Of a DNA stretch of 64,000 nucleotides, positions 1 through 64,000 are shown one piece after another. Numbering within the stretch: position 1 is the stretch's first letter; every line of letters begins with the position of its first letter. The notes under the pieces are model-generated. The model saw only the letters and a list, made by a program, of their open reading frames with translations, made no database searches and was not told where the DNA came from. A program made the translations under genes and the position numbers. The DNA comes from Methanothermococcus sp. Ax23. GTDB taxonomy: Archaea > AGJL01 > Methanococci > Methanococcales > Methanococcaceae. The DNA lies in assembly GCF_049075655.1 (NCBI RefSeq), contig NZ_CP157522.1, positions 1,088,001 to 1,152,000 of the forward strand, read 5' to 3'.

Positions 1-47
1 AATTACTCAAAATTAAGTGAATATTCTAAAAATATAGGTGATACTAC

Positions 48-233
48 ATGGTATGGTGGAAATGTTCCAACTGTGGATATTTATTTGAGGCTGACACAGT
101 GCCTGAAAAATGCCCAAATTGTGGCGAAATTTGCACTTTTTATGATGTAACCTGTTATACACCAGACTGCGGATGTCAAGGTTATGACCCAAAATTAGTT
201 GCAAGGTCGCCAAATGAAGAAAGCAGACTTTAA
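48..233 (+). CDS. Small rubredoxin-like zinc/iron-ribbon protein
   Basis: WKCSNCGY...PEKCPNCG motifs; GGTGA RBS upstream; first gene of the stress cluster visible in the window. Confidence 0.8.
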
Positions 234-258
234 ACTTAAATGGGGGTTAAATTTAATT

Positions 259-408
259 ATTAGACGAAAACTTCGGTTTTCGTTGCTATATGCTTATTCG
301 GAGCTCTGATTGAACTCCTTTGGATTTTGTAGCATCGAACCGAGGGTTCGAAATTAAAATTGTGAAGCAATTTTATATTCTACGCTCCTTCGGAGCTCCG
401 ATAACATA
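259..408 (+). repeat. Composite multi-hairpin element (ATTAGACG-type cassette plus CGGAGCTC-closed stem)
   Basis: attagacgaaaac-ttcg-gttttcgttgct matches the cassettes at 37374, in the MITE right ends and at 53640; 289-306 pairs with 393-408; internal hairpins tcgaacc/ggttcga and taaaattg/caatttta. Confidence 0.75.
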
Positions 409-458
409 AATTAACACCTTAATAAATATATTAATCAACAAATGGGAGAGGGTAAAAT

Positions 459-1139
459 ATGTGTGAAGAAGTATGTTGTATTGGAGAATACAGAATGCCA
501 TTAATAGGGGAGAAATTCCCTGAGGTAGAAGTTAAAACTACGCAAGGAGTTATAAAATTACCTAATCATTTTGAAGGTAAATGGTTTATTTTATTTAGCC
601 ATCCTGCGGACTTTACCCCAGTTTGCACCACAGAATTTGTAGCATTTCAAAAGAGATATGACCAATTTAAGGAGTTAAATGCCGAATTAATAGGTTTAAG
701 CATAGACCAGGTATTTAGTCATTTGAAATGGATTGAATGGATAAAAGATAATCTAGACGTTGACATTGAATTTCCAGTAATAGCAGATGATAGAGGGGAA
801 TTGGCTGAAAGATTAGGCATGGTAAGTCCATATAAGGGCAATAATACAGTTAGGGCAGTATTTGTTGTAGATGACAAGGGAGCAATTAGGGCAATATTGT
901 ATTATCCGCAAGAGGCTGGAAGAAATATCGATGAAATAATAAGATTGGTTAAAGCACTTCAAACATCCGATAAAGGAGTGGCACTTCCAGCGAACTGGCC
1001 TAACAATGATATAATCGGGGATAAGGTAATAGTTCCACCTGCTTCCACAGTTGAAGAAATGAATCAGAGAAAAGAAGCGGCTGAAAAAGGAGAAATAGAA
1101 TGCCTTGATTGGTGGCTTTGCTGTAAAAAATTAGAATAA
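459..1139 (+). CDS. Peroxiredoxin (archaeal Prx6/AhpC type)
   Basis: [15 protein letters not shown] peroxidatic motif; C-terminal CLDWWLC. Confidence 0.95.
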
Positions 1140-1165
1140 ATTATTCATATTTATTTTTTTGGTGA

Positions 1166-1411
1166 ATGAAAATGGTAGAAATTAAATTAGCTTGCAAATT
1201 AGATGACAGTTGTGAAAAACCAAAGTATAGGAAGTATAGGTGTAAAGTTTGCGGTTGGACATATGACCCGTTAAAAGGAGACCCTAGCCAAGACATTTCT
1301 CCAAAAACTCCATTTGAAGAGCTTCCGGACGATTGGATTTGTCCCATTTGCAGAGGTAAAGTTGGAAAAGAGTCCTTTGAGCCATTGGATGAATTAGTAG
1401 AATTTGACTGA
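1166..1411 (+). CDS. Rubredoxin
   Basis: KYRCKVCGWTYDP...PDDWICPIC. Confidence 0.9.
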   Translation: MKMVEIKLACKLDDSCEKPKYRKYRCKVCGWTYDPLKGDPSQDISPKTPFEELPDDWICPICRGKVGKESFEPLDELVEFD

Positions 1412-1419
1412 GGTAAAGT

Positions 1420-2007
1420 ATGAAAGAGACAATTACAAATTTAATAAAGGCATACATTGGGGAAAGCTTAGCTAGGAATAGATATACTTGCTATGCAAAA
1501 ATTGCAAAAAGTGAAGGATATGAACAGATTTCAGAGATATTTTTATTAACAGCAGAAAATGAAAGAGAGCATGCTAAATGGCTATTTTATTTAATCACCG
1601 AATTAAAAAAGAAATACAATGTTGATGAGGATTCAATAAAGGTAAATGATGTTGAAGTCCCTATTGTTTTAGGAAATACTGCTGAAAATTTAAGGGCTTC
1701 AATCGAAGGGGAACATTTTGAATATACTGAAATGTATCCAAAATTTGCCGAAATAGCAGAAAAAGAAGGATTAAACGACATTGCAGAAAGGCTGAGGGCA
1801 ATTGCAATTGCTGAAAAGCATCACGAGGGGAGATTTAAGAAATTGTTAAAAGAAGTTGAAAATGGAACAGTATTTAAGAAAGATGAATCTGTTGAGTGGG
1901 TTTGTAGGAAATGTGGCTACACTCACAAAGGGGATGAACCGCCAGAGGTGTGTCCATCTTGCAGCCATCCAGCGAAGTATTTTGAAATATTATGTGAAAA
2001 ATATTAA
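1420..2007 (+). CDS. rbr: Rubrerythrin
   Basis: GESLARNRY, ENEREHA, AEKHHE di-iron motifs; C-terminal CRKCG...CPSCSHP rubredoxin domain. Confidence 0.95.
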   Translation: MKETITNLIKAYIGESLARNRYTCYAKIAKSEGYEQISEIFLLTAENEREHAKWLFYLITELKKKYNVDEDSIKVNDVEVPIVLGNTAENLRASIEGEHFEYTEMYPKFAEIAEKEGLNDIAERLRAIAIAEKHHEGRFKKLLKEVENGTVFKKDESVEWVCRKCGYTHKGDEPPEVCPSCSHPAKYFEILCEKY

Positions 2008-2076
2008 TTGTAAATTAATATTTATTACCATATATGTAAATTAAAATTAAAATCAAAAATAAGGGGGCGATATATT

Positions 2077-2427
2077 ATGAAAAATGCATTTTTAGTATTT
2101 TCTTACATGCACAACGATAAGCCGAACATGCCAGTAATGTTGCATGTGTTGCTATTTGCAAAGGAGATGAAGGAAAAGGGGGATGATGTGAAAATAATAT
2201 TTGAAGGCGAAGGTGTTAATTGGGCTAAGGATTTGCTAAATGAAGAGCATCCATTTTCAAACCATGCTAAGCCCTTAATGGATAATTTTGTAGTTTGTGA
2301 AGCATGTGCAAGCATGTTTGGCATATTGGATGATGTAAAAGATAAACTAAATGTTGAAAATGACTTATTCGGGCATGTAAGTTTAAAGAAGTATTTAGAT
2401 GAAGGTTTTGATGTAATTAAATTTTAA
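2077..2427 (+). CDS. DsrE/DsrF-like protein
   Basis: IIFEGEGV and VCEACA motifs, 116 aa. Confidence 0.65.
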   Translation: MKNAFLVFSYMHNDKPNMPVMLHVLLFAKEMKEKGDDVKIIFEGEGVNWAKDLLNEEHPFSNHAKPLMDNFVVCEACASMFGILDDVKDKLNVENDLFGHVSLKKYLDEGFDVIKF

Positions 2428-2504
2428 TTAACATTTTGGCTGTTTAGCCAAAATTTTTTATTTTATTTTTATTTTAATTTTTATTAATACTGCGTGGTGA
2501 TTTC

Positions 2505-3092
2505 ATGACACTAAGTTCAAAAAACTTTAATCCTGAGATTCCTAAAAAAGTTATTGAAGCTGGAAAGGATATACTAGGAGAAGACCATGTAAAGTCATTC
2601 CAAAGATGCTACCAGTGCGGAACATGCACGGGGGCATGTCCAAGCAGTAGAATAACGGCTTTTAAAACTAGGAAATTAATAAGAATGATTCTCAGCGGTT
2701 TAGATGTTTTTGATAGTGAAGATATGTGGATGTGCACAACATGCTATGAATGCTATGAAAAATGTCCAAGAGAAGTTAAAATAACTGATATTATAAAAGC
2801 CGCAAGAAACGTGGCATGTCAAATGGGGTTAATAGCTGAGGCACATAGAAAAACAACATTGTATGTTTATTTAACAGGTCATGCTGTCCCAGTAAATGAC
2901 GAGATAAAAGAAGTAAGAAAAAAGATTGGATTAACTGAAATCCCCCCAACAACCCACAAATACCCTGAGGTTTTGGAGGATATAAGGGGACTTATGAATG
3001 ACTTAGAGCTCTGCGATAAGGTAGGAATTTGTCCAACAACAAAAAAATTAAAAGAGCTTAAACCTATGAGATGGGAAGATTTAAGCGAATAG
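2505..3092 (+). CDS. hdrC: CoB-CoM heterodisulfide reductase subunit C
   Basis: [13 protein letters not shown] and [13 protein letters not shown] 4Fe-4S motifs; TGHAVP. Confidence 0.9.
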
Positions 3093-4283
3093 GTGATGTA
3101 TTTGGCAGTTAAAATAAAAGACGGGATATACTGGGTTGGTTCAGTGGATTGGGAAGTCAGAGAGTTTCATGGATATGAAACTTCAAAGGGGAGCTCATAT
3201 AATTCATACTTAATAGTGGATGAAGAAAATGTTTTAATTGACTCTGCAAAACATTACATGTTTGAAGAGCTCATGGAAGGAATTTCATCAGTAATTGACC
3301 CAATGGATATTGACTACATAGTGGTAAATCATGCAGAAAAAGACCACAGCGGGTGTATTGATAAAATTGTTAAATTGTCTGGTGCAAAGGTCATCACAAA
3401 TGAAAAAGGGAAGGAACATTTAGAGCTCCAATTTAACACAGAGGATTGGGAGTTTATAATAGTAGATACTGGCGATGAGATAAACATTGGAAAAAGAACT
3501 TTAAAATTCATAAAAACCCCAATGCTTCATTGGCCTGACAACATGATTACCTACTGCATTGAGGATAAAATTTTATTCTCCAATGATGCCTTTGGACAGC
3601 ATGTAGCAACGTCGGAAAGATTTGACTATGAAGTTGAAACTATTGAAGAGATTTTTGAAGATGCGAAGGAATATTTTGCAAATATACTATTGCCCTATAA
3701 AATGCTCATACCCAATGCAATTAATGCTGTAAAAGGTTTAGATATTGACTATATTTGCCCATCCCACGGATTAATATGGAAAGAAAAAATAGAAGAAATT
3801 TTAAATAGATATATGAAGTGGTCATCAGGGGAGTGTAAAAATAAGGCTGTAATAGCTTATGATAGCATGTATGGTTCAACTAAAAAAATGGCACATGCCA
3901 TAGGAAGTGGATTGTCAGATGAGGGTGTTGAAGTAAAAATTTATAATATCTCCGGAACTCCAATGAATACAATAATGAAAGAGATTTTAGATGCAAAATA
4001 TATCTTAATCGGCTCCCCAACATTAAACTCAAACGTATATCCCCCAGTTGCAATGTTTTTAGCATATATGGAAGGATTAAAACCAGCAGATGGTAAAATA
4101 GCAGTAGCGTTTGGTTCTTACGGATGGATGGAAATGGCAACTGAAATTATAAAGAAATCCTTTGAAAAATTAAACTTTAAAGTTGTCGATGATGAATGCT
4201 TAAAGTGTAGATTTGTTCCAAAGGAAGAGTATATAAAAAAATGCTATGAATTTGGAAAAAAACTATCAGAAATTGAAAATTAG
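3093..4283 (+). CDS. fprA: Flavodiiron protein FprA (F420H2 oxidase type)
   Basis: HAEKDH, HWPD, SNDAFGQH, PSHG metallo-beta-lactamase motifs plus flavodoxin domain (YDSMYGST, FGSYGW). Confidence 0.93.
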   Translation: MMYLAVKIKDGIYWVGSVDWEVREFHGYETSKGSSYNSYLIVDEENVLIDSAKHYMFEELMEGISSVIDPMDIDYIVVNHAEKDHSGCIDKIVKLSGAKVITNEKGKEHLELQFNTEDWEFIIVDTGDEINIGKRTLKFIKTPMLHWPDNMITYCIEDKILFSNDAFGQHVATSERFDYEVETIEEIFEDAKEYFANILLPYKMLIPNAINAVKGLDIDYICPSHGLIWKEKIEEILNRYMKWSSGECKNKAVIAYDSMYGSTKKMAHAIGSGLSDEGVEVKIYNISGTPMNTIMKEILDAKYILIGSPTLNSNVYPPVAMFLAYMEGLKPADGKIAVAFGSYGWMEMATEIIKKSFEKLNFKVVDDECLKCRFVPKEEYIKKCYEFGKKLSEIEN

Positions 4284-4370
4284 GGACAATAAAATAAAAT
4301 TATATATTATATATAATATATAAAAAAATATATAATAACTGTAAATATTCAAAATAGGGAGGAGATAAAT

Positions 4371-4658
4371 ATGATAACAACAAACCACCCGTTATATGAA
4401 TCATTAAAGGATATTCAAGATTTTAAATTAAAATTGGCTGAATTCTTTAAAGATAAGGACGTATTTCCAATAAAGAGCAAAGTTGAGTTAGCAAATGCAT
4501 TGCCTTGTGGTTTATCATTGCCTTGTGGGGATATTGAAGCAGGGGAGTTAGTTAAATTAATGACTGATGCAGATTTTCCAATAAAAGACTACGAGGATTT
4601 GGCAATAAAGTTATCCAACAAATGTGTAATTGAAAAGAAGGAAAAAGAAGAAATGTAA
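4371..4658 (+). CDS. MTH865-family protein
   Basis: FPIKS.xELxxALPxG...AGELVKLMTDADFP pattern. Confidence 0.7.
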   Translation: MITTNHPLYESLKDIQDFKLKLAEFFKDKDVFPIKSKVELANALPCGLSLPCGDIEAGELVKLMTDADFPIKDYEDLAIKLSNKCVIEKKEKEEM

Positions 4659-4728
4659 TTAATATTTTTATTTTATTTTTTATATTATGGTTAATCCATT
4701 CTTTCGTATATTTAGATATGGTGAAATA

Positions 4729-5316
4729 ATGAAAATCTTTGGTATAAGTGGAAGTCCGAGATTACAGGGAACTCATTATGCAGTAAATTATGCATTGGAT
4801 TATTTAAAAGAAAAGGGGTGTGAAATTAAGTATTTTTCAGTTGCTCGAAAAGAAATAAAATTCTGTATGCACTGTGATTATTGTATAAGAAAAAAAGAGG
4901 GCTGTATTCATAAGGACGATATGAATGAAGTTTATGAAAATTTAATATGGGCGGATGGAATAATAATGGGGACACCAATTTACCAGGGAAATATTACTGG
5001 ACAGTTAAAAACCGTAATGGATAGATGCAGGGCAATAGTTGCGAAAAATCCAAAGGTTTTGAATGGTAAGATTGGAATGGGTATAGCAGTTGGAGGAGAC
5101 AGAAACGGTGGGCAGGAAATAGCTTTAAGGACAATCCATGACTTTTATATAATAAATGAAATGATTCCAGTAGGTGGAGGTTCATTTGGTGCAAATTTGG
5201 GTGCAACTTTCTGGTCAAAAGATAAAGGAAAAGATGGCATTATGAAAGATGATGAAGGGTTGAGAGTTTTAAGAAAAACTTTAAATAAATTTTTAAACAT
5301 ACTATCTAAAAGATAA
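4729..5316 (+). CDS. Iron-sulfur flavoprotein (Isf, flavodoxin family)
   Basis: GISGSPR, CMHCDYC..C, RNGGQE; start moved to ATG 4729 after GGTGA RBS. Confidence 0.9.
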   Translation: MKIFGISGSPRLQGTHYAVNYALDYLKEKGCEIKYFSVARKEIKFCMHCDYCIRKKEGCIHKDDMNEVYENLIWADGIIMGTPIYQGNITGQLKTVMDRCRAIVAKNPKVLNGKIGMGIAVGGDRNGGQEIALRTIHDFYIINEMIPVGGGSFGANLGATFWSKDKGKDGIMKDDEGLRVLRKTLNKFLNILSKR

Positions 5317-5376
5317 GTAGATTAATATCATTATATATGAATTTTTATAAAAAATAAAATAAAAAAGTGTGGTTTC

Positions 5377-5940
5377 ATGGTTAAAATTGCATGGGGCATT
5401 ACCGGATGCGGAGATAAAATAGAGGAAATAGTTCATCTGATGATTGAATTAAAGAATAAATATAATTTGGATATAGATATATACGCATCAAAAAGTGCGA
5501 AGGTTGTTTTAAAGTGGTATAAACTCTGGGATTTGATGATGGATGAATTCTATGACATTAGGGTGGAAGTAGATGCAAATGCTCCCTTTTTACCGGGAAA
5601 ACTGCAAACTGGAAAATATGATATATTTATCGTAGCTCCGACGACTGCAAACACCGTTGCAAAGGTGGCACATTGTATTGCCGACACACTCATCACAAAT
5701 TCAATTGCTCAGGGCGTTAAAGCGAAGGTTCCAACATATATTTACCCGCCAGATAATAAAATTGGGGAAATTGAAACAATAATCCCAAGTGGAAAAACTT
5801 TAAAGTTATATATTAGAAAGGAAGACGTAGAAAATGTTAATAAATTAAGAGAAATGGACGGCATAACAATTTTGGATAGTGTGGATGAGATAAAAGAAAC
5901 GATTTTAAAATATGTGGAACATAAAAAGGATAATGAGTGA
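5377..5940 (+). CDS. afpA: Archaeoflavoprotein AfpA (HFCD flavoprotein family)
   Basis: IAWGITGCG, APTTANTVAKVAHCIADTLITN. Confidence 0.85.
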   Translation: MVKIAWGITGCGDKIEEIVHLMIELKNKYNLDIDIYASKSAKVVLKWYKLWDLMMDEFYDIRVEVDANAPFLPGKLQTGKYDIFIVAPTTANTVAKVAHCIADTLITNSIAQGVKAKVPTYIYPPDNKIGEIETIIPSGKTLKLYIRKEDVENVNKLREMDGITILDSVDEIKETILKYVEHKKDNE

Positions 5941-6004
5941 TTAATTATAAAATACTTTTTTCATGTTTCATACGCATCCACTAAAAATGAAGAAAGGTGA
6001 TTAA

Positions 6005-6745
6005 ATGCTAAAAATTGAAAATTTATGTGTTAAAATAGGTGATAGGGAAATTTTAAAGGACATCAACTTGAATATCAATACCGGTGAAACCCATGTTTTA
6101 TTTGGTCCAAATGGGGCAGGTAAATCAACATTAATAAATACAATACTGGGAAATCCAAAATATGAAATTGTAAGCGGTAGTATTTATTTTAAAGGAAAGG
6201 ATATTACCGATATGCCAATGCATGAGAGGGCAAAACTTGGGATAGGTATATCCTATCAAAGTCCGCCAGCAATTCCCGGAGTAAAGTTGAAAAATCTTTT
6301 AAATATAATTTCAAATAGAGATTGGAATGAAATTGAAAAAATGGCTGAGATATTAAATTTTAAAGATTTCCTTGAAAGAGAAGTAAATGTTGGATTCTCA
6401 GGCGGTGAGGCAAAAAGGTCTGAATTACTTCAAATATATGCTCAAAATCCTGATTTTATAATGTTCGATGAGCCAGATAGCGGTGTAGATGTAGAAAATG
6501 TGGAATTAATTGGAACCCTTATAAATGAATTACTTGATAAAAACAAAATGCCAAGTGATAGAAAAAAATCTGGTTTAATAATTACACATATGGGCCATAT
6601 TTTAAACTTTATGGATGTAGATAGAGCTCATGTTCTCTATGATGGAGTTGTAGCTTGTTCAGGTCATCCAAAAGAAATTCTTAATAACATAATTAAATAC
6701 GGATATGAGAGGTGTGTAGCATGCTATCAAAAGAGAAAGCACTAA
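6005..6745 (+). CDS. sufC: Fe-S assembly ABC ATPase SufC-like
   Basis: GPNGAGKST Walker [16 protein letters not shown]; C-terminal CxxC. Confidence 0.9.
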
Positions 6746-7941
6746 AAATAAAGGAAATTGCTGAAAAATATAAGGATGTTCCAGCACCATATGGGGAAGA
6801 TATAAACCTTGGAGAATACAAGATAGAAAAAGGCGGTATATCAGTAGATTCATTGATGGAGCTCGACGAAGAGTATAAATCCAAACTTGAAAGCATTGGT
6901 ATAGATATTGAAGAGAAGAGCTCCGCTGGTTCATACTTGCAGATAAACAATAAGGCAGTTTATTCAAAAACAGACTCAAAAATTGAAATGATGCCTATCT
7001 CAGAGGCATTAAAAAAATATGATTTGGATGATTACTACTGGAATCTTGTTGAGATTAAGGACAAATACTCAGCAAGAGCCGCATTGGAATTAACAGAAGG
7101 ATTTTTCATAAGAGTTCCAAAGGGAGTTAAAGAAACAATACCACTTCAAACATGCCTTTTGATTGGTGAGGAGAGCTCATCCCAAAATGTTCATAATATT
7201 ATAATTGTTGAGGAAGGGGCTGAGTTAAATGTAATTACTGGATGTGCAACTTCCTCACATGTAAAATCAGGGCTTCACATTGGAGTTTCTGAATTCTATG
7301 TAAAAAAAGATGCAAAATTGACATACACTATGATACACGACTGGGGCGAAAATGTCCATGTGAGGCCAAGAACTGGGGTGCATATTGAAGAAAATGGTGT
7401 ATTTATAAGCAACTATGTTGTTATGTCCCCTGTAAAATCAATTCAAAGCTACCCAACCGCATATTGCGTGGGGGATAATTCAAAGGCAACATTCCAAACA
7501 GTAGCTTATGGAAAAGGAAACTCAAAAATGGATATGGGTTCAAGGGTTGTTCTATCTGGAAAAAACAGTAGTGCAGACATGATTTCAAGAACTATTGTCG
7601 TGGATAATGCTGAAATAATAGCAAGAGGGCATCTTATTGGGGAAAGTGAAAATGTGAAAGGACATTTGGAATGTAGAGGTCTAATTTTATCAGATAATGC
7701 GCACCTTCATGCAGTCCCTGAATTAGATGCTAGAAAGACAAACCTTGATTTATCACATGAGGCAGCTGTTGGAAAAATTGCAGAAAACCAGCTAATGTAT
7801 TTAATGTCAAGAGGTTTAACAGAGGATGAAGCAACATCTTTAATTATAAAAGGATTTTTAAGCGTGGATATATCAGGACTTCCGCCAAAACTTGCAAAAT
7901 CTGTTGAGCAGATAATGGAAATGACCCTTGATGCATTGTAA
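6712..7941 (+). CDS. sufB: Fe-S assembly protein SufB/SufD family
   Basis: [30 protein letters not shown]. Confidence 0.9.
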
Positions 7942-8114
7942 TTCTCTTTTATTTTTTTATTTTTTTAGTTTTTTAATTTCGCATGATATTCGGGAAATTA
8001 AGTAGAGCTCTTTTAAATTTAATATTGCAGTTCGTTTAAATTATAGATTACAATATATAAATATAAAATAACCTAAATTGTTAATGGCTAAAAATCTAAA
8101 AAAAAGAAATAAAA

Positions 8115-8312
8115 TTATTTTTGCTGTTTATTTTGATGGTATATAGGAGTCCATTTTAATTTTCTTGCAACTCTTTTGAGTTTAAAGTTTTTTTCACATT
8201 TTGATGAGCAGAAAAACATAACGGAACCGTCTTTTTTCACATATTTTTTTCCAGTTCCAGGCTCAATTTTTCCGCCACAAAAACTACATGTTTTCCATTC
8301 CATGTTATTCAC
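8115..8312 (-). CDS. rpl24e: 50S ribosomal protein L24e
   Basis: [13 protein letters not shown]...FCSSKCEK. Confidence 0.95.
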
Positions 8313-8313
8313 C

Positions 8314-8541
8314 TTATCTTCTTCTACCTAGTGGCTTTGCTTCTCTTTCTGTTTCTCTGAGCATTATAATATCCCCAACTTTAACAGGACCTTTAACATT
8401 TCTTGTTAAAATTCTTCCGGTGTCTTTTCCACCGAGAATTTTACATCTTACCTGAAATATCTCTCCTGTCACACCGGTTCTTCCGCTTACTTGGAGAACT
8501 TCTGCGGCTGTTGCCTCTTTATAGACCATGTCATCAGACAT
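8314..8541 (-). CDS. rps28e: 30S ribosomal protein S28e
   Basis: GRTGVTGE...[22 protein letters not shown]. Confidence 0.95.
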
Positions 8542-8570
8542 TTAATCACCTATCCATATAATTTATTAAA

Positions 8571-8924
8571 TTATGCTTTTAAAGCGTTTATTTTTTCTAC
8601 TAATTCATTTAATGCGTTTGAATCTCCCTCAGCTACAACTGCAACTGCGGATGTTGGAACTTCTAAACCAATAGCTTTTCCTAAATCTTCTTTTGTAGCT
8701 ACATAGGTGTAAGGAATACCTTTTTCTTCGCAAATTACAGGTATGTGAGCAACGATTTCTTCTGGCTGAACGTCTTTTGCTAATACAACCAATTTAGCAT
8801 TTCCTCTTTCTACTGCTTTTGTTACTTCGTTTGCTCCTTTTTTAACTTTTTCTGATTTTGAAATTACTTCTACTGTTTTTTCTTCTATTTCTTGTGGAAC
8901 ATCAAATTTTACATAGATAGCCAT
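8571..8924 (-). CDS. rpl7ae: Ribosomal/K-turn-binding protein L7Ae
   Basis: [24 protein letters not shown]; conserved L7Ae-S28e-L24e order. Confidence 0.97.
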
Positions 8925-9264
8925 AATATGACCTCCTTCATTTTTAAAAATCGTTTTTTATCCGGATTATGCCCACTCATATCATCATGGTATTAAAAAG
9001 AGTGGCTAGTGCTATATCATTTAAAGTAATATATATAAGTTGTGGTTTGACATGTTTTGAGATTTAACTATAAATGTAAATATTTAAGCATATTTTTTAA
9101 TATAATTAAGTTTCGTCTTAATCAAAATAGAAATTTATATATATTACCACATTTACAATTAAATTGTATTTCGTTAATAAATGATATATTATGTAATTAA
9201 ATATAATTAACAAATATAGTTGATAAACGTGGCTGTATGACAGTAATACATTTTCGGTGAGTTT

Positions 9265-9834
9265 ATGGAAATTATTCTAAAAAAATTGGAAAATCATGAA
9301 ATGAATAAACAGGTAAAAAAAGTCATTGATTTTCACGGTTGTTTGAGTCCCGGGGCATTGATAGGTATTTACATGTTCAATTTGGCAAAAAAAATTCTAA
9401 ACATCAATGATGGAGAACGAATGTATGCAACATGTGAAACCTATAACTGCCTTCCTGATGCATTCCAAGTTCTTGGGGGATGCACAATAGGAAATAAAAG
9501 ATTAAAAGTAATAGATACTGGAAAAATGGCAGTTTCAGTAAATACAATTGGAAAAGAAGGGGAGAATATAAAAGGCGTTAGAATTATTCTCGACAATAAA
9601 AAAACGGCCAATTACTCCGCCCTTCATCCTTGGTATATGAATACAAAAAAGGTTCCTTATGATGATGTGATATTGGATATTATTGATGCCGGAGAATCAG
9701 TATATTCTTATGAATTTATAGATGTTGCGGTGCCGGTTAAATTCAAAAAACGAATAGAATTATGCGATATTTGCCAAGAACCATTTGTTTCATACAATGG
9801 GGAGAAGATATGCCTAACTTGTTCGAATAAATAA
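9265..9834 (+). CDS. fmdE: Formylmethanofuran dehydrogenase subunit E family
   Basis: FHGCLSPG, CLPDAFQVLGGCTIGN, C-terminal CxxC...CxxC zinc finger. Confidence 0.88.
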   Translation: MEIILKKLENHEMNKQVKKVIDFHGCLSPGALIGIYMFNLAKKILNINDGERMYATCETYNCLPDAFQVLGGCTIGNKRLKVIDTGKMAVSVNTIGKEGENIKGVRIILDNKKTANYSALHPWYMNTKKVPYDDVILDIIDAGESVYSYEFIDVAVPVKFKKRIELCDICQEPFVSYNGEKICLTCSNK

Positions 9835-9851
9835 TAATTATTGGTGATACG

Positions 9852-11075
9852 ATGGATACAATCACGCTTATTCCAAAAAATAATATTGACATGCCAATTG
9901 AGGCTGATGTAATTTCCCCCGATGTTTTTGCAAATAAAACCCTTGATGAAATAAAATCATTGCTTGTTTGGCAGGGGAACACAAGAGTTCCTTTATCAGA
10001 ATTTTTTGAAATTAAAGGAGAGAATGTTCCTTCAAAAGAGCCCACCATTGTAATAGACGGAGATGTTAGCAAGGTAAAATATATCGGCTCAAAAATGAGC
10101 TCCGGTAAGATAGTAATAAATGGCAATGTTGGCATACAGTTGGGATATGAAATGAAAGGTGGAGAGATTATAGTAAATGGAGAGGCTGGCAGATTCGTAG
10201 GAAGTGAAATGAAAGGCGGTAAAATCCACATAAAAGGAAACGCAGGAGATTATATAGGCTGTGCATACCGAGGAGATTGGAGAGGAATGAGAGGAGGCAC
10301 AATAATCATTGAAGGAAATGCTGGAAACAACATTGGTGGAGGGGCTCTTAAAGGAGAAATAATTATAAAAGGAAATGTCGGTCAGTTCTGTGGTATCAAC
10401 CTGAGGGGTGGAAAAATCGTCATTGGTGGCGGTGCTGAAAGAAATGTTGGTGCTGAAATGATTAAAGGAGAGATTATAATTTGTGGAACTATTGATAAAT
10501 TCCACCCTGGTTTTGAATTAGTTGAAGAAGTGGATGGAAAGGAGCTCGGTTTGGATGGAACATTCCTTAAATTCACAGGGGATAACTCCATGAAAAAACC
10601 AAAAGGAGTTTTATATGCTTCAAAAGAACATAACAAGCATCTTATAGGATTAGAGTCCAGAACTGAAAATTATATAATCGGAAAAAACAAAATTGAGGCA
10701 GTATTTAACTCAGGAAGCACTATTGTGCAGGGTGCAATTATCAAAGGGGGAGACAAATTCACAAAAGAATATATTGAAGTGTGTGCAGTTTGCCACATCC
10801 ACCCTGATGATTACAACATATTGGGACAACCCCAAAAAGTTAGGATTTCAAGAAAAGGATATGGCGTGGTTGTGAGAGCTCTCCCTGATGATGACCTTCA
10901 AAGAGGTAATGTCTTTATACCAAGAAGTATTTGGGCAAATGTTGTGGCAGACCCATATACCGAGGGTTCTGGCTCTCCAAACTATAAGGGATGTAAAGTA
11001 ATTGTTGAACCTGCTTCTGATGATGAAAAAATACTGAGTGCAGAAGAGATATTGGAATCCTATGGGGTGAAATAA
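9852..11075 (+). CDS. fmdC: Formylmethanofuran dehydrogenase subunit C fused to subunit D
   Basis: GxxMxGGxIxIxG beta-helix repeats followed by an FwdD-like domain (NSGSTIVQG...FIPRSIWAN...GSPNYKG). Confidence 0.9.
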   Translation: MDTITLIPKNNIDMPIEADVISPDVFANKTLDEIKSLLVWQGNTRVPLSEFFEIKGENVPSKEPTIVIDGDVSKVKYIGSKMSSGKIVINGNVGIQLGYEMKGGEIIVNGEAGRFVGSEMKGGKIHIKGNAGDYIGCAYRGDWRGMRGGTIIIEGNAGNNIGGGALKGEIIIKGNVGQFCGINLRGGKIVIGGGAERNVGAEMIKGEIIICGTIDKFHPGFELVEEVDGKELGLDGTFLKFTGDNSMKKPKGVLYASKEHNKHLIGLESRTENYIIGKNKIEAVFNSGSTIVQGAIIKGGDKFTKEYIEVCAVCHIHPDDYNILGQPQKVRISRKGYGVVVRALPDDDLQRGNVFIPRSIWANVVADPYTEGSGSPNYKGCKVIVEPASDDEKILSAEEILESYGVK

Positions 11076-12436
11076 TGAAAGAAGTTTATAGAAGTCTTAT
11101 ATGTCCCGTCTGTGGCGGTGCATGTGATGATATTGAAGTAGAATTTGACTCTGAAAAGGAAGAAATAGTTGTTAAAAATGCCTGTAAAATGGGTGCGGCA
11201 AAATTTAAAGAGGTTTATAGTCATCACAGAATCAGAACTCCTCAGATAAAAAAAGATGGGAAATTTGAAAATGCAAGCTGGGATGAAGCTTTGGATAAAG
11301 CGGCTGAAATACTGGCAAATGCAAAAAGACCACTGTTTTTCATAGGAAGTGAAACATCGACAGAGGCGATGAGAGTTGGATTACACATGGCTGAGTATTT
11401 AAGGGGAGTGGCTGATTCAAACGCAACTATATGACACGGACCTACACTTATGGGAATTCAGGAATCCGGAATTTCTGGTTCCACAGCAGGAGAAGTAACA
11501 AATAGAGCAGACCTAGTGGTGTATTGGGGAACCAATCCAATGGACTCAATGCCTAGGCATCTGTCAAGATATGCGGTATATCCAAGAGGGTTTTTTAGAG
11601 AAAGGGGGAAACGAGATAGGTTTGTAGTTACAGTAGACCCGAGAAGAACAGCCACGGCAAAGGCATCTGACCTGTATATTCCTATAAAACCTAACTCCGA
11701 TTATGAAGCATTTGCGGCAATATTAACAATATTAAAAGGAAAGGAGCCACATCCTTCTGTGGAAGAAATCACAGGAATACCTATTGAAACCCTTAAAGAT
11801 TTGGCACATAAAATGACCACATGTCAGTTCGGAGCTCTCTACGGTGGATTGGGATTGCCTGCATCAAGAGGAAGGAACAGGAATATTGAAATGATTATGA
11901 AGGTAGTGGCTGAGATTAATAAATATACAAAATTCACCATAGGAGCAATTAGAGGACACTGTAATGTGGCAGGGTTCAACCAAATTGCATCCTGGATGTA
12001 TGGATTCCCATTTGGTGTGGATTTCCTGAGAGGATACCCAAGATTCAACCCAGGGGAAACTACAACAGTTGATTTATTACTCAACAAAGAAGTGGATGCC
12101 GTATTTGTAATGTGTGCTGATTTAGGAGCTCACCTGCCAAAAGAGTGTGTTGAGTATTTGAAAAATGACATTCCTGTGATTTGTGTAGATATAGCACCAT
12201 GTCCTACAACATCATTGGCTGATGTGGTGTTGCCGGGCGTAATTGATGCTATGGAGTGCGATGGAACATTTTACAGATTTGACAATATCCCTATCAACTA
12301 CAAGCCATTTACAAAATCTCCATTCCCATTCACAAAAAGCAACGAAGACACATTAAAACAGTTGTTTGAAAAAATAAAAGAAAAAGTAAATAACAATCCT
12401 GAAAGAACAGCGGATGATGTGAGAATAGAAGTTTAA
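11075..12436 (+). CDS. fmdB: Formylmethanofuran dehydrogenase subunit B, selenocysteine-containing (UGA at 11432-11434)
   Basis: The two track ORFs are in one frame joined by TGA: DSNATI-U-HGPTLMGIQ, the position of the metal-ligand Cys/Sec in FwdB/FmdB; CPVCGGACDD, RGHCNV; tRNA-Sec present in window. Confidence 0.92.
11521..11552 (+). promoter_or_regulatory. Candidate archaeal SECIS element inside fmdB CDS
   Basis: gtattggg-GAA-cca-atccaa-tgg-A-ctcaatgc: 8-bp stem (2 G-U), GAA/A internal loop, 3-bp apical stem; cctag/ctagg can extend the base. Confidence 0.6.
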
Positions 12437-12494
12437 TATTAAATATTTTTTATTTTTTTATTTTTATATTTATATTTATTTTAATATTATTTTT
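12437..12494. terminator. T-rich intergenic terminator region between convergent fmdB and moeA
   Basis: Multiple oligo-T runs directly after the fmdB stop. Confidence 0.55.
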
Positions 12495-13625
12495 TTACTC
12501 AAAAACCCACACATCAACAACATCATTTTTATTTTTTAAAGTTTCATCTTCTTTTATCTCAATTAATCCATCGGCATAGGCGATTGATGTAATTAAATTA
12601 GAGCCTTTAAATGTTGGGTATGCCATACCATCTTTTAATTTAACTGGACGGAAATATGTCATCCCATACTCGGAAGGTATATCTTCTGATAGGTGAGCTC
12701 TAACAACCTTCTTTGAAAATGGAACATGTGCCAGTTTTTTTAAGAACGGTAGTAAAAACACATAACTACAAGTTAAACAAGACACCACATTTCCGGGCAT
12801 GCAGAAAATCGGTTTTTTATTTATCTCACCAAAGAGCATAGGCATTCCAGGTCTCATTTTGACTTTATGAAATATTATTTCCCCTATGCTTGATACCACT
12901 CTTGGAAGATAGTCCTTTTTTCCAGCAGATACTCCACCGGAGGTAATAATTACATCGCAGTGTTCCAATGCCTTATTTATCTTACTTTTTAAATCATCAA
13001 TATCATCCTTTGCATTTCCAATAAATATTGGTTGGCAGTTTGATTTTTTTACAATGGAAAAAATTGTTTTTGAATTTACATCCTTTATTGAATTTAATTC
13101 ATTTCCCGTGGATATTATACCAACCTTTGGAGTTTCATAAACCTTTATTTTTTCAATACCCAACGATGCAATGATTCCTATATTTCTCTCGGTTATTACT
13201 GTCCCTTTTTTTAAAACTTTATCATTCTTTTTTATATCGTCCCCTATTTTTATTATATTGGTTTCTTCAATGTCACCAATTAAACGAATCTCATTATTTG
13301 ATTTTTCAACATATTCAATAGGGATTACATAATTAGCCCCTTCGGGAACTTTTGCACCTGTGGCAACATGGATACATTCGCCCTTTTCAATTTTTAAATC
13401 TCGCATATCTCCTGCAAGGACTTCATCTACTAGTGTGTAATGTTTTAAATTTAAATCTACAACAGCATAACCATCCTTATCCGATTTACTAAAAAATGGA
13501 ATGTCCATATTTGAAGTAATATCTTCTGCTAAAACTTTACCGTATGAATCGTATATATCTACATAATTTACCTTATTAAATGAATATTTATTCAATATAT
13601 TTTTTGCATCACATACGCTAATCAT
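12495..13625 (-). CDS. moeA: Molybdopterin molybdotransferase MoeA
   Basis: SDKDGYAV, VATGAKVP, ISTGNEL, SGGVSAGKKD, MPGNVVS. Confidence 0.92.
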   Translation of the reverse strand: MISVCDAKNILNKYSFNKVNYVDIYDSYGKVLAEDITSNMDIPFFSKSDKDGYAVVDLNLKHYTLVDEVLAGDMRDLKIEKGECIHVATGAKVPEGANYVIPIEYVEKSNNEIRLIGDIEETNIIKIGDDIKKNDKVLKKGTVITERNIGIIASLGIEKIKVYETPKVGIISTGNELNSIKDVNSKTIFSIVKKSNCQPIFIGNAKDDIDDLKSKINKALEHCDVIITSGGVSAGKKDYLPRVVSSIGEIIFHKVKMRPGMPMLFGEINKKPIFCMPGNVVSCLTCSYVFLLPFLKKLAHVPFSKKVVRAHLSEDIPSEYGMTYFRPVKLKDGMAYPTFKGSNLITSIAYADGLIEIKEDETLKNKNDVVDVWVFE

Positions 13626-13801
13626 TATATCACTACCTTTTTTGAAAATCTTAATATTTTAATTATTTTTTTAAATAATAGTAAGTCTTTATACTTAATA
13701 TTTATCCAGTTTAGTAATATGCACTAATTACAAATATAGTATATTATATATAAATTTCCAAACTGCCCCAATATAAAATTAAAATAAGATAATACTATCT
13801 A

Positions 13802-14013
13802 ATGAATTACTCCACCTTATGGCTGAGTTGAATGAAAACCTTTCTTCATGCCCCTTATCCTTCGGACGAAGTTTCCCAACTCATAAGGAATACTAGCTCA
13901 GAGATTGCCCCCTTTTAGATGTTCAATTTTGTTTTTTCTGACCAACAAAACCCAAAGGATTTGTCGAAAATCCGAACTTGTGAGTTTTCATCTGGATATC
14001 ACAGGTTATAACC
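13802..14013 (-). other. Structured non-coding element, probably a degenerate IS200/IS605 right end/omegaRNA remnant
   Basis: GC-richer intergenic stretch with several stems; minus strand reads gagttgggaaacttcgtcc[43 nt]ataaggtggagtaattcat, resembling an IS605-type right end with an insertion. Confidence 0.4.
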
Positions 14014-14103
14014 TATAAATAGTATAATATAATATATCATTAACAACTAAACAATATTGTAGATTTTATACGATTATACTACATAACCTAAATTGGGGTT
14101 AGT

Positions 14104-14487
14104 ATGAAATTATTATCTAAAAGAGCTCAGCTATCATTAGAATTTTCAATATTGCTTTTAGCAATACTTGTAATGTCCATTTTATCAATTTATTATTTCC
14201 TAAATGATAATTTTAACGAAAAAGACAGGATGCTAGATAAAATAGAAGTTGGGGCTAAAACTGCTGTTTCACTTGTGAATTCTGGATGCAATGGAACTCA
14301 TACGGATTATCCGATAATATATTTAGGTATGAAATATGATGACACTAAAACAAATATTAGTATATATGTAAAAAACCGGAGCTCCGTAGATGATTACACA
14401 AAAAAGTTTATTAACTACACAATATATAATAGTCAAAATATAAATAGCTCTAAATATAATATAAACGTAATATATTCAAATGACTAG
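14104..14487 (+). CDS. Class III signal peptide (pilin-like) protein
   Basis: KRAQLSLEF followed by a hydrophobic helix. Confidence 0.8.
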   Translation: MKLLSKRAQLSLEFSILLLAILVMSILSIYYFLNDNFNEKDRMLDKIEVGAKTAVSLVNSGCNGTHTDYPIIYLGMKYDDTKTNISIYVKNRSSVDDYTKKFINYTIYNSQNINSSKYNINVIYSND

Positions 14488-14497
14488 AAGGGATAGT

Positions 14498-14824
14498 ATG
14501 GCATGTATCGACAATTATAATTATGAAATATTGCACAAAGGTTCATTTAGGGAATGTGCGGAATACATCAGAAACAATTATAAAAACATAAGGGATTTAG
14601 ACGCTGGGGAGGAAGTTGTGGAAGGGGTCATGTTAATTGGTAAGCCGCCAATTCCAATAGCTTATGAAGAAGATTATATTGTATTTCCATATACAAAACC
14701 ATGTTATGGAAGTTTTGTTTTAAAAATCCCCTTAGAGGAATATATAAAAAGCGAAAAGAAGAAAAATGAAGATAAAAAAGATAAAGAAGGTAAAAATATA
14801 TTATCTAAATTAAAATTTTGGTAA
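14498..14824 (+). CDS. DUF1894-family protein
   Basis: MACIDNYNYEIL...FPYTKPCYG; paired with DUF1890. Confidence 0.75.
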   Translation: MACIDNYNYEILHKGSFRECAEYIRNNYKNIRDLDAGEEVVEGVMLIGKPPIPIAYEEDYIVFPYTKPCYGSFVLKIPLEEYIKSEKKKNEDKKDKEGKNILSKLKFW

Positions 14825-14833
14825 GGTGGTATT

Positions 14834-15280
14834 TTGAAGATAATGATTATATTGGGGTGTCCAGAACCTCCTGTTTTAATTCCTTCTTTTATATATCTTT
14901 TAAATATGCTAAAAAATAATGGTCATGAAGTGGTTGTTTCGGCAAATCCTGCTGCATTAAAATTGATTGAAACAGCTGACCCTGAAAAATATTATTTAAA
15001 AGGTGTTGGATTTCAAAATATAGACGAAGGATTGAAGCATAAATTTGATGTTGATATGATTATTGGTTTTGCACATAATGATGCTGCTGTTAATTATATT
15101 ATTACCTATAAAACAGTTTATGGTTCAAAAACTACTGCATTGGTATTTGGTAGGTGTATAAACGAAGAATTTGTAAAAAGTTTGGAAGAAGAAGGTATTA
15201 AAACATTTACCGCCAGGGCATTCCATAACCCAATGCCTGTTGTTGTGCAGTTAAAAAAGATTGTAAATGAAAATTTATAA
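14834..15280 (+). CDS. DUF1890-family protein
   Basis: ILGCPEPPV, GFAHNDA, ARAFHNP. Confidence 0.78.
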   Translation: MKIMIILGCPEPPVLIPSFIYLLNMLKNNGHEVVVSANPAALKLIETADPEKYYLKGVGFQNIDEGLKHKFDVDMIIGFAHNDAAVNYIITYKTVYGSKTTALVFGRCINEEFVKSLEEEGIKTFTARAFHNPMPVVVQLKKIVNENL

Positions 15281-15322
15281 CCATATAATCTATTTTATTT
15301 ATTTTTATAAAACTTGTATATT

Positions 15323-16093
15323 TTATATTTTGGTTAATTCATCCTGCTTTATCAGCGCTTCCCTTACACTTCTTTTAACACATTTTGCAATCATTTCTCC
15401 CAGTTTTGTATGCCCTCCCGTATAGTCTGCCTTTTTCCCGAATCCTTTAACAACAATTATATTATCCGTTCCTGTTCCAGTAGCCTGCAATTCTGGGTAT
15501 TTTGTGCTTTTTATGTTCAATTCCTGAAATGCGTTTGTTTTTGCTTCGGTAATTGTAATAATTGCCCTTGCCATTGCCCCATCTGTTAAATCTGCATTTG
15601 TTATAAGTATTATATTAACAGTTCCGACTTTTTCTTTTTCAACCAACTTTCCATTAACGATTTTATAGGTTTTAAAGTCTTTTTCGATATAATCCGCTTC
15701 TTCATCCCCCAACCGTATGGCATTAAATTTTGCTCCCGCAGTTGTAAATGCTATTGTGTAGAATTCATCAAATTCTTCTTTTGCAACGGCAAGATTGTCC
15801 ATATTTGCCCCAGTGGATAACAATGCAATATCCTTTTCATTTATGCCTATCTTTTCCAAAACCTGCTTTTCATAATCTTTATAACTATGGACCTTATCCC
15901 AGAATAGAACAGGTATTGAGTTATTTCCAACATATTTAACAGTTTTAAATCCCTCTCTTGTAGATAATACTTTTCTATTTTTATTAAATTCAATCATCAA
16001 TGTTTTTGTAGGTTCTGATTCATCTCCAATTTCTACTGTATGGGGTATTTTTAGAGCTCTCCAGTTATCCAATTTATAAATGTTTTCAATCAC
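15323..16093 (-). CDS. cbiZ: Adenosylcobinamide amidohydrolase CbiZ family
   Basis: GTVNII, AIITITEAK, ATGTGTD, GGHTKLGE. Confidence 0.85.
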   Translation of the reverse strand: MIENIYKLDNWRALKIPHTVEIGDESEPTKTLMIEFNKNRKVLSTREGFKTVKYVGNNSIPVLFWDKVHSYKDYEKQVLEKIGINEKDIALLSTGANMDNLAVAKEEFDEFYTIAFTTAGAKFNAIRLGDEEADYIEKDFKTYKIVNGKLVEKEKVGTVNIILITNADLTDGAMARAIITITEAKTNAFQELNIKSTKYPELQATGTGTDNIIVVKGFGKKADYTGGHTKLGEMIAKCVKRSVREALIKQDELTKI

Positions 16094-16275
16094 TTTACCA
16101 CCAGAAATAAATATTATATTTTTAATATAGTTTAATAATTTAGTATATTATTACGATATTATATTTAATTGATATTTAAATGTTTTAAAGTAATCTTAAA
16201 TTAAGCATATAAATAGATATGTCAATATTAAATATACCAATTATCCAAAAAATAAAAAATTAAACTATTGATAAT

Positions 16276-17361
16276 ATGATGAATAAAATACATGAAAAGC
16301 AATTAAACGAAAATAAAATTAAAATATTGGATGAGGTAAAAAAACATTATAAAGAATACTTTATTTACGCCATTAAAAGAAAATGGTTGGAAATTCCTGA
16401 TGAGATACACCATAAAGAAATAGGTTTTGGATATTTAAAAAAGGTAGATAATAGGAATATATCCTTCGATTCTGAAAAAGAATATTTAAAATGGGTTTTG
16501 GAAAACGCTCCATTTCATTTATATAAATCTCTCTCATATATGGAACATCCTGATTTCATTGGCGGTGCTTCTCAAAAAAAGATATTAAAAAGAGAGATGG
16601 CATTTGATATTGATGTCCATAGGGTAAAAAAATGCACTCATGAGGACGATGGCTGGATTTGTAAATACTGTTTGGAGGAGGCAAAAAATCAAGCATTTAT
16701 ATTAATTGATGAATTTTTAATATCTGATTTTGGTCTATCAAAAAATGATTTAAAAATAGTTTTCAGTGGAAATAGAGGATATCATATTTACATAAAACCG
16801 CAGGATGAGGAGATAAAAAATACCATAGAACATTGGGATAGGTATCAAAGGCGATATTTTATAGAGTATATATTGGGAAAGAATTTAAATTTAAATTATG
16901 TTGGAAGCGGATGGAGTAGGAGAATATTAAATAATATAAAAAATAAGCAGATAAAAACCCAGTTGAGTAAAACCAAAAATTGGAAGCAAATAATTGATAA
17001 AAAAAATGAAAATGATAAAAATAAAATACTATCAATAATAGAAAATACCAAAAACAGATTGGAACTTGATGAAAAGGTTATGGAAGATGACATTAGATTG
17101 TTAAGAGTAATTGGTTCTTTACATGGATATACAGGATTTATTGTTAAAGAAATAAAATACAATTCATTGGAATATTTTAACCCTTTAAACCATGCAGTAT
17201 TTTCTAAATTCAATAAAGAATATTATAATGTAAAAATAAATCAAAAGATTGATTCATTGAGAATAAAGGATAAAACCTACACTACTCGGAGTAAGGAAAT
17301 CCCTGCAAGCATGTTATTGTTTTTATTTGGTCATGGCGTGGATTTTGAAATATTGGATTAA
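16276..17361 (+). CDS. priS: DNA primase catalytic (small) subunit
   Basis: REMAFDID, VFSGNRGYH, LDEKVMEDDIRLLRVIGSLHG. Confidence 0.93.
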   Translation: MMNKIHEKQLNENKIKILDEVKKHYKEYFIYAIKRKWLEIPDEIHHKEIGFGYLKKVDNRNISFDSEKEYLKWVLENAPFHLYKSLSYMEHPDFIGGASQKKILKREMAFDIDVHRVKKCTHEDDGWICKYCLEEAKNQAFILIDEFLISDFGLSKNDLKIVFSGNRGYHIYIKPQDEEIKNTIEHWDRYQRRYFIEYILGKNLNLNYVGSGWSRRILNNIKNKQIKTQLSKTKNWKQIIDKKNENDKNKILSIIENTKNRLELDEKVMEDDIRLLRVIGSLHGYTGFIVKEIKYNSLEYFNPLNHAVFSKFNKEYYNVKINQKIDSLRIKDKTYTTRSKEIPASMLLFLFGHGVDFEILD

Positions 17362-17387
17362 TCATAGAAATTTAAGTTAATTTTAAA

Positions 17388-18354
17388 CGCTCATGTTCTT
17401 ATATCGGTTGAAAGTAATATCGATAACCATGTCTGTTTATTATTTAGTTTCAATGCCAACAAGTCTAAATACCCCTGTAACCATCGGAAACTAACTCCTC
17501 GGTATTTACTCATATAACTTCTTAAAAAACTGTGTCTATTCTCACAGCTATTGACATGAACATCTCCACGGGCAAATTCTCGCTTGGAATGATTTACAAA
17601 ATCATGCCCTTTCACAGTATTATCTAAATATATAGGTAGGTTTTCATAGATAGAATATTCATCAGTATATATCTTTATTTTTCCATTAATACAATCCTTA
17701 AATCTGTTCTTGAATTTTTTAGGAAACTTTTTAAGATTTTCAAAAACTGTGAATTTAACTTCCTTAGATTTTCGAACTACTATTGTAATTATTGGAGGTT
17801 TTCCTGATTTTGCTGTTCCTCTCCCTCTTTTGTGAGAACTTCTTTTTTTAGGATTCTTTTTTTAAACCTTTATCTCCTGCATGGATGTAAATTTCATCCA
17901 TCTCTATAATATCTTCCAATGTAGGGGATAATTTACCAGATATTTTTTGAACCTCATGGACGAAGTTTAAAACTGCTTTGTAGTCCCTATCCAATTCCTC
18001 AGAAATCTCTTTTGTAGATTTATGAGGCATATTTGCCAAAATATACATCATTTCATTAACTGGAAATTTATGATGTTCAAATATGGTATTAGTTAGGTCA
18101 TTGAATAATTTTCCACAGCTTTTACATTTATATCTTTGAGATTTCTTTGAGTTAGAGCCGTATTTTAAAATCTCTTTACTATTACAGTATGGACAAGTTA
18201 TTCCATCTTTCCATTTAGCTTTCCTAATTACCTCATAACATTTCTCTATATCTGGTAGAAATAAATTCCTGATAATGTCTTTATTCTCTATCATGGTAAA
18301 TATTATATATTTGAGAATATATAAATATTACCAACTGGAATATACAGATGAGCG
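17388..18354 (-). mobile_element. IS1595-family (ISXO2/ISH4-like) insertion sequence, 967 bp
   Basis: Imperfect ~23-bp TIRs cgctcatgttcttatatcggttg / cgctcatctgtatattccagttg; perfect 8-bp TSD ATTTTAAA at 17380-17387 and 18355-18362. Confidence 0.93.
17391..18294 (-). CDS. IS1595-family DDE transposase in two frames joined at an A7 run
   Basis: Zn ribbon CPYC...CKSC, HTH, EMDEIY; after a +1 shift at T7 17857-17863 the frame continues open: RGRGT...IYTDEY...VNHS...VHVNSCENRHS. Confidence 0.85.
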
Positions 18355-18357
18355 ATT

Positions 18358-19209
18358 TTAAATTCTGAATAAATCCAGCCCTATATCAACGGCACGGGCG
18401 GAATGTATTAAGCATCCCATGGATATTACATCAACATCGTATTTTGCATAGTCTAATACATTATCTTCGTTTATTCCACCACTAACTTCAATAAATGGTC
18501 TATATTTATTTTTATTTTCAAATTCATTTATTATATTAAGGGCTTCTTCAATATTATCAGGCTTAAAATTGTCTAACAATATAATATCTGGTCTGTATTT
18601 TAATACTTCTTTTAACTGCTCTAAATTATCTACTTCAATCTCCACCTTTTTTGAGAAACTGAGCTTTTTTATCTCATTAAAGCATTTCTCGATTCCAACG
18701 GCTTCAATGTGATTATCTTTAATCATCACCATATCATCCAATCTTAATCTATGGGTATCGCCTCCCCCAACATAAACTGCATATTTTTCAACCATTGATA
18801 GCATTGGGAGGGTTTTTCTTGTGCAGGCGATTTTTACATTTTTATTTATTTCCCTTACCATTTTTACTATGTGATATGTTTTCGTAGCTATTCCAGACAG
18901 ATGCATTAGAAAATTTAAAATTGTTCTTTCAAGTGTTAAAATTGTTTTTGTATTTCCATAAATCTCCATTATATGAGCATTTTTCTGGACGACACTCCCC
19001 TCATTTACAAAGATTTTGTATTTTAGATTATAATCATCCAAGAAATCCGCGACAAAATTTATTCCACAAACTACTGCATTCTCCTTAACTCTTATTACTG
19101 CCTTGGATTCGTGGTTTTTTGGAATAATCAATTCTGTGGTTAAATCTCCAAAACCAACATCATAAATAAGAGATTCTTTTAAGAGTTTTTTTACACATTC
19201 ATTTATCAT
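18358..19209 (-). CDS. nadC: Nicotinate-nucleotide pyrophosphorylase (quinolinate phosphoribosyltransferase)
   Basis: CTRKTLP, HRLRLDD, IKDNHI, EIEVD, LLDNF, EVSGGI; stop codon lies in the IS target duplication. Confidence 0.95.
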   Translation of the reverse strand: MINECVKKLLKESLIYDVGFGDLTTELIIPKNHESKAVIRVKENAVVCGINFVADFLDDYNLKYKIFVNEGSVVQKNAHIMEIYGNTKTILTLERTILNFLMHLSGIATKTYHIVKMVREINKNVKIACTRKTLPMLSMVEKYAVYVGGGDTHRLRLDDMVMIKDNHIEAVGIEKCFNEIKKLSFSKKVEIEVDNLEQLKEVLKYRPDIILLDNFKPDNIEEALNIINEFENKNKYRPFIEVSGGINEDNVLDYAKYDVDVISMGCLIHSARAVDIGLDLFRI

Positions 19210-19435
19210 AAAATCACCAATCAACATATCTATACCATTTTATATTATTTATTAAATTTTAACAGTGATGAATTATTTATTAAGGAATTCTGGAATTTTT
19301 TTAATTTATGAATATAAATACATTTAATATATCATTATGCCCTCTATGATTAGCCATATAATTAGCCATATATAGTATGTATTTAAAATATTATCAAATT
19401 ATTCTTTTATGTATATTATTATAAGGTGGTATCTT

Positions 19436-19828
19436 ATGCTTAAAACACTTCCCCCCACACTAAGAGAGAAAAAAAGATATATTTCATTTAAAATTCTTTA
19501 TCATAAGGAATTATCTGGAGGCGAGGTAGTAAATATAATCAGAACTGCAATTATTGATTACTATGGAGTTTGGGGCTGTTCAAAGAGTAATCCGTGGTTA
19601 ATTGATTATAATCATCCAAAGGGTCTTTTAAGAGTATGCCGTGATGAAGTGGATTTTGTGAAGTCCGCACTTATTTTATTTAATGAATATAAAAAACATC
19701 CAATAAATATAATAATATTAGGAGTTTCGGGAACTATCAAAAAGTCAAGAAAAAAGTTTTTAAAAGTCCCTCATGAAGAATATTATAAAGTTATTCAGAG
19801 AAGAAAAAAGGAGATGCAATCCAAATAA
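19436..19828 (+). CDS. rnp2: Ribonuclease P protein component 2 (Pop5)
   Basis: LPPTLREKKRY...LGVSGTIKK. Confidence 0.92.
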   Translation: MLKTLPPTLREKKRYISFKILYHKELSGGEVVNIIRTAIIDYYGVWGCSKSNPWLIDYNHPKGLLRVCRDEVDFVKSALILFNEYKKHPINIIILGVSGTIKKSRKKFLKVPHEEYYKVIQRRKKEMQSK

Positions 19829-19901
19829 TTCAATAAACCATAAAAATAATTAAAAAAATAACTTAAAAACATTAACCTAAATAAAAAATAAAGGTGCTAT
19901 C

Positions 19902-20816
19902 ATGTTAAAAACCAGCATATTTGGAATCGATTTTAAAAATCCTGTATTTTTAGCCGCTGGAGTGATGGGTGAAACAGGAAGTGCATTAAAAAGAATGGCA
20001 AAAAATGGTGCAGGAGCTCTATGCACAAAGTCAGTTGGAATGGAAAAAAGGGAAGGACATAACAATCCAACAATGGTTGAAGTTGAGGGAGGTTTCTTAA
20101 ATGCCATGGGACTTCCAAATCCAGGAGTAAGGGAATATGTCGAGGAACTTGAAAGAGTGAAGGATGATTTAAAACGAATGGATGCAAAATTAATAGGTTC
20201 TATATATGGAAAAGACCCCAATGAATTTTCGGAGGTTGCAGAAATTATTGAGCCCCATGTGCAATTAATAGAGTTAAACATATCCTGCCCACATGCCGGT
20301 GGTTGCTACGGAGCTCAGATAGGACAAAATCCAGATTTATCATATAAGGTTGTTTCTGCTGTAAAAGATGCTGTAAATATTCCCGTTGTGGCAAAACTTA
20401 CCCCAAATGTGGTAGATATAAAGGAGATAGCAAAAACTGTTGTTGAAGCAGGAGCTGATGGGATTACGGCAATAAATACCTTAGGTCCTGGAATGGTAAT
20501 AGATATAGAAACCCAAAAACCAATACTGGGAAATAAAGTCGGTGGAATGTCGGGAAAAGCTATAAAGCCAATAGCCGTAAAAAATGTATATGATATTTAC
20601 TCAGTAGTTGATGTCCCAATAATTGGAGTTGGAGGAATAACTACTGGATATGATGCTATTGAATTTATGTTGGCAGGAGCTCATGCTGTTCAGGTTGGAA
20701 CTGGTGTTTATTACAGAGGATACGACATATTTAATAAAATCTGCGATGAGATGGAGGCATTTTTAAAGGAGAAGAATCTCAAACTCAAAGATATAATAGG
20801 GGGAGCTCATGAGTGA
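19902..20816 (+). CDS. pyrD: Dihydroorotate dehydrogenase (family 1B catalytic subunit)
   Basis: [34 protein letters not shown]. Confidence 0.95.
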
Positions 20817-21999
20817 GAAAAATTTTAATGAATTTGTGGAGTTTCCGAGCGTAAGCGAGGAAATGAGCAAATTCGAAGAATTTGTGCAATTTTTAAACTC
20901 AAATAATCCATCTGAGGTAATCGATAAGTTAAATTTAATAAATGAAATGGAGAAAAGTAATAAATGGGATAATAAAAGTAATAAAAGTAATAATAAAGAT
21001 AAAACTAATACTAACACTGAAAGTAATAAAAAATACATCACATACTCAAAAAATGTATTTATTCCATTGTGCAATTGGTGCAGGAATGTTTGTGGATACT
21101 GCACATTTAGAAATGAAAATTATAAATTGATGAATAAAAATGAGGTTAAAGAAATCCTTTTAAAAGGAGACAAATACGGCTGTAAAGAGGCATTATTTAC
21201 ATTTGGAGAAAATGTTGATGAAAACGAAAAAATAAGGGAAGATTTAAAAAAAATGGGATACAGTAGCATTTTAGAATATCTTTATGATTTGGAGGACTGG
21301 TGCCTTAATAATACTGAATTATTGCCCCATACAAACTGCGGGATACTGAATTATGAAGAACTAAAACTATTAAAAGAAGTTAATGCTTCCATGGGTCTTA
21401 TGCTTGAAAATTCAAGTGAAAGGCTTTTTAAAACCATCGCACATAAGGACAGCCCTGGAAAAGAGCCGAAAAAACGATTAAAAATGATTGAAAATGCTGG
21501 AAAATTAAAAATCCCATTTACAACAGGTATTTTAATTGGGATAGGTGAAACAAACGAGGAAATTGTTAAATCATTATATGACATTAAAAAACTTAATGAA
21601 GAATATGGGCATATTCAGGAGGTTATAATTCAGAATTTCAGGTCGAAAAAAGGCATACCTATGGAGGACTTTAAAGAGCCTTCTCCTTTAAAAATGTTGA
21701 AGGTTTTAATCGTGGCAAAATTAATATTAAACGATATATCCATACAAGTTCCTCCAAATCTAAATTCTGAAACTGGTCAGTTATTCTTATTTGCGGGTGT
21801 TGATGACTGGGGCGGAGTATCTCCATTAACAAAAGATTATGTAAATCCGGAAGCTCCATGGCCGGAGATTGAGGAGTTAAGGCGATATACTGAGGAATTT
21901 GGATATGTATTAAAAGAGAGATTGCCAGTTTATGAAAAATATATTAATAAAACATGGTTAAGTGATAAGGTGCTTGAAAAAATTTTATATAAAAAGTAA
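20809..21999 (+). CDS. cofG: FO synthase subunit 1 (radical SAM)
   Basis: [47 protein letters not shown]. Confidence 0.93.
20839..20886 (+). repeat. 48-nt in-frame hairpin insertion in cofG 5' region
   Basis: tttcc-gagcgtaagcga-ggaaa plus caaattc-gaa-gaatttg hairpins; 9-nt direct repeat gaatttgtg; similar to the reverse complement of 47570-47600. Confidence 0.6.
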
Positions 22000-22043
22000 T
22001 AAAAAACAGATAATAAAAGATAGGCAATAATAAAAAAGCAAAA

Positions 22044-22511
22044 CTACTTAATTTTAAACCAGCAGTATCCATTTTCTTTTATTATTAATCTATTCTCATC
22101 CCATAGATTTATTTTATATTTTTTTCCATTTAATTCATTTAGCATGGCAACAAGCATGGATGGGATGGGGCATGCACTTCCAGGTATTTCAGCCTCCCCA
22201 ATTTGCTTTGGGCAGTATCTACATTTATCTATTTTTATCCCAATCTTTTCATCTTCAATTATGTAATCATCACACATATCACAAAAATTTATTAAAAATT
22301 TTATTAATTCTTTTTCGTCTTCCGGGGTGTCAGAATGTATTTCTTCCACACATCTTGCAACTTTTTTTCCCACTCCATTTCCTACAAGATTTGTGGTTCC
22401 TTGATTTAAGATTCCCAATTGTGCAAATTCTGCCAATAATGAGGTTAAAACAATATGTAGATTTTTTAATTTTCTATCTTCGATTAATTTCTTATATGAA
22501 TCAATTGCCAT
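22044..22511 (-). CDS. Hypothetical protein with conserved-looking Cys motifs
   Basis: 155 aa ORF with GGTGG RBS; CRYCP, ACPIP, GYCWF. Confidence 0.7.
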   Translation of the reverse strand: MAIDSYKKLIEDRKLKNLHIVLTSLLAEFAQLGILNQGTTNLVGNGVGKKVARCVEEIHSDTPEDEKELIKFLINFCDMCDDYIIEDEKIGIKIDKCRYCPKQIGEAEIPGSACPIPSMLVAMLNELNGKKYKINLWDENRLIIKENGYCWFKIK

Positions 22512-22695
22512 ATTACCACCTTTTTAAAAATATGTTAAAAGGTAATAAAATAGCATATATATACTTTTTTAGAATACTTTATAATAAATAAAATTAATTT
22601 TAATTATGGATATAACATAATATAATGCAAGTATTAAATAATTTAATAATAATATAATATAAAAAAATAATTAAAAATATTAACTAAAATTAATA

Positions 22696-22757
22696 ATGGA
22701 TTCAGGTCGGGTAAGTATCATCATAAATCAGATAACCCTCTTTTCATCATTATCCAT
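22696..22757 (-). ncRNA. Box C/D methylation-guide sRNA targeting 23S rRNA
   Basis: atggat-a-ATGATGA-aaagagggttat-CTGA-ttt-ATGATGA-tacttacccgac-CTGA-atccat; terminal stem; guides complementary to conserved 23S AUAACCCUCUU and GUCGGGUAAGU. Confidence 0.92.
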
Positions 22758-22927
22758 TTTTTATATTTTATATCACTTAGTATCTAATCATATATATACT
22801 TTAACAAAATAGCGGAGCTCATAGTTAAATTTAAATAAGATATTTATCTTAATATGTTTTTGATATATTCCAAGTTTTACATGACTTATAATTAATTTTT
22901 AAATAATAATATCTTATTGGAGATAAA

Positions 22928-23215
22928 ATGTCTAACCCAAAAGATAGTCTTAACGCTATTAGAAATAGAATTAACGAAATAGACGAGCAACTAATAGCAT
23001 TGATGGCTGAAAGAACTCAGTTTGCAGGTGAAATTGCTCGTCTAAAAATGGCATTAGATATGCCCATAAATGATGAAAAAAGAGAACGAGAAATTCAGGA
23101 AAAAACACGAAAATTATGTGAAAAATATAATTTTAACCCTGATTTAGCGTTAAAAATACTAAACCTACTTATAGATTACAATAAAGAAATACAGATGAAA
23201 GAATTAAAAAAATAA
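22928..23215 (+). CDS. aroQ: Chorismate mutase (AroQ type)
   Basis: IRNRINEIDEQLIALMAER...DEKRE. Confidence 0.85.
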   Translation: MSNPKDSLNAIRNRINEIDEQLIALMAERTQFAGEIARLKMALDMPINDEKREREIQEKTRKLCEKYNFNPDLALKILNLLIDYNKEIQMKELKK

Positions 23216-23330
23216 TAAATTATTTAAATAATAATTATATTATACTAATAGACATTATAATAATCACGATATTAAAAACATAAAACAATATAAAAAATTA
23301 AAGAATTAAAATAAAATAAAAGGTGATACT

Positions 23331-23522
23331 TTGGGAAGAATTAGACAAACATTCATAAAAAGAGCAGGAGAAGAGCTCTTGGAAAAATTCGAAGACAAAT
23401 TCACAACAGATTTTGAAACAAACAAAAAAGCTGTTGAAGAAGTTGCATTAATCTCTACAAAAAGACTCAGAAACAGGATAGCAGGATATATTACATCAAG
23501 AGTTAAAAAAATGAGTGCATAA
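23331..23522 (+). CDS. rps17e: 30S ribosomal protein S17e
   Basis: MGRIRQTFIKR...TKRLRNRIAGYIT; TTG start after GGTGA. Confidence 0.96.
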   Translation: MGRIRQTFIKRAGEELLEKFEDKFTTDFETNKKAVEEVALISTKRLRNRIAGYITSRVKKMSA

Positions 23523-23538
23523 TTGGAGATGATTTTTT

Positions 23539-24411
23539 ATGCAAGGAGTATTTCCTGCAATTATAACTCCATTTAAAGATGGTGGAGTATATTATGAAGG
23601 GTTGGAAGAAAATATAAATTTTTTAATTGATAATGGTATCAGCGGTATTGTCTCAGTAGGGACAACCGGAGAATCTCCAACCTTAACATATGAAGAACAT
23701 CAAAAAGTAATAGAAAAGACTGTTGATACAGTTGATGGAAGGGTAAAGGTAATAGCAGGCACAGGCTCAAACTCCACAAAAGAAGCTGTCGAGCTCTCCC
23801 AATTTGCCGAAGATGTGAGTGCCGATGCCGTGCTTTTAATAACTCCATACTACAACAAACCCACCCAAGAAGGTTTAAAGAAACACTTTGGTAAAGTGAC
23901 TGAATCCATCAATATTCCAATAGTATTATACAATGTCCCGTCAAGAACAGCGGTTAATCTTGAACCAGGGACAATAAAATATTTATATGAAGAATACAGC
24001 AATATCACAACGATAAAAGAGGCTAATCCTAATTTATCACATGTCTCAGAAATTGTAAATTCCTGTGATATAAATATTCTTTCTGGAAACGATGAATTGA
24101 CTCTCCCAATAATATCTCTTGGGGGAAAAGGTGTAATTAGCGTTTTAGCAAACATCGTTCCAAAGGAATTTGTTGAAATGGTGGATTACGCATTAGAAGG
24201 TAAATTTGATAAGGCGAGAGAAATCCACTATAAACTATTTAATCTTATGAAATTAATGTTCGTCGAAACAAACCCAATACCTATAAAAACTGCCATGAAT
24301 ATGTTAAAGATGCCTGCTGGTGAGTTAAGACTTCCATTATGCGACATGTCCGAAGAAAATAAATTAAAATTAGAAAATGCACTAAATGATGTTGGATTAT
24401 TGAAAAAATAA
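23539..24411 (+). CDS. dapA: 4-hydroxy-tetrahydrodipicolinate synthase
   Basis: GTTGES, TPYYNKP, LYNVPSRT, IKEA. Confidence 0.96.
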   Translation: MQGVFPAIITPFKDGGVYYEGLEENINFLIDNGISGIVSVGTTGESPTLTYEEHQKVIEKTVDTVDGRVKVIAGTGSNSTKEAVELSQFAEDVSADAVLLITPYYNKPTQEGLKKHFGKVTESINIPIVLYNVPSRTAVNLEPGTIKYLYEEYSNITTIKEANPNLSHVSEIVNSCDINILSGNDELTLPIISLGGKGVISVLANIVPKEFVEMVDYALEGKFDKAREIHYKLFNLMKLMFVETNPIPIKTAMNMLKMPAGELRLPLCDMSEENKLKLENALNDVGLLKK

Positions 24412-24477
24412 TATACTAATAAAAATAAACTATAAAAAATAGCATAATCTATATATATAATAATCTTTGTGATATTT

Positions 24478-24717
24478 ATGGTCGATATAGAAAAAATTCA
24501 AAAGCAGGCAGAAGAAATTGTTGAAAAGTTTTCAACAGTCCTTGAAAGTTTTGAATTGGGAAATGAAGAAGAATACTATATCCTTGAAACCAAAAATGTT
24601 TTAAGGGATGATGACGAACCCGTTTCAAATACTTCATTTAAAAAAGATGCACTTAGCATAGCTCCAAAAACAAAAGATGACTATATCGTCGTTGAAAAAA
24701 GTAAGTGGAGCAATTAA
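24478..24717 (+). CDS. gatC: Asp-tRNA(Asn) amidotransferase subunit C, archaeal type
   Basis: NVLRDD...APKTKDDYIVVEK pattern; follows dapA. Confidence 0.75.
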   Translation: MVDIEKIQKQAEEIVEKFSTVLESFELGNEEEYYILETKNVLRDDDEPVSNTSFKKDALSIAPKTKDDYIVVEKSKWSN

Positions 24718-24753
24718 TAATATATATATAAAAACAAAAAGGAGCGTGGTACT

Positions 24754-24855
24754 ATAAAAAGAAGTTCAAGAAGATGGAAAAAGAAAGGTCAGATGAGATG
24801 GAAGCACTACAAAAAGAGAATTAGAAGAATGAAAAGAGAAAAGAGAAATAAATAA
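24754..24855 (+). CDS. rpl41e: Ribosomal protein L41e (33 aa; ATA start), absent from ORF track
   Basis: (M)KRSSRRWKKKGQMRWKHYKKRIRRMKREKRNK; GGAGCGTG RBS-like motif upstream; only ATA is in frame at the expected start. Confidence 0.85.
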   Translation: MKRSSRRWKKKGQMRWKHYKKRIRRMKREKRNK

Positions 24856-24905
24856 TCATAATCATTAAATTAATAAATTCAATAAATCATTTTATTTTTT
24901 AGATT

Positions 24906-25898
24906 TTATATAAAATCATCAAACAATATTTCATCAAATTCATATTCAAAGTCTTTTTTAACATACATTTCAAATTCCTTGGGAGTTATTAGCGGTTTTT
25001 TATAATTTAAATAATCATCTAAAACTATTCTTGGACAGGCACATATTATATAGGCATCAACATTGTATATTAAATAATTTGGCGAGATATTGTTTAGGAC
25101 AATTGGAATATATTCGATATTGTTTTCTTTTAAAAGACTCAACATATTGTTAAAAATATTTATTCGACATTGACCTTTTTTCGTTGAAAGCACAACACCA
25201 ATCTTTTTTGGAGGATTTAAAAGCAACTTTGAAATAGCCCCTATTCTTTTTTTGATAAATTTCTTTATCTCATCATCGGTAATTTTGGAGAGCTCCCCAG
25301 TTACAGGGTTGTATATATTCACAGGTTTTTTAAATTTATATGCCAGCATTAAAGGGTGGAATCTCCCTGTTCCAACAAACAATATATTGCCCATATTTTT
25401 TGCGGTTTCTTCGCCAACGTTTGCCCTACAACCAAGTATTACCGCAGGATTGTATTCCTTTAACATTTTTTTAAACTGTATAGTCGTGGCAATAAGGATA
25501 TTGTCTCCATATTCATTTAAAATTTTTTTAATATCCTTCATAATAAGTTCTAAATTTTCACCATCGGGTTTATAGTATGCATGAATAAAAACTGTTGGTA
25601 TTTCTGGTTTAGCATAGGGGAGCTCCTCGTGACCATAGTGTATTATCAAATCAACATCGAGAGATTTTACATCAATATCGCATAAATCACATGCTCCAAA
25701 GCAGCTTTCACCCCATAGGATGAGCTCTAAATCTGCATCTGCATTTTTATATTCATCATCTTCTTCAAGATATTTTTTTATTTTATCTATCTCTTGTTCA
25801 ACGGATAATTTTAAACCCTCTGGTGCTTGAAATAAAATTCTTTTTGCATTATTTCGTTTTATTTCACTTATTACTCTTTCTGTTTCTAAGTCCCACAT
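24906..25898 (-). CDS. dph2: Diphthamide biosynthesis protein Dph2
   Basis: QAPEGLK, CFGACD, HYGH, ILGC, GRFHP, ACPR. Confidence 0.93.
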   Translation of the reverse strand: MWDLETERVISEIKRNNAKRILFQAPEGLKLSVEQEIDKIKKYLEEDDEYKNADADLELILWGESCFGACDLCDIDVKSLDVDLIIHYGHEELPYAKPEIPTVFIHAYYKPDGENLELIMKDIKKILNEYGDNILIATTIQFKKMLKEYNPAVILGCRANVGEETAKNMGNILFVGTGRFHPLMLAYKFKKPVNIYNPVTGELSKITDDEIKKFIKKRIGAISKLLLNPPKKIGVVLSTKKGQCRINIFNNMLSLLKENNIEYIPIVLNNISPNYLIYNVDAYIICACPRIVLDDYLNYKKPLITPKEFEMYVKKDFEYEFDEILFDDFI

Positions 25899-25902
25899 TG
25901 TA

Positions 25903-26364
25903 TCACTTGTTTTTAATCTTCTCTACAACTTTTATTCCATATATTTCGGTGCTAGGATACTGACCATTTTCATCTTTTTCAATGGCTTTTACCATATCCC
26001 AGATGGTCAGAAGTGCAACAGAAACCCCAGTAAGTGCTTCCATCTCTATGCCAGTTTTATATGTGGTTTTTACCTTTACTTCAACTTCGATATTGTCATC
26101 GTGTATGGTAAAATCCACATTTATGGAGGTGATAGGCAATGGATGGCACATTGGGATTATATTTGAAGTATTTTTCACTGCCATTATTCCTGCAACCTGA
26201 GCTGTTGTTAATACATCCCCTTTTATTAGTTCCTTTTTAGTTATTGCCTCTATCGTAGATGGTTTTAACCTTATAAATCCCTTTGCAATACATATTCTTT
26301 CAACATCTTCTTTATCTGACACATCAACCATTTTTACGCCTTTTTCATCAACATGAGTTAGCAT
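25903..26364 (-). CDS. moaC: Cyclic pyranopterin monophosphate synthase
   Basis: [30 protein letters not shown]. Confidence 0.95.
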
Positions 26365-26456
26365 AATTTTCCTCCACATTTGCAATATTTATATATTCTT
26401 TATATACTTAGCAGTATATTATTAATGGTATATAAATTATAAAATCGCGTGAAATA

Positions 26457-26891
26457 ATGAAGCTTGAAGGAACTACAAAAAAGATAATGGAATTATTAAC
26501 TGAATATTCCACTACAAAAGATATTGCAGAACATTTAAATCTACATCCAAAAAATATAGATAGATACATCAGGGTTTTAAGAGATTTGGGGCTTGTGATG
26601 ACAAAAAAAGGAAAAAACGGCGGGGTGTTTTTAACAGAGGAGGGAAAGTATTTAATTGAAAAGAAATATATAAGTTTAATAACCATAAAGGTTCAGATAG
26701 TGACAGAGGATAGAATAGGACTTTTAGCAGATATTTCGTCGGAGATATCAAAAATAGGAGGGAATATCTTATCTACAACCCTTGAAAGGGAGCATGATGA
26801 TGTAATTATTTGGCTTGTAATAGAAAATATTGAATTTGAAAAGCTAAAAGAAGTTTTAAAGGACGATGTAAAAAAACTGGTGATATTATGA
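26457..26891 (+). CDS. Winged-HTH + ACT domain transcriptional regulator
   Basis: N-terminal wHTH (KKGKNGG wing); C-terminal ACT (DRIGLLADIS...GGNI). Confidence 0.8.
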   Translation: MKLEGTTKKIMELLTEYSTTKDIAEHLNLHPKNIDRYIRVLRDLGLVMTKKGKNGGVFLTEEGKYLIEKKYISLITIKVQIVTEDRIGLLADISSEISKIGGNILSTTLEREHDDVIIWLVIENIEFEKLKEVLKDDVKKLVIL

Positions 26892-27445
26892 TAGAGGTTG
26901 AATTAAAGGCAAAACTTGAAAAAGAAGATATACCAAATTTTATTCGTAAATTAGAGGATTTAGGTTTTGAAAGACTTGTTAAAAAGGAAGAAGTGGATAT
27001 ATACTTCAACGGTATAGATAGGGATTTTAGGGAAACTGATGAAGCACTTAGAATCAGAAAGTCTTTGAATATTGACGAAAAGTATGTAAAATGCTATATG
27101 ACATACAAAGGTCCAAAAATGGACAATATTTCAAAAACTAGGGAAGAATTTGAGGTTCAAGTGAGTGATGGAGAATCTACAAAAATAATCTTGGAAAAAC
27201 TTGGTTTTAAGCCAGTAGAACCTATTGTAAAAATAAGGGAAATATACAAAAAGGATGACATCAGGGTATCTATCGATGAAGTAGAAAATGTTGGAACCTA
27301 TGTTGAATTTGAAAAGATGGTGAAATTAGAATCTGAAAAAGAGGATGCCATAAAAGAACTTATTAATTTAATGAAAAGTTTAAATATTAGTAATGACAGA
27401 TTAGTAAAAACATCATATTTGGAGCTGAGGGATAAAAATGAGTAA
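26888..27445 (+). CDS. cyaB: CYTH-family (class IV adenylate cyclase-like) protein
   Basis: EVELK, DIYF, ALRIR, TYKGPK, TREEFE. Confidence 0.88.
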   Translation: MIEVELKAKLEKEDIPNFIRKLEDLGFERLVKKEEVDIYFNGIDRDFRETDEALRIRKSLNIDEKYVKCYMTYKGPKMDNISKTREEFEVQVSDGESTKIILEKLGFKPVEPIVKIREIYKKDDIRVSIDEVENVGTYVEFEKMVKLESEKEDAIKELINLMKSLNISNDRLVKTSYLELRDKNE

Positions 27446-27554
27446 GAAAGATTCCAAATCTAACAAAAAAATAGACGGTAGAAAATTGATGGCAATATTC
27501 ATTGGAATAGCCATGATTTGCTCAGTGATTCCGTTATTTTTAATGAATTTATAA
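27438..27554 (+). CDS. 38-aa basic-N-terminus single-TM small protein, absent from ORF track
   Basis: MSKKDSKSNKKIDGRKLMAIFIGIAMICSVIPLFLMNL; GAGGG RBS; start overlaps the cyaB stop. Confidence 0.6.
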   Translation: MSKKDSKSNKKIDGRKLMAIFIGIAMICSVIPLFLMNL

Positions 27555-27751
27555 TTATAATAAAATATTAAAAATATTTATTATTTATTAATATAATCTC
27601 TCTTTTACGATTGATATTCTGGCTAGACATTCCCCTATTTTTAAATAATATAAAAATAATTAATGTATGTTATTTATTTACAATCTTATTAATCATTAAT
27701 TTGATTCAATTATTTATTTAATTTTATTTTAATGTAGGATGGTGATACTCT

Positions 27752-29548
27752 ATGGCTTTAAGATGTCCAATAGTAAGTGTTCTAGGTCATGTTGATCATG
27801 GGAAAACAAGCTTGCTTGATAAGATAAGAAAAACAAGAATTACAAAAAGAGAAGCTGGCGGAATTACTCAGCATATCGGTGCCAGTGAAATACCAACGGA
27901 TACAATAAAAAGAATATCGAAAGATTTACTTGGAATGTTAAAGGCTGATTTAACAATTCCTGGAATTTTGGTAATTGATACGCCAGGGCATGAGGCATTC
28001 ACTTCTTTGAGAAAAAGAGGAGGAGCTCTGGCAGATATTGCCATACTTGTAGTTGATATAAATGAAGGATTTAAACCCCAAACAATTGAGGCAGTTAATA
28101 TATTAAAACAGAATAAAACACCGTTTATAGTTGCAGCGAATAAATTAGATTTAGTTCCAGGATGGAATTCCGTTGATGGACCTTTTGTTTTAAATTCTAA
28201 TGAAACAAAACAGCACCCTAATGCATTAACGGAATTTGAAATTAGATTATATGAAAATATAATAAAACCACTAAATGAGCTCGGTTTTGAGGCAGACCTT
28301 TTTACAAGGGTAAAGGATATTACAAAAACTGTAAGCATCATACCAGTATCTGCTTTTACTGGGGAAGGTATTCCTGATTTACTTGTTATGCTTGCAGGTT
28401 TAGCACAGAAGTTTTTGGAGCAGAACTTAAATTTAAATGTTGAAGGTCCTGCAAAGGGAACAGTCCTTGAAATTAAAGAAGAGAGGGGTCTTGGAAAAAC
28501 AATTGATGCCATAATATATGATGGTGTTGCTAAGCAGGGGTATTATCTTGTAGTGGGTAATCCAACAGGGGTTGTAGTTTCAAGGATTAAGGCACTTTTA
28601 AAACCAAAACCTTTGGATGAGATGAGAGACCCAAGAGATAAGTTTAAACCTGTGAAAGAGGTAGCTGCGGCGTCAGGGCTTAAAATATCTGCACCAGATT
28701 TAGATAGTGTTATAGCAGGTAGTCCATTGAGAATTGTTCCAAAAAATAAAGTAGAGGAAGCTAAAAAAGAAATTATGGAAGAAATAGAAGAAACGGCAAT
28801 ACCAACTGATGATGAAGGAATTATTATTAAAGCCGATACAATGGGCTCATTGGAAGCTCTTGCAAATGAATTAAGAAAGAAAAATGTCAATATTAAAAAA
28901 GCAGAAGTAGGGGATGTTTCCAAGAAGGATATCATAGAAGCATCATCCTATGCTCAATCTAACCCATTAAATGGCGTTGTAATAGCTTTTAATACAAAGA
29001 TACTTCCAGATGCTAAAACAGAAATGGAAAAATCAGAAATAAAGGTATTTGAAGGAAATATTATATATAAATTAGTTGAAGATTATGAAGAATGGTTCAA
29101 AGAAATGGAGGAGCTCCTAAAATCAGATGACTTTAACAAACTTACAAAACCTGCAATTTTAAAGATACTTCCAAACTGTATATTTAGAAAAAGCAAACCT
29201 GCAATATGTGGAGTGGAGGTTTTGTATGGGACATTAAGGATAGGAAGTCAGCTAATGGGAGAAGACGGAAAAAGATTGGGATATGTTAAAGAAATAAAAA
29301 ATAGTCAGCAGGAAAACATAAGAGAGGCAAAAGTCGGCATGCAGGTTCCTATTTCAATTGAAGGAAATATTATGCTTGGAAAGCATGCAAAGGAAAATGA
29401 TATACTTTATGTAGATATTCCCGAAAATGAAGTTAGAAAACTGCATCACGAATATATGAATGAATTAAGAGGGGATGAAAAAGAGGCTTTGGAAAGATAT
29501 GTGGAATTAAAAAGAAAATTGGAAAATAATATGTTTTGGGGCATATAA
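27752..29548 (+). CDS. infB: Translation initiation factor aIF5B (IF-2)
   Basis: GHVDHGKT, GGITQHIGA, DTPGHEAF, NKLD. Confidence 0.97.
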   Translation: MALRCPIVSVLGHVDHGKTSLLDKIRKTRITKREAGGITQHIGASEIPTDTIKRISKDLLGMLKADLTIPGILVIDTPGHEAFTSLRKRGGALADIAILVVDINEGFKPQTIEAVNILKQNKTPFIVAANKLDLVPGWNSVDGPFVLNSNETKQHPNALTEFEIRLYENIIKPLNELGFEADLFTRVKDITKTVSIIPVSAFTGEGIPDLLVMLAGLAQKFLEQNLNLNVEGPAKGTVLEIKEERGLGKTIDAIIYDGVAKQGYYLVVGNPTGVVVSRIKALLKPKPLDEMRDPRDKFKPVKEVAAASGLKISAPDLDSVIAGSPLRIVPKNKVEEAKKEIMEEIEETAIPTDDEGIIIKADTMGSLEALANELRKKNVNIKKAEVGDVSKKDIIEASSYAQSNPLNGVVIAFNTKILPDAKTEMEKSEIKVFEGNIIYKLVEDYEEWFKEMEELLKSDDFNKLTKPAILKILPNCIFRKSKPAICGVEVLYGTLRIGSQLMGEDGKRLGYVKEIKNSQQENIREAKVGMQVPISIEGNIMLGKHAKENDILYVDIPENEVRKLHHEYMNELRGDEKEALERYVELKRKLENNMFWGI

Positions 29549-29756
29549 TTGATTTATTATATTCATATAAATTTTATATATTTTTAAGTTCCCTATTTTC
29601 ACTTTAAATGTATATAAATTAAAATAAATTAAAATCGTAAGTAATATATATGATATAATTACAAGATACATAAATCAGCTAGGATAAATTAATTAAATTC
29701 AAAATACATATTATAATATTTAATCCTTTAAATCTCTCTATTCTTGGAGGCATATC

Positions 29757-31244
29757 ATGATATTAATTATAGGTTATGGCTCTTTTGGTCGTAAGGTTGT
29801 AAATTATGCCAAAACCATGGATAAAGTCGTTGTAATTGATAAAAATGCTTCGGTATTTGAATCTCTTGAAAAAGTTGATTTTAACTATGTTGTAGGGGAT
29901 GCGTCTGAGAAAGAAACGCTCAATAGAGCCGATATTAAAGATGCGGACACTATATTGGTACTAACTAATAAATATGAAATAAACAAAAAAATAGCAGAAT
30001 TGGTGTCTGAACTAAATCCAAAAGGATATTTAATAGTTAGAGGGATTGTAAAATATCCTGATTTATATTCTGGTATTAATGTAAATAAAATAATTTATCC
30101 AATAGAATGTGCGGCTAAGGAAGTCATACATGAAATAGAAAAATCTAAATTAAGAAGAAAATTAATGGATTTGGAAGAAATAGTTATGAGTGTTAAAATA
30201 AGACACAATAATGTTTCTGAAAATTCCAAACTAACTGAAAATCATGAAAATAACAATAATGGAGATAATAAAGTTCCTTTTTTAATAGTTATGCACAATA
30301 ATCCAGACCCTGATTCAATAGCAAGTGCAATGGCTTTAAAAAGAATAATGGGAAAATGGGGGGTAGATTCTGATATAACCTATGGTGGAAAAATAGGATT
30401 TGATGAAAATAAGGCAATGATTAATTTATTGGGCGTAAAATTAATCCATATAGATGAGATAGATTTAGATGATTATGTGGGCATTGCATTAGTGGATGCC
30501 TCATCTTCAAAGGTATTACCAATAGATGCTAAAAATCATAAAATTGATATTATTATCGACCATCATGACAATGGAGATTTAATTGCTGATTATATGGATA
30601 TTAGGTCAGATGTTGGAGCTGCGGCAACTATTTTAACAGATTATTTAATGCATTTAAACATGACACCAAAACAGGATTTGGCTACTGCCCTTTATTATGC
30701 TATATGCACGGATACAAACTATTTTAAAAGAAAGACATCTAAAAAGGACTTTGAAGCTGCGGGGTATTTGCAGGATTTGATGGACCCAAAGACACTAGAA
30801 ATGATAGAAAATCCTGAAATGGATACTGAAACCATGGAAATATTGGCGAGGGCAATTATTAACAGAAAGATAATCAGAAGCAGTATAGCTCTTTCATATG
30901 TTGGAATGATAAAAAACAGAGATGCCCTACCAAAAGCTGCGGATTTTTTACTTAAAATGGAGGGTATTACAACAACATACGCTTTTGGAATCTCTGAAAA
31001 CAAAATACACATAAGTGCAAGAACAAAAGATTTAAGGATTGATGTTGGAGACATAATGAAAAGAGCATTTGGAGGAGGAGGACACCAAAAATCTGCTGCG
31101 GCAAGCATAGACCTCGGAATTTTTGAATCGGTTTCAGACAAAGATTCCCTTAGAAAATTGGTTGAAGAGGCAATTCAAACTAAAATACTTGAAGTCATGG
31201 GTATTGAAGAAGGAGGGGAAAAATCCAAAATTAGTGAGCAGTAA
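29757..31244 (+). CDS. TrkA-N (NAD-binding) + DHH/DHHA1 phosphoesterase
   Basis: IGYGSFG Rossmann motif; HNNPDPDS, IDHH, GGGGHQKSA. Confidence 0.88.
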   Translation: MILIIGYGSFGRKVVNYAKTMDKVVVIDKNASVFESLEKVDFNYVVGDASEKETLNRADIKDADTILVLTNKYEINKKIAELVSELNPKGYLIVRGIVKYPDLYSGINVNKIIYPIECAAKEVIHEIEKSKLRRKLMDLEEIVMSVKIRHNNVSENSKLTENHENNNNGDNKVPFLIVMHNNPDPDSIASAMALKRIMGKWGVDSDITYGGKIGFDENKAMINLLGVKLIHIDEIDLDDYVGIALVDASSSKVLPIDAKNHKIDIIIDHHDNGDLIADYMDIRSDVGAAATILTDYLMHLNMTPKQDLATALYYAICTDTNYFKRKTSKKDFEAAGYLQDLMDPKTLEMIENPEMDTETMEILARAIINRKIIRSSIALSYVGMIKNRDALPKAADFLLKMEGITTTYAFGISENKIHISARTKDLRIDVGDIMKRAFGGGGHQKSAAASIDLGIFESVSDKDSLRKLVEEAIQTKILEVMGIEEGGEKSKISEQ

Positions 31245-31297
31245 AAAATATAAGAAATAAAAAATAAATAAAAATAATAAAAAATAAAAATATACTA

Positions 31298-31588
31298 ATG
31301 TATGATATTATGCTCAAAGAACTGATAAACAAGATAATTTGGCATCCAGATTACGACTCAAAAGACTATGAAATAGTTTATTTGCATAGGGTTAGCGATA
31401 GTGAAAGGGAAGATTATAAGGGGCAGTCAATTCTTAATAAGATTATCACAATGGATAAAATATCGATAGAAGATTCATTTATAGTTTATAATGTGAATAA
31501 CCAAATAAGACACATTCCATTTCATAGAATTTTAGAAATTAGAAACAAAAAAACTGGGGAGATTTTGTATAAAAAAGTAAAAAGATAA
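31298..31588 (+). CDS. DUF504 / MJ1316-like protein
   Basis: NKIIWHP, YLHR, HIPFHRILEI. Confidence 0.78.
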   Translation: MYDIMLKELINKIIWHPDYDSKDYEIVYLHRVSDSEREDYKGQSILNKIITMDKISIEDSFIVYNVNNQIRHIPFHRILEIRNKKTGEILYKKVKR

Positions 31589-31626
31589 TTGTTATCTAAA
31601 ATATATAAACAAAGAAGGTTATTCAT

Positions 31627-32424
31627 ATGGTGAAAGTAGAGGAATATATGACAAAAAATGTGGATTATGTCGGTCCAGAGGATAGGGTAAAGGATGTGGT
31701 GAAACTTATTAAAGAAACCACTCATGATACATTTCCTGTGGTATTAAATGGTAAGTTAGTCGGTATCGTTTCAGTCCATGATTTAATCGATAGGGATGAG
31801 AATGAAAAAATAAAAAATCTCATGATTAAAAGAGAAGATATGATTGTTACTCGACCCGATGCAAATGTTAGGGATGTTGGAAGAATTATGTTTAGAACAG
31901 GATTTTCAAAACTTCCTGTTGTGGATGAAGATAATAATTTAGTGGGCATAATAACAAATACTGATGTAATAAGGTCCCAAATAGAAAAAACCACCCCTAC
32001 AAAATTGAACAAGATAATAAAAACCTATGAAAATTTAGGTTATAATATTAAGTTGGAAAAAGGTATTGTTCCAGTTGAAAAAATTAGGCCTACCCAATCA
32101 AAGGTATATGAAGATGAGTTGTTTGGAAGAATTTATGAATTAAAACGGGGTCTTGCAGAACCTATAATAGTTATTAAAACAAAAAAAGGAGATTATTATA
32201 TATTAATTGACGGACATCACAGGGCAGTGGCATGTTATTTATCAAACATACCAGAATTAGATGCGTATATAATTGAAATAGACACAGATAAGCCACTAGG
32301 TATAGAGAAAACTGCTGAAAAACAGGGTTTAAAAACACTGGCTGATGTCAAGATAATAGATGAAGATAAAAATGATTCATGTGAAATATATAGGCTTGGA
32401 AGTAAGATAGCACATTTGCATTGA
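31627..32424 (+). CDS. CBS-pair + ParB-like domain protein
   Basis: Two CBS domains; PTQSKV...IDGHHRA. Confidence 0.85.
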   Translation: MVKVEEYMTKNVDYVGPEDRVKDVVKLIKETTHDTFPVVLNGKLVGIVSVHDLIDRDENEKIKNLMIKREDMIVTRPDANVRDVGRIMFRTGFSKLPVVDEDNNLVGIITNTDVIRSQIEKTTPTKLNKIIKTYENLGYNIKLEKGIVPVEKIRPTQSKVYEDELFGRIYELKRGLAEPIIVIKTKKGDYYILIDGHHRAVACYLSNIPELDAYIIEIDTDKPLGIEKTAEKQGLKTLADVKIIDEDKNDSCEIYRLGSKIAHLH

Positions 32425-32486
32425 TATTGATAATTTTAATATTTTTTTAAATATTTTTTTATTTTAATATTTAATATTTATTTTTG

Positions 32487-35195
32487 TTATTTATTTGGCG
32501 GTTTTTTATTATTTAGTAGTTTTACAACTTCCATATAGATAAATGTGGAAAAGGATGCAACTAAACATATTATCCAATCTCTTAATCCAAGTGTAGTAAA
32601 TTCAAAAATGCCCCTTAAATATGGAGTGTATAAAATAATCAATGTTATTATGGATATAAAAACTACCGCTAAAATCAATATCTTATTCATCGGAGCTCCG
32701 ATTTTAAATACTGATTCATCCAATGACCTAAAATTAAAGGTATTAAATATTACCATTCCTACTATTGTTGTAAAAACCATAGTTCTTGCGTATTCTATAT
32801 TTGCTATTGGATTGGAAATAATAAATACCATAAATGCCACAAAAGCCATAAAACTGGCTAATTTTATTACTAAAAAAAAGTTTTTTTTAGCCAATATCTC
32901 TTGCCCAATCTTTCTCGGCGGTTTGTTCATGACATCCTTTCTTACGGGGTCCATACCCAATGATATAGCAGGGAGCTCCTCGTCAAATGCATTTATAAAT
33001 AAAATTTGTAAAGGCAACAATGGAAGATAGTTAAAACCGTATATTAGTATGCCTATTGATATAAGGATTACCTCTGTAAAATTCCGGGAAATTAGATAGC
33101 AGGTGAATTTTTCTATATTTTCGTATATATTTCTACCGCTTTTAACTGCCTCCACTATCGTGGCAAAATTATCATCTTGGAGAATCATATCGCTGGATTC
33201 TTTTGCGACATCAGTTCCTTTTATGCCCATGGCTATGCCTATATCTGCCATTTTTAAAGCTGGGGCATCATTAACACCATCACCAGTCATAGCCACAATA
33301 TGACCTTTTCTTTTTAGGGTTTTAACAATCTTTAATTTCTGTTCAGGCATGACTCTTGCGTATATCTCCACAACATCCACAAGAGATTCAAATTCTTTTT
33401 CATCTAATATTTCCAGTTCGTTTCCAGTCATAACTCTTTTGACTGTTTTATTATCATCATTATCATCCAACAACCCAATTTTCTTACCTATTGCCTTTGC
33501 AGTTTCTTCATTATCTCCTGTTATCATTATTACCTTTATGCCTGCTTTTTTACAGGTTTCTATTGCCTCTTTTACTCCTTCTCTTGGCGGGTCAGTCATA
33601 CCAACTAAACCTAAAAAAATTAAATCATTTTCAATTTCATCATCTTTTAACGTATTATACTCATAATAATCTTCATTACAAATTTTTTTATATGCCACGC
33701 CAAGAACACGATAGGATGAGCTCGCCAGTTTGTTATTCATCCCAATTATTTTTTCTATTTCATCGGCATTAATTTCCCATATTCCATTGTCCTTTCGAAG
33801 CGAATCCTTCGGATTCGCTGACTTACGAAAACTCGAAGAGTTTTCGTCAAGTTTGATAAATTTGCATTTTTTTAAAATAACTTCCGGAGCTCCTTTTGAA
33901 AATACGATTAACTCATTATTTACATTATTTACCTCATCTACTTTATGAACTGTTGTCATCAATTTTCTTTCGGAACTAAACGCTATTTCTTTTATTCTCG
34001 GGTATCTTTTCTCCAAATTATCTTTCCATAAATCAGCCTTTGCACCAGCAACGATTAATGCCACCTCTGTTGGGTCTCCAATGGAGTCCCATATTCCATC
34101 GGTTTTCCTAATTACTGCATTGTTGCACAAGGAAACAGCCTTTAACAGTAAAACCAAATTTTCCTGAGTATCTACTTTAATATTCTTATCCTCTATAAAA
34201 AATTTCCCTTCTGGTTCATAGCCCTTTCCAGTTATTTCATAGATTTTGCCATCAACAAAAATTTTTTCCACAGTCATTTCATTTTTTGTTAAAGTGCCTG
34301 TTTTATCGGTGCAAATCACAGTAGTTGAACCAAGGGTTTCTACTGCAAGCATCTTTCTTACAACTGCATTATGCTTTGCCATATTGTGCATGCCCACCGA
34401 TAAGGTAAGGGTTAAAGTGAGTGGAAGCCCCTCGGGAACAGCCGCCACTGCAAGGGCAAGTGCAACCATTAACATCTCAGCAATAGGAGCTCCCATAAGA
34501 ATACCAAATCCAAACACCGCAGAACTGGATAATAATGCAATTAATGCCAATGTTCTTCCCAAATTGTGTATTTTTATTTGAAGTGGTGTTTTTTCTTTTT
34601 CATCTTTTTCAATCATATCTGCGATTTTTCCGAGCTCTGTTCTCATACCAGTATTAATTACAATAGCTTCACATTTTCCCCGCACAATCTGAGTTCCAGC
34701 AAAAATTAAGTCCCCCTTGGATTTTTTTACAGCTTTACTTTCTCCCGTTAGTATTGATTCATCAACCTTAAATTCCCCAATTGTATCTATAATTTTTGCA
34801 TCAGCGGGAATTATATCTCCCATTTCTAAAACAAGAACATCTCCGGGAACAACTTCCCTACTGTATATTTCTCTTAATTCCCCATCCCTTATTACCCGAG
34901 TTTTATATTGAACAAATTTTTTTAAAGATTCCATGGCTTTTTCTGCCTTATACTCCTGAATAAATCCCATGATTATAACAAAAATAATTACAAACAATAT
35001 CATCCAAAAATTAAGCACTTCACCAATAAAAATGGATATAGCCATTGCTACAATAAGCACCCACACTAAGAAATTACTCACAAACTGCCGGATTAAAATA
35101 TTAAGCCATGTTATTCTTTTTTTAGCTTTCAACTCATTGTATCCGTATTTTTCCAATCTCTCCTTAGCTTCCCATTCCGTTAAACCCAATGTCAT
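32487..35195 (-). CDS. P-type (IIA, Ca2+-type) cation-transporting ATPase
   Basis: DESILTGES, PEGL, DKTGTLT, KGAPE, TGDN, GDGVND; start likely MTLG at 35195; carries a 19-aa cassette insertion. Confidence 0.93.
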   Translation of the reverse strand: MTLGLTEWEAKERLEKYGYNELKAKKRITWLNILIRQFVSNFLVWVLIVAMAISIFIGEVLNFWMILFVIIFVIIMGFIQEYKAEKAMESLKKFVQYKTRVIRDGELREIYSREVVPGDVLVLEMGDIIPADAKIIDTIGEFKVDESILTGESKAVKKSKGDLIFAGTQIVRGKCEAIVINTGMRTELGKIADMIEKDEKEKTPLQIKIHNLGRTLALIALLSSSAVFGFGILMGAPIAEMLMVALALAVAAVPEGLPLTLTLTLSVGMHNMAKHNAVVRKMLAVETLGSTTVICTDKTGTLTKNEMTVEKIFVDGKIYEITGKGYEPEGKFFIEDKNIKVDTQENLVLLLKAVSLCNNAVIRKTDGIWDSIGDPTEVALIVAGAKADLWKDNLEKRYPRIKEIAFSSERKLMTTVHKVDEVNNVNNELIVFSKGAPEVILKKCKFIKLDENSSSFRKSANPKDSLRKDNGIWEINADEIEKIIGMNNKLASSSYRVLGVAYKKICNEDYYEYNTLKDDEIENDLIFLGLVGMTDPPREGVKEAIETCKKAGIKVIMITGDNEETAKAIGKKIGLLDDNDDNKTVKRVMTGNELEILDEKEFESLVDVVEIYARVMPEQKLKIVKTLKRKGHIVAMTGDGVNDAPALKMADIGIAMGIKGTDVAKESSDMILQDDNFATIVEAVKSGRNIYENIEKFTCYLISRNFTEVILISIGILIYGFNYLPLLPLQILFINAFDEELPAISLGMDPVRKDVMNKPPRKIGQEILAKKNFFLVIKLASFMAFVAFMVFIISNPIANIEYARTMVFTTIVGMVIFNTFNFRSLDESVFKIGAPMNKILILAVVFISIITLIILYTPYLRGIFEFTTLGLRDWIICLVASFSTFIYMEVVKLLNNKKPPNK
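33796..33852 (-). repeat. 57-nt double-hairpin cassette inserted in frame in the ATPase
   Basis: acttgacgaaaactc-ttc-gagttttcgtaagtc-agcgaatcc-gaa-ggattcgct-tcg; near-identical to 46569-46626; removal gives CKFIKKDNG. Confidence 0.85.
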
Positions 35196-35323
35196 TGTAT
35201 CACAAAATATATAATAATAAATAAAAACGGTAGTATGATGATAAAAAATAATAAAATATAAAAATATGGAGTATATGGACATATTTTTAAAATTTATACA
35301 TTATTTATGTTTTTTGAACTAAT

Positions 35324-36433
35324 TTACAATCTACTGTATTTGTAAAATATCCTACAAGTTCCTTCATCAGAAACCATACAGCTTCCAATAGGATTTAATG
35401 GATTGCATGGATTTCCAAATAATTTACAATCGCTGGGTAATTTTTCCCCCCTTAGTATTTCACTACATATGCAACCTTTGTTTATTTTTTCCTCTATTTC
35501 TGGGATATCCTCATGCTCAAATATGTCAAATTTTGCATATTTTTCCCTAAGTTTTAAGCCACCTTCTTTTATAATTGGAAAACCTCTCCAAGCAACATCA
35601 GCAGGTTCAAACACTTCGTTTATCATCTTCTGGGCAACCATGTTTCCTTCTTCCCTAACTGCCCTTTTATACTCGTTTTCAACCTTTGCCGTATTGTTTA
35701 TTATCTGCTTCAAAATCATGGCAATTGATACCAAAACATCAAGGGGTTCAAATCCTGCTACAACCATCGGAGCTCCGTATTTTTCACAAGGTTCATAGTA
35801 TGGTTTTAAACCTGTAATTGTTGAAACATGCCCTGGACATATAAATCCATCTATATTTGTTGTTCCTTGACTAAGCAAAAAGTCCATAACTGGTGGTGTT
35901 TGCCTATGACAGTTCAATATATAGAAGTTTGATTCATTTTTATTACCACTTAATTTATTGTTAAGATGTAGGAGCTCCGCGGCTGTTGTTGGTGCTGTGG
36001 TTTCAAAGCCTATGGCTACAAATACAACTTTTCCCTTATTGTTTTCCTTCTGCTCTTTTGCAAGTTTTACTGCATCCCCTATTCCATATACTATCCTTAC
36101 ATCAGCCCCTTCTGATTGAAGTTGCATCAATGATTTTTTACTTCCGGGAACTCTATACATGTCTCCCAATGTGGTTATTGTGTATCCATTTTCAGCCAAA
36201 TAAATTGCAGTATCTATCTCTTTCTGAGTGGTGACACATACTGGACATCCAGGACCTGGTATAACCGTTATATTTTCAGGAAGAACGTCCCTTATTCCAT
36301 ATTTACAGATGGTATGTTCATGAGAACCGCAGACATGCATTATCTTTACATTGTCATCTATTTTACCTGACAGTTTTTTAATAGTATCTATTGATTTTTT
36401 TATCAAAGTTTTGTCGTTGATGTTTATTGCCAT
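35324..36433 (-). CDS. hypD: Hydrogenase maturation factor HypD
   Basis: VCGSHEH, GPGCPVC, GFETT, PGHVS, GSCMVSDEGTC. Confidence 0.96.
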   Translation of the reverse strand: MAININDKTLIKKSIDTIKKLSGKIDDNVKIMHVCGSHEHTICKYGIRDVLPENITVIPGPGCPVCVTTQKEIDTAIYLAENGYTITTLGDMYRVPGSKKSLMQLQSEGADVRIVYGIGDAVKLAKEQKENNKGKVVFVAIGFETTAPTTAAELLHLNNKLSGNKNESNFYILNCHRQTPPVMDFLLSQGTTNIDGFICPGHVSTITGLKPYYEPCEKYGAPMVVAGFEPLDVLVSIAMILKQIINNTAKVENEYKRAVREEGNMVAQKMINEVFEPADVAWRGFPIIKEGGLKLREKYAKFDIFEHEDIPEIEEKINKGCICSEILRGEKLPSDCKLFGNPCNPLNPIGSCMVSDEGTCRIFYKYSRL

Positions 36434-36539
36434 AATATCCCTACTGTTTATATAATATTAATATCTTATTAAAAATAAAATGGTTAATCCTATATAAATT
36501 GTTATTTATAAAATTTATAAAAATGTGAAGGTGAAAATT

Positions 36540-36929
36540 ATGTTCCCAGGAAGGATGAATCCAAGGATGTTAAAACAAATGCAGAAGATGATGAAAGATT
36601 TTGGAATGGATGCTGAGGATTTAAAAGCGGTGAAGGTAACAATCGAGTTAGAGGACAAAATACTTGTGTTTGAAAAGCCAAAGGTTCAATTAATGGATAT
36701 GATGGGGACCAAAACATACTCCATAACAGGAAAGGCTAAAAAGATTAAGAAAGAAACAGAGGAAAAACCAGAAGAGAAAATAAAGGATGAAGAAGTTAAA
36801 TTAGATATCACTGATGAAGATATTGAAATGGTAATGAATCAGTGCAATGTTTCAAAAGAAGAGGCTAAAAAGGCATTGGAAGAATGCAACGGAGATATAG
36901 CTGAGGCGATTTTAAAACTAAGTGAATAA
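36540..36929 (+). CDS. nac: Archaeal nascent polypeptide-associated complex protein
   Basis: MFPGRMNPR...; C-terminal UBA-like GDIAEAILKL. Confidence 0.92.
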   Translation: MFPGRMNPRMLKQMQKMMKDFGMDAEDLKAVKVTIELEDKILVFEKPKVQLMDMMGTKTYSITGKAKKIKKETEEKPEEKIKDEEVKLDITDEDIEMVMNQCNVSKEEAKKALEECNGDIAEAILKLSE

Positions 36930-37010
36930 ATTTATTGAATTTTAAATTATAAATTATTAAACTTATTTTTTTACGATAAACCGCCGAGAAAGCCAACGAT
37001 TTTAATCGTT

Positions 37011-37047
37011 ATACAAAACATAGTTTTGTAAAATCTCTTACGAGATT
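37011..37047 (+). repeat. 37-nt double-hairpin insert within the IS left-end hairpin
   Basis: tacaaaac-ata-gttttgta + aatctc-ttac-gagatt splits ccaacgattttaatcgtt|gg; present in all full copies. Confidence 0.7.
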
Positions 37048-37373
37048 GGATGAGAGGCGCACATCATTTTTTTTATATACTCCACTACATAATATATGAG
37101 TGTAATTAGAATAATAGCATATATATAAATTTGGTGAATTCCATGCAAGTAACCAGAGTGCTGACAATAAACCTAACCAGAAGTTTAAATAATGAACAAT
37201 TAATAATCATAAACCATTTAACCTATTCAGCATCAAAACTCTGGAATACATCCAACTACGAAGTAATACAGCGAAACATTAAACCAAATAAAATAGATGT
37301 TCAAATGAAGAACAACTTCTGGTTTAAAAACCTGCACTCACAGTCAGCACAGGCAGTATGTCAAAAACTTCAA

Positions 37374-37420
37374 ATTAGACGAAAACCTTCGGTTTTCGTT
37401 GCTCGCTTGCTACGCAAGCG
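37374..37420 (+). repeat. 47-nt double-hairpin cassette (frameshifting) in tnpB
   Basis: attagacgaaaacc-ttc-ggttttcgttgc-tcgcttgc-tac-gcaagcg. Confidence 0.85.
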
Positions 37421-37813
37421 ATTGCATGGCAAAACTACTTCAAACAACACACTAAAAGACCACGATACCAACCAAAAGATGGACACTTTCCCGTAAAATG
37501 GAAGAAGCAAGGTTTCAAAATCATAGGCAATAAGTTAAGATTATCCTTATCTAAACAAACTAAAAACTATCTCAAAGAGAAGCATGGTATCAAGTGCAGG
37601 TATCTATGGGTAGGGTTATCGAAAACTCTACCGCTTGATACCATGCAGGTTAAAGAAGTTGAGATAGTTCCGCAGACCATCTATGGGATAACCTACTACA
37701 TACTTCACTTAATCCATAAGAAACCAGTAATTCAAGAACCTATCAAAGAAGGTAATATATTAAGTATTGATTTAGGAATTAAGAATTTAGCAACAGCAAT
37801 AACAAACACAGGT

Positions 37814-37861
37814 ATCAGGCGAAAACCTTCGGTTTTCGCTACTCACCAACATCAGTTGGTG
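37814..37861 (+). repeat. 48-nt double-hairpin cassette (in frame) in tnpB
   Basis: atcaggcgaaaacc-ttc-ggttttcgctac-tcaccaac-atca-gttggtg; removal gives TNTG-KAVIYDG. Confidence 0.8.
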
Positions 37862-38550
37862 AAAGCAGTAATCTACGATGGAAGAAGGTTAATTTCTAAA
37901 TTCCGATGGTTTGCTAAAACAAAGGGGAAAATACAGTCTGCACTAACAAAACAGGAGTTAAAGAATAACAAAAGATTATCACACTTAACAGTAAAGGAGA
38001 AAAACTACACTAAGGATTATCTTCATAAGGTCAGTAAGATGATTGTTGATTTTGCAGTAGATAATAAAGTTTCAAGGATTGTAATCGGCGAGTTAAACAA
38101 AGGTATTTCAAATATTAATATTGGTAGAAAGAACAACGAGAAAATACACAAGATACCTTTTGGTAGGTTAGTAAGTATGATACAGTATAAAGCAGAGGAA
38201 AGGGGATTAACAGTAGAACAGGTTAATGAATCTTATACTTCTCAAACTTGTAGTAATTGTGGTGTGGTTAAAAAGAGTAATAGGAAGTATAGGGGTTTGT
38301 ATGTGTGTAGTGAGTGTGGTATGGTTTTGAATGCTGATATTAACGGGGCTTTGAATATTTTAAAAAAAGTATTTTCATGTAGCGTAGCCCTGAACCCGTT
38401 AATGGGTAGGGGTAGTGGGCTTGGCAACCCATGTAGGGTTAGACCCTGCTAAAGAACCCCACGATTTTAATCGTGGGAGTATGTCAGGTTATTAAAAATT
38501 TAAATAAAAATTTAGATAATTTATAACATGCTGAATTATCGGTGAAAAAA

Positions 38551-39900
38551 ATGGATATTGAAGGATATGTAAAAAGATGTTTGGAGAGAAAAACACCTGA
38601 AAATAAAATAATCGAAGATGGATTTAAGAGAGTAATGGAAGTCAAAAAAATAGATGAGGAAATTGCAAAGGAATTTGTTGAGGCAGTAATTCAAGAGGTA
38701 AAAACCACTCAATCCTATAAAAAAATAGACGATGAAAAATTAAAATATATTTTGGACTGTGAGGAATCAGGAGTATCTATGGGAGAGATTGGAGGAGGTA
38801 GTAGAGGAGAAGGAGATTTTTTCATACATAGGCAGATAGCAAGGATAATCGAAAGCACAAATCAAAAAACAGAAGTTGATAGCAGGGAACAGGATGATGC
38901 AGGAGTTGTAAAATCGAACGCAAACTACATAGTTGTTGCAGTTGATGGAACTCATTCAAGATTAAGTGATTTTCCTTTTTTAGCTGGTTTTCATGTCACT
39001 AGGGCATGCCTTAGAGATGTTTTTGTAATGGGTGCAGACCCTGTTGCACTTATAAGTGATATCCATTTAGCAGATGATGGGGATGTATCCAAGATATTTG
39101 ATTTTACAAGCGGTATTTGTGCAGTATCTGAGGCAATAGGCGTTCCATTGGTTGCAGGAAGCACATTAAGAGTTGGGGGAGACATGGTATTGGGAGATAG
39201 AATGGTGAGCTCCGTAGGGGCAATAGGAGTAATTGAAGATAACAAACCAACGGCAAGGAAAAGAGCAGAAGTTGGAGATGTAATTTTAATGACTGAGGGA
39301 AGCGGTGGAGGAACAATATCCACAACGGCATTATATTATGGGATGTTTGATGTAATTTATGAAACACTTAATGTGGATTTTTTAAAGGCATGTAAAAATC
39401 TCATAAAACACGACCTATTGAAATATATCCATGTAATGACTGATGTGACGAACGGAGGACTCAGGGGGGACGCCTACGAAATTTCAAAAACTGCAAATGT
39501 TTCATTGGAGTTTTATAAGGATGAAATATATAGTTTGATAAATCCAAAGGTTTTGGATATGCTGAATAAGTTGAATATTGACCCATTGGGCGTTTCAGTG
39601 GATAGTTTATTGATAATAGCTCCAAAGGAACATGCGGATGAAATCATGGAAAAAACTGGTGCAAAGATAGTTGGAGAAGTAAAGGAAGGAAATACCAGTT
39701 ATTTAATAGATAATGGTAAAAAAATCCCATTGATTCCAGAGTTCAGAGAGGCAGCATACACCCCAGTTAAAAAAGTCGTGGATAAAATGAAGCCCGATAA
39801 AGAAGAATTTGAAATTATGAAGAAAAAGGTTAAAAAGGCATGTGATGAGGCAATTAAAAAGAAGGAATTTGTAAAGGAGTTATTGAATAAAAACATTTAA
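38551..39900 (+). CDS. AIR synthase (PurM)-related protein
   Basis: GSRGEGDF, DDAG, VDGTHSRLS, DIHLADDGD, MTDVTNGG. Confidence 0.85.
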   Translation: MDIEGYVKRCLERKTPENKIIEDGFKRVMEVKKIDEEIAKEFVEAVIQEVKTTQSYKKIDDEKLKYILDCEESGVSMGEIGGGSRGEGDFFIHRQIARIIESTNQKTEVDSREQDDAGVVKSNANYIVVAVDGTHSRLSDFPFLAGFHVTRACLRDVFVMGADPVALISDIHLADDGDVSKIFDFTSGICAVSEAIGVPLVAGSTLRVGGDMVLGDRMVSSVGAIGVIEDNKPTARKRAEVGDVILMTEGSGGGTISTTALYYGMFDVIYETLNVDFLKACKNLIKHDLLKYIHVMTDVTNGGLRGDAYEISKTANVSLEFYKDEIYSLINPKVLDMLNKLNIDPLGVSVDSLLIIAPKEHADEIMEKTGAKIVGEVKEGNTSYLIDNGKKIPLIPEFREAAYTPVKKVVDKMKPDKEEFEIMKKKVKKACDEAIKKKEFVKELLNKNI

Positions 39901-40024
39901 TTCATTTTTTATCATTTATCATTATTATTTTTATTATCTATCTGTATCATTTTATTTACCTTTATTCCCTTATTTACTCTCGCATATTACATTTTTCATT
40001 TTTTTATTTTCACAGTTGTGTATG

Positions 40025-40094
40025 TTATTGACACTACTCAATAATGTATATATAGCTGTTTCATAACATAGTAATGTGTAGTAAAAATACTACA
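40025..40094. promoter_or_regulatory. Two inverted repeats flanking a TATA-like box (candidate operators)
   Basis: ttattga-N6-tcaataa (40025-40044) and tgtagta-N4-tactaca (40077-40094) upstream of an operon that encodes an ArsR regulator. Confidence 0.45.
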
Positions 40095-40124
40095 TATTGT
40101 CAAATAATAAAACATGGTGATAAT

Positions 40125-40406
40125 ATGAAACCATCAACCATACTATTTGGGGCATTGGCATCTCTTTTAATAATTGGTGGGATATATGCCTACAATACGG
40201 ACACTACGGTAAATGGGACAATATCAAATGCGGTAAATTGCCTTTGCGGTTCCGAATGCAACTTCACAGGACAAGAATCATGTATTTGTGGTAATGAATA
40301 CCATCATTCAGAAGAAGATGGATGCTGTGGAATGGCATACAGGCACGGTCATGGATACAGACACGGAGCTCAGAGCTGTGCATACCATAATTATGATAAT
40401 CAATAA
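40125..40406 (+). CDS. Small exported Cys/His-rich protein
   Basis: Signal/TM segment, then CLC...CIC...CC and repeated YRHG; GGTGA RBS. Confidence 0.65.
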   Translation: MKPSTILFGALASLLIIGGIYAYNTDTTVNGTISNAVNCLCGSECNFTGQESCICGNEYHHSEEDGCCGMAYRHGHGYRHGAQSCAYHNYDNQ

Positions 40407-40467
40407 GTTTAAATAAATATAAATAAATATAATTACATGAATATTTTTATAATCAAGAGGTGATTAT

Positions 40468-41499
40468 ATGCTGAAAAAATTAATGGTGCTTCTATCACTG
40501 ATAGCACTGTCGGCATCAGCAGTATCTGCAACAGATGTCGTATTGGTAAGTGATAATTATGCAGACCAGACGGCTGCTTTGGAAGTTGCAAATGTATTAA
40601 ATGCAACAGTAATTACTACAACATGGGGAATATACAACGAAAGTGTAATTGATGAAATAAAATCACTTAATCCCGATAAAGTAATAGTAATTGGTGGAAA
40701 TTTAGCAGTTGTTGATGATTACATCATTGCATTAGAAAATGAAGGTCTCACAGTTGAAAGAATAGGCGGACAGACAAGATACGACACAAACGCAAATATC
40801 ACATTGAGATTCCAAAATGAGTTTGCTCATGCATATGGAAATGCAACAATCTGCGTTGCTCATGGAATGGATGATATATCACTAAATGAAACAATGGCAA
40901 GAGTAAGAGACGGTCATTGTTTGGTAGTATTATCAAACGGCACTAACTTATCAGTAGAACCTGAAAGATTACATTTGAGAATTAACAAAGTAGAAGTAAT
41001 TGAAAATCCAGCTTGCCCATACAACCACTCAGCAGTGGTAAATGGATTGAGAAATAAGGGGCTTAATGTGGCTGTTCAGAACATTCCAGAAGACAGAGTA
41101 AAATCAATGATACAAAATAGAATAAGATACATGGAAATGAAAATTGAAATGTTAAAAGGACAGGGAATAAACACCACTGAATTGGAAGAGCAATTAAACG
41201 AAGTCAATGCATTAATGAACCAGAACAAGTATCAAGACGCATACAGAATAATGATGCAGTTAGAAGGGGAGCAAATGGCAACAGTTAGATTGCACTTGCA
41301 ACCTGGCGGCCATGGTAAAATGATGGGGAACAATACAAACATGGGCAACATGGGAGTTCCTATAGACCATCAAAATGTTGGAAATGCAGGAACTCCTGCA
41401 AACACCAACGCACCTATGAACCATCAATATGAAAACACCACAGTAGGAAATGCAGGAGCTCCACACATTAATCATCAAAACATGAAAGTGATGGAATAA
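40468..41499 (+). CDS. Secreted cell-wall-binding repeat 2 (CWB2)-like protein with His/Met-rich tail
   Basis: Signal peptide; VIVIGG..V, ERIGGQTRYDT; repeated VGNAGxP...NHQ tail. Confidence 0.75.
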   Translation: MLKKLMVLLSLIALSASAVSATDVVLVSDNYADQTAALEVANVLNATVITTTWGIYNESVIDEIKSLNPDKVIVIGGNLAVVDDYIIALENEGLTVERIGGQTRYDTNANITLRFQNEFAHAYGNATICVAHGMDDISLNETMARVRDGHCLVVLSNGTNLSVEPERLHLRINKVEVIENPACPYNHSAVVNGLRNKGLNVAVQNIPEDRVKSMIQNRIRYMEMKIEMLKGQGINTTELEEQLNEVNALMNQNKYQDAYRIMMQLEGEQMATVRLHLQPGGHGKMMGNNTNMGNMGVPIDHQNVGNAGTPANTNAPMNHQYENTTVGNAGAPHINHQNMKVME

Positions 41500-41549
41500 T
41501 AAATACACAACATTAAATCTTTTTTATTTTTTAAATTTAAGGTGATATT

Positions 41550-42311
41550 ATGAAATATATCTTAAAATTAACGGTTATATCATTGGTTGCTTCTATGGTT
41601 CTTTTGGCAGGATGTGTATCTCAAAATACAGATACTCAGGTGCCAAATAACCAAATACAAAATAATCAAGTTGATTATCATCAAAATCAAATGGGTATGG
41701 GAAAAGGAGGAATTGTAAATAATAATGGAGATGTAAATGTTAGCTTAATGTGTGAGAATATTGATGCACTCCCGCAACAGTCAATAAGTGAAGAAGAAAA
41801 GGAAGGATTAATTGAAATGAGGGAAGAAGAGAAATTAGCAAGAGATGTTTATTTAATATTATATGATAAGTGGAAATTACAGATATTCAAAAATATTGCC
41901 AATAGCGAACAAACCCACACTGATTCAGTAAAATATCTCTTAGAAAAATACAATATCTCAGACCCAGTTGAAAGTGAAGAAGTTGGAAAATTCTCAAATC
42001 CAAAATTTGAGGAATTATATAATAGTTTAGTTGAAAAAGGTAGTCAGTCAGCTGTTGATGCGTTGATAGTTGGGGCTACTATTGAGGATTTAGATATTGC
42101 CGATTTAGAAAATTGGATAAACAAAACCGATAACGAAGACATAAAATTGGTTTATGAAAATCTAATGAAAGGTTCAAGAAACCATATGAGAGCTTTTGTT
42201 GGGATGTTAAATAACTACGGGGCAAATTACACTCCACAATACATAAGCAATGAAGAATATGAGCAAATACTAAGCAGCTCAATGGAGAGAGGAGGAGGAC
42301 CTAACAGGTGA
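41550..42311 (+). CDS. DUF2202 ferritin-like lipoprotein
   Basis: LLAGC lipobox; MREEEKLARDVY, SEQTH, IEDLDIADL, GSRNHMRAF. Confidence 0.85.
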   Translation: MKYILKLTVISLVASMVLLAGCVSQNTDTQVPNNQIQNNQVDYHQNQMGMGKGGIVNNNGDVNVSLMCENIDALPQQSISEEEKEGLIEMREEEKLARDVYLILYDKWKLQIFKNIANSEQTHTDSVKYLLEKYNISDPVESEEVGKFSNPKFEELYNSLVEKGSQSAVDALIVGATIEDLDIADLENWINKTDNEDIKLVYENLMKGSRNHMRAFVGMLNNYGANYTPQYISNEEYEQILSSSMERGGGPNR

Positions 42312-42315
42312 GATT

Positions 42316-43260
42316 ATGAAAAAACTATTTTTTATTTTTTTTAATATATTTTTAATATCCTCTTTAAGCACAATTTACGCATGGGATGACTGTCCTTATG
42401 GTAAAACTGATTCATCATGCACATTTCCAGGAGAGTGTGGAAAATACATTGATACAAACAACAACGGGATATGTGACCACAGTGAGCCAGCACCTACTAT
42501 GAGCGGAGCTCCGTCAAACATACCACCAACAAGTGAAGGAACGATGTCGGAGGAACTTATTGATAAATATGTTCCAACGCCAAGTAGTGAGTTGAAAAAC
42601 TACACTATAAAACAGGTGTGCGAAGAATATAACCTAAGTCAGGATTGTTTAATTAATGCTTTAAAATCAAAAATAAATGAAATCAACGAAATGAGCAAGA
42701 GCTCTCCATCTGATGAGATACAGCTTACAGAAGAGATAGTTGATGAATATATAGACATATCAGGAAGTGAGTTAAAGAGCTATACCATAAAACAAATTTG
42801 CGAAATGTATGGTATAAATCCTGAGGATTTAAAGAGAAATTTAGGGGTATCGGTGGATGATGACACTACATTCGATACCATTAAAAAAACTTATGGAATA
42901 CCACCATCAAAATCCAAAGAGGCAATACTTAAATGTTTAATAGATGATGGAAAAGTAGTTTTAGACACTAAAACGGTTCAAGATTCTATTGATAAAAGTA
43001 ATCAATTAAAAGAAACATTAATTAATGAATTAAACGAAAACACCACTTTAAATGAAATTAAAGAAGTTTATGGGTTATCTCCAACTGACCTTAAAGAGGC
43101 AATACTTAACTGTATGATTGACGAAGGAATTGTAAGTATAGACAGCACAAATGTCTCCACCAATGGTGATAATTTAAATACTTCCGAATCCATAATTGAT
43201 AAAATAATAAAGTTCTTATTCACAGAACTGGATTTAAGAAATTTATTTAAAAGTAATTGA
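42316..43260 (+). CDS. Exported hypothetical protein with Cys-rich N-terminal motif and internal repeats
   Basis: Signal peptide; DDCPYG...CTFPGECGKYIDTNNNGICDHS; duplicated SELKxYTIKQxC and TT...IK..YG..P...KEAIL.C..D.G. Confidence 0.75.
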   Translation: MKKLFFIFFNIFLISSLSTIYAWDDCPYGKTDSSCTFPGECGKYIDTNNNGICDHSEPAPTMSGAPSNIPPTSEGTMSEELIDKYVPTPSSELKNYTIKQVCEEYNLSQDCLINALKSKINEINEMSKSSPSDEIQLTEEIVDEYIDISGSELKSYTIKQICEMYGINPEDLKRNLGVSVDDDTTFDTIKKTYGIPPSKSKEAILKCLIDDGKVVLDTKTVQDSIDKSNQLKETLINELNENTTLNEIKEVYGLSPTDLKEAILNCMIDEGIVSIDSTNVSTNGDNLNTSESIIDKIIKFLFTELDLRNLFKSN

Positions 43261-43281
43261 TTATTTTAGCTTTTTACTGAG

Positions 43282-43536
43282 GTGGAGATAATGCCTTATG
43301 GTGCTGGAATTAACCATATTGGAGGAAATACTATGCCAACTACAACAACAGGACATTTTTTTGGATATGAATGGGATATAGTAATTGTGCTTTTGGTAAT
43401 TATTATAATAATGTTAGCATATTTGATATTTAAAAAACCAAATAGCGATATAGAATTGGCAAAAATAGAAAAGGATACTGCGGAAATAAAAGAAACTGTT
43501 AAGGAGTTGAAGAAAAAATGGGAAGAGATTGAGTGA
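43282..43536 (+). CDS. Small single-TM protein with coiled-coil tail
   Basis: Hydrophobic segment followed by EIKETVKELKKKWEEIE; overlaps the next gene. Confidence 0.65.
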   Translation: MEIMPYGAGINHIGGNTMPTTTTGHFFGYEWDIVIVLLVIIIIMLAYLIFKKPNSDIELAKIEKDTAEIKETVKELKKKWEEIE

Positions 43537-43822
43537 TTTTATGAATTTGGAAAAAACTATTAAGATAGGAGATGCACTGTCTAACCCTGTAAGAATTAAA
43601 ATAATTCATCTTTTGAATAAAAAACCCATGAACATTTATGAATTGGCAAAAACACTAAATCTATCAAGACCGGTTATATACACCCATTTAAAAAAATTGG
43701 AAGAAGCTGATTTAGTGGAAAGTGATTTAATATTGGATGATGCAAGGGCTAAGAGAATATACAAATCAAAGGAATTTAAATTTTGCATAGACAATGATAA
43801 AATAGATGAATTTTTTGAGTGA
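43529..43822 (+). CDS. ArsR-family transcriptional regulator
   Basis: ALSNPVRIKII...ELAKTLNLSRPVIYTHLKKLEEADLV. Confidence 0.88.
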   Translation: MSDFMNLEKTIKIGDALSNPVRIKIIHLLNKKPMNIYELAKTLNLSRPVIYTHLKKLEEADLVESDLILDDARAKRIYKSKEFKFCIDNDKIDEFFE

Positions 43823-44540
43823 TATTATGGATAAACTACAAACTGTAAGAAAAATAGTCCAGTCGGCATTTTTTATAAAATTTGTAATCTTATCAGCCGT
43901 TCTTTCAAGCTTCTTCTGCCTGTGCATTTTTGGATATATTGAGCAATTCATATTGATGGGGAGTATTTATTTCGTTCCCGTTGTGGTTGTAATATCCTTG
44001 CTCACAATAATTTTTGGAAGAGTATTTTGCGGTTGGATGTGTCCATTGGGTTTTATTTTTGATTTAACATATAAGTTAAGAGTTAAGTTATCAGGGTTAA
44101 AAAAACTTCCAGAAGTTCCAAAAAACATCCACAATAAATTAAAATACTTAAAATATGTTATGTTGGTGTTATTCATTATATTAACATACCATTTTACAAC
44201 ATACGCCTATTGTTCAGTATGTCCTATCGGAGCTCTCACAAACTTATCTGGAACTCTAATTTCATTTGCCATTCTCGTCGGATTTATAGTATTGGGGTTC
44301 ATATATCCCATGGCATTTTGCAGATATTTCTGTCCAATAGGGGCATTACTTGGGCTACTTTCTATAAAACCCATATTTAAATTGAAATTAAATGATAAAT
44401 GTGTAAAATGTAGAATGTGCGAAAGAAAATGTCCAATGCAGATAGAGCTTACTGAAAAAATAGAACAGCATGAATGTATAAGATGCTTTGAATGTATAAG
44501 TTCATGTAGGAAAAAAGGAGTTGATTTTACCTTTAACTGA
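43806..44540 (+). CDS. Membrane 4Fe-4S protein (NapH/MauN-like)
   Basis: GRVFCGWMCPLG, CSVCPIG, FCRYFCPIG, two CxxCxxCxxxC; stop codon supplied by MITE end. Confidence 0.85.
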   Translation: MNFLSDIMDKLQTVRKIVQSAFFIKFVILSAVLSSFFCLCIFGYIEQFILMGSIYFVPVVVVISLLTIIFGRVFCGWMCPLGFIFDLTYKLRVKLSGLKKLPEVPKNIHNKLKYLKYVMLVLFIILTYHFTTYAYCSVCPIGALTNLSGTLISFAILVGFIVLGFIYPMAFCRYFCPIGALLGLLSIKPIFKLKLNDKCVKCRMCERKCPMQIELTEKIEQHECIRCFECISSCRKKGVDFTFN

Positions 44541-44908
44541 CCTACTCCAACGAGTGAACTCGTTGGGTTCTCGCTTACGGTAGTAAGCGAGCAACGAAAT
44601 CACGAAGTGATTTCGTCTAATTTTAGTAGGGTTTAACCCTACACGGGTGGCCAAGCCCACTACCCCTACCCATTAATGGGTTCAGGGCTACGCTATGCAC
44701 TTCCAACCACTACCAGCGGTAGAGTTTTCACTAACCCCACCCATAGATACTTGGACTGGTAGCGTTACTTACTACTAATCTTCATATATTTATATTTTAC
44801 TACTTACTAGCCGATATAATGTCCGCCTCTCATCCAATCTCGTAAGAGATTTTACAAAACTATGTTTTGTATAACGACTGAAGTCGTTGGCTTTCCCGGC
44901 GGTTTATC
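44537..44908 (-). mobile_element. Non-autonomous IS605-derived element (MITE/PATE) copy A, 372 bp
   Basis: Same TTTAC|GATAAACC left end and TCAG right end as the tnpB element; no ORF. Confidence 0.92.
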
Positions 44909-44989
44909 GTAAATCTTAATATTCATTATTTTACTTATTTTATTTTTTATTTATTAACCTTTGTATATCTTTTTCTTGTTATATTTTTA

Positions 44990-45646
44990 TCATGTTTCAG
45001 TAAATAGTTTTCTAACCTCATCCACAGCATCCTTTTTTGCCAGAATAAGTATTCTATCGTCTGGTTTTAATTCTGTTTCGCCATCAGGTATTTTTAATTC
45101 ATTCTCCTCATATACTGCAATTATTAAATATTCCTTATTTTTGCCGAGCTCCTTTATGTGTTTATTGGCTACCTGCGAGTTTGAGTCTATGATTAATTCG
45201 AGAATTTCCGCATCACCGCCACCTACGATTGCTAAATCTACAATCCCAGGTCTGTTTATGAGTTTTTCAATATAATTTGCAGCCACGAGCTCGGGGCTGA
45301 TAACAACATCTACATTTAATTTTTCAAATACTTCCTTATATTCTGGTTCGCTAACCCTTGCAATTGTTTTTGGTATTTGGTAATTCTTAGCAAGCAAAGA
45401 GCTTATTAAATTTATCTCCTGATGACCAGTTACTGCGATAAACATATCGGCATCATCAATACCTGCATTTTCAAGGGTTTTGATGCTGGTGCAATCTCCA
45501 TTTATCACCAAGGCATCAATTTCACTTGCAACATCTTCACAAACTTTTTTATCCATATCAATAAGCACTAAATCGTGATTTTTTCCTGAAAGGGATTTTG
45601 CCAGTGCAAATCCCACTCTACCCATTCCAGCTATTATTATATACAT
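44990..45646 (-). CDS. trkA: TrkA-family potassium uptake regulatory protein
   Basis: IAGMGRVG Rossmann motif; TrkA-N + TrkA-C. Confidence 0.9.
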   Translation of the reverse strand: MYIIIAGMGRVGFALAKSLSGKNHDLVLIDMDKKVCEDVASEIDALVINGDCTSIKTLENAGIDDADMFIAVTGHQEINLISSLLAKNYQIPKTIARVSEPEYKEVFEKLNVDVVISPELVAANYIEKLINRPGIVDLAIVGGGDAEILELIIDSNSQVANKHIKELGKNKEYLIIAVYEENELKIPDGETELKPDDRILILAKKDAVDEVRKLFTET

Positions 45647-45654
45647 TTTATCTC

Positions 45655-46251
45655 CTACAATAACAGTATTTTTTCATAATATTCATTATATGCTCCATGA
45701 AAATGGGGAAGTGCGTTAAGCAATTCTGCTTCGAGCTCTTGAATAATTAAATGTTCCTCATAGGATATAATGTTAATAAGATTTCTCTTCCACGCCTCTT
45801 CACATTTTAAACTACATGGAATAAATCCAGACGGCATTATTATGGCAACCTTCTCCTTTACATCTTTATTATTTTCTAATATGTCTTTTTTTATTCCATC
45901 CTTTATTTCTTCTGCTTCCTTTAAGTGTTCGGCATCTATTCCAAATCTCGCAGATTTAAATGATTCCACACAGCATTTTGGATATCCCATTAATATCCCA
46001 TATTCCTCTGGAAAATCTAAACCTGAATATACTCCGAGCTCAGATGAAACCATAGGGTCTATTGCAGGTCTAACCTTTGGATTGTATTTTTTAACAATTT
46101 CTATTTGTTTTGTAAGTCGATATATTATATAGTTATATTTTTCATCATCCATATTTTGAATACGGGAAGCTATAAAATTTAAATCTGATTTTCCTTCTCT
46201 TGCAGATGTTATTTTTTTAAGAATTTCTTTCATTGACTCAACAGCATTCAT
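45655..46251 (-). CDS. DUF483-like conserved archaeal protein
   Basis: VRPAIDP, GILMGYPKCCVESF, FIPCSLKC. Confidence 0.72.
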   Translation of the reverse strand: MNAVESMKEILKKITSAREGKSDLNFIASRIQNMDDEKYNYIIYRLTKQIEIVKKYNPKVRPAIDPMVSSELGVYSGLDFPEEYGILMGYPKCCVESFKSARFGIDAEHLKEAEEIKDGIKKDILENNKDVKEKVAIIMPSGFIPCSLKCEEAWKRNLINIISYEEHLIIQELEAELLNALPHFHGAYNEYYEKILLL

Positions 46252-46568
46252 ACTATCACATTTTATATTATTTAGGATAATAATATAATATTTTATTTTA
46301 AAATGGTGGTATTATGGAAGTGTATTATTCGATAATAGATAATTATGATTCATTAGATAATAATGTAGAGATACTAAATAAAACCTTCGAATCCATTAAT
46401 TTAAATGAATTTGATAAAATACTTATAAAGCCAAATGTTTTAGGACCTTATCCACCAAATAGATGTGCAACAACTCATCCAAAATTTTTAGAGTGGATTT
46501 TGAAATATTTGATTGATACTAAGAACATAGACGCCAATAAAATCATTGTAGGGGACTCATCGGGATAT

Positions 46569-46626
46569 CGAAGCGAATTCTATTGAATTCGCTGACTTAC
46601 GAAAACTCTTCGAGTTTTCGTCAAGT
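46569..46626 (-). repeat. 58-nt double-hairpin cassette (frameshifting)
   Basis: Sister of 33796-33852; removal gives GDSSGY-STKKSF. Confidence 0.85.
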
Positions 46627-47160
46627 TCTACAAAAAAATCCTTTGAAGTATCTGAGCTCAGAAAAGCATGTGAAAAATACAATGTAAAGCATCTTTCATT
46701 TGAAAACGATGAAGTTATAAAAACAAAAATACTAAATAGTGAAATAACACTTCCAAAAACCGTTGTAGATAGTGATTTGATAATAAATCTCCCAAAATTA
46801 AAAACCCACATACTTATGAAATACACTGGGGCAGTTAAAAACCTATATGGATGTATTCCCGGTGGATTGAAGCCAAAACTTCATGGTGTCTATCCAAAGG
46901 AAAATGATTTTGCAAAGTTATTGGTAGAGCTCCACAACACCATAATAAAAGATAAAGAAACAATTACCATAATGGATGGAATCTATGGGATGGAAGGAAA
47001 TGGACCAAGCAATGGAAAACCTATAAATTCAAAAATAGTAATTGCCTCAAAAAGTTCTGTTGCTGTTGATTTATTTGCATCCTATTACATAGGATACAAT
47101 CCCAACGATATTTTAACATATAGGTTTTTAGATGATGGTGTTGAGTATGAACTCATACAT

Positions 47161-47536
47161 CTGACCTACTCCAACGAGTGAACTCGTTGGGTTCTCGCTT
47201 ACGGTAGTAAGCGAGCAACGAAATCACGAAGTGATTTCGTCTAATTTTAGTAGGGTTTAACCCTACACGGGTGGCCAAGCCCACTACCCCTATCTCCGTT
47301 TAGGAGATTCAGGGCTACCTTTTGAATTTCCAAACACTACCAGCGGTAGAGTTTTCGATAACCCTACCCATAGATACTTGGACTGGTAGCGTTACTTACT
47401 ACTAATCTTCACATATTTATATTTTACTACTTACTAGCCGATATAATGTCCCGCCTCTCATCCAATCTCATAAGAGATTTTACAAAACTATGTTTTGTAT
47501 AACGATTAAAATCGTTGGCTTTCTCGGCGGTTTATC
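47161..47536 (-). mobile_element. IS605-derived MITE copy B, 376 bp
   Basis: Nearly identical to copy C (one difference seen); empty site restores ELIH-VNNNK in frame. Confidence 0.93.
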
Positions 47537-47570
47537 GTAAATAACAATAAAACCGAAAAAATCTCAAAAT

Positions 47571-47599
47571 TACGATTTCCTTCGCTTCGCTCGGAAATG
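47571..47599 (-). repeat. GAGCGAAGCGA-loop hairpin (REP-like)
   Basis: Minus strand atttcc-gagcgaagcgaa-ggaaat; related to the cofG insert. Confidence 0.5.
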
Positions 47600-47890
47600 G
47601 ATTTAAACAATATCAATAGGATGAAATTTAAAAAGCCAGATACATTTTATTTAATCTCCATATTTCCTCCAAAGATTGTAAAGCTGATATTTTCAATCAT
47701 GGTTCAGAAACCGAAAATAAATAAGAGAAAATGTAGGAAATGTAAAATCTGTGAGTATGTGTGCCCAGTCAATGCTATATCAATAGATAATTTGAAAATA
47801 GATTCAAAAAAATGTATAAATTGCTATTGCTGTCATGAAATGTGCGGATTTGATGCCATCGATTTAAGAAGTAGGTTTTGGGTGAATTAG

Positions 47891-48802
47891 TTATTGATTA
47901 TTTTTGCTCCTTTCAGAATCTTTAATTAACACTATCGGAGTATGTTCCAACTCACTTAATACATCCTCTGTAATTTCAAATGTATTGTATTTTTTCATAA
48001 TATCATGGATTGATTTTGTAAAAGGCACCTGTGATGTATCTGCAAGATTTGCAATGTATAGGAGCTCATCCATGGTATATTTTTTATAGATTTCATTGCC
48101 TACAACAGTCAATGGGGTGGCCCCACATAATCCACCCACATTTAACAACCCCCCCAATTTACCAATTATGTATCCCAGAGCTCCGACTTTTGATATTATA
48201 CCATCCATTGCATAAGGTAATGCTGTTATATACCACTTAAAAAATTTATATGTTGCATCGGTGTCTATAATCATAACCGCAACATCCAAATTTAATTCAT
48301 CTTTAATGGCATTGTATAGTCTCTCCGCAGATTTTTTTGGATTTTTTGGAAGAAGTGCAGCATAGGTTCCCGGAACATTTGTTAAATCTACGCCCCCTTC
48401 CGAAGCAGGTTTTAACGCGTAAATAAGACCAACATTATCAATTACAACCTGTTTGTGCTTCAAAGTTTCTTTTTTTGGCATTTTTCTAAGATTTTTTACC
48501 CTATCCTTTCGTGTTTTTAGTATTGGCCCTAATACATAGCCCCACAGGTATTTTGACCAGTAATAGCAAAAATATGCCCAAAATTTAGGTTTGGCATTTT
48601 TTTCATCTACAAAATTATTTTCACTTGTTGCAACGAATTTTTCACTTAATATGATAAAATCGCCGTTTTCTATTTTTAATCCCTTTTTCATTTCTCTTTT
48701 TAGTGAATTTATCACTTCTGGAACAAAATCTTCGTTTCTTCGAATATATTTGGTTTTTATAGGTATTGCTTTTATGTGTTTAGTATATGCCCTATCTTTC
48801 AT
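47891..48802 (-). CDS. CofE-like gamma-glutamyl ligase family protein
   Basis: ILSEKFVA, EGGVDLTNVPG, LPKNP, MIIDTD, TPIVLIK. Confidence 0.75.
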   Translation of the reverse strand: MKDRAYTKHIKAIPIKTKYIRRNEDFVPEVINSLKREMKKGLKIENGDFIILSEKFVATSENNFVDEKNAKPKFWAYFCYYWSKYLWGYVLGPILKTRKDRVKNLRKMPKKETLKHKQVVIDNVGLIYALKPASEGGVDLTNVPGTYAALLPKNPKKSAERLYNAIKDELNLDVAVMIIDTDATYKFFKWYITALPYAMDGIISKVGALGYIIGKLGGLLNVGGLCGATPLTVVGNEIYKKYTMDELLYIANLADTSQVPFTKSIHDIMKKYNTFEITEDVLSELEHTPIVLIKDSERSKNNQ

Positions 48803-48948
48803 AGTCTCACAATTTAATAAATGTATAAATATCGAATAGTTTTGATTATATAAATAAATATATAACATAAGTGATAAAATAAGAATATATAATAAAAAAA
48901 TAATATAATTATAAGCAATATATATAATAAAAAATAAAATGTGATTTT

Positions 48949-49386
48949 ATGGACATGAGTTTGGGGTATCTGCTAATATTGGTGGGTTTGGCGTTAATAC
49001 TTTTTGAAGTAATTACGCCCGGGCTTTATTTTCCAGCAATAGGTATAGCATTGTTGATATATGGCATATTCTTGATATTTCTGCCCTCATTGGCATTGCC
49101 TGTTGCCATATTGTCTGGATTAATTACCGTTTATATTATGTATCGTCTGGTGTATAATGTGGGCAGTGATATAAAAATAGGGGCAGAGCGATTCGTAGGA
49201 AGGGAGCTGATTTTACCTAATGATTTGGATGAACAGAGATATGGGCTGATAACCATAGACAATGAAAAATGGCACATCAAGGCAAAAGAACCTCTGAAAA
49301 AAGGGGATAAAATAAAAATAGTAGGTATTGAAGGGGTAAGTTTAGTTGTCGAGAAAATAAATAATACTGAAATAAATACTGAATAA
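48949..49386 (+). CDS. NfeD-family membrane protein
   Basis: TM helices plus C-terminal OB fold ([12 protein letters not shown]); adjacent to SPFH gene. Confidence 0.88.
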
Positions 49387-49423
49387 AAAAACAAAAAATA
49401 TTAAAAATATACGGAGGGGTATA

Positions 49424-50227
49424 ATGAATTGGTTTTGGTTAATAGTAGGTTTAATGGTGCTCTATATAATAATAAAATCCGTGGTAATTGTAAATCAGTA
49501 TGAATTAGGTATAATATTTCGATTGGGTAAAGTATCTAGGGTATTAAAACCCGGAGTAAATATACTAATACCACTTATAGAAGAACCTGTAAGGGTGGAT
49601 GTAAGGACAAAAGTTATAGATATTCCGCCTCAGGAGATGATTACACGAGATAACGCCGCAGTTTCAATAGATGCGGTTATTTATTATAGAGTTGTAGATG
49701 TAAAAAGAGCTCTGTTGGAGGTGCAAAACTATGAGTATGCCATAGTAAATCTTGCTCAAACGACATTAAGGGCTATGATAGGTAGCATGGAGCTCGACGA
49801 AGTTCTAAACAAAAGGGAATTTATAAACTCAAAACTCTTGGAAACTCTTGATAAAGATACCGACGCATGGGGTGTGAAGGTTGAAAAGGTAGAGCTCAGG
49901 GAGATAGAGCCACCACAAGATATAAAGGATGCCATGACTCAGCAGATGAAGGCAGAGAGATTAAAGAGAGCCGCAATATTGGAGGCAGAAGGGGAGAAAC
50001 AAAGTAAGATATTGAAGGCAGAGGGTATAGCTGAGAGTTTGAGAATTGAAGCTGAGGGACAGGCAAAGGCAATAAAAATTGTTGCAGAAGCCGCACAGCA
50101 ATACTTTAAGGATGAAGCACAGCTTTATAAGGCACTTGATGTAACTAGCACGGTGTTGAAGGAAAACACGAAATATATAATCTCTGAAAATATAATGGAT
50201 GTTGCAAAGAAGCTTATTAAAAAATAA
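49424..50227 (+). CDS. SPFH/band 7 (stomatin-like) protein
   Basis: [30 protein letters not shown]. Confidence 0.93.
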
Positions 50228-50457
50228 GTTTTTAAGCTTTTTTATTTTTTTATTTTTAGTTTAATTTTTATTTTTATTATCTTATTATCTTTTATATTTA
50301 TCACCTACTTTAATTACATTATTGCATTCATATATATTTATTTTAGACAAAAACTATATATACTACCTGCACCATATTATAAAACATAATAGTGCAATAT
50401 TATGCCATAATCATAAACATTATATATTAAGTTAATCAATATTATTCATAAAATTAC

Positions 50458-51495
50458 ATGGGTGGTAGATTGGTAATCTGTCAAAAAGAATTTACAAATC
50501 TTTATTGGAGACATAATTATCCACAATATTGGAATAGGATTATAGAGAAAAATCATTTGAAGCCGGTAAATCAGCATGAATTCACAAATTTGCAAAGTTA
50601 TAGGTTTATCGGTATGATGGGGGATGAGATATACAACGACATTACAACGGGACCATGTCTATTAACTCCGAAGGAGATAAGGAGCTTAAATAAGGATACT
50701 ACTATTGAGGAAGTTCAAAAAATGCTTATGAGGCACCCTACATTTGAGGATTACGTTTCCATTGCTGTGGAGACAAAAGAGGAATATTCCACAAACATAA
50801 TTATAGAAACATACGAATATGCAAAACTTATAGAGTATAAAACAGAAATCTCATTTGAAGAAGCTCTTAAACTAACAAAAAAAGCTGGGGAGAACTTTAA
50901 AAAATACTACGATAAAAAATTAAAAAATAAAAATAAAGCTGGGAAATTGAAATACTTCCCAACACATAAGTCATCATTTGACAGTAGGTTGAGGGAGCTC
51001 TGCAATGAACATTATCAATTTTACTTAAACAACTCAAACATGTCTAAAAAAGGTAGGGAGATTATAGAAACCAATCCTGAGGAAAGCACATGGTTAAGAA
51101 TAAAAGTCTCATTCCTTCCAGAAGCCATCAATAAGGACAAAACAACAATAATTGAACCGGCTTCAAGTATTGAAGGAATGAAGTATGCGAATATGATTTC
51201 AGGGAGCTCCGCAGTAATTACAAGAAGCCCACCGACTCTCACGAATAAGCCAGTAATGAATGAAGGCTATGATTATGAGGTATTCTATTTAAACAACCCT
51301 ATTGATGAAGAGATTAAAAAGTTCAGATTAAACGATGGTAAATCCCCATACGGATGCACATCATATAATTTACATGCCTTCCTATGTAATGATGATGAAA
51401 TAAATATTGAGGAATTTGAAAATCATATAAAAGGGGATTGTAAAAAATGCATGGAATATTTAAAGGATAACATCAATAAATATATACTGAAATAA
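50458..51495 (+). CDS. Hypothetical protein
   Basis: 345 aa ORF; C-terminal H-x4-CxxC; no family recognised; start uncertain. Confidence 0.7.
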
Positions 51496-51509
51496 AAACA
51501 GGTGATATT

Positions 51510-52424
51510 ATGGATGAAGTATATGATTTAATAATAATTGGTGGAGGTCCTGCGGGATTAACAGCGGGAATATATGCAATGAGGGCAAAATTAAACACTC
51601 TTTGTATAGAGAAAGAGAATGAAGGGGGAAAAATAGCAGAAGCAGGAATTGTGGAAAACTATCCTGGATTTGACAATATAAGAGGTTTTGAGTTAGCTCA
51701 AAAATTCGTAGAACATGCAAAGAAATTTAATTTAAATATTACTCATGATACAATTAAAAAAATCGACACATCAGATAGACCCTTCAAGGTAATTGGGGAA
51801 AATAACACATATACTGCAAAAGCCATAATAATAGCAACGGGAACAAAGGATAAAAAATTGGGATTAAATGAAGATGATTTCGTTGGAAGGGGGGTGAGCT
51901 ACTGCACAACCTGTGATGCATTCTTCTACTTGAACAAGGAGGTAATAGTTGTTGGAAGGGGAACTCCTGCGGTTATGTCTGCATTGAATTTAAAGGACAT
52001 TGTGAAAAAGGTAACTGTGATTACAGATAAGGAGGAGCTCAGGGCTGCTGAAAGTATTATGATGGAAAGATTAAACAGTGCTGAAAACATAGAAGTAATT
52101 ACCAATGCAAAACCTTTAAAAATACTGGGTAGTGATAAAGCAGAGGGTGTTTTGGTATCAATCGACGGAGAAGAAAAGGAAATAAAAGCAGACGGTATTT
52201 TTATAAGCATGGGGCATATACCAAACTCTGAATTCTTAGAAGGTAGCGGCATAGAATTAAATAAAAGTGGGTTTGTGGTAGTGGATAAATCATGCAAGAC
52301 AAATATTGATGGTATATTTGCCTGCGGAGATATTGCAGGAGGGGTTTTACAGGTATCCAAAGCAGTTGGTGAAGGTGCAGTTGCACTTGCCAGTGCTTCA
52401 AAGTATCTAAACAGTTTAAAATAA
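51510..52424 (+). CDS. trxR: Thioredoxin reductase, probably the F420-dependent Methanococcales type
   Basis: GGGPAG, CTTCD active site; GRGTPA replaces the NADPH-binding GGGxxA motif. Confidence 0.88.
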
Positions 52425-52445
52425 TAATATGGAAACGGCGATAGC

Positions 52446-52838
52446 ATGGATAATTATTCTAAATTATTAATATTAATCCCTCTATTTTTTATAGTATTGA
52501 TTATGGGATGCATAAGTGCTAAACCTGCTATCTCCACTAATGATGGTATCTCATCAAATGCAGGTTTAAATAATGAAAATAAAACGGTCGTTCTTGAATT
52601 TTATGCCGACTGGTGCGGATACTGTAAGGCTCTTGAACCTACAATAAACAGTCTTGAAAAAGAAGGTATTGAGGTTATAAAAATAGATACCGATGCAAAT
52701 CCAGATTTGGCTAACCAGTATGGTGTAAGGGCATTACCTACAATTATATATGTTAAAGATGGAAAAGTTGTTGATAAAACCATAGGATATAATCCAGAAG
52801 AAATAAAAGAAAAGGCTAAGAATTTGTATAATCAATGA
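52446..52838 (+). CDS. Membrane-anchored (lipoprotein-like) thioredoxin
   Basis: IMGC lipobox-like signal; WCGYC active site; ALPT cis-Pro loop. Confidence 0.88.
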   Translation: MDNYSKLLILIPLFFIVLIMGCISAKPAISTNDGISSNAGLNNENKTVVLEFYADWCGYCKALEPTINSLEKEGIEVIKIDTDANPDLANQYGVRALPTIIYVKDGKVVDKTIGYNPEEIKEKAKNLYNQ

Positions 52839-52904
52839 CTGTTTTTAATCGTTGCTCTCTTTTTATTTTTATAAAACCTTTTTTGCATTATTAAAGGTGG
52901 AAGT

Positions 52905-53567
52905 ATGGATTTAATTTTAATTTTCATTGCAGGGATTTTTACGGCATTGGGGCCCTGTGTCATGACTGTGCTACCTGTTGTATTTGCATACACATTTGGA
53001 ATTTCTGAATCAAAAACCGAAGCATTTATAATATCTTTAAGCTTTGTTCTGGGATTTTCCATAGTTTTTAGTTTGTTGGGGGCACTTTCATCAGCATTTG
53101 GAATTATTGTAGGGTTCTCGAATATAAAATATTTAGCAGGAGCTCTGGCTATATTATTCGGTATAATGATATTGTTTAAAAAAGGTTTTTCGTTTAGGTC
53201 GAAACAGAATCCATTTACAAAAATTATAAAAAAATTTAATAAACAGGTATCATTTAAATACAAAGTATTAACTTCAATTGTATTGGGAGTATCTTATGGA
53301 TTTGGTGCAAATGTATGTGCAGACCCTGTTTTAGCAGGTATATTAACATATACAGCTTCAAAAGCGGATGTAATATTTGGATTTTTTGCACTACTAATTT
53401 ATTCGCTGGGTTATGGACTTCCCATAGTATTGTTAAGTGTGGCTGGTGCAGAAGGTAAAAAAATCCTTGAAAATATTGCAGATTCTAAAATAGCAAATGT
53501 AATATCGGGGATAATACTTATAATACTGGGAATTTATCTAATCTTTGGTGTGGCTGTCGGATTATAA
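52905..53567 (+). CDS. ccdA: CcdA/DsbD-type transmembrane electron transporter
   Basis: GPCV..VLP and NVCADP cysteine pair; multiple TM helices. Confidence 0.85.
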   Translation: MDLILIFIAGIFTALGPCVMTVLPVVFAYTFGISESKTEAFIISLSFVLGFSIVFSLLGALSSAFGIIVGFSNIKYLAGALAILFGIMILFKKGFSFRSKQNPFTKIIKKFNKQVSFKYKVLTSIVLGVSYGFGANVCADPVLAGILTYTASKADVIFGFFALLIYSLGYGLPIVLLSVAGAEGKKILENIADSKIANVISGIILIILGIYLIFGVAVGL

Positions 53568-53639
53568 GTCTGAAAGTTTTATTTTAATGGTGGATTTTAA
53601 AAAAATGGTGAAATAAAAACATATGTTAATTCTTTAAGG

Positions 53640-53676
53640 AAGCGAGCAGCGAAAAACCTAAGGTTTTTCGTCTAAT
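53640..53676 (-). repeat. Truncated ATTAGACG-type cassette
   Basis: Minus strand attagacgaaaaacc-tta-ggtttttcgctgctcgctt. Confidence 0.75.
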
Positions 53677-53772
53677 GTTGGATTTATTACAAACTTTTTA
53701 TTGCAGTTTTTACATGGTATTTTTGTATTACTACTCCATTTGAGGTTGTGTATTTCCCACATCACTTACTTT

Positions 53773-53857
53773 CTGACCTACTCCAACGGGTGAACTCGTT
53801 GGGTTCTCGCTTACGGTAGTAAGCGAGCAACGAAATCACGAAGTGATTTCGTCTAAT
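53773..53857 (-). mobile_element. Isolated MITE right end (cassette + RE hairpin + TCAG)
   Basis: Matches the last ~85 nt of MITEs A-C; begins exactly at the cassette start. Confidence 0.85.
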
Positions 53858-53977
53858 ATAACAGTGTTGTTTGAATTACAATGTATACAGTTCAACTGGA
53901 AACACCACTTAGTTTTTTATAATACTTGGGTATCCAGTATTTATTTAAACCTTTTCAAAAAATAAAATAATATAAAT

Positions 53978-55444
53978 TTATGCATTTTTGGATTTCCATT
54001 CATTCAATATTTTTTCCCAGTTGTTCTTCAAGAAATCACCCACCTGTGAGGAATCCCTTGTTCCAACTACGCATGTCCACCCAGTTTTTTCTTCAATATC
54101 TCCTCTTGCAGGAGCTGCCAATCCTGGGAGTATTATTATCTTATGATTTACCTTTTCCGCTACACCGGTTTCTTCTATAAGGTTCTTAGCATTTTCACCG
54201 CAGTATTGACCACCAGCAACTGCAACATCCACCGCTTTACCTTCTGTATCCATCGATAAGAGCCAGCATTTAACACCATCTTTCTCAAAGTCTCCTGTTA
54301 CCGTGTAGAATGTTAATGAGAAGTTCGTAGTCATAATTACAGGGCTGTTTTCATCTGGGTTTCCTATTGGATATAATCCAGGTTCAACTGCCTGAGGTTT
54401 TCTTGGGTCGGTATATATTGCCTGTCTAAGTGTAAGTATTGGCATTAATTCCCATACCTCAGTTCCATGGAGAATCATTACATCGGCATACCTATTCAAC
54501 ATTGCATTTGCCGTTCTGGCTTCCATAACTCCTGCGGCTTTGTCAGGTTCTTCTATAAATTGATTTATTGGATTATTTCCATTTAAAACATACATATAGG
54601 TGTTTATTGGGAGTCCCAATATTGGGTATCCCAATAATTTATCCCCTCGTTCTATTGCACTTCTTCTTATCATTACAAACTTATCAAGTGTTTCTGCAAT
54701 GTTTTCAGGTGTTGTGTGAGGGTCTAAAACCAAATCTTCAATACTATACTTAACGCATTCCTTAGCCATGCCCTTTAATGTTTTTATATCATCTGAGGAT
54801 AAAACTAGTGCAAACTCCTTTCCAGCTTCTTTCTTTGCTATCAGCATTTTAAGGAGCTCTGCAAAGTTATCCTTTGTAGCTGCATAAATCATAGGTTTTG
54901 ATTTAACAACATCCAAAGCTTTTTCTATATTATCGGGATTAAGTGAGCATAATGCAATAGGCAACTTTGTAGCTTCCTGAACAATCTCAACTGCCTTTTT
55001 AAACTTTTCAGGGTCATTAGATGCGTTCCTTATGGCAACGAAATCCAATTTTAATTTTTCCCCAGTTCTTTCAAATACAAAATCCTCAACATATTTTGCC
55101 CTGCTTTTTATTTCCTCTTCTGATAAATTATCTGATATATCTACACCAAGGGGAGTCTGGTTGAAAAATGAGAGCTCATACCTATACATTACCTCGTCTC
55201 CACCCATGACACATTTTTTATCTGAATGACCAAACCAAACTTCCTTTACAGGTGGGGATAGCATCTCTATAAGTTTCTTTTTATTTTTTTCAAATTTTGG
55301 CGTGTTCATTATAGGGCAGTGTTCAACCATTGCCTTTTTATTCTGCAATTTTGTTGCAAAAGCCATACAGGAAGATTCGCCACATTTTTTACAATTCGTT
55401 TTTGGTAGGAGTTTATAAATATCCATAGCACTTACTTTTGCCAT
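53978..55444 (-). CDS. cdhE: ACDS complex gamma subunit (corrinoid Fe-S large subunit)
   Basis: LPKTNCKKCGESSCMAFA, YTDPRKP, TTNFSLT. Confidence 0.95.
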   Translation of the reverse strand: MAKVSAMDIYKLLPKTNCKKCGESSCMAFATKLQNKKAMVEHCPIMNTPKFEKNKKKLIEMLSPPVKEVWFGHSDKKCVMGGDEVMYRYELSFFNQTPLGVDISDNLSEEEIKSRAKYVEDFVFERTGEKLKLDFVAIRNASNDPEKFKKAVEIVQEATKLPIALCSLNPDNIEKALDVVKSKPMIYAATKDNFAELLKMLIAKKEAGKEFALVLSSDDIKTLKGMAKECVKYSIEDLVLDPHTTPENIAETLDKFVMIRRSAIERGDKLLGYPILGLPINTYMYVLNGNNPINQFIEEPDKAAGVMEARTANAMLNRYADVMILHGTEVWELMPILTLRQAIYTDPRKPQAVEPGLYPIGNPDENSPVIMTTNFSLTFYTVTGDFEKDGVKCWLLSMDTEGKAVDVAVAGGQYCGENAKNLIEETGVAEKVNHKIIILPGLAAPARGDIEEKTGWTCVVGTRDSSQVGDFLKNNWEKILNEWKSKNA

Positions 55445-55562
55445 TATTATCACCAATAAATAGATATGGAGTAATATAATGAGTAATAGATGATAGATAA
55501 ATTAAATGAACAATTAATAATAAATGAATAAGCTGGAAATATGGGGGTAATAAATAATAATA

Positions 55563-56753
55563 TTATGCCCTTATCCATTCGTAATTGTCCGTGTTTATTT
55601 TTACCTCTCCCGGTTTTGTAATTAGTGTTTTACCAAATTCTTTTAATACTGATATTGAAAGTGGGTGAAGCATCATGAATATATCTACACCACTTAAAAG
55701 CATAGTTAAACCTGTTGTAATTTCCCATAATGGAAGCCTGTATGTCCTATCGCCCCATTCAGGGTTTGCCATCCATGCTTCCCTTGCCCCAATGGCGTTT
55801 GTTGTTCCTGATGACATTGGCATATTTACGAGCTCATCCCCTTTCAATCCTGCCAACCTTAATCTTGTCATGGCATTTATTGAGAATTCAGCACCATATC
55901 CCAATGAACAGGTTGTTGGGTCCATTACAATCCTATCTCCATCAAGTCCATGGGATATTAATTTCCTGTTTAAGTCCTTAGCCATGTTTGGGTCCATAAT
56001 TGTCCATGATAGCACATTGTGGTCGTATTTCATAGCAGCATCTGCAACCTTTTTATAATCTAAATCAAGGTTTGCCGATGCAAGTAAGCACTTTTCTCCC
56101 TCTGCAACTTCTGCACATGCTTCCAATACTATTGGGTCTTTTTTAGGGTCACCACTACCTCCAATTACAAATGGAACATCCACTGCCTGCAATAACTCTT
56201 CCATTAATTTAGCAGCATCTCTTGCAGGAGTATCTTTTATTTTTGGGTCTGTTGATATGTGGTGTATTGTAATCATATCTGCCCCAAATTCTTTCACACA
56301 CTTTTTAGCCCATTCAGCAGGGTCGTGCATGACATCCTCAAAATACTGCCTAACATTTTTTGGAAGTCCTGGCATAGGCATGTCAAATATATCAAATGTT
56401 ACCACAGGTGCATGTGGCTGAGGTTCTTCAAATCTATACAATGCCTTTTGACCTCCAATTTTTACAACTTTTCCTCTTCCTCCTTCTGATTTTGGTTTTC
56501 CAAACTGAACTTCTCGTATATATCCTTTGTATTCATTTATTGGAGTTTCCCAATCTACTTCTGGAATTTCTATTTTCAATTCTTTACTTAATCCGGCTTC
56601 TACAAGTGTTTCTTTTAGTGCTGGTGTTTGAGGTATTACCACAGGTGGAGCCGATGGTATATTTATTACCAGTTCATCTGCGGTAATCTCAATATTGTCT
56701 ATTTCTACCCTACCTACTTTTTCCACTAGTTTTATTAGTGCATCAAAGTCCAT
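55563..56753 (-). CDS. cdhD: ACDS complex delta subunit (corrinoid Fe-S small subunit)
   Basis: IGGSGDPKKD, MDPTTCSLGYG, WEITTG. Confidence 0.95.
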   Translation of the reverse strand: MDFDALIKLVEKVGRVEIDNIEITADELVINIPSAPPVVIPQTPALKETLVEAGLSKELKIEIPEVDWETPINEYKGYIREVQFGKPKSEGGRGKVVKIGGQKALYRFEEPQPHAPVVTFDIFDMPMPGLPKNVRQYFEDVMHDPAEWAKKCVKEFGADMITIHHISTDPKIKDTPARDAAKLMEELLQAVDVPFVIGGSGDPKKDPIVLEACAEVAEGEKCLLASANLDLDYKKVADAAMKYDHNVLSWTIMDPNMAKDLNRKLISHGLDGDRIVMDPTTCSLGYGAEFSINAMTRLRLAGLKGDELVNMPMSSGTTNAIGAREAWMANPEWGDRTYRLPLWEITTGLTMLLSGVDIFMMLHPLSISVLKEFGKTLITKPGEVKINTDNYEWIRA

Positions 56754-57015
56754 ATAATCACCGAAAAATCTATCATTATAAATCATTACAAATTAATAGA
56801 TATTCTAAAAAAAGTTATATATAAATCTTTTGAATGAGGCGATATCATAAAGCTTAAAATAAGCTATTAAAGATTAATTAAAGATATATTTCTCAATTAT
56901 AAACATTTTTTTAAGTATTATAGAATAGAAAAAGATATATATTAGAAATTATAATGGTTAAAAGGAGCCGTAAAATAATTATGGTTGAATAATATAAATA
57001 GTAATACTATAATGT

Positions 57016-57104
57016 GGCGCGGGGTGCTGTGCCTGGTGGCACAGGGCGGACTTCAGATCCGTCAAGTTCGTTTGAACTCGGGGTTCGATTCCCCCCCAGC
57101 GCCG
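57016..57104 (+). tRNA. selC: tRNA-Sec (anticodon UCA at 57053-57055)
   Basis: Long acceptor stem, long D stem ctgtgcc/ggcacag, gcgga-cttcaga-tccgt anticodon arm, long variable arm, 4-bp T stem with GGTTCGATTCC; T-run downstream; no encoded CCA. Confidence 0.96.
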
Positions 57105-57149
57105 TTTTTTATATATGTCTATTTTATTTTCCAGTGTTTGAGGGGAATT

Positions 57150-58103
57150 ATGAAAAAAATATATTCCAAAACTGGTGATTTATCAGATTTTAAAAATGCC
57201 ATTTCTTTTTTGCAAGACTTTACTGGATTTATAAAAATAGATAATGGAATGTTATTTTATATTGATTCAAAACTAACGTTCTCAATCTGGGGTGGAAAGA
57301 AATCTGACTTAAAAACAATATTGAAAAACCTACCTGATATATTTTCAATTGAAATATATAAATGTTCAAATGAAGACATTAAAAAAGTTATAGATAGTGA
57401 ATTAAATAGTAATTCCACACCAACTGCCTCAAAACCTGAGCTCCTAAATGAAATATATGGGTCAATATCATCTAATGTAAAACCAGACGTAAATGCTGAA
57501 AATGGCATTTCAATAAACCTATATACAAATATATATAATTATGTGGGAATAGGATTATACGAAGTAATTTTAATACCGAAAAGATACAAATCCGATAAAG
57601 GAACATTGATATTCAAAAACTGTGATGAACTATTTGCCATATATGAGTCGAAAAATAAAACACTTGAAGGAAAAAAAGCACTTGGAAAAATAAAAACTGT
57701 GTTTGCAGTTAGTGAAATTACCGCATTTATTAAGAAAATACCCCTTAACACATTTAATAGTTATGTGGAAAAATACTCCAATGCTCTTTTAAAAACTCAA
57801 GTATCATTTGAGGAATTAATTAAAAAAATAAAAGAAAAAGGAACTAAAATAATTAAAAATGATTCATTGGTAAATGTTTTAACAGAAAAACCCTCATTAA
57901 TAGAAATCGATAAAAATATGTATATTGTATCCAACGAAAAAAAACCTGTTTATGCATTTTTTGAAGACTATGATGGAGATAAAGCATACAGATATATTAA
58001 AAATTTCTGCATTTTTAACGATATCGAAATTAAAATATACCCTCTTGATAACGATGAGTTTAAGTTGTTCAAAGAATTTCAAGAAAATAGAATAAAACAG
58101 TAG
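57150..58103 (+). CDS. DUF2226-like conserved Methanococcales protein
   Basis: ATG 57150 after GAGGGG RBS; FTGFIKI, YDGDKAYR; the track's N-terminal extension overlaps tRNA-Sec and is spurious. Confidence 0.65.
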   Translation: MKKIYSKTGDLSDFKNAISFLQDFTGFIKIDNGMLFYIDSKLTFSIWGGKKSDLKTILKNLPDIFSIEIYKCSNEDIKKVIDSELNSNSTPTASKPELLNEIYGSISSNVKPDVNAENGISINLYTNIYNYVGIGLYEVILIPKRYKSDKGTLIFKNCDELFAIYESKNKTLEGKKALGKIKTVFAVSEITAFIKKIPLNTFNSYVEKYSNALLKTQVSFEELIKKIKEKGTKIIKNDSLVNVLTEKPSLIEIDKNMYIVSNEKKPVYAFFEDYDGDKAYRYIKNFCIFNDIEIKIYPLDNDEFKLFKEFQENRIKQ

Positions 58104-58160
58104 AACGATAAATAAAACGCAATATAAGCAGTAGTAAATAAGTAGTATGTAATATCTAAT

Positions 58161-58748
58161 TTATTTTGAATCTTTGAATATATTCTTCATATAGTATTTA
58201 CTATATAGAGTTCCCCCCGGATTATGTGCTAAAATTCTATCCTTAACTAAAAATGTTGTTGCAGGGGCTCTTGAATATTTTTGAAATAATATGTCATGTC
58301 CAATACACAGACCTACAATAATGTTTAAATCTGTCTCTTTTTCATTTAAAATTTCAGCCTGAGCTATGGGATTGCACATGGATTCTCTATTGTTGGGATT
58401 TATTTTTGTTAGGTTGAGCTTATCCTTATCAATTCCGCAAACTTTGCAACATACGGAGTATGTTTTAAAATAGTTTGATAAAATCTTATCCAAAGTTTTT
58501 GCTTCATTTTCCAATCCAATACAGAAAACTATTCCAATTTTTTTACATTCCATCAATTTACAAAATTCTATAATCTCTTCCAATCTGTTCTTTTTCATAT
58601 AGTAAGTTCCTTCAATGTATGATGAAACTGTTGCTATTTTTAAATTTTCATCTTTTTTATATTCTTTCATGACCTTTTCGCTAATTTCTTTTTTACAGCA
58701 GTTTTTTCCATCTGCACATAATTTTTTATCGCATACTGCACATTTCAT
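58161..58748 (-). CDS. DUF1847-family metal-binding protein
   Basis: KIGIVFCIGL, VCCKVCG, MCNPIAQA, GLCIGHD, VKDRILAHNP. Confidence 0.85.
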   Translation of the reverse strand: MKCAVCDKKLCADGKNCCKKEISEKVMKEYKKDENLKIATVSSYIEGTYYMKKNRLEEIIEFCKLMECKKIGIVFCIGLENEAKTLDKILSNYFKTYSVCCKVCGIDKDKLNLTKINPNNRESMCNPIAQAEILNEKETDLNIIVGLCIGHDILFQKYSRAPATTFLVKDRILAHNPGGTLYSKYYMKNIFKDSK

Positions 58749-58843
58749 TGTTTTACCTTTCTTTATTATATGTTTGTTTAAATATATTTATACATCCATT
58801 ACTTTGAAAATAAACTTATCAACAATTAAAAACTAGATTTTAC

Positions 58844-59219
58844 GATAAACCGCCGAGAAAGCCAACGATTTTAATCGTTATACAAAACATAGTTTTGTAA
58901 AATCTCTTACGAGATTGGATGAGAGGCGGGACATTATATCGGCTAGTAAGTAGTAAAATATAAATATGTGAAGATTAGTAGTAAGTAACGCTACCAGTCC
59001 AAGTATCTATGGGTAGGGTTATCGAAAACTCTACCGCTGGTAGTGTTTGGAAATTCAAAAGGTAGCCCTGAATCTCCTAAACGGAGATAGGGGTAGTGGG
59101 CTTGGCCACCCGTGTAGGGTTAAACCCTACTAAAATTAGACGAAATCACTTCGTGATTTCGTTGCTCGCTTACTACCGTAAGCGAGAACCCAACGAGTTC
59201 ACTCGTTGGAGTAGGTCAG
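58844..59219 (+). mobile_element. IS605-derived MITE copy C, 376 bp
   Basis: TTTAC|GATAAACC...GGTCAG; intergenic. Confidence 0.93.
58987..59219 (+). ncRNA. Putative omegaRNA-like transcript within the MITE (also in copies A and B)
   Basis: TATAAATA at 58959-58966 about 20 nt upstream; covarying stems shared with tnpB mid-gene and tnpB 3' end. Confidence 0.55.
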
Positions 59220-59296
59220 ATTTATATATTAAAATTATAAGAAATTAAAATAAAAAATAATTAAATGATAATATAAATCAAATCGATTATAATTAA

Positions 59297-60610
59297 TTAT
59301 AATAAATAATCAGGCACAATATCCTTTGAAAGCAAATCTGCATAGGTTTCTTTTTCTCTGATGATAAACACTCCCTTTTCACTTGTTAATATCATTCTTG
59401 GTCTTCCTCTTGCATTGTAGTTATTTGCCATGCTTATACCATAGGCCCCAACATCCAATATGGCAATTATATCATCCACTTCTATTTTTGTGAGCTCCCT
59501 ATCTTTTCCAAATACATCTGAGCTCTCACATAAACCACCTGCAATATTTACAACTTCCTTTTCATTTCCCCTTATGACGCATGGAGTTATTTCGTGGTAT
59601 GATTCATATATTGCTGGTCTCATCATGTCGTTCATACCAGCATCAATCATTACCCATTTTGCAACAGGAGTTTCTTTAATATGATGCACTTTTCCAAGCA
59701 ATACCCCAGCTGTTGCAACTAAACTTCTTCCAGGTTCAAGTATTAAATTTGGGAGCTCGATTTTATCCTTATATTCCATCATTGTGTTTATTATAGCATC
59801 AGCCAAATCCTTTTGAACTGGAATTTCTGTGTTTTTGTCGTATGGAATACCTAATCCACCGCCTAAATTAACATCTTTTATTTCAATTCCTTCTTTTTTC
59901 AATTCAACGACGAAATCCATAACTTTTCTTGTTTCTTCAATGAAGGGCGTAATGTCCGTTAATTGGGAACCTATGTGGCAGTGTATTCCTACAATATTTA
60001 CATTTTCCATTTCTGTTGCCATTTTAATTGCTTTCATTGCAATTCCTGATTCAACATCAAGTCCAAATTTGTTCTTTTTCAATCCTGTTGAAATTTTTGG
60101 ATGTGTCTTTGGATTTACATTTGGATTTATTCTAAATGCAATATTTGCAACTTTTCCCATTTCCTTTGCAGTTTCATTTATCAATATTAATTCGCTTATG
60201 CTATCCACATTAAATGACCTTATATTTGCCTCAATCCCCATTTTTATTTCGTCTTTTGTTTTACAGTTTCCGTTGAATACTATTTTTTCTGATGGAACAT
60301 TTGAAAGCTTTGCAGTGTAGAGCTCCCCTCCACTTACAACATCGGCACCGCATCCTAATTTTGATAGCAATCTTGTAATTGCCAAGTTTGAGTTTGCCTT
60401 GTATGCGTATCCTACAATAAACTCTTTTCCTGTTTTTTCAGTGTATTCCTTAAATGCCTCAATGTATCTTGTAAAGTTTTTAACAATTTGGCTTTCACTC
60501 ATTACATAAAGTGGTGTGCCGTATTCTTTTGCCAGTTCAGTTGCATCATATCCATCTATTTTTAAAACACCATCTTCAACAGTTATCATTTCATTTCCAA
60601 GAAATTTCAT
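59297..60610 (-). CDS. lysA: Diaminopimelate decarboxylase
   Basis: YAYKAN, HCHIGSQ, NLGGG, EPGRS, GLCESSD, GAYG..M..NYN. Confidence 0.96.
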   Translation of the reverse strand: MKFLGNEMITVEDGVLKIDGYDATELAKEYGTPLYVMSESQIVKNFTRYIEAFKEYTEKTGKEFIVGYAYKANSNLAITRLLSKLGCGADVVSGGELYTAKLSNVPSEKIVFNGNCKTKDEIKMGIEANIRSFNVDSISELILINETAKEMGKVANIAFRINPNVNPKTHPKISTGLKKNKFGLDVESGIAMKAIKMATEMENVNIVGIHCHIGSQLTDITPFIEETRKVMDFVVELKKEGIEIKDVNLGGGLGIPYDKNTEIPVQKDLADAIINTMMEYKDKIELPNLILEPGRSLVATAGVLLGKVHHIKETPVAKWVMIDAGMNDMMRPAIYESYHEITPCVIRGNEKEVVNIAGGLCESSDVFGKDRELTKIEVDDIIAILDVGAYGISMANNYNARGRPRMILTSEKGVFIIREKETYADLLSKDIVPDYLL

Positions 60611-60764
60611 ATTCTCACCCATGTAAATGTTTATATTTTATTAATTTTATTAATTTTATTTTAACAAATATCTTTTTATTATTTATACTATTAGGTAGGA
60701 TGATTTATGCAATATATGGTATTTAAATAGTATTTAAATGATGATTAATTTTATAAGGGAAACT

Positions 60765-61526
60765 ATGGTAATAAAAGAAAAAAGAAGAATGGAAGTTATA
60801 GGATTAGAAATACCGATAATCTCAGGAGATGAAGAGTTAGGGCTTAATTATCTCGCCGATTTAATTTCAAGCTACCCAATAGAAGATAAGGACATAATAA
60901 TTATAGCAGAAACCATCATATCAAAACTTGAAGGAAACATATTAAAAAAAGATGATATAAAACCATCCAAAGAAGCTTATGAGCTTGCAAAGCAGTTGGA
61001 CAAATCCCCTGAAGTTGTGCAAGTAATACTGGATGAATCAAATGAAATAGTTAAAGTTGGTGAAAAATTCATAATTACAGAAACAAAGCACGGTTTTGTA
61101 TGTGCAAACAGCGGAGTTGATGAAAGCAATTCTCTTGATGCTATAAAACCTCTTCCAAAAAATCCCGACAAAAGTGCAGCTGAGCTCAGAAAAATGATTG
61201 AAGAAAAAACTGGAAAAAAGGTTGGAGTAATAATAAACGACAGCATGGGAAGACCATTTAGAAAAGGTTCCTGTGGTGTAGCAATAGGAGTCAGCGGAGT
61301 ATGTGCATTGTGGGACAGAAAAGGAGAAGAAGATTTATTTGGAAGACCCCTTCATACAACAGAAGTTGGAATAGCAGATGAGCTCGCGGCTACTGCATCT
61401 GTTGTAATGGGGCAGTCAAATGAAGGGATACCTATTGTAATTATAAGAAACGCACCAGTTCCTTTTATTGATGGAAATGGGAAGGATTTAATTAGAAAAA
61501 AAGAAGAGGATGTTTTTAGACAATAG
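60765..61526 (+). CDS. cofE: Coenzyme F420-0:L-glutamate ligase
   Basis: ETIISKLEG, GFVCANSGVDESN, DSMGRPFR, DLFG, ADELA. Confidence 0.93.
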   Translation: MVIKEKRRMEVIGLEIPIISGDEELGLNYLADLISSYPIEDKDIIIIAETIISKLEGNILKKDDIKPSKEAYELAKQLDKSPEVVQVILDESNEIVKVGEKFIITETKHGFVCANSGVDESNSLDAIKPLPKNPDKSAAELRKMIEEKTGKKVGVIINDSMGRPFRKGSCGVAIGVSGVCALWDRKGEEDLFGRPLHTTEVGIADELAATASVVMGQSNEGIPIVIIRNAPVPFIDGNGKDLIRKKEEDVFRQ

Positions 61527-61665
61527 ACTATGGGAAATAATAAATCATGCAAAATTTATATATATTAATTAATAATAGTAAAGATTAAATAATATAGATA
61601 TAATTTTATAATGACATTATCCAAATAAATAAATTTCAAAAAGAACATAAATTTAGTGATGTATT

Positions 61666-63228
61666 ATGTGTTCAATAAATGGAATAATCGTAAAAGATGA
61701 CGACGATGACCCGAGTAGTTGTAAAAAGAAGATTTTAGAATATTTAATTAATGGAATGAAGATTTTAAAACATAGAGGTCCAGATGGCTCTGGATTAATG
61801 TTTGATGATGAAGTTATTTATTTTAAAGAGTTTAGTGATGTAAGGATACCAGTTAATAAATCCAACAGATTGGGTATAGGGCATAACAGACTGGCTATTG
61901 TAGGTCATGCAAGTCAGCCAATCCCAAACGAGGACGAAAGTATATGGACAATCTGCAACGGAGAAATTTATAATTACTATGAATTAATGGAAGATTTGCA
62001 AAATGACCATGGGATTAATACTGATACTGATACAGAGGTTATACTCCATACCTACGAAGATGATTTATTAAATGAGCTCGACGGAGATTATGCATACTGC
62101 CTGTATGATAAAAATAAAAACACGATAATGTTAAGAAGGGACATTTTTGGAGTAAAGCCGCTTTTTTATATAAATAGGGATAAATACTTTGCCTTTGCTT
62201 CTGAGAAAAAGGCATTATGGCATTTGCTGATGGAAATAGACGGAATGTCATTTGAAGAGGCATACAATTACCCAGTATCTCGTTTAAATCCAAACAGTCA
62301 GTTGATATATGACTTAAATGAAAATGAATATGAAGTGGAGGAGAATATCCAAAAAATTAGAGTGGATTATTTTGAAAATAACTACAATACAAACACGGAT
62401 TATGAAACCTGTAAAAAGGAACTTGAAGAAGCACTATGGGACTCAGTATCAAAGAGAACTAGGGGAATTGACAGGGTTGGAATTATCTATTCTGGCGGTG
62501 TTGATAGCACACTTATAGCAAAAATGGCGTCAGAGTATTGTGATGTAATACTATACACAGTAGGCACGGAAGAAAGTGAAGATATAGAATATGCTGAAAA
62601 AGCTTCAAAGGATATGGGTCTAAAATTCAGAAAAAAAATCATACCGCCAGAGGAATATGAGAAATACCTTTTAAATGTGGCTTATGCCATTGACGAAATA
62701 GATTTGATGAAACTTGCAGTGGGTATCCCAATATATGTTGCTTCTGAAATGGCTAAGGAAGATGGAATAAAAGTGGTATTATCAGGGCAGGGTGCAGATG
62801 AGTTATTCGGTGGATATAATAGATATGGAAGAATATTGGCTGAAAAAGGAGAGGAAGAACTTAAAAAATCACTACATAATGATGTAATGAATATCTATAA
62901 AGTAAACCTTGAAAGGGATGACCACTGCACAATGGCAAATGGTGTAGAGCTCAGGGTTCCATTTTTAGATAAAGATGTGGTTGAAGTGGGGCTGTCCTTA
63001 CCTATCGAATATAAACTAAATGATACCGAAAGAAAAATAATTTTAAGGGATGTTGCTTCAAATTATATTCCAGATTATATAGCTTATCGACCTAAAAAAG
63101 CGGCACAATATGGAAGCGGAAGCGAAAAAATGATATATGCCGTTGCAAGAAAATACGGATATTCAAAAAAGAAAATAAATGAATTCTTTGAAAATGTTTT
63201 AATGGAAAAGATAAGGAATATGCATTAA
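61666..63228 (+). CDS. asnB: Asparagine synthetase (glutamine-hydrolysing)
   Basis: N-terminal Cys, HRGPD, NGEIYN, SGGVDS, SGQGADELFGGY. Confidence 0.93.
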   Translation: MCSINGIIVKDDDDDPSSCKKKILEYLINGMKILKHRGPDGSGLMFDDEVIYFKEFSDVRIPVNKSNRLGIGHNRLAIVGHASQPIPNEDESIWTICNGEIYNYYELMEDLQNDHGINTDTDTEVILHTYEDDLLNELDGDYAYCLYDKNKNTIMLRRDIFGVKPLFYINRDKYFAFASEKKALWHLLMEIDGMSFEEAYNYPVSRLNPNSQLIYDLNENEYEVEENIQKIRVDYFENNYNTNTDYETCKKELEEALWDSVSKRTRGIDRVGIIYSGGVDSTLIAKMASEYCDVILYTVGTEESEDIEYAEKASKDMGLKFRKKIIPPEEYEKYLLNVAYAIDEIDLMKLAVGIPIYVASEMAKEDGIKVVLSGQGADELFGGYNRYGRILAEKGEEELKKSLHNDVMNIYKVNLERDDHCTMANGVELRVPFLDKDVVEVGLSLPIEYKLNDTERKIILRDVASNYIPDYIAYRPKKAAQYGSGSEKMIYAVARKYGYSKKKINEFFENVLMEKIRNMH

Positions 63229-63266
63229 TTTAATTTTTAATTTATTTTATAATATATTCATTCATA

Positions 63267-64000
63267 TTACCATCCAATATCTATTAATTTCCCATCATAA
63301 ACAATAACTGCATCCCCTTTCATATAAACTCCATCTTCTTTAATTTCAATTTCCAAATCTCCACCATCTAAATGTGCTAAAACCTTACTTCCTGTTTTTC
63401 CAAGTTTATGGGCAATAATTACTGAGCTCGTTGTTCCAGTTCCACATGCTGTTGTATAACCTGCCCCTCTTTCCCATGTAAGTATTTTTATTTCTTCTGG
63501 ACTTATAACCTCTATAAAATGGACATTTATTCTTTCTGGGAATACTTCGTGGTTTTCTATCTCTTTACCTAAAATATTTAAGTTATCTCTTGCAAAATCC
63601 ATAGTAATATCGTTATCTTCAACAAATATCACAGCGTGGGGATTCCCAACATTTACAACGCTTAATTTAATTTCATCCATCAAATCATTATTTAATTTAA
63701 CACTTTCATTTAAAAATTCATCCTCTTTGGACTTCCCTTCTATCTTCATAGGTATGTCTTTTAGTTTAAATTTCGGAGCTCCCATATATACTTTAACTGT
63801 TTTTACAATATCGTTTTCTATCTCCATCTCAGAAACTCTTAAACCGCCCTTTGTTTCTACATTCAAGGGATTCTTTTTTAATATCCTCTCATAAACATAC
63901 TTGGAGAAGCACCTTATTCCATTTCCACACATTTCAGCTTCTGACCCATCACTGTTGAATATCCTAAACCTCACATCGTATTTATCATCGGTTGGTTTTT
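63267..64000 (-). CDS. dapF: Diaminopimelate epimerase (5' end outside window)
   Basis: NSDGSEAEMCGNG, VGNPH, ERGAGYTTACGTG. Confidence 0.94.
   Translation of the reverse strand, partial: KPTDDKYDVRFRIFNSDGSEAEMCGNGIRCFSKYVYERILKKNPLNVETKGGLRVSEMEIENDIVKTVKVYMGAPKFKLKDIPMKIEGKSKEDEFLNESVKLNNDLMDEIKLSVVNVGNPHAVIFVEDNDITMDFARDNLNILGKEIENHEVFPERINVHFIEVISPEEIKILTWERGAGYTTACGTGTTSSVIIAHKLGKTGSKVLAHLDGGDLEIEIKEDGVYMKGDAVIVYDGKLIDIGW

Follow-up and report, generated by a model that had tools for sequence, protein, structure and literature searches.

GAGCTC as a highly iterated palindrome, actively kept in the genome of the methanogen Methanothermococcus sp. Ax23

The palindrome GAGCTC occurs some 20-fold above expectation in the genome of Methanothermococcus sp. 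Ax23 (G000) and is actively kept there; by analogy, it is an archaeal counterpart of cyanobacterial HIP1. Our preferred, though tentative, reading is that the hexamer (extended to GGAGCTCC in the related genome G010) is a highly iterated palindrome kept by a strong force that works on every site separately, and that it may be a 'self' word resembling HIP1 and the bacterial uptake sequences.

The window, the whole 64,000-nt stretch analysed here, contains 76 copies against a mean of 4.04 (sd 1.78, maximum 9) in 100 dinucleotide-preserving shuffles, in close agreement with an earlier note on this DNA, which had claimed about 75, or more than one per kb, with about four expected. The same note had placed the word in all three codon phases, on both strands and between genes, and this is borne out by crude ORF calls: 35 sites lie in phase 0 (Glu-Leu; 18 in plus-strand and 17 in minus-strand genes), 23 in phase 1 (Gly/Arg-Ala-x) and 11 in phase 2 (x-Ser-Ser), and seven are non-coding. 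The octamer GGAGCTCC accounts for 14 of the 76. The five copies of CGGAGCTCCG that had been listed are present exactly where reported (Table 1), with none expected, but the 10-mer is not a distinct unit: contig C1 has 35 copies where independent flanks predict 24.3, and AGGAGCTCCT outnumbers it with 54. The core unit is the hexamer, with flanks that mildly favour a preceding G and a following C. GATC, suspected of being scarce, occurs twice in the window and 157 times in the genome, where base composition predicts ~4900.

Table 1. Features of the window with respect to GAGCTC (coordinates within the 64,000-nt stretch)
Feature	Position	Strand	Remarks
GAGCTC field	1..64000		76 dispersed sites, 1.19 per kb; shuffle expectation 4.04
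Non-coding GAGCTC	8005..8010		Others at 301, 393, 16054, 22815, 23373, 46654
CGGAGCTCCG, non-coding	391..400		One of five 10-mers listed in the earlier note
CGGAGCTCCG in class-III-signal-peptide (pilin-like) gene	14377..14386		Gene 14104-14487
CGGAGCTCCG in P-type ATPase gene	32691..32700		Gene 32487-35282, minus strand; 6 sites in gene
CGGAGCTCCG in hypD	35768..35777		Gene 35324-36433, minus strand
CGGAGCTCCG in ORF without Pfam family	42504..42513		ORF 42316-43260
aIF5B gene	27752..29548	+	3 sites: 28023, 28277, 29111
IS1595-type zinc-ribbon transposase fragment	17848..18294	-	0 sites
TnpB (OrfB_IS605 / Cas12f-like TNB)	37643..38452	+	0 sites

Genome-wide, there are 2089 copies (2085 on C1 and four on the 7.7-kb contig C2), giving observed/expected (O/E) ratios of 16.7, 19.7, 13.1, 4.9 and 1.6 under Markov models of orders 0 to 4, respectively. 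GAGCTC ranks first of the hexamers by order-1 O/E, the runner-up palindrome reaching only 1.8. Coding sequence holds 1877 sites (1059, 603 and 215 in phases 0, 1 and 2) against 180 expected (77, 80 and 23) from 30 within-gene synonymous-codon shuffles, an excess of ~10-fold in each phase, and non-coding DNA holds 209 where its own dinucleotide composition predicts 8.0, a 26-fold excess compared with 18-fold for coding DNA. These are the Markov and codon-shuffle comparisons that the earlier note had called for, and neither a codon-usage artefact nor confinement to a single phase emerges from them. We therefore reject the idea that codon, dicodon or amino-acid usage, or a repeated element, produces the excess, and give it almost no credence. 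The order-4 O/E of only 1.6 could be cited in its favour, although that value is low because the model uses the word's own overlapping pentamers, which absorb most of the signal; against it stand the synonymous shuffles, the non-coding excess, the occurrence of the sites singly and with a Poisson spread rather than as pieces of a longer repeat, and the 4-229 copies carried by relatives of similar base composition.

The completeness of the effect is best seen where synonymous choice alone suffices to make the word: 314 of 327 (Gly/Arg)-Ala-(Pro/His/Gln) positions carry it (96%; 123 of 124 for Gly-Ala-Pro), with ~11% expected from codon usage, and GAG-CTC encodes 28% of Glu-Leu dipeptides. The force has also altered protein sequences. 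The same tripeptide class has an O/E of 2.04 in G000 versus 0.96 for the reversed tripeptide, and of 2.85 in G012 and 4.4 in G010; the figure for the GAGCTC-poor G005 is 0.92. Across every context, the three phases and non-coding DNA alike, the odds of the complete word are shifted ~20- to 200-fold, and the force works via every substitution type. One-mismatch neighbours are mildly depleted genome-wide (O/E 0.58-1.22), excepting those containing GATC or GCGC.

Among the 41 related genomes compared, five are rich in GAGCTC, with 1321-2089 sites each (2070 in G012), and the remaining 36 have 4-490. The rich genomes occupy three separate positions on a tree of one gene, aIF5B, which also anchored the synteny comparisons, and some sister lineages are depleted to as few as 4-16 copies. 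G010 uses a dialect of its own: GGAGCTCC constitutes 1259 of its 1645 sites, as against 13-16% in the other four rich genomes.

At amino-acid-compatible positions in a 66-kb sample, G012 has the word intact at 49 of 55 G000 sites (89%), whereas for other synonymous hexamers the figure is 30 of 80 (background 37-40%); third-position identity between the two genomes is ~0.70 in this sample and 0.716 in a larger set, and they have 345 sites in common. Turnover in orthologs, a comparison also proposed in the earlier note, was polarised by G012 over 173 genes (172 kb): of 222 ancestral sites, 13 are gone from G000, which has gained up to 37, whereas G003, a close relative, has lost 58 and gained nine, despite similar synonymous branch lengths (4016 and 3628 for G000 and G003, respectively) and only a small difference in N/S (0.241 and 0.288). 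Occupancy is 0.96 in G000, 0.94 in G012 and 0.80 in G003. Some gains change amino acids, with GAGCTC present in G000 where both relatives have GATATT or GAGCAT. In G000, then, the force protects existing sites and still makes new ones; in G003, sites are being lost at about the neutral rate and the force is switched off. This near-neutral decay means that the maintaining force hinges on something that can be lost. Conservation alone cannot tell selection from repair that restores damaged sites.

Each site acts alone, and spacing and gene position are irrelevant to the force. The variance/mean ratio of counts is 0.9-1.2 in bins of 2-50 kb, gaps are consistent with an exponential distribution (KS p 0.41), periodicity is absent (p 0.23), no peak was found at promoters, and the sole feature along genes is a dip in the first tenth. 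GAGCTC is, moreover, confined to long-resident DNA (~1 copy per 0.8 kb) and missing from recently acquired islands. The IS1595 and tnpB elements of the window had been described as site-free; the pair is too short to weigh alone, but genome-wide the coding matches of 26 TnpB/transposase copies or fragments from four families contain no site in 18,384 bases, against 23.0 expected (Poisson P ~1e-10), and the 11 TnpB copies or fragments alone contain none, against 9.9. The longest GAGCTC-free stretches correspond to a CRISPR-type cluster that encodes a RAMP protein and to a pair of glycan clusters; one 5.3-kb stretch devoid of the word harbours a Type III R-M system.

The first mechanism put forward in the earlier note, AGCT/GAGCTC methylation coupled to Vsr-like repair, finds no support. 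Vsr (PF03852) gave no match in any of the 41 genomes, although the positive controls E. coli, B. subtilis and Caulobacter were matched; the C5 methyltransferase family gave no score in G000 or G003 and only sub-threshold matches in G010 and G012; and none of the N4/N6 families PF01555, PF02384 and PF02086 is common to the five rich genomes. Additionally, filling nearly all Gly/Arg-Ala-Pro/His/Gln positions with the word takes GCA to GCT transversions, a change that lies beyond T:G repair. The SMRT methylome of M. aeolicus PL15/Hp, which belongs to the same family and may not be GAGCTC-rich, lists CTAG, GTNAC, GCACY and CGAG along with m5C at ACGT, and GAGCTC is absent from the main text of that paper (PMC10113651).

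Four of the 41 genomes carry a four-gene cassette that includes a DpdA equivalog (426.6 bits; cutoff 200), and three of these genomes represent the three independent rich lineages (hypergeometric P ~0.004, kinship ignored). It could be supposed that the cassette itself drives the enrichment, 7-deazaguanine on GAGCTC being read by the helicase-nuclease and so selecting for a dense self-mark, and that it was lost recently by G012 and earlier by G003. This distribution, with just one other bearer, speaks for such a scheme, as do the neighbouring genes (encoding a helicase similar to AddA/UvrD and a nuclease similar to Cas4/AddB), the reported target of Salmonella DpdA/B, the central G of CAGCTG (PMC10164549), a word built on the AGCT core of GAGCTC, and the way cassette similarity tracks dialect, the G000 copy being 77-86% identical to that of G013 (hexamer) and 63-70% to that of G010 (octamer). 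We nevertheless consider it improbable. Four protein queries and the family model detected no cassette in G012, despite its 2070 sites, 94% occupancy and lack of decay. The cassette site of G000 is empty in both G012 and G003, so the insertion is recent, following the G003 split, and the cassette is younger than the enrichment common to G000 and G012. Finally, G032 has the cassette without the enrichment (130 GAGCTC; 300 CAGCTG, against 170-315 in its genus-mates), and its own copy contains no GAGCTC in 4.2 kb. The enrichment neither requires the cassette nor follows from its presence; it is more economical to suppose that a system directed at GAGCTC brings a benefit, or spreads, solely in a word-rich gene pool.

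Two further explanations were considered. Biased repair or gene conversion, which we regard as unlikely but the strongest of the rivals, would have a site-specific enzyme restore the word wherever a single position of GAGCTC is damaged or mismatched, as in a general-mismatch form of VSP repair; alternatively, since Methanococcales are polyploid, conversion in presumably polyploid cells might favour the genome copy with the word. Such a mutational ratchet needs no benefit to the cell. It accommodates sites that are both protected and created, the similar shift in odds across contexts, non-coding DNA included, random spacing (matching sites that evolve singly), the amino-acid-altering gains and, through loss of a single enzyme, the decay in G003; a comparable ratchet proposed for HIP1 is cited in PMC5861425. 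Yet it would have to fix all mismatch types at all six positions, A-to-T transversions as well as transitions, while the one-mismatch neighbours are just mildly depleted, and the searches for Vsr, C5 and shared methyltransferases yielded no candidate enzyme. Binding sites for a lineage-specific chromosome-organising or nucleoid protein that needs many dispersed copies are, in our estimation, as improbable as the cassette-driven scheme. A palindrome suggests a dimeric binder, and conservation and the absence of the word from recently acquired DNA fit, as does the structural role that Xu et al. favoured for HIP1 (PMC5861425), a proposal described as based on periodicity. Here, however, there is neither periodicity nor under-dispersion in any bin tested, gene position shows only the first-tenth dip, and purging to a handful of copies in sister lineages is hard to explain.

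The likeness to HIP1 (GCGATCGC), which the earlier note drew and which stands, unlike its methylation-repair mechanism, extends to a frame-independent palindrome at ~1 per kb, intergenic DNA included, tens- to hundreds-fold excess, conservation above background, lineage 'dialects' and absence from some lineages. Proposals for HIP1 range over selection, a repair ratchet, chromosome structure and DNA uptake (PMC5861425; PMC13756078), its conservation having been interpreted as selection in the former and its role as an uptake sequence being the recent proposal of the latter. GAGCTC differs in being another word, of 6 bp (8 bp in G010), in another domain of life, with no periodicity and no orphan methyltransferase for an internal sequence found in searches of the rich genomes; moreover, sister lineages actively avoid it and G003 has been caught in decay. 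The USS of Pasteurellaceae and DUS of Neisseriaceae likewise occur about once per kb in coding and non-coding DNA, affect proteins and have lineage dialects, and are thought to build up by molecular drive through biased uptake and recombination, but they are non-palindromic and 9-12 nt long. Our literature search found no description of an archaeal uptake sequence. Dcm/Vsr at enterobacterial CCWGG, the model behind the earlier proposal, likewise biases the frequency of a short palindrome through repair; its effect in E. coli is small and that on GAGCTC far stronger, with transversions required and the Vsr and C5 searches negative. The Dpd 7-deazaguanine DNA modification system (DpdA/B/C) of Salmonella Montevideo is alike in that three rich lineages have a DpdA equivalog and that the Salmonella enzyme is described as acting on the central G of a palindromic N-AGCT-N hexamer, but the archaeal cassette shows no DpdB and a weak DpdC match, and its partners are the helicase and the Cas4-like nuclease.

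Under the self-word reading, the whole word would be read, most likely by a putative DNA-recognising protein with two-fold symmetry, although the searches for Vsr, methyltransferases and DpdA identified no such reader. We weigh two routes about equally: word-bearing DNA may be preferentially taken up or recombined, which is close to the DNA-binding, uptake or recombination signal offered as an alternative in the earlier note, or the central G may carry a modified base through which the word is recognised, a route for which the DpdA-type 7-deazaguanine transglycosylase of the three rich lineages is the sole concrete candidate. Uptake is disfavoured by the site-free islands, which did enter the genome, and by the TctA-like transporter that is reportedly indispensable when M. 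maripaludis is transformed (PMC10133366): intact in decaying G003 and split into two frames in G012, it does not track the signal. A self-mark that protects its neighbourhood should, for its part, be evenly spaced, and the spacing is random. Overall, the abundance of GAGCTC may reflect per-site selection or molecular drive by a losable, lineage-specific and possibly horizontally transferred factor, and the word may mark resident ('self') DNA in these archaea, as is thought for HIP1 and the bacterial uptake sequences.

GAGCTC is by a wide margin the top hexamer of Methanothermococcus sp. Ax23 (hereafter G000) by order-1 observed/expected (O/E) ratio; the next ranks are occupied by words that overlap it, and all other palindromes have an order-1 O/E of 1.8 or less. 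Within the window (C1:1088001-1152000), whose gene content is ordinary methanogen housekeeping (formylmethanofuran dehydrogenase, CO dehydrogenase/acetyl-CoA synthase, HypD, aIF5B and F420 ligases), 76 sites were counted against a mean of 4.04 in 100 dinucleotide-preserving shuffles, none of which gave more than 9. The earlier note had put the count at about 75 and the expectation at about 4, and the five copies of its extended 10-mer, CGGAGCTCCG, also lie where it placed them. The genome as a whole (a chromosome of 1.663 Mb with 31.9% G+C, and a second contig of 7.7 kb that holds four of the sites) contains 2089 copies, with O/E ratios of 16.7, 19.7, 13.1, 4.9 and 1.6 under Markov models of order 0, 1, 2, 3 and 4, respectively.

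Both synonymous shuffling and the excess in non-coding DNA show that the enrichment is neither an effect of codon or dicodon usage nor a matter of a single reading phase. Using crude gene calls (non-overlapping ATG ORFs of at least 100 amino acids, chosen greedily, which gave 1460 genes and 82% coding sequence in G000), 1876–1877 sites fall within genes (1.37 per kb) and 209 outside them (0.71 per kb). The former comprise 1059 in phase 0 (GAG CTC, encoding Glu-Leu), 603 in phase 1 (Gly/Arg-Ala-x) and 215 in phase 2 (x-Ser-Ser), whereas 30 shuffles of the synonymous codons within each gene, preserving the protein and the per-gene codon usage, inclusive of the codons contributed by the sites themselves, lead to expectations of 77, 80 and 23, respectively (180 in total, against 1877 observed). 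Judged against their own dinucleotides, coding DNA carries 1877 sites where 102 are expected, and non-coding DNA (26.8% G+C) 209 where 8.0 are expected. The window divides in the same manner into 35, 23 and 11 sites in phases 0, 1 and 2, with a further seven in non-coding DNA and with genes on both strands represented. Thus, the HIP1-like independence of frame, strand and gene boundary that had been claimed from the window is borne out, and it survives the control for codon and dicodon usage proposed alongside it, every phase remaining enriched.

Where a choice of third position suffices to create the word, it is almost always present: Gly-Ala-Pro carries it in 123 of 124 instances and Gly-Ala-His in 67 of 68, and the pooled occupancy (the share of permitted positions that actually carry GAGCTC) for the tripeptides [GR]A[PHQ] is 96% in G000 (314/327). 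Occupancy is 27–65% where a switch of Leu or Arg codon family is also needed, and 19% for x-Ser-Ser; in phase 0, 28% of Glu-Leu dipeptides are encoded by GAG-CTC, and GAG precedes 39% of all CTC codons. When estimated by hand from codon frequencies with the sites removed, the odds of the full word are raised by ∼40- to 200-fold for Glu-Leu and Gly/Arg-Ala-x, and by ∼12-fold for x-Ser-Ser, a shift similar in range to the 26-fold excess in non-coding DNA. Since GCA is the common Ala codon, near-saturation requires A-to-T transversions beside transitions. Moreover, the pressure has altered protein sequences: in the G000 proteome, [GR]A[PHQ] has an O/E of 2.04 and its reversal one of 0.96, and Glu-Leu reaches 1.21 where Leu-Glu has 0.89. 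In sampled ORFs from relatives, the tripeptide O/E is 2.85 in G012 and 4.4 (n = 25) in G010, both rich in GAGCTC, and 0.92 (n = 6) in G005, which is poor in it.

The unit upon which this force acts is the hexamer. In G000, G precedes GAGCTC with a frequency of 0.37 and C follows it with a frequency of 0.39, and the octamer GGAGCTCC is enriched 58-fold; the flanks vary almost independently of one another, complementarity at ±1 being 0.311 against 0.280 expected. The longer unit envisaged by the earlier note is not upheld, as its 10-mer occurs 35 times where independent flanks would give 24.3. The sole flank combination that deviates strongly is an asymmetric 10-mer, CAGAGCTCCG, with 38 copies on the chromosome against 11.4 from independent flanks. 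Along the chromosome, the sites are neither clustered nor evenly spaced, and they display no HIP1-type periodicity: 10-kb bins hold a mean of 12.5 sites with a variance of 13.4, the variance/mean ratio stays at 0.90–1.22 across bins of 2–50 kb, the gaps are exponential (KS p = 0.41), and 23% of 1000 random placements reach the top spectral peak in the 5–200 kb range, by a less elaborate procedure than the one used by Xu et al. A deficit of sites within genes is limited to their first tenth, and there is no peak of sites upstream of G000 gene starts.

Five of the 41 genomes compared are GAGCTC-rich, namely, G000 (2089), G012 (2070), G010 (1645), G013 (1515) and G003 (1321; a 1.4-Mb draft). The other 36 contain between 4 and 490 copies, the non-rich members of the order spanning 4–229 and the value of 490 belonging to a single genome from outside it. 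The genus of G000 itself includes depleted genomes (G007, G008, G005 and G002, with 4, 9, 14 and 16 copies, respectively) and neutral relatives with ∼100, such that enriched, neutral and purged states occur inside one genus; no methyltransferase common to the four purging genomes accounts for their depletion. In a single-gene tree of aIF5B (27 of 30 loci, three intein-length frames being excluded; 11 genomes yielded none), G012, G000 and G003 form a tight clade, with G012 branching outside the other two, G010 is a separate long branch within the same genus, and G013 lies outside both this genus and its sister genus; a seven-member clade of poor or depleted genomes is interspersed. The rich genomes also differ in dialect. 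In G010, 1259 of the 1645 sites are the octamer GGAGCTCC (∼2 would be expected by arithmetic from 30% GC), including 56 of the 69 sites in a 66-kb sample, whereas the corresponding figures are 333/2089 in G000, 335/2070 in G012, 184/1321 in G003 and 191/1515 in G013. Site positions are shared with G000 above chance in both G013 and G010, although the odds ratios (12.8 and 16.2, respectively) are confounded by the near-saturated phase-1 positions; in phase 0 alone, the sharing is 6/16 versus 5/61 for G013 and 7/26 versus 3/41 for G010. These alignments would be compatible with either one origin of the enrichment or several. Close relatives also occur in public samples, as assembled contigs from vent, subsurface and unspecified metagenomes (seven runs from three studies) and from three organism-labelled runs hold 66–87% of the words sampled from positions 27001–37000 of the window; all 12 entries with this stretch are such contigs, the one raw-read run listed being Illumina. 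We found no earlier account of GAGCTC abundance in archaea in our literature searches, in which highly iterated palindromes led to cyanobacterial work only, and papers on methanococci that contain the word appear, judging by their titles, to mention it in cloning primers.

Codon alignments of orthologues between G000 and fetched portions of its relatives reveal that sites are conserved above background, as is the case for HIP1. The 273 kb aligned with G012, with identities of 0.861 over all nucleotides and 0.716 at third positions, contain 430 sites in G000 and 436 in G012, of which 345 are common. Where both proteins permit GAGCTC, G012 retains 49 of 55 sites of G000, versus 30 of 80 other synonymous hexamers. 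Poor relatives have ordinary codons at the G000 site positions, mostly two or three mismatches removed from the word, and their aligned samples contain no sites in 66 kb (G005), none in 30.7 kb (G008) and four in 40 kb (G004). With G012 as the outgroup, turnover in G000 and G003 could be polarised over 173 genes (172 kb), the patterns of presence and absence (in the order G000, G003, G012) being 111 in 151 cases, 110 in 33, 101 in 58, 100 in 37, 011 in 13, 010 in 9 and 001 in 40. Thus, of 222 ancestral sites, 58 (26%) have disappeared from G003, mostly through single transitions, and 13 (6%) from G000; G003 has gained nine sites and G000 up to 37, about half of which, by a hand estimate, are perhaps older gains or parallel losses. 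The third-position identity of 0.80 between the two implies ∼10% change per branch and, hence, a neutral loss of ∼19–25%; by this measure, no constraint is apparent in G003, and the sites of G000 are protected about four-fold. The synonymous branch lengths are alike (4016 for G000 and 3628 for G003), and the difference in N/S (0.241 versus 0.288) is too small for a general relaxation of selection to lie behind the decay in G003. Occupancy of [GR]A[PHQ] follows the same division, at 0.96 in G000, 0.94 in G012 (173/185) and 0.80 in G003 (98/122). The maintaining force still operates in G000 and G012, whereas G003 has lost it. In the same lineages, AT-to-GC changes outnumber GC-to-AT changes (3108 versus 1255 in G000, and 2520 versus 1534 in G003; 55,753 aligned codons polarised by the AT-richer G012), which suggests either a rise of G+C in the G000/G003 clade or a bias of polarisation. 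Treating G003 as a natural knock-out, a scan of 753 kb (∼54% of the draft) revealed 42 gaps in synteny and 13 genes that may be truncated, but no candidate acting on DNA that G012 also carries; g445, the single clean case, was set aside as a membrane permease on reading its sequence.

GAGCTC marks long-resident DNA. The earlier impression that IS1595 and tnpB elements lack the word extends to the whole genome, where TnpB and transposase coding matches contain no sites in 18,384 bases against 23.0 expected. The longest gaps, one of 11.1 kb without a site (0.002 such gaps expected, Poisson) and a pair of gaps amounting to 12.5 kb, contain two surface-glycan gene clusters of 26–27% G+C (see table), both of which are probably recently exchanged islands. 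Additionally, a CRISPR-type cluster with a RAMP protein lies in a site-free stretch of 7.0 kb, and a Type III restriction-modification system in one of 5.3 kb. Other words are avoided throughout G000. GATC, which the earlier note had suspected to be scarce, occurs twice in the window and 157 times in the genome against ∼4900 expected, and the palindromes that contain it are the most avoided words of all (TGATCA, AGATCT and GGATCC, O/E 0.02–0.04), followed by CTTAAG, GTTAAC, GTGCAC, CTGCAG, CTCGAG (8 sites), GTCGAC, GTATAC and CTATAG (O/E 0.04–0.14). Presumably, this avoidance reflects past or present restriction systems.

Methylation coupled to Vsr-like repair had been put forward as a cause, with the expectation that a methyltransferase or a Vsr-like nuclease would be co-distributed with the enrichment; we reject this model for these genomes. 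The Dcm/Vsr system combines a Vsr endonuclease with a C5 cytosine methyltransferase, whereas Vsr is found in none of the 41 genomes, the controls having matched in E. coli, B. subtilis and Caulobacter. For C5 methyltransferases (PF00145), G000 and G003 gave no match, and G010 and G012 sub-threshold ones only; many poor genomes possess counterparts of the G013 enzyme. Methyltransferases of families PF01555, PF02384 and PF02086 are patchy, with one strong candidate in G010 (453 aa) and none in PF01555 for G012; the five rich genomes have none of these families in common. Correction of T:G to C:G cannot be the sole bias either, as the 96% occupancy of [GR]A[PHQ] needs GCA, GCC and GCG to become GCT, and GGN to become GGA. 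Moreover, there is no clear one-mismatch sink for VSP-type repair, GAGTTC/GAACTC not being depleted (O/E 1.22).

A cognate SacI-type Type II enzyme with GAGCTC as its avoided target was likewise discounted for G000, where the word is enriched instead, avoidance being seen in sister genomes; the RE_SacI family (PF09566) has no match in the 41 genomes, but the controls were equally silent. The inventory of G000 comprises a Type I system, two Type IIG enzymes, an Eco57I-like methyltransferase, a Type III system and a Type II pair, none of which is shared with all of the rich genomes. In G003, the match to the REase_II enzyme of the Type II pair is limited to residues 81–238, and this counterpart may be truncated. 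For comparison, the SMRT methylome of M. aeolicus PL15/Hp, a strain that may or may not be GAGCTC-rich, comprises CTAG, GTNAC, GCACY and CGAG, together with m5C at ACGT (PMC10113651); GAGCTC is absent from the main text of that paper.

Features discussed in the text, with coordinates where available (G000, Methanothermococcus sp. Ax23; G012, a GAGCTC-rich relative)
Feature	Location	Content	Matches
Surface-glycan cluster	G000:C1:113848-124946	0 sites; glycosyltransferases, polysaccharide flippases, radical-SAM/SPASM enzymes	
Surface-glycan cluster	G000:C1:1342927-1355393	1 site; glycosyltransferases, polysaccharide flippases, radical-SAM/SPASM enzymes	
RtcB tRNA ligase gene (locus L201)	G000:C1:1434168-1436975	Intein bearing a LAGLIDADG domain	
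Type II pair (locus L201)	G000:C1:1437541-1439159	300-aa PF01555 methylase and convergent 245-aa enzyme	PADLOC REase_II 376 bits
DpdA locus (L265), outside the window	G000:C1:1537329-1543897	Includes trailing DDE transposase gene (0 sites)	
5.2-kb cassette block	G000:C1:1537329-1542521	18 sites (3.5 per kb)	
Cassette gene, DUF6884 protein		150 aa	PADLOC PDC-M57A 48 bits; weak DpdC match 26.6 bits
Cassette gene, helicase		772 aa	UvrD/PcrA/AddA-like
Cassette gene, PD-(D/E)XK nuclease		∼316 aa	Cas4/AddB-like matches
Cassette gene, DpdA		420 aa	NCBIfam equivalog NF041059 426.6 bits (cutoff 200); PADLOC DpdA 411 bits
Split TctA-like gene	G012:C1:516935-518076	Two frames, 149 and 305 aa	

Seeking resident G000 genes that are missing from G003 led to a cassette of four genes (see table), at the position of which G003 has a 32-nt gap; there is no DpdB-like gene within the cassette. 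The genes predict an archaeal 7-deazaguanine DNA modification system of the Dpd type, which in this composition may be undescribed. All four genes are found together in G013 (77–86% identity), G010 (63–70%) and G032 (49–60%), and none of them in G012 or G003; likewise, the DpdA family model NF041059 exceeds its cutoff in only four of the 41 genomes (G000, G010, G013 and G032). That three of the four carriers represent the three independent rich lineages (hypergeometric P ∼0.004, ignoring relatedness) would favour DpdA as the direct cause of the enrichment, as would the target of the Salmonella enzymes: DpdA/DpdB replace the G at the centre of CAGCTG (the PvuII site), for which the next C is required and to which positions 1 and 6 contribute (PMC10164549), and this site has the same AGCT core as GAGCTC. 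Nevertheless, we consider a direct causal role very unlikely. G012 lacks the cassette, yet its sites have not decayed, and the identical empty site in G012 and G003 indicates that the cassette entered the G000 lineage after the enrichment that G000 shares with G012. Furthermore, G032 carries the cassette with only 130 GAGCTC sites in its genome, and its copy has no sites in 4.2 kb, versus 0.9–2.1 per kb in the copies of rich hosts; nor is G032 enriched in CAGCTG, the other N-AGCT-N palindrome counted there, which has ordinary numbers. We read the association of DpdA with the enrichment as real but secondary: either a GAGCTC-directed modification or restriction system pays only in a word-rich gene pool, or word-rich genomes are the preferred hosts between which the island travels.

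GAGCTC is a genuine archaeal analogue of HIP1. Its O/E of 16.7–19.7 (orders 0 and 1) falls within the 15- to 300-fold enrichment expected of a HIP1-type word, although the HIP1 word is GCGATCGC, of which neither GAGCTC nor GGAGCTCC is a copy or a one-off variant. Unlike HIP1, which is accompanied by orphan DNA methyltransferases for sequences inside the word and is periodic along the chromosome (10–90 kb), the word is associated with no such enzyme shared by the five rich genomes, and no period is seen in G000. A strong force reads the whole word, site by site; in resident DNA it generates new sites as well as guarding existing ones, and it depends on something that a lineage can lose. It is quite possible, if somewhat short of probable, that a symmetric DNA-recognising protein reads GAGCTC, which would act as the mark of resident DNA, a role now also advocated for HIP1 (PMC13756078, PMC5861425), uptake or recombination and the reading of a modification being given equal weight as routes. 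With regard to the former, natural transformation in M. maripaludis proceeds by type IV-like pili and has an essential TctA-like transporter and OB-fold partner, with no uptake sequence mentioned in the available excerpt of that report (PMC10133366). The TctA-like gene is whole (frames of 406–412 aa) in G000, G003, G010 and G013, and split in G012. Thus, whereas a signal of the USS/DUS type should track an intact transformation apparatus, GAGCTC does not track this gene, and the pattern is the opposite of that predicted by uptake-dependent maintenance for G003 and G012, although it comes from a single gene, whose split may have arisen recently. A repair or conversion ratchet that restores sites is a rather unlikely alternative to such a mark; less likely still is an architectural binding site, which fits poorly with the want of even spacing and periodicity in G000.

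A more specific form of the resident-DNA reading, which we regard as decidedly unlikely, is that GAGCTC/GGAGCTCC constitutes an archaeal 'self-DNA' word, read via a non-methyl base modification, 7-deazaguanine, that DpdA-type transglycosylases insert at its central G, and that it sorts resident-type from foreign DNA in methanogen exchange. On this view, lineages with the word in common would exchange genes preferentially with one another, as the recent, site-dense DpdA island of G000 may exemplify, and sister lineages would cut or purge GAGCTC as a defence. If true, Archaea would gain their first uptake or self-recognition sequence, and a Dpd-type system would for the first time be seen to shape the composition of a genome.

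Few non-coding signals in prokaryotic genomes are as strong as HIP1 and the bacterial uptake sequences, the origin of which continues to be debated. GAGCTC provides an archaeal case with contrasts inside one genus, comprising hexamer and octamer dialects, neutral and purging genomes, and one relative in which the force is off, such that the cause should be findable by comparative genomics and simple bench tests in cultivable methanogens. The combination of near-full synonymous occupancy and a shift in protein sequence with no recognisable cytosine-methylation/Vsr system bears on the competing models for HIP1. Moreover, as SacI-type sites are present at ∼20 times expectation, any modification there would affect the cloning and transformation of these organisms.

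Follow-up and report, generated by a model that had tools for sequence, protein, structure and literature searches.

It is an old open question by what means the smallest palindromic repeats spread (REPs without RAYT, RPEs, organellar hairpin elements). A family of double-hairpin cassettes in a 64,000-nt stretch of the Methanothermococcus sp. Ax23 genome ('the window') offers a good test case: the ends of the cassettes are defined to 1-3 nt, near-identical strains differ in having filled or empty alleles, cultivable and genetically tractable relatives are available in the host order, and a well-understood ssDNA transposon is present in the same genome for comparison. The closest known kinds are the MJRE, the RPE, the tagged REPs and the mitochondrial double-hairpin elements. 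MJRE1-3 of Methanocaldococcus jannaschii have been described as palindromic repetitive elements with coding potential, and in the accessible parts of the sources they appear, within the same archaeal order as the cassettes, as small folding non-coding repeats that are mostly extragenic, a few lying in ORFs without destroying them (PMC2229807, PMC2996958). In-frame copies in conserved ORFs that are missing in orthologs are likewise found among the cassettes (C4 and a 'site 2' in an ATPase gene; C3 and two further sites in TnpB). Suyama, Lathe and Bork reportedly counted, in 2005, 141 MJRE elements of ~100 nt each, 14.3 kb in total, and are said to have taken their low identity as a sign of old origin. 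By this description, the cassettes differ in being 45-58 nt long, in having two separate hairpins and in being polymorphic between near-identical alleles; the MJRE are the main threat to the novelty of the cassettes, from which they are set apart by description and not by sequence.

The RPE and the CGTC-tagged REPs (Di Nocera et al. 2013, PMC3733652) are, in the accessible part of that paper, short stem-loops with a conserved tetranucleotide at one end and stems of 8-9 bp starting with A-T pairs, whose in-gene copies encode extra residues and for which no dedicated transposase has been found. The cassettes resemble them in these respects, with a possible counterpart of the tag in the GACG of the foot, which is CGTC on the other strand; it is present in 13 of 14 copies (GGCG in C3), although its CG is part of the stem. 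They are, however, reported from five bacterial phyla (in the same part of PMC3733652 'Archaea' appears in two reference titles only), and have loops of 4-5 nt, a CCA-like tail and head-to-head dimers of like units, whereas in the cassettes pairing extends to the CG of the tag, most loops have 3 nt and an unlike second hairpin follows in tandem. The REP/REPIN-RAYT system has a tag plus hairpin recognised as single-stranded DNA, of which the cassettes may have a counterpart, and like them it keeps its structure during evolution and is non-autonomous, but REPINs pair the same REP in inverted orientation, are mostly extragenic, and are accompanied by a REP-flanked RAYT gene. No RAYT (Y1) gene or REP-flanked arrangement was found among the 73 window ORFs scanned, and assignment to a REPIN-type inverted pair was rejected, the hairpins of the cassette being unlike and in tandem. 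Closest in build are the mitochondrial double-hairpin elements (DHE; Paquin, Laforest and Lang 2000), which in the accessible parts of PMC10085805 and PMC2800124 are very short units of two adjacent hairpins, found both between and within genes, with no flanking duplication, with mobility inferred from presence or absence between relatives and with a mechanism given as unknown. The DHE differ in being G+C-rich and in residing in the mitochondrial genomes of chytrids and fission yeasts; the cassettes match them in architecture alone (two adjacent hairpins, tens of nt, no flanking duplication), a resemblance of plan and not membership, with no sequence relationship expected or seen.

Each cassette consists of a 5-6 nt tag, hairpin 1, a linker of 2-5 nt and hairpin 2, and lacks inverted termini. 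The tag follows the consensus A-Y-Y-W-G-R (as ATTAGA, ACTTGA or ATCAGG), and hairpin 1 has an invariant foot, (A)CGAAA/TTTCG(T), below a variable upper stem. Folding of C2, C3, C4, C5 and C10 as ssDNA gave two perfect hairpins each (z -5.4 to -9.0; 0 of 200 shuffles equally good). The preliminary description had claimed that the stems covary, and this was borne out for hairpin 1: in an alignment fitted to the model, one row of which is a palindromic echo of C5, 98.1% of 103 cells are paired and both sides have changed in 4 of 10 pairs, a covariation score that was reached by 0 of 500 shuffles, slid controls being at most 53% paired. Hairpin 2 occurs with eight distinct stem sequences, all perfectly paired (C2, C3, C4, C5, C7-10, L008, L010 and L014). 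The loop flip described between the sister copies at 33796 and 46569 is present, the loop of hairpin 1 being TTC in C4 and GAA in C5, and hairpin 2 of C5 carries a compensated change relative to C4.

The pattern CGAAA-N6-14-TTTCG has 10 matches in the window, whereas 100 shuffles gave 0.28 on average and 2 at most. The identical 10 window copies were recovered by nhmmer and by a covariance model, a check that had been proposed together with the family (E <= 1.2e-6 for the model, run with filters off over 86,664 bases); neither search gave further copies above noise in the window, where the best non-family match, at 13941-13969 on the reverse strand, reached 14.7 bits (E 0.07). All copies originally listed lie at, or a few bases from, the coordinates claimed for them, and the lengths of 47, 48, 57 and 58 nt were correct. 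The double-hairpin plan was seen in most copies, the exceptions being C1 and C6 (originally placed at 259 and 53640), which have no proper second hairpin. C1 (259-287, forward), intergenic and upstream of a peroxiredoxin gene, comprises the tag ATTAG, hairpin 1 (264-283, TTCG loop) and TTGCT, its second hairpin being missing or replaced, and C6 (53634-53676, reverse), also intergenic, comprises the tag, hairpin 1 with a TTA loop and CTGCTCGCTTCC, its hairpin 2 lacking the 3' arm.

Several of the remaining copies are tied to a TnpB-only IS of the IS200/IS605 family with IS608-like ends (36975-38487, forward), which follows the end and target rules of IS608 (PMC3201880, accessible part). Its left end has TTAC ~18-19 nt 5' of the left hairpin with the guide AAAG, and its right end (...GAAC-hairpin-AGTATGTCAG) has the guide GAAC, with TCAG as its cut site 10 nt beyond the right hairpin on the 3' side. 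The target, TTTAC, lies at 36970-36974, and the IS and all MITEs are found directly 3' of this motif. In MITE1 (44537-44908, reverse), which is IS-derived, C8 (44570-44621) lies immediately 5' of the right-end guide GAAC; MITE2 (47161-47536, reverse) carries C9 (47194-47245), and MITE3 (58844-59219, forward) carries C10 (59135-59186). The right ends of the IS and the MITEs differ by a 51-nt block, which is the cassette. C7 (53806-53857 within 53773-53857, reverse) is followed by a complete minimal MITE right end (guide, hairpin and TCAG) at 53773-53805 without the MITE body, and its left breakpoint is the 5' end of the cassette. C7-C10 represent a single insertion event multiplied by MITE transposition, and because of this the window holds seven independent events, not 10. 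Three of these are forward and four reverse, a mixed orientation in which strand bias is therefore not visible. The proposed concentration in IS605 elements is nominal (3 of 7 independent events in ~4% of the window); tolerance of insertions in selfish DNA accounts for it as well as targeting does. The similarly built 'insert' at 37011 could not be confirmed as an insert: this double hairpin is common to all four IS/MITE left ends, has no empty comparator and is not matched by the cassette models.

Four copies lie in genes, and comparison with homologs supports the claim that their removal restores the host reading frames, in the ATPase, TnpB and DUF362-Fer4 alike. C4 (33796-33852, reverse; 57 nt) is in frame and sense in a P-type ATPase gene (32487-35282, reverse), where it adds 19 residues to the protein between its N and P domains; the segment is found in 4/9 aligned orthologs and is missing in five (Methanothermococcus okinawensis, Methanotorris igneus, Methanocaldococcus sp. 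16A, Methanococcus aeolicus and P0005). At site 2 of the same gene (34589-34590, reverse; EKEK|TPLQ), which is empty in the window, a 15-aa cassette-like insert, IRQKTSSFATRSSDS, is present in 4/9 (P0001-3 and P0005), and 7 of its first 10 residues match IRRKPSVFAT of C3. P0001 and P0002 are 99% identical to the window ATPase, yet filled at this site. Presence and absence differ here between 99% identical alleles, and the cassettes have probably inserted recently into genes and other transposons. At site 2 precise loss and recurrent gain are indistinguishable; because P0003 looks recombinant, allele replacement by recombination could mimic excision.

Within tnpB, C2 (37374-37420, forward; 47 nt) causes a frameshift, and its removal joins ...CQKLQ to IAWQNYFK; since ATT flanks both sides, its boundary is ambiguous by 3 nt. 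C3 (37814-37861, forward; 48 nt) is in frame, encodes IRRKPSVFATHQHQLV and lies just behind the RuvC-I IDLG motif; its 16-aa segment occurs in 1/15 aligned TnpB homologs and is missing in 14, and cassette-like inserts are found at two more sites in these homologs (one in P0124 and P0129, one in P0132). C5 (46569-46626, reverse; 58 nt) is antisense in a DUF362-Fer4 gene, where it gives a +1 frameshift; the homologs P0241 and P0242 align GDSS-x-x | (S/N)T-x-KSFE across it with zero residues lost or gained. This gene is doubly interrupted, MITE2 lying between its DUF362 and Fer4 parts. That copies of 3n length are in frame and others break genes, put forward earlier as a feature of the family, is arithmetic, and four genic copies are too few for a length-bias test.

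The expectation of little or no target-site duplication was upheld, duplication at the junctions being at most 1-3 nt. Where an empty comparator is available (five sites), the junction is ambiguous by a single nt (A) at four sites and by 3 nt (ATT) at the fifth, the first base of the cassette being in every case the first base 3' of it. Between the left boundary and the foot of hairpin 1 there are 5 nt, and between the right boundary and the foot of hairpin 2 there are 0-3 nt. The last four bases of the 5' flank vary (AATT, TCAA, AGGT, TCAA, TAGA, CAAC, TTAT, TAAA), and no common tetranucleotide was found in the 5' flanks of eight independent window and MITE sites and four loci; the cassettes sit as blocks at unrelated A-rich sites, in either orientation.

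As read from these alignments, the cassettes are insertions, including into genes and IS605-type elements, and they are probably copies of a mobile DNA element of Methanococcales that is non-autonomous and, at 45-58 nt, ultra-short. Copies in frame in tolerant protein loops persist as extra peptides, and other copies break genes. Movement in trans as a folded single strand, through an HUH/Y1 or RAYT-like nuclease or transposase that recognises structure and whose gene lies elsewhere in the genome, is conceivable but doubtful. Under such a scheme perfect stems would be kept since only hairpin-competent copies would propagate; correction templated by a hairpin may play a part, and a single round of it would also account for the TTC-to-GAA flip. 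Mobilisation by an HUH/Y1 enzyme, as originally suggested, was not established: no Y1, RAYT, GIY-YIG or reverse-transcriptase domain was found in the 73 window ORFs scanned (of 116 of at least 80 aa, the other 43 being shadow ORFs overlapping longer ones), and the geometry and target of IS608 are lacking.

It is unlikely that the cassettes are instead the smallest PATE/MITE-type derivatives of the resident IS608-like element, moved by its TnpA. That family has been recently active (MITE1 and MITE2 are 100% identical over 132 nt), and the cassettes share with IS608 precise junctions, asymmetric ends, subterminal hairpins and the lack of target duplication, but they have no TTAC-like conserved tetranucleotide on their 5' side, and their boundary-to-foot distances of 5 nt and 0-3 nt compare with ~18-19 nt and 10 nt in the IS. 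On the reverse strand the foot of hairpin 1 reads CAACGA...TCGT, as in the IS hairpins CCAACGAT...ATCGTT; this common foot is merely 4-6 nt, however, and hairpin 2 is unlike both hairpin 1 and the IS hairpins. In C7 the cassette 5' end adjoins an IS right end that is minimal but complete, a join that looks as though both ends had been used together, though this is one case and could be a deletion remnant. Formal assignment to the IS200/IS605-derived MITEs (PATEs) was rejected: the seamless junctions without target-site duplication are seen, but the cassette hairpins (ACGAAATCAC.., CTCGCTTAC..) differ from those of the IS (CCAACGAT.., CCCACGAT..), and the fixed tetra- or pentanucleotide 5' of the insertion that doubles as left cleavage site is absent. 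Slightly less likely still is copy-in from an RNA or ssDNA template, with priming by microhomology, instead of cut-and-paste. The first base of the cassette (A; ATT in C2) is repeated after it in 5/5 defined sites, which is weak evidence for a single A in a genome of 68% A+T; two to three intergenic copies (C1, C6 and the decayed L005) keep the tag and hairpin 1 and lack the far end, but in intergenic DNA ordinary decay is to be expected. The double-hairpin elements without duplication of Allomyces mitochondria have been suggested to use an RNA intermediate (PMC2800124, accessible part), whereas the ORF scan of the window revealed no reverse-transcriptase domain.

Very improbable is the removal of frame-breaking copies from mRNA, by way of a bulge-helix-bulge intron or another RNA route, such that the genes still work. 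The tnpB copy is intact except for the 47-nt C2, and at least two same-genome TnpB paralogs are annotated with a start directly after the C2 site, a pattern suggestive of an IS lineage that spreads while already carrying C2; because TnpB is dispensable for transposition, however, the spread of a broken tnpB needs no splicing. C5 is antisense to its host gene, which is also cut by a MITE. The archaeal bulge-helix-bulge motif has a 4-bp helix between two 3-nt bulges that hold the boundaries, but when folded as RNA together with 20-nt flanks C2 and C5 form two internal hairpins only, with no flank-flank helix and no paired 3-nt bulges four pairs apart at the boundaries, and an intron of this type is not supported for either. 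Hardly more credible is the view that the segments are immobile, being ancestral or formed in place by template switching, a process that can both form local palindromes and make them perfect, and that would account for the loop flip. It is already contradicted by the filled and empty alignments, in which orthologs and paralogs lack the segments at exact codon boundaries, and by the recurrence of the same 11-nt tag-plus-foot, linker and often hairpin 2 at unrelated loci in at least three genera.

The cassettes also show selfish DNA directly creating protein insertions of 15-19 residues in archaea. A more far-reaching reading, offered tentatively, makes them a prokaryotic counterpart of the mitochondrial double-hairpin elements, that is, a distinct ~50-nt transposon class still active in Methanothermococcus, with an enzyme that would be neither an IS608-type TnpA nor a classical RAYT and with stems perfected by hairpin-templated copying, which would have left its trace in the loop flip; such a class would continually supply archaeal proteins with new surface loops and would keep inserting inside TnpB genes and beside the MITE right-end guide. 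Annotators should take warning from the broken tnpB and DUF362-Fer4 genes and from ORFs starting just past a cassette. No cassette match was obtained in the plasmid collection; a scan of the genome collection found the cassette build in 4/17 loci, all four on Methanococcales-type contigs; among the relatives, L005 (decayed) and L014 are cassettes on Methanocaldococcus-type contigs.

The motif CGAAA-N6-14-TTTCG occurs 10 times in the window, where 0.28 matches would be expected. A profile HMM (nhmmer) and, with filters off, a covariance model as proposed in the preliminary description recovered the same 10 cassette copies (C1–C10), with no convincing extra or decayed ones in the window. With 'forward' denoting the strand that places the tagged hairpin ahead of the other, all copies start with the tag A-(T/C)-(T/C)-(A/T)-G-(A/G), which leads directly into hairpin 1, with the foot (A)CGAAA/TTTCG(T) and 8–10 pairs in total; a linker of 2–5 nt, mostly TG or TGC, follows. 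The double-hairpin plan outlined in the preliminary description holds in part: hairpin 2 is perfect, with 7–9 pairs, in 10 of the 14 copies from the window and relatives, whereas its far arm is absent from C1 and C6. Folding as ssDNA gave exactly both hairpins for five full copies, with z from −5.4 to −9.0.

Five lines of evidence establish that the cassettes are insertions, and the comparison of filled with empty sites that had been called for was found to work in the P-type ATPase, TnpB and DUF362-Fer4 genes and at the IS/MITE right ends, all of which have empty comparators that align. The P-type ATPase gene (32487–35282, minus strand) hosts C4, whose 19 residues are found in the window protein and in three metagenomic alleles (including P0001 and P0002, each 99% identical to the window ATPase) but are absent from five of nine aligned orthologs, including that of M. 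okinawensis. A second site in the same protein, EKEK|TPLQ, is empty in the window (34589/34590) and carries a 15-residue insert in all three metagenomic alleles and in the 85% identical ortholog P0005; this insert begins IRQKTSSFAT and resembles the C3 peptide IRRKPSVFAT. The third of the metagenomic alleles, P0003, is close to the window allele over its N-terminal two thirds and to the P0005 type over its C-terminal third, a mosaic that stems either from inter-strain recombination or from chimeric assembly.

An alignment of 15 TnpB homologs, including three paralogs from the same genome, shows the 16 residues of C3 in the window copy only. At a different position, two homologs carry a 17-residue insert, and in one homolog an insert close to the C2 site, of ~16 residues (..TKTEGFRCS..), matches frame 2 of the cassette. 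A 3n length bias was set aside, since the genic cassettes in the window number only four and inserts found via annotated proteins are biased to in-frame ones. Clean removal had been said to restore host frames, and this was borne out: in silico excision of the 47 nt of C2 fuses two frames into a full-length TnpB, and the alignment of two DUF362-Fer4 homologs runs through the 58-nt C5 site with zero residues lost or gained, the Pfam positions running 1–44 before C5 and 50–198 after it. The DUF362-Fer4 gene (46314–47890) has been hit twice, by C5 and, further on, by MITE2, and homologs of ~370 aa align to three pieces of it in three frames. A single 51-nt block distinguishes the right end of the resident IS from those of its MITEs; this block is the cassette, and it abuts the right-end guide GAAC on the 5′ side. 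The junction repeat at the five window-filled sites (C2, C3, C4, C5 and the MITE right end) is a single A, with the exception of ATT at C2, in agreement with the little or no target-site duplication previously noted.

The structure of the cassette has been kept through sequence change. In a model-fitted alignment of 11 distinct rows, one of them an opposite-strand echo of C5, 98.1% of 103 hairpin 1 cells are paired and 4 of 10 pairs are altered on both sides; the covariation score was reached by 0 of 500 shuffles, and slid controls pair at ≤53%, so that the stem covariation first noticed from the sequence alone is upheld on this alignment. Hairpin 2 occurs with eight different stems (CTCGCTTAC, TCGCTTAC, TCGCTTGC, TCACTTAC, TCACCAAC, AGCGAATCC, AGCGAATTC and TCGAAGC), every one perfectly paired with its own partner. 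The sister copies C4 (33796) and C5 (46569) are distinguished by a compensated change from C-G to T-A and, as the preliminary description had it, by an inverted hairpin 1 loop, TTC versus GAA; for this single case, inversion or a template switch would be simpler than three substitutions.

The resident IS (36975–38487), a TnpB-only element, is a textbook relative of IS608. TTTAC stands directly before its left end, AAAG lies just 5′ of the left hairpin, ~18–19 nt from the cut, and the right end has the order GAAC-hairpin-AGTATG-TCAG, the cut lying 10 nt past the foot of its hairpin. The right guide of IS608 is GAAT. Between the two elements, the final bases of guide and cut site covary, being C/G here and T/A in IS608, and this IS608-type guide/cut-site logic (GAAC/TCAG) is also kept in the MITEs at 44537–44908, 47161–47536 and 58844–59219; the left-end hairpin of MITE1 shows a compensated change from AACGAT/ATCGTT to AACGAC/GTCGTT. 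The rules applied to the resident IS are those given for IS608 in PMC3201880, a search of which did not turn up the GAAT guide. As the MITEs are near-identical, a TnpA should have been active recently; no TnpA gene is present in the window. One MITE-linked copy, C7, consists of a cassette and then a complete minimal right end with the MITE body absent, the break coinciding exactly with the 5′ end of the cassette, which suggests that breakage and joining take place at this end.

Our preferred reading is that the cassette would be an ssDNA-hairpin element mobilised in trans; the enzyme may, rather doubtfully, be of the HUH type, a class that we infer only. The cassettes share the absence of target duplication, the asymmetry and the hairpins with the IS608-type system of the resident IS, but the two differ in geometry, target tetranucleotide and hairpin sequences, which makes direct mobilisation by the TnpA of this system a minority reading. 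An IS608-type target rule for the cassettes, including one that reads the target off the 4 nt preceding the foot of the hairpin, was rejected, as only one of nine ATTAG-type flanks fits. The main alternative to the preferred reading is a microhomology-primed copy-in route. Excision of the cassettes from RNA is not supported, and neither is a bulge-helix-bulge reading of their structure.

Species-representative genomes, a collection without the source genome, were scanned with TTAGACGAAA-N8-11-TTTCGYTRCT, which yielded 17 loci, a pattern too narrow to gauge copy number. Thirteen are chance bacterial matches with 5–7 outer pairs and no hairpin 2; the cassette build is present in the other four, from Methanocaldococcus sp. 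28A (L005), a Methanothermococcus MAG (L010), a Methanocaldococcaceae MAG (L014) and contig JASGMZ010000002.1 (L008), a 35% G+C contig with a perfect cassette that is binned as a Bacteroidales MAG. For L008, transfer to bacteria was rejected in favour of probable mis-binning of the contig, as its CTP synthase shares 86% identity with those of Methanotorris and Methanothermococcus. The varying length of PyrG among Methanococcales stems from a variable linker and is not cassette-like. The four loci show one copy each per 3–8 kb of the sequence covered, and the 10 copies in the 64-kb window indicate that the family expanded in the window's lineage. A search of a plasmid collection returned no cassette, only one 20-nt chance match.

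The kind of element is already known: Rickettsia palindromic elements (RPE), the MJRE repeats of Methanocaldococcus jannaschii (Suyama 2005), tagged REPs and organellar hairpin elements are likewise small selfish repeats, palindromic in sequence, that insert into ORFs as well. The cassettes differ from these in their ~50 nt double-hairpin plan in an archaeon, in the evidence of very recent movement, and in repeated hits in TnpB genes and beside the IS right-end guide. No description of the family in Methanothermococcus was found in the literature searched, mostly without subscription journals and without supplementary files; should the MJRE prove to be the same family, the novelty would shrink to the new activity data.

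Several further hairpins were noted in the window. Weak, unproven matches to the cassette models lie on the minus strand at 13941–13969 and 20866–20891. Around the former, GACAAATCC-TTTG-GGTTTTGTTGGTC (13937–13993, minus strand; E 0.07–0.11) looks like the tag, hairpin 1 and linker in degenerate form. The latter falls within 20836–20891, scored at 12 bits by the covariance model. Two small palindromes adjoin each other there, in the N-terminal part of a radical-SAM gene: TTTCC..GGAAA around GAGCGTAAGCGAG and then CAAATTC-GAA-GAATTTG. The region may be a decayed cassette; TTTCC-TTCGCTTCGCTC-GGAAA at 47568–47595 is similar. The '37011 insert', earlier counted as similarly built, was discarded as a cassette-type insertion, there being no evidence that it was inserted. 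Downstream of C1, intergenic 290–405 is dense in small hairpins outside the family (TCGAACCGAGGGTTCGA, 335–351; TAAAATTG..CAATTTTA, 355–375; GCTCCTTCGGAGC, near 390), and a cdhD-like gene contains two overlapping 17-nt palindromes, TATTGGGAGTCCCAATA and TATTGGGTATCCCAATA, at 54605–54636.

The window has a G+C content of ~32%, and its tRNA-Sec gene (57016–57103) together with its genes for formylmethanofuran dehydrogenase, CO dehydrogenase/acetyl-CoA synthase and hydrogenase maturation mark it as coming from a Methanococcales archaeon. Within the formylmethanofuran dehydrogenase cluster, a molybdopterin-oxidoreductase gene (11075–12436) is present as two in-frame ORFs split by a TGA at 11432–11434 which, given the tRNA-Sec gene, looks like a selenocysteine codon. 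One ORF in the window's lowest-G+C stretch (16276–18294, 27.7%) weakly matches a primase small subunit, another has IS1595/InsA-type zinc-ribbon domains, and the stretch may belong to an integrated element.

Follow-up and report, generated by a model that had tools for sequence, protein, structure and literature searches.

A conserved, covarying RNA structure inside tnpB of an archaeal IS605-type element is retained in the MITEs of the element

TnpB, from which Cas12 descends, is under development as a very small genome editor; in current practice, the guide RNA of TnpB is taken to be the ~100–230 nt at the 3′ end of the tnpB gene. Derivatives of IS200/IS605 elements, the PATEs and MITEs, encode guide RNAs, according to the accessible part of one report, which also links the HgcC RNA family to tnpB 3′ transcripts (Gomes-Filho 2015, PMC4615843), and, in the accessible part of another one, these elements are described as often encoding omegaRNAs that are used by TnpB in trans (Meers 10.1101/2023.03.14.532601). 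In the portion of Nety et al. 2023 (PMC10278001) that is accessible, an internal region of the AmaTnpB mRNA (nt 825–875, beside RuvC-II) is described as modulating DNA cleavage by the particle, with a proposed action via complementarity to the omegaRNA, and AmaTnpB is described as trimming the RNA 5′ of a 106-nt scaffold. Here, we describe a module that, compared with these systems, is a second RNA element within the coding sequence: a bipartite hairpin in the middle of tnpB that is conserved under selection on the sense strand, both in the coding tnpB and in non-coding MITEs.

The window, that is, the entire analyzed stretch of 64 kb (C1:1088001–1152000 of genome G000), is archaeal DNA with 32% G+C and holds one full-length IS605-type element that encodes only tnpB (36974..38487, + strand), along with three of its MITEs. 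The element is preceded by a TTAC target (36970–36973), begins with the left-end hairpin CCAACGATTTTAATCGTT..GG, and terminates with the right end ...GTATGTCAG; these ends are common to 9 further full-length copies and ~28 MITEs. The assignment to the IS605 family comes from the matches of the ORF to the Pfam domains OrfB_IS605 and Cas12f1-like_TNB, the TTAC on the 5′ side of each of the four window copies, the hairpins at both ends, and the Y1 tnpA gene that immediately precedes tnpB in the orthologous elements of G014, G007, G017, and Fervidobacterium. The 1.67-Mb G000 genome encompasses 9 close full-length copies of the element, one copy that is 71% identical, and 28 MITEs carrying the core of the module. 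No match to the Y1 (IS200/IS605) transposase was detected in this genome, which is 98.9% complete, despite the presence of 10 tnpB copies and ~28 hairpin-ended MITEs. Neither an orthologue of this tnpB nor the module was found in 12 genomes of the same genus, suggesting that the element arrived in the G000 genome horizontally. A tRNA-Sec gene is also present in the window, at 57016–57103 (Rfam RF01852, 64.5 bits).

The tnpB gene of the window copy (37143..38452, + strand; delineated by three-frame translation and compared with the intact copies at C1:431440–432824 and C1:1300967–1302447) is split into an N-terminal part (37143–37373) and the remainder (37421–38452) by a 47-nt double-hairpin mini-insert (37374–37420) that shifts the frame. 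Copies of this mini-insert frameshift tnpB in 7 of the 10 full-length copies, with both halves of the ORF still open. The mini-inserts comprise a family of 37–52-nt “double-hairpin” units with the consensus ATTAGACGAAAnnnnTTCGnnnnTTTCGTTGCTCGCTTnC..GnAAGCGA, in which both hairpins covary. Additional sites in the window are 37017–37053, in the left end, ~37810–37864, 44571–44620, and 59136–59185; mini-inserts also occur in the scaffold and in the loop of the module described below, and further copies are dispersed through the genome, mostly in intergenic regions. The mini-inserts could represent a tiny mobile element or could be excised from the transcripts; contigs without them exist in the RNA libraries, including one that skips 37374–37420, and might derive from copies that never had the insert.

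The 3′ portion of the element contains an omegaRNA-type guide-RNA scaffold of ~105 nt (38384..38487, + strand), which overlaps the C-terminus of tnpB and the right end, such that the guide would start at 38488; this scaffold is conserved across the orthologues, from archaea to bacteria. A full-length match to the Rfam family HgcC (RF00062) was produced by the right end (38392–38500), with 24.6 bits and an E value of 0.0038, below the gathering score of 50, and, at gathering score, no Rfam family matches the orthologous IS elements or the MITEs from other genomes; hence, the omegaRNA type of these elements is not covered by a curated Rfam family.

The module (37582–37646) lies in frame within tnpB and is built from an outer stem of 14 bp, an inner stem of 9 bp, and, between them on the 5′ side, a bulge of 13 nt. 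The perfect 13-bp stem around the bulge and the inner hairpin, which was noticed in the initial annotation, is exactly as described, with GCATGGTATCAAG (37582–37594) pairing with CTTGATACCATGC (37634–37646), and is extended by a wobble pair, U37595 with G37633. The 5′ arm of the outer stem (37582..37595, + strand) encodes H-G-I-K and the 3′ arm (37633..37646, + strand) encodes L-D-T-M; 9 of the 14 outer pairs change on both sides among the tnpB homologues. The bulge (37596..37608, + strand) has the consensus CCAAGU..(C/U)UAUG and reads GCAGGUAUCUAUG in the window copy. The inner stem GGTAGGGTT/AACTCTACC (37609–37617 with 37624–37632) encloses the loop ATCGAA; as RNA, this inner hairpin (37609..37632, + strand) is GGUAGGGUU/AACUCUACC with the loop AUCGAA, and five of its nine pairs change on both sides. 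Elsewhere, the loop accommodates mini-inserts of 41–45 nt, in frame in the tnpB of G015 and also in the MITEs of G017 and G007. The module encodes ...HGIKCRYLWVGLSKTLPLDTMQ in the tnpB frame, approximately at nt 440–505 of the ORF, in the third of the gene that codes for WED/REC, and lies ~610 nt from the left end of the element, with ~840 nt separating it from the right end; the distance to the start of the scaffold, initially given as about 750 nt, is 737 nt.

Chance can be excluded as the origin of this structure. A search of the 64-kb window for inverted repeats (≥13 nt, within 60 nt) yields 10, of which the module alone combines perfect pairing with separated arms; the remaining nine are AT-rich (eight overlapping palindromes and one imperfect hairpin). 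The predicted sense-strand fold of the tnpB module has an energy of −33.3 kcal/mol (z = −6.1, with none of 200 shuffles as good), compared with −27.2 kcal/mol for the antisense strand, and the window contains four occurrences of the 33-nt core, where 0 are expected. We considered and rejected the possibility that the module is an insertion similar to the mini double-hairpins: the peptide it encodes aligns with standard TnpB, even in a 38%-identical paralogue, and the length of the core keeps the frame. An additional predicted helix, ACUAUCUCAA/UUGAGAUAGU (37560–37571 with 37660–37671), surrounds the module in the tnpB of G000 and G006; it is only partly kept in the other orthologues and is absent from the MITEs.

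Comparison of tnpB homologues supports the paired structure. In the 71%-identical copy of the G000 genome, both stems are kept by compensated changes (C-G to U-A and A-U to G-C in the outer stem; in the inner stem, three changes of G-C to A-U and one of G-U to G-C), and the encoded peptide changes from VGLSKTLPL to IRLPKILSL. Orthologues of tnpB were identified at 61–68% identity in seven genomes of a sister family (genus g5) and in G038, and at 66–36% identity in contigs labelled as a Persephonella MAG, Thermoanaerobacter, a Synergistota MAG, Fervidobacterium thailandense, a Heimdallarchaeota MAG, and a Desulfosporosinus MAG; all these archaeal and bacterial orthologues, including the most distant one, at 36% protein identity, fold alike at the same codons. 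The module slice of the Persephonella-labelled contig (L035, 2.5 kb) is letter-identical to that of G006, a genome of the Methanocaldococcus family, which suggests either that the contig was mis-binned or that the transfer is very recent. No comparable fold was found in the relatives at 35–39% identity from Bacillus, Oscillospiraceae, and Methanococcoides (L043, L044, L046–L049).

For the covariation analysis, an ungapped, codon-registered alignment of 23 slices (22 distinct) of 74 nt was used that was fitted to no structure and from which duplicates, the G015 copy with its 45-nt loop insert, a Bacillota MAG (L053) with an analogous fold in another register, and all MITEs were left out. Across this alignment, 95.8% of the 506 cells pair, compared with 30–42% when the partners are slid by 1–3 columns. 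Both sides are altered in 14 of the 23 pairs, and none of 500 shuffles reaches any of the five measures, although the shuffle counts overstate independence because the sequences are few and related; the slid controls are unaffected by this. Another line of evidence comes from synonymous sites: in a codon profile of 14 ORFs, three of them badly picked (L058, wrong ORF; L041, partial; L045, over-long), the synonymous-codon identity is 0.66–0.77 over amino acids 146–167, compared with ~0.35–0.6 elsewhere, and the sole other peak in tnpB is at the 3′ scaffold (0.9–0.95). A conserved internal promoter upstream of the tnpB module was rejected: the synonymous identity in that region (amino acids 131–140) is the lowest in the gene (0.33–0.39), and the RNA contig depth shows no step at the module.

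A covariance model derived from the tnpB alignment detects the module in 10 of the 40 Methanococcales genomes. In the G000 genome, this model produced 38 matches, and blastn with the module core produced 39 hits, including two in which the palindrome matches itself in antisense. The search of five non-Methanococcales genomes (bacterial and Heimdall) gave 15 model hits, all 15 of them inside tnpB, and independent MITE types in bacteria were rejected on these grounds. A pattern scan of metagenomes yielded 37 loci, 13 of which contain the module; all are tnpB or the known MITE type, plus a decayed copy that was seen twice.

The MITEs are the second context of the module. MITE C (58844..59219, + strand) consists of the left end, a TATA-like box, the module, a linker, and the scaffold, the latter containing a 50-nt mini-insert at 59136–59185. 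The module of MITE C (58987..59047, + strand; 61.4 bits with the R1 model) shares the core with the tnpB module but, as described in the initial annotation, is closed by a different, 11-bp outer stem, AACGCTACCAG (58987–58997)/CTGGTAGTGTT (59037–59047), and has predicted folding energies of −27.6 kcal/mol on the sense strand and −19.3 kcal/mol on the antisense strand; the TATA-like box TATAAATA (58959..58966, + strand) is located 20 nt upstream of the first paired base. The other two MITEs are on the minus strand, at 47161..47536 (module, 47333–47393) and 44537..44908 (module, 44705–44766; TATA-like box, 44787–44794). A solitary 86-nt fragment (53772–53857) is 98.8% identical to the mini-insert and right end of a MITE, with neither a left end nor a module nearby. 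By blastn, the MITEs match positions 8–108 (left end), 634–676 (module core), and 1421–1528 (right end) of the IS, so the initial observation that the module is the only internal segment of tnpB they keep holds, apart from a match to the separately inserted mini-element of the IS.

In addition to G000, MITE-type modules are present in G011, G014, G039, G017, and G007, for a total of six Methanococcales genomes. The MITEs of the other genomes bear the ends of the local orthologous IS together with outer stems of their own; these stems vary by MITE family (CGCTACCAG/CTGGTAGTG, TGTCCCCAG/CTGGGGACA, and GCCCCCAG/CTGGGGGC), for example, UAUGUCCCCAG/CUGGGGACAUA and GCCCCCAG/CUGGGGGC in other genomes vs CGCUACCAG/CUGGUAGUG in G000. 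Among 16 distinct MITE modules from the six genomes, 99.1% of the cells pair and 10 of the 23 pairs change on both sides, in an alignment fitted to the covariance model, which favors pairing; slid-partner controls over the tnpB and MITE alignments reach only 30–59% pairing. The bulge motifs CCA(A/C)GU and UA(A)UG are retained in the MITEs although they are noncoding there. Thus, covariation and synonymous-site constraint, the lack of which among homologues the initial annotation named as evidence against a functional module, are both observed.

The layout of the MITEs resembles a transcription unit. A TTTATATA-like box is located 20–24 nt upstream of the stem in five MITE families, with this spacing seen in the families of G014, G017, G007, and G039. 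Given the usual archaeal promoter geometry, which would put the transcription start at the foot of the stem, the TATA-like box is a putative promoter. The scaffold (GUAGCCC...) starts 13–16 nt after the MITE stem, or 44 nt in one subfamily of G000, in agreement with the initial remark that the MITEs join the module closely to the omegaRNA region; the predicted MITE RNA is ~180–195 nt long before the guide. The MITE linker resembles the tnpB sequence immediately 3′ of the module (GGUUAAAG.., GUUGAGA..), so the MITE lineage probably arose once, with one deletion junction common to all families. Under a single origin, only the later compensated changes, and not the retention of the module as such, count as independent evidence.

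The non-canonical pairs indicate the strand. G-U exceeds A-C by 35 to 6 in tnpB and by 51 to 1 in the MITEs, and the U-G pair at the junction persists in 21 of 22 tnpB sequences and in all 16 MITE sequences, extending across homologues the preference for the sense strand that was noted initially; this bias fits a sense-strand RNA and fits the top DNA strand too. RNA data from two hydrothermal metatranscriptome runs (X1 and X2), in the form of summed mean depths of assembled environmental contigs, with only the covered parts of the window taken as evidence, provide a hint: at the MITE module core (44729), the depth is 1018 in X1 and 85 in X2, compared with 81 and 21 at 9–19 nt upstream of the module (44775–44785) and 1520–2084 and 316–435 over the MITE scaffold (44627–44668), where these values sum ~28 MITE copies along with relatives and other organisms and do not resolve RNA ends, strand, or true levels. 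The left-end depth of 112 in X2 fits the MITE pattern poorly. Within tnpB, the depth at the internal module (37603) is 21 in X1, with no cover in X2, and that over the tnpB body (37448–38269) is ~31–50 in X1 and ~1–13 in X2; contig depth over the 3′ scaffold (38384–38487) is 260–669, compared with ~21–50 in the tnpB body. The tnpB-internal module is not enriched in these contigs relative to the rest of tnpB (21 at 37603 vs 27–34 further downstream).

The reading we prefer, with about even confidence and on the basis of sequence comparison, is that the module, which a single clade of IS605-family elements encodes within tnpB, is an accessory RNA part of the TnpB/guide-RNA particle and the 5′ domain of the MITE guide transcript. 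In a MITE, transcription would start from the TATA-type promoter at the foot of the outer stem, with the module as the 5′-terminal domain of an RNA that would continue through the 13–16-nt linker and the ~105-nt omegaRNA scaffold into the flanking guide. The module would act with the TnpB/guide-RNA particle and not in translation alone. The handle recognized by the protein would most likely be the bulge CCAAGU...UAUG together with the inner hairpin; it might recruit or load TnpB onto the RNA that carries the module and might also stabilize the 5′ end of that RNA. In the full-length element, where the mRNA carries the handle 737 nt ahead of the scaffold, freshly synthesized TnpB could be held on the transcript that encodes it, which would serve cis loading or self-regulation. 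The sequences themselves show the structure, how it is conserved, its strand, and where it is placed in the MITEs; the start site in the MITEs, the binding of TnpB, and an effect on activity are all putative. The argument for an accessory part of the particle is one of a common denominator: the compensated structure in the ORF-less MITEs cannot be explained by a purely translational role, and the location of 15 of 15 modules inside tnpB in five genomes makes a purely MITE-related role insufficient because the function must exist without MITEs; as neither role alone suffices, the machinery of the element itself is what the two contexts share, and a module of the particle is favored. Precedents are the internal stretch of the AmaTnpB mRNA by which cleavage is modulated (PMC10278001) and the PATEs as sources of guides used in trans (Meers 10.1101/2023.03.14.532601). 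The absence of enrichment of the tnpB module in the RNA contigs and the chance-level bulge–scaffold pairing are points against this reading; furthermore, if TnpB trims the RNA here as described in the accessible part of the AmaTnpB report (PMC10278001), the module would be cut off the mature guide.

A more far-reaching and decidedly doubtful proposal is that this clade of TnpBs uses a two-part guide RNA, in which the mid-ORF hairpin, released from or presented by the mRNA, and the 3′ scaffold would meet on the protein, with the MITEs as the fused, streamlined form. If true, a natural equivalent of split guides like tracrRNA:crRNA would exist at the level of transposons, and the choice of RNAs that TnpB accepts would have a new determinant. 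The initial annotation had proposed a split or long-range omegaRNA module; in the MITEs, the module does lie within the predicted guide transcript, at its 5′ end, but a pairing between the bulge and the scaffold is not supported. When the 13–14-nt bulge of each element was run against its own scaffold with RNAduplex, the same site, G(A/G)UAGUGGGCUUGGC, was the best one in 10 of the 15 elements, and one compensated change was observed (CCAAA with UUUGG, in Thermoanaerobacter). In duplex energy, however, the real bulges do not outperform shuffled ones (500 per element; z, +1.0 to −2.05), and the CCACG variant of the bulge in three MITE families breaks the pairing; for these reasons, a bulge-to-scaffold kissing interaction or pseudoknot was not adopted.

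Several readings that do not involve the particle have to be weighed. An unlikely one is that the module controls the tnpB mRNA, as a mid-ORF hairpin that pauses ribosomes or blocks 5′-to-3′ decay and so sets the dosage of TnpB or protects the guide-bearing 3′ part, with the MITEs keeping the hairpin as a generic 5′ stabilizer. Because 5′-terminal hairpins protect bacterial mRNAs from 5′-end-dependent decay, the predicted 5′-terminal position in the MITEs fits this possibility, as do the high stability of the hairpin (−33 kcal/mol), the in-frame presence of the module in every full-length copy and its confinement to tnpB in the five bacterial and Heimdall genomes (15/15), and the tolerance of the inner loop to 41–45-nt inserts, which is expected if stem stability alone matters. 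However, the bulge, CCA(A/C)GU...UA(A)UG, and the greater part of the inner stem are nearly invariant in the MITEs, whereas the outer stem drifts, which argues against a generic stabilizer, for which no bulge sequence is needed; moreover, the compensated substitutions in the ORF-less MITEs are unexplained by translation, and the contig depth, admittedly weak evidence, shows no step at the tnpB module. Highly improbable is the null reading, under which the palindrome is a by-product of coding constraint that survives in the MITEs by historical accident. The probable single origin of the MITE lineage and the fact that the core encodes conserved TnpB residues (S-K-Y/F-L-W-V..L..K.LPL) are compatible with it, but the pairing is kept where the peptide differs (VGLSKTLPL vs IRLPKILSL, with three compensated inner-stem pairs), 14 of the 23 pairs covary in tnpB, synonymous sites are constrained, the stems are held by double changes in the noncoding MITEs, and the slid-partner controls fall far short of the observed pairing (30–59%).

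Quite unlikely, too, is a role at the DNA level, namely, that the module acts as a top-strand ssDNA hairpin aiding the “peel and paste” transposition of IS200/IS605, either as an extra contact for TnpA or as a fold-back that affects the handling of the excised strand or of the lagging-strand template. This is a true IS605 family, with the Y1 tnpA directly upstream of tnpB in the orthologous elements named above, and such elements are described, in the accessible part of the source, as moving in the form of top-strand ssDNA with functional hairpins (Meers 10.1101/2023.03.14.532601). The LE and RE hairpins are on the tnpB sense strand, G-T wobbles would favor this strand as well, and MITEs must transpose but need not be translated. 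Against these points, the TnpA of the studied systems, IS608 and ISDra2, requires only the subterminal LE and RE hairpins, and the module resembles neither end hairpin. Furthermore, the module has a conserved 13-nt bulge and many wobbles (51 of 337 cells in the MITEs), and the fixed spacing to the TATA-like box, with the scaffold adjacent in the MITEs, is the layout of a transcription unit; the G000 genome lacks a Y1 transposase, yet its 38 modules are well kept, although these might be young.

If the module is indeed an accessory part of the particle, guide loading, stability, or self-control in this clade would need more than the known scaffold: an RNA element within the coding sequence that is under strong selection, shows conservation spanning hyperthermophilic archaea, Thermotogae, and Firmicutes, and fronts the predicted guide transcript in the gene-less copies. 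The module would also explain how non-autonomous MITEs compete for TnpB that is made elsewhere, and it is a candidate missing part where TnpBs of this clade perform poorly with minimal guides.

The closest counterpart of the module is the TnpB omegaRNA/reRNA (sotRNA, HgcC-like). The module is part of the same element, on the same strand, and, in the MITEs, part of the same predicted transcript, 13–16 nt upstream of the scaffold; like the omegaRNA, it overlaps coding sequence with constrained synonymous sites. Unlike the omegaRNA, the module of the full-length element is located 737 nt upstream of the scaffold, away from the right end, and does not touch the guide; in the MITEs, it adjoins the scaffold and not the guide. 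Compared with the processed AmaTnpB scaffold, 106 nt long according to the accessible part of the source (PMC10278001), the scaffold here is already of equal length (~105 nt) without the module. No Rfam 15 family, HgcC and IS605-orfB included, matches the module at gathering score or at E values up to 10. The cis-inhibitory region of AmaTnpB, as presented in the accessible part of that report, is similar in that it is internal to the tnpB coding RNA, is outside the mature guide, and bears on the activity of the particle, a property that the module would share; however, no conserved structure is reported for it there, whereas the module is a self-contained, covarying hairpin, and, unlike the complementarity proposed for the AmaTnpB region, that between the module and the scaffold does not exceed chance. 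The LE and RE hairpins of IS200/IS605, which are bound by the Y1 TnpA, are likewise on the top (sense) strand and kept in non-autonomous derivatives, but the module is internal, not subterminal, and bipartite with a 13-nt bulge, differs in sequence and shape from both end hairpins of the element that carries it (CCAACGATTTTAATCGTTGG and CCCACGATTTTAATCGTGGG), and is placed relative to a promoter-like box, whereas the latter are placed relative to the cleavage sites. Our literature searches, which covered texts outside supplements and most subscription papers, retrieved no description of an internal tnpB structure, in line with the initial impression of novelty. The MITEs described here are of the same kind as the PATE/MITE elements, with a left end, a right end, the scaffold, and no ORF, in ~28 copies, but add a piece from the middle of tnpB between the promoter-like box and the scaffold that is not mentioned in the accessible parts of the PATE/MITE reports. 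Judging from these comparisons, the module is most likely an extra conserved, apparently undescribed RNA part of OMEGA/TnpB elements.

Follow-up and report, generated by a model that had tools for sequence, protein, structure and literature searches.

The locus considered here raises the question of whether a transposon that has lost its genes can persist as a stand-alone gene for a guide RNA. The window, i.e. the whole stretch of DNA analysed, comprises 64,000 nucleotides from Methanothermococcus sp. Ax23 (contig NZ_CP157522.1, positions 1,088,001 to 1,152,000 of the forward strand), and an earlier note made from its letters placed in it three copies of a non-autonomous IS605 derivative (MITE), built like promoter-driven genes for the omegaRNAs that guide TnpB. 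All three copies lie where that note put them (copies A, B and C, Table 1), and each part of the layout it described, namely left end, promoter segment, mid-tnpB structure, scaffold, cassette and right end, was located. The genome comprises 1.66 Mb with 32% G+C, plus a second contig of 7.7 kb, and carries two McrA genes and a tRNA-Sec gene, which mark it as that of a methanogen.

The concept of a stand-alone guide used in trans is not new and is already in print. Stand-alone omegaRNAs that are mobilised and act in trans were published by Altae-Tran et al. 2021 (as summarised in part of PMC10691335), and the PATEs, described for Haloquadratum (PMC3119063), "often encode omegaRNAs" that need TnpB in trans, in the words of an extract of Meers et al. 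2023 (10.1101/2023.03.14.532601). New here are a conserved promoter spacing, a 5' stem-loop that also occurs within the tnpB frame, a nested mobile mini-cassette and a link to the HgcC RNAs. Reading the copies as self-promoted stand-alone guide-RNA mini-transposons is well supported by comparative evidence, and unproven at the RNA level. In the archaea, where TnpB biology has been little studied, the family would show in clean natural form how far a transposon can be pared down: to two ends, a promoter and a guide RNA.

Table 1. Features of the element family, in window coordinates.
Feature	Position	Strand	Remarks
Copy A	44537-44908	-	acccattaatgggt hairpin allele; TTAC at 44909-44912; right end adjoins the end of ORF 43806-44540
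Copy B	47161-47536	-	99% identical to copy C; contains 21 nt of ORF 46777-47181
Copy C	58844-59219	+	non-autonomous IS200/IS605 element
TTAC 5' flank	58840-58843	+	presumed TnpA target and TnpB TAM
Left end shared with tnpB-only elements	58844-58928	+	93-100% identical to left ends of full-length copies
Subterminal hairpin of left end	58864-58879	+	
Optional two-hairpin module, 37 nt	58878-58914	+	in 21/27 copies
MITE-specific promoter segment	58929-58988	+	TATA box TATAAATA at 58959-58966, preceded by a BRE-like, purine-rich AGTAAA
5' stem-loop (stem-1)	58987-59047	+	outer helix, 13-nt bulge, inner hairpin (fold; cross-genome covariation)
omegaRNA scaffold from tnpB 3' end	59062-59134	+	swapped hairpin 59065-59094, then two more stems
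Double-hairpin cassette, 50 nt	59135-59184	+	separately mobile mini-element; in 18/27 copies
Right end	59185-59219	+	hairpin 59189-59209; terminal TCAG 59216-59219
Predicted guide	59220-59239	+	flank past the right end; inferred from the build of TnpB omegaRNAs (PMC10691335, in part)
Isolated cassette and right-end fragment	53772-53857	-	99% identical to element positions 300-385
Full-length tnpB-only element	36975-38487	+	tnpB split into 128-aa and 357-aa frames (F1124k) by cassette 37372-37430
Second cassette of the same tnpB element	37815-37865		
Mid-gene stem-loop of tnpB	37581-37668	+	also in tnpB genes of L045, L057, L058, L059, L078 and L079; outer helix 13-14 bp

Identity and ends of the element

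Comparison of the element with its own genome by BLAST gives 88 HSPs, and the 27 places with both ends within about 420 nt, aligned with their flanks, form the set of copies referred to below. With a covariance model the number of complete cores rises to 28, the additional copy having an interruption of about 1 kb. The elements are 330-410 nt long and the copies 80-100% identical by BLAST. In the 27-copy alignment TTAC precedes and TCAG closes every element, the flanks are mutually unrelated, and subterminal hairpins lie near both ends, with neither terminal inverted repeats nor a target-site duplication. No ORF of at least 80 aa overlaps 58844-59219 in copy C. The identity of the element as a transposon follows from these copies at unique sites, the hairpins, the TTAC and TCAG ends, the absence of an ORF and the ends shared with tnpB and tnpA forms. 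The view of the copies as non-autonomous IS200/IS605 derivatives is supported; they retain the right end together with the scaffold of the tnpB 3' end.

The ends are precisely defined. TTAC stands at 36 of the 36 left ends in the genome, and at 51 of 51 left ends with distinct flanks across 67 metagenome contigs; the longer TTTAC of the earlier note holds in its last four letters and not in its first, the preceding base being T in 29 cases, A in six and C in one. The 38 right ends in the genome share the terminus GGAGTA[GT]GTCAG. Copy C, once drawn to 59240, stops as an element at 59219, and the extra ~20 nt are flank, that is, the would-be guide. The element gave no match in the plasmid collection, and the left-end pattern no exact match in the genome contig collection. 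Four genomes (G007, G002, G008 and G010) have no element where copy B is inserted, these relatives being ~75% identical and the junction unreadable. Beside copy B, at window ~47572-47600, lies a short hairpin repeat with perfect matches of 25-32 nt at many places in G010, G003 and G012.

The copies are mosaics of optional and alternative modules. Besides the optional modules listed in Table 1, a 30-nt insert occurs in 4/27 copies, and the right-end hairpin exists in six variants among the 27, with pairing kept in all of them. The insertions have also touched their neighbours: the stop codon of ORF 43806-44540 coincides with terminal bases of copy A (window 44535-44540), and ORF 46777-47181 extends into copy B at 47161-47181, so that in each case the 3' end of a gene was altered, by a stop codon supplied by copy A and by 21 nt that run into copy B.

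A promoter at a conserved distance

The earlier note had placed a short sequence about 20 nt before the first stem, and this is borne out: it is a methanogen-type TATA box, and in copy C, 22 nt separate the 3' edge of TATAAATA from the first paired base of stem-1. Of the two alleles, TATAAATA is carried by 22 copies and CATAAATA by five. For comparison across the order, the covariance model was built from the core only (stem-1 to scaffold), with the promoter and the ends excluded. It recovers complete fused cores in 9/40 genomes, i.e. in eight besides the 28-core genome itself (G000): six in G032, three each in G024 and G029, two each in G017 and G036, and one each in G015, G027 and G039. Of the 19 elements from other genomes 11 were examined, and all 11 carry TTTATATA, with one mismatch or none, its end lying 22-25 nt ahead of the first paired base of stem-1; among random genome positions, 2.5% have the motif at such spacing. 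The sequence of the spacer between TATA box and stem-1 differs among these elements, and the position of the box is kept.

In M. jannaschii the TATA consensus is TWTATATA and its 3' edge lies 23 +/- 2 nt before the start of transcription in 126 of 134 mapped promoters (from part of PMC2699501). Applied to copy C, this spacing puts the predicted start of the RNA at about 58987-58992, at the base of stem-1 and near the start at 58987 proposed earlier. The conserved distance from TATA box to stem predicts the start within a few bases, and the element is therefore easily put to the test.

From three metatranscriptome runs and a probable DNA run, contigs only were mapped on 56900-60400. In X1 the summed contig depth over the element rises through four bins (198, 279, 1448 and 5554, flank 24.5), and the probable DNA run X2 has the same 3' bias (18, 32, 105 and 404, flank 4.8), these depths being one figure per contig to which other strains and the cassette's own copies add. 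Exact 31-mers of the left end and of the cassette have much the same copy number in the genome (~19-21). The tRNA-Sec gene of the region (window 57016-57103, 64.5 bits) is uncovered in these contigs.

The folded RNA and its counterpart in tnpB

Folding of the 261 nt that begin at position 58985 gives -101.6 kcal/mol (z = -7.85), and 0/200 shuffles are as good. Within stem-1, a 43-nt island (58996-59038) is 91-95% identical to a mid-gene stretch that lies inside tnpB reading frames, and the scaffold (59062-59134) is 82-96% identical to tnpB 3' ends. One scaffold hairpin was said earlier to be swapped between copies with its pairing preserved, and the full set agrees: 16 copies have atctcctaaacgg, 10 have acccattaatgggt and one has accctttaaagggt, all of them paired. 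At the 50 predicted pairs, variant cells among the 27 copies keep pairing in 70 cases and break it in two, compared with 24-44 kept and 33-68 broken for slid controls; many of these variants are inherited swaps. Across genomes, 97.4% of cells pair, versus 37-50% with slid partners, in an alignment of 24 matches (21 distinct rows) that is fitted to the model, so that structure is favoured, and whose members are kin and not independent. Both-side changes occur in it at 15/29 pairs, many of them inherited module swaps and not independent events, and 0/500 shuffles reach the score of the alignment. Neutral decay of the stems, which would have spoken against the earlier reading, is not what either comparison gives: the stems are under selection.

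The two-tier stem-loop is also found inside the tnpB reading frames of the same genome and of G024, G033, G037 and G023, with compensatory changes in the outer helix. Among identical residues of the aligned TnpB proteins, the fraction of identical codons is 0.81-0.94 in the stem-loop and 0.92-1.0 in the 3' scaffold, versus mostly 0.5-0.8 elsewhere in tnpB, so synonymous sites are more conserved in the two structured regions, by a modest margin. In the parent gene the stem-loop lies ~740 nt from the scaffold, and in the MITE the outer helix differs in sequence from that of tnpB while its pairing is kept. For stem-1 we favour the role of a 5' module, either in the stability of the RNA or in TnpB binding. 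By eye, no pseudoknot that would join the bulge of stem-1 to the scaffold or the linker is consistent across lineages, and an Rfam search with the element gives no family at gathering score and nothing meaningful with E up to 10. A stem-loop common to the coding sequence of tnpB and to the 5' end of an RNA poses a question about how guide RNAs are made or stabilised.

Parent elements and the missing transposase

Nine tnpB-only elements of ~1.5 kb in the genome share their left end and 3' end with the MITE, the left end and the 3' 164 nt of the latter being 93-100% identical to them. With the 3' end of an intact copy (G000:C1:1302284-1302447), element positions 221-384 share 93% identity. The MITE is pieced together from the left end, the promoter segment, the 43-nt tnpB island, about a dozen following bases, and the final ~75 nt of tnpB, which lead on to the right end. 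A single open tnpB frame is found in two of the nine full-length copies, and the other seven are broken, split by an inserted 47-nt cassette. The intact cognate tnpB that the earlier note expected elsewhere in the genome is present, encoding a TnpB of 404 aa (P0001) with OrfB_IS605 (Pfam) and Cas12f1-like TNB domains, which matches solved TnpB and Cas12f structure chains. P0001 has two CxxC pairs and the motifs SIDLG, IGEL and NADING, which we take to contain the RuvC acidic residues.

The tnpA that was likewise expected is missing: the genome has no Pfam Y1 match, and tblastn with related TnpA recovers only a 23-aa remnant (G000:C1:947365-947430). Y1 matches occur in 6/40 genomes of the same order. 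An intact 144-aa Y1 tnpA frame lies directly upstream of a tnpB of the same clade in G024, G032 and G015, and the left end of the G024 IS is that of the G024 mini-elements. A metagenome contig (L140, 156-692, minus strand) carries a left end of the window type after TTTAC, and behind it a Y1 tnpA and the first part of tnpB; the TnpA is 47% identical to that of G024 (E 1.4e-36), and the right end of this form lies off the contig. This form shares with the MITE the gacattatat that follows the left end, and a TATA box at similar distance. The description of the promoter segment as absent from the tnpB element holds for the tnpB-only copies and fails for the tnpA-tnpB form of L140, which shares its first ~10 nt and TATA box. 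The segment private to the MITE would most simply be the promoter region beside the left end of the autonomous form.

Lacking TnpA in their genome, the copies are probably immobile at present, recording a recent burst or relying on TnpA from outside.

Proposed mode of action and alternatives

Taken together, we prefer to read each copy as a stand-alone, self-promoted omegaRNA gene that is used by TnpB in trans on the empty donor site, and put the probability of this at about 0.62. Each copy would be a gene-less derivative of an IS200/IS605 element (IS608-like, TTAC...TCAG) that still works as a small RNA gene. The BRE and TATA box beside the left end would start transcription at the foot of the 5' stem-loop, and the RNA would extend across the TnpB omegaRNA scaffold, through the right end and on into the adjoining DNA, this flank serving as the guide. 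TnpB from the two intact tnpB-only elements elsewhere would load the MITE RNA in trans and cut the TTAC-adjacent empty site left by TnpA excision, and repair from the sister copy would then restore the element (homing and retention). For the MITE RNA, transcription, TnpB binding and cleavage are steps that we infer. Counted against this account are the cover of the element in the metatranscriptome contigs, whose pattern the probable DNA run repeats, the seven broken tnpB copies of nine and the lack of TnpA, without which excision countered by homing cannot happen in this genome now. What stands of the earlier interpretation is the IS200/IS605 derivation, the promoter, the stems, the intact tnpB and the antisense geometry of copies A and B, and what finds no support is the tnpA and a wider repertoire of guides.

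An alternative that we consider unlikely is that the copies are recent fossils, their promoter and folds inherited from the parent IS, the elements now idle and the conservation due to youth. A genome without TnpA, copies still 80-100% identical and the broken tnpB genes would fit such a history, as would the mean minor-allele frequency in the 27 copies, which is about equal in paired (0.045) and unpaired (0.047) columns. Youth does not readily explain why TATA position and stems are kept across eight other genomes despite differing spacers and stem sequences, why variant cells pair in 70 cases and break in two, or why the outer helix of stem-1 was rebuilt from other bases once a deletion had given rise to the MITE.

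Cognate TnpB is not always present, which bears on the use of the RNA in trans. G017 and G027 (99% complete) carry elements with TATA box and folds, with a best TnpB match just 26-33% identical, and the tnpB of G024 is in two pieces; both observations count against TnpB in trans. The elements of G017 and G027 could favour a small RNA independent of TnpB, such as a regulator recruited by the host, an antisense RNA to the gene at the right end or a decoy for TnpA or TnpB. Copies A and B have the geometry noted earlier, being placed so that their transcripts would enter ORFs 43806-44540 and 46777-47181 antisense from the 3' end, and over-expression of a PATE-derived RNA improved the growth of Halobacterium (according to part of PMC4615843). 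Against this, the insertion sites are mutually unrelated and so offer no common target, the conserved part is exactly the TnpB scaffold and right end, and the orphan elements may be recent; we regard it as a quite improbable explanation.

The preferred reading, in which each guide serves its own donor site, differs from the earlier proposal of a dispersed guide repertoire, by which TnpB would reach sites apart from the donor joints of the elements themselves, for instance in host loci or on invaders. The 38 right-end flanks are all different, as a repertoire would have it, and stand-alone omegaRNAs are said to "provide for targeting additional sites" (PMC10691335). A scan with three mismatches yields noise, and a stricter one over 16 nt was used. 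In the genome, including the 7.7-kb second contig, no second TTAC-adjacent site with 0-1 mismatch in 16 nt was found for any of the 38 flanks; with two mismatches there are just three such sites, all AT-rich and of low complexity. For want of a second genomic match, the guides look to be aimed only at their own empty sites, and a wider repertoire appears very improbable. Just as little can be said for a role at the DNA level only, with hairpins serving TnpA on ssDNA and the TATA box a mobile promoter for neighbours or an AT-rich word arisen by chance: the hairpins at the ends are certainly DNA signals of the TnpA type and TATA-like words are common at 32% G+C, yet TnpA requires the subterminal hairpins alone while the internal stems 1-4 covary, the box keeps its spacing in every element examined, far above background, and the promoter is directed inward, into the element.

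Relation to known systems and to HgcC RNA

IS608 has TTAC at its left end and a TCAx tetranucleotide at its right end. Like IS608 and the IS605 group (Y1 TnpA, peel-and-paste), the element has TTAC at the left, TCAx at the right, subterminal hairpins and no target duplication, and an autonomous tnpA-tnpB form exists; unlike them, this derivative has lost both genes and its host has lost TnpA. With the omegaRNA-bearing PATEs it shares a gene-less build, IS200/IS605 ends, a TnpB scaffold, a guide derived from the flank and an effector in trans. It departs from the PATEs as described in its archaeal BRE/TATA at a conserved distance (the literature searched, much of it in partial form, yielded no statement on their promoters), in the extra 5' stem-loop shared with mid-tnpB, in the nested mini-cassettes and in a host genome without TnpA. 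The sotRNAs of IS1341-type tnpB in Halobacterium are likewise non-coding RNAs over the tnpB 3' end and right end; in contrast to the conserved TATA box found here, no classical BRE-TATA was seen upstream of them (PMC4615843).

The same architecture recurs in HgcC RNA genes. In loci that score above the HgcC gathering score (L167-L171, in G031 and G029), a left end with cassette is followed by a GC-rich box, TTTATATA, the RNA core, a right-end hairpin and GGTCAG, and in 5/7 HgcC loci a perfect TTTATATA stands 23-26 nt before the start of the model. HgcC (Rfam RF00062) was reportedly found in M. jannaschii, in work by Klein and colleagues of 2002, and has been without known function since then. 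The build of its loci, with left end, TATA box, RNA and right end, suggests that HgcC RNAs may be stand-alone transposon guide RNAs. The HgcC RNA core differs from the element in lacking stem-1 and in having another scaffold. Weak matches to the HgcC model are found in the 3' halves of three cassette-less copies, in part of a fourth and at a tnpB 3' end in the window; the element was rejected as a member of the family, the five best matches in the genome scoring 24.5-29.6 bits, below the gathering score of 50.

Expression of a PATE-derived RNA in Halobacterium, and a tetraloop in HgcC that resembles that of the right end, are reported in PMC4615843, beyond which the literature searched contained no joint mention of HgcC and TnpB. 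In M. jannaschii, promoters beside G+C-rich islands bound TBP/TFB, and four such RNAs were seen experimentally (in the excerpt of PMC2602779). In two complete genomes such elements persist, TATA box and folds included, in the absence of a cognate TnpB, which points to a possible role beyond it. One may tentatively go further and see in the 5' stem-loop a second, undescribed RNA module of this TnpB clade, joined straight to the scaffold in the mini-element and preceded there by a promoter, and in the promoter-bearing elements and HgcC a set of RNA genes that outlast or do not need TnpB, an extension that we consider doubtful.

A nested mobile cassette

The double-hairpin cassette that precedes the right end is absent from 9/27 copies, with clean junctions, and occurs as a unit of 47-50 nt at 49 places in the genome, among them about 15 solo sites, the MITEs and tnpB ORFs. 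Starting with ATTAG-ACGAAA, it has a conserved first hairpin and a second one that covaries. The insertions sit in hairpin loops or between stems, and in other genomes the cassette is found in the apical loop of stem-1, in the loop of stem-2, in left ends and once in frame in tnpB. In size it may rank with the smallest mobile elements. Its presence in hairpin loops, and the splitting of seven of the nine tnpB copies by it, likewise raise a question about how guide RNAs are made or stabilised. One of the G017 copies (L032/L050) has in its left end a further insertion of ~150 nt, bounded by inverted repeats, which may be a nested MITE.
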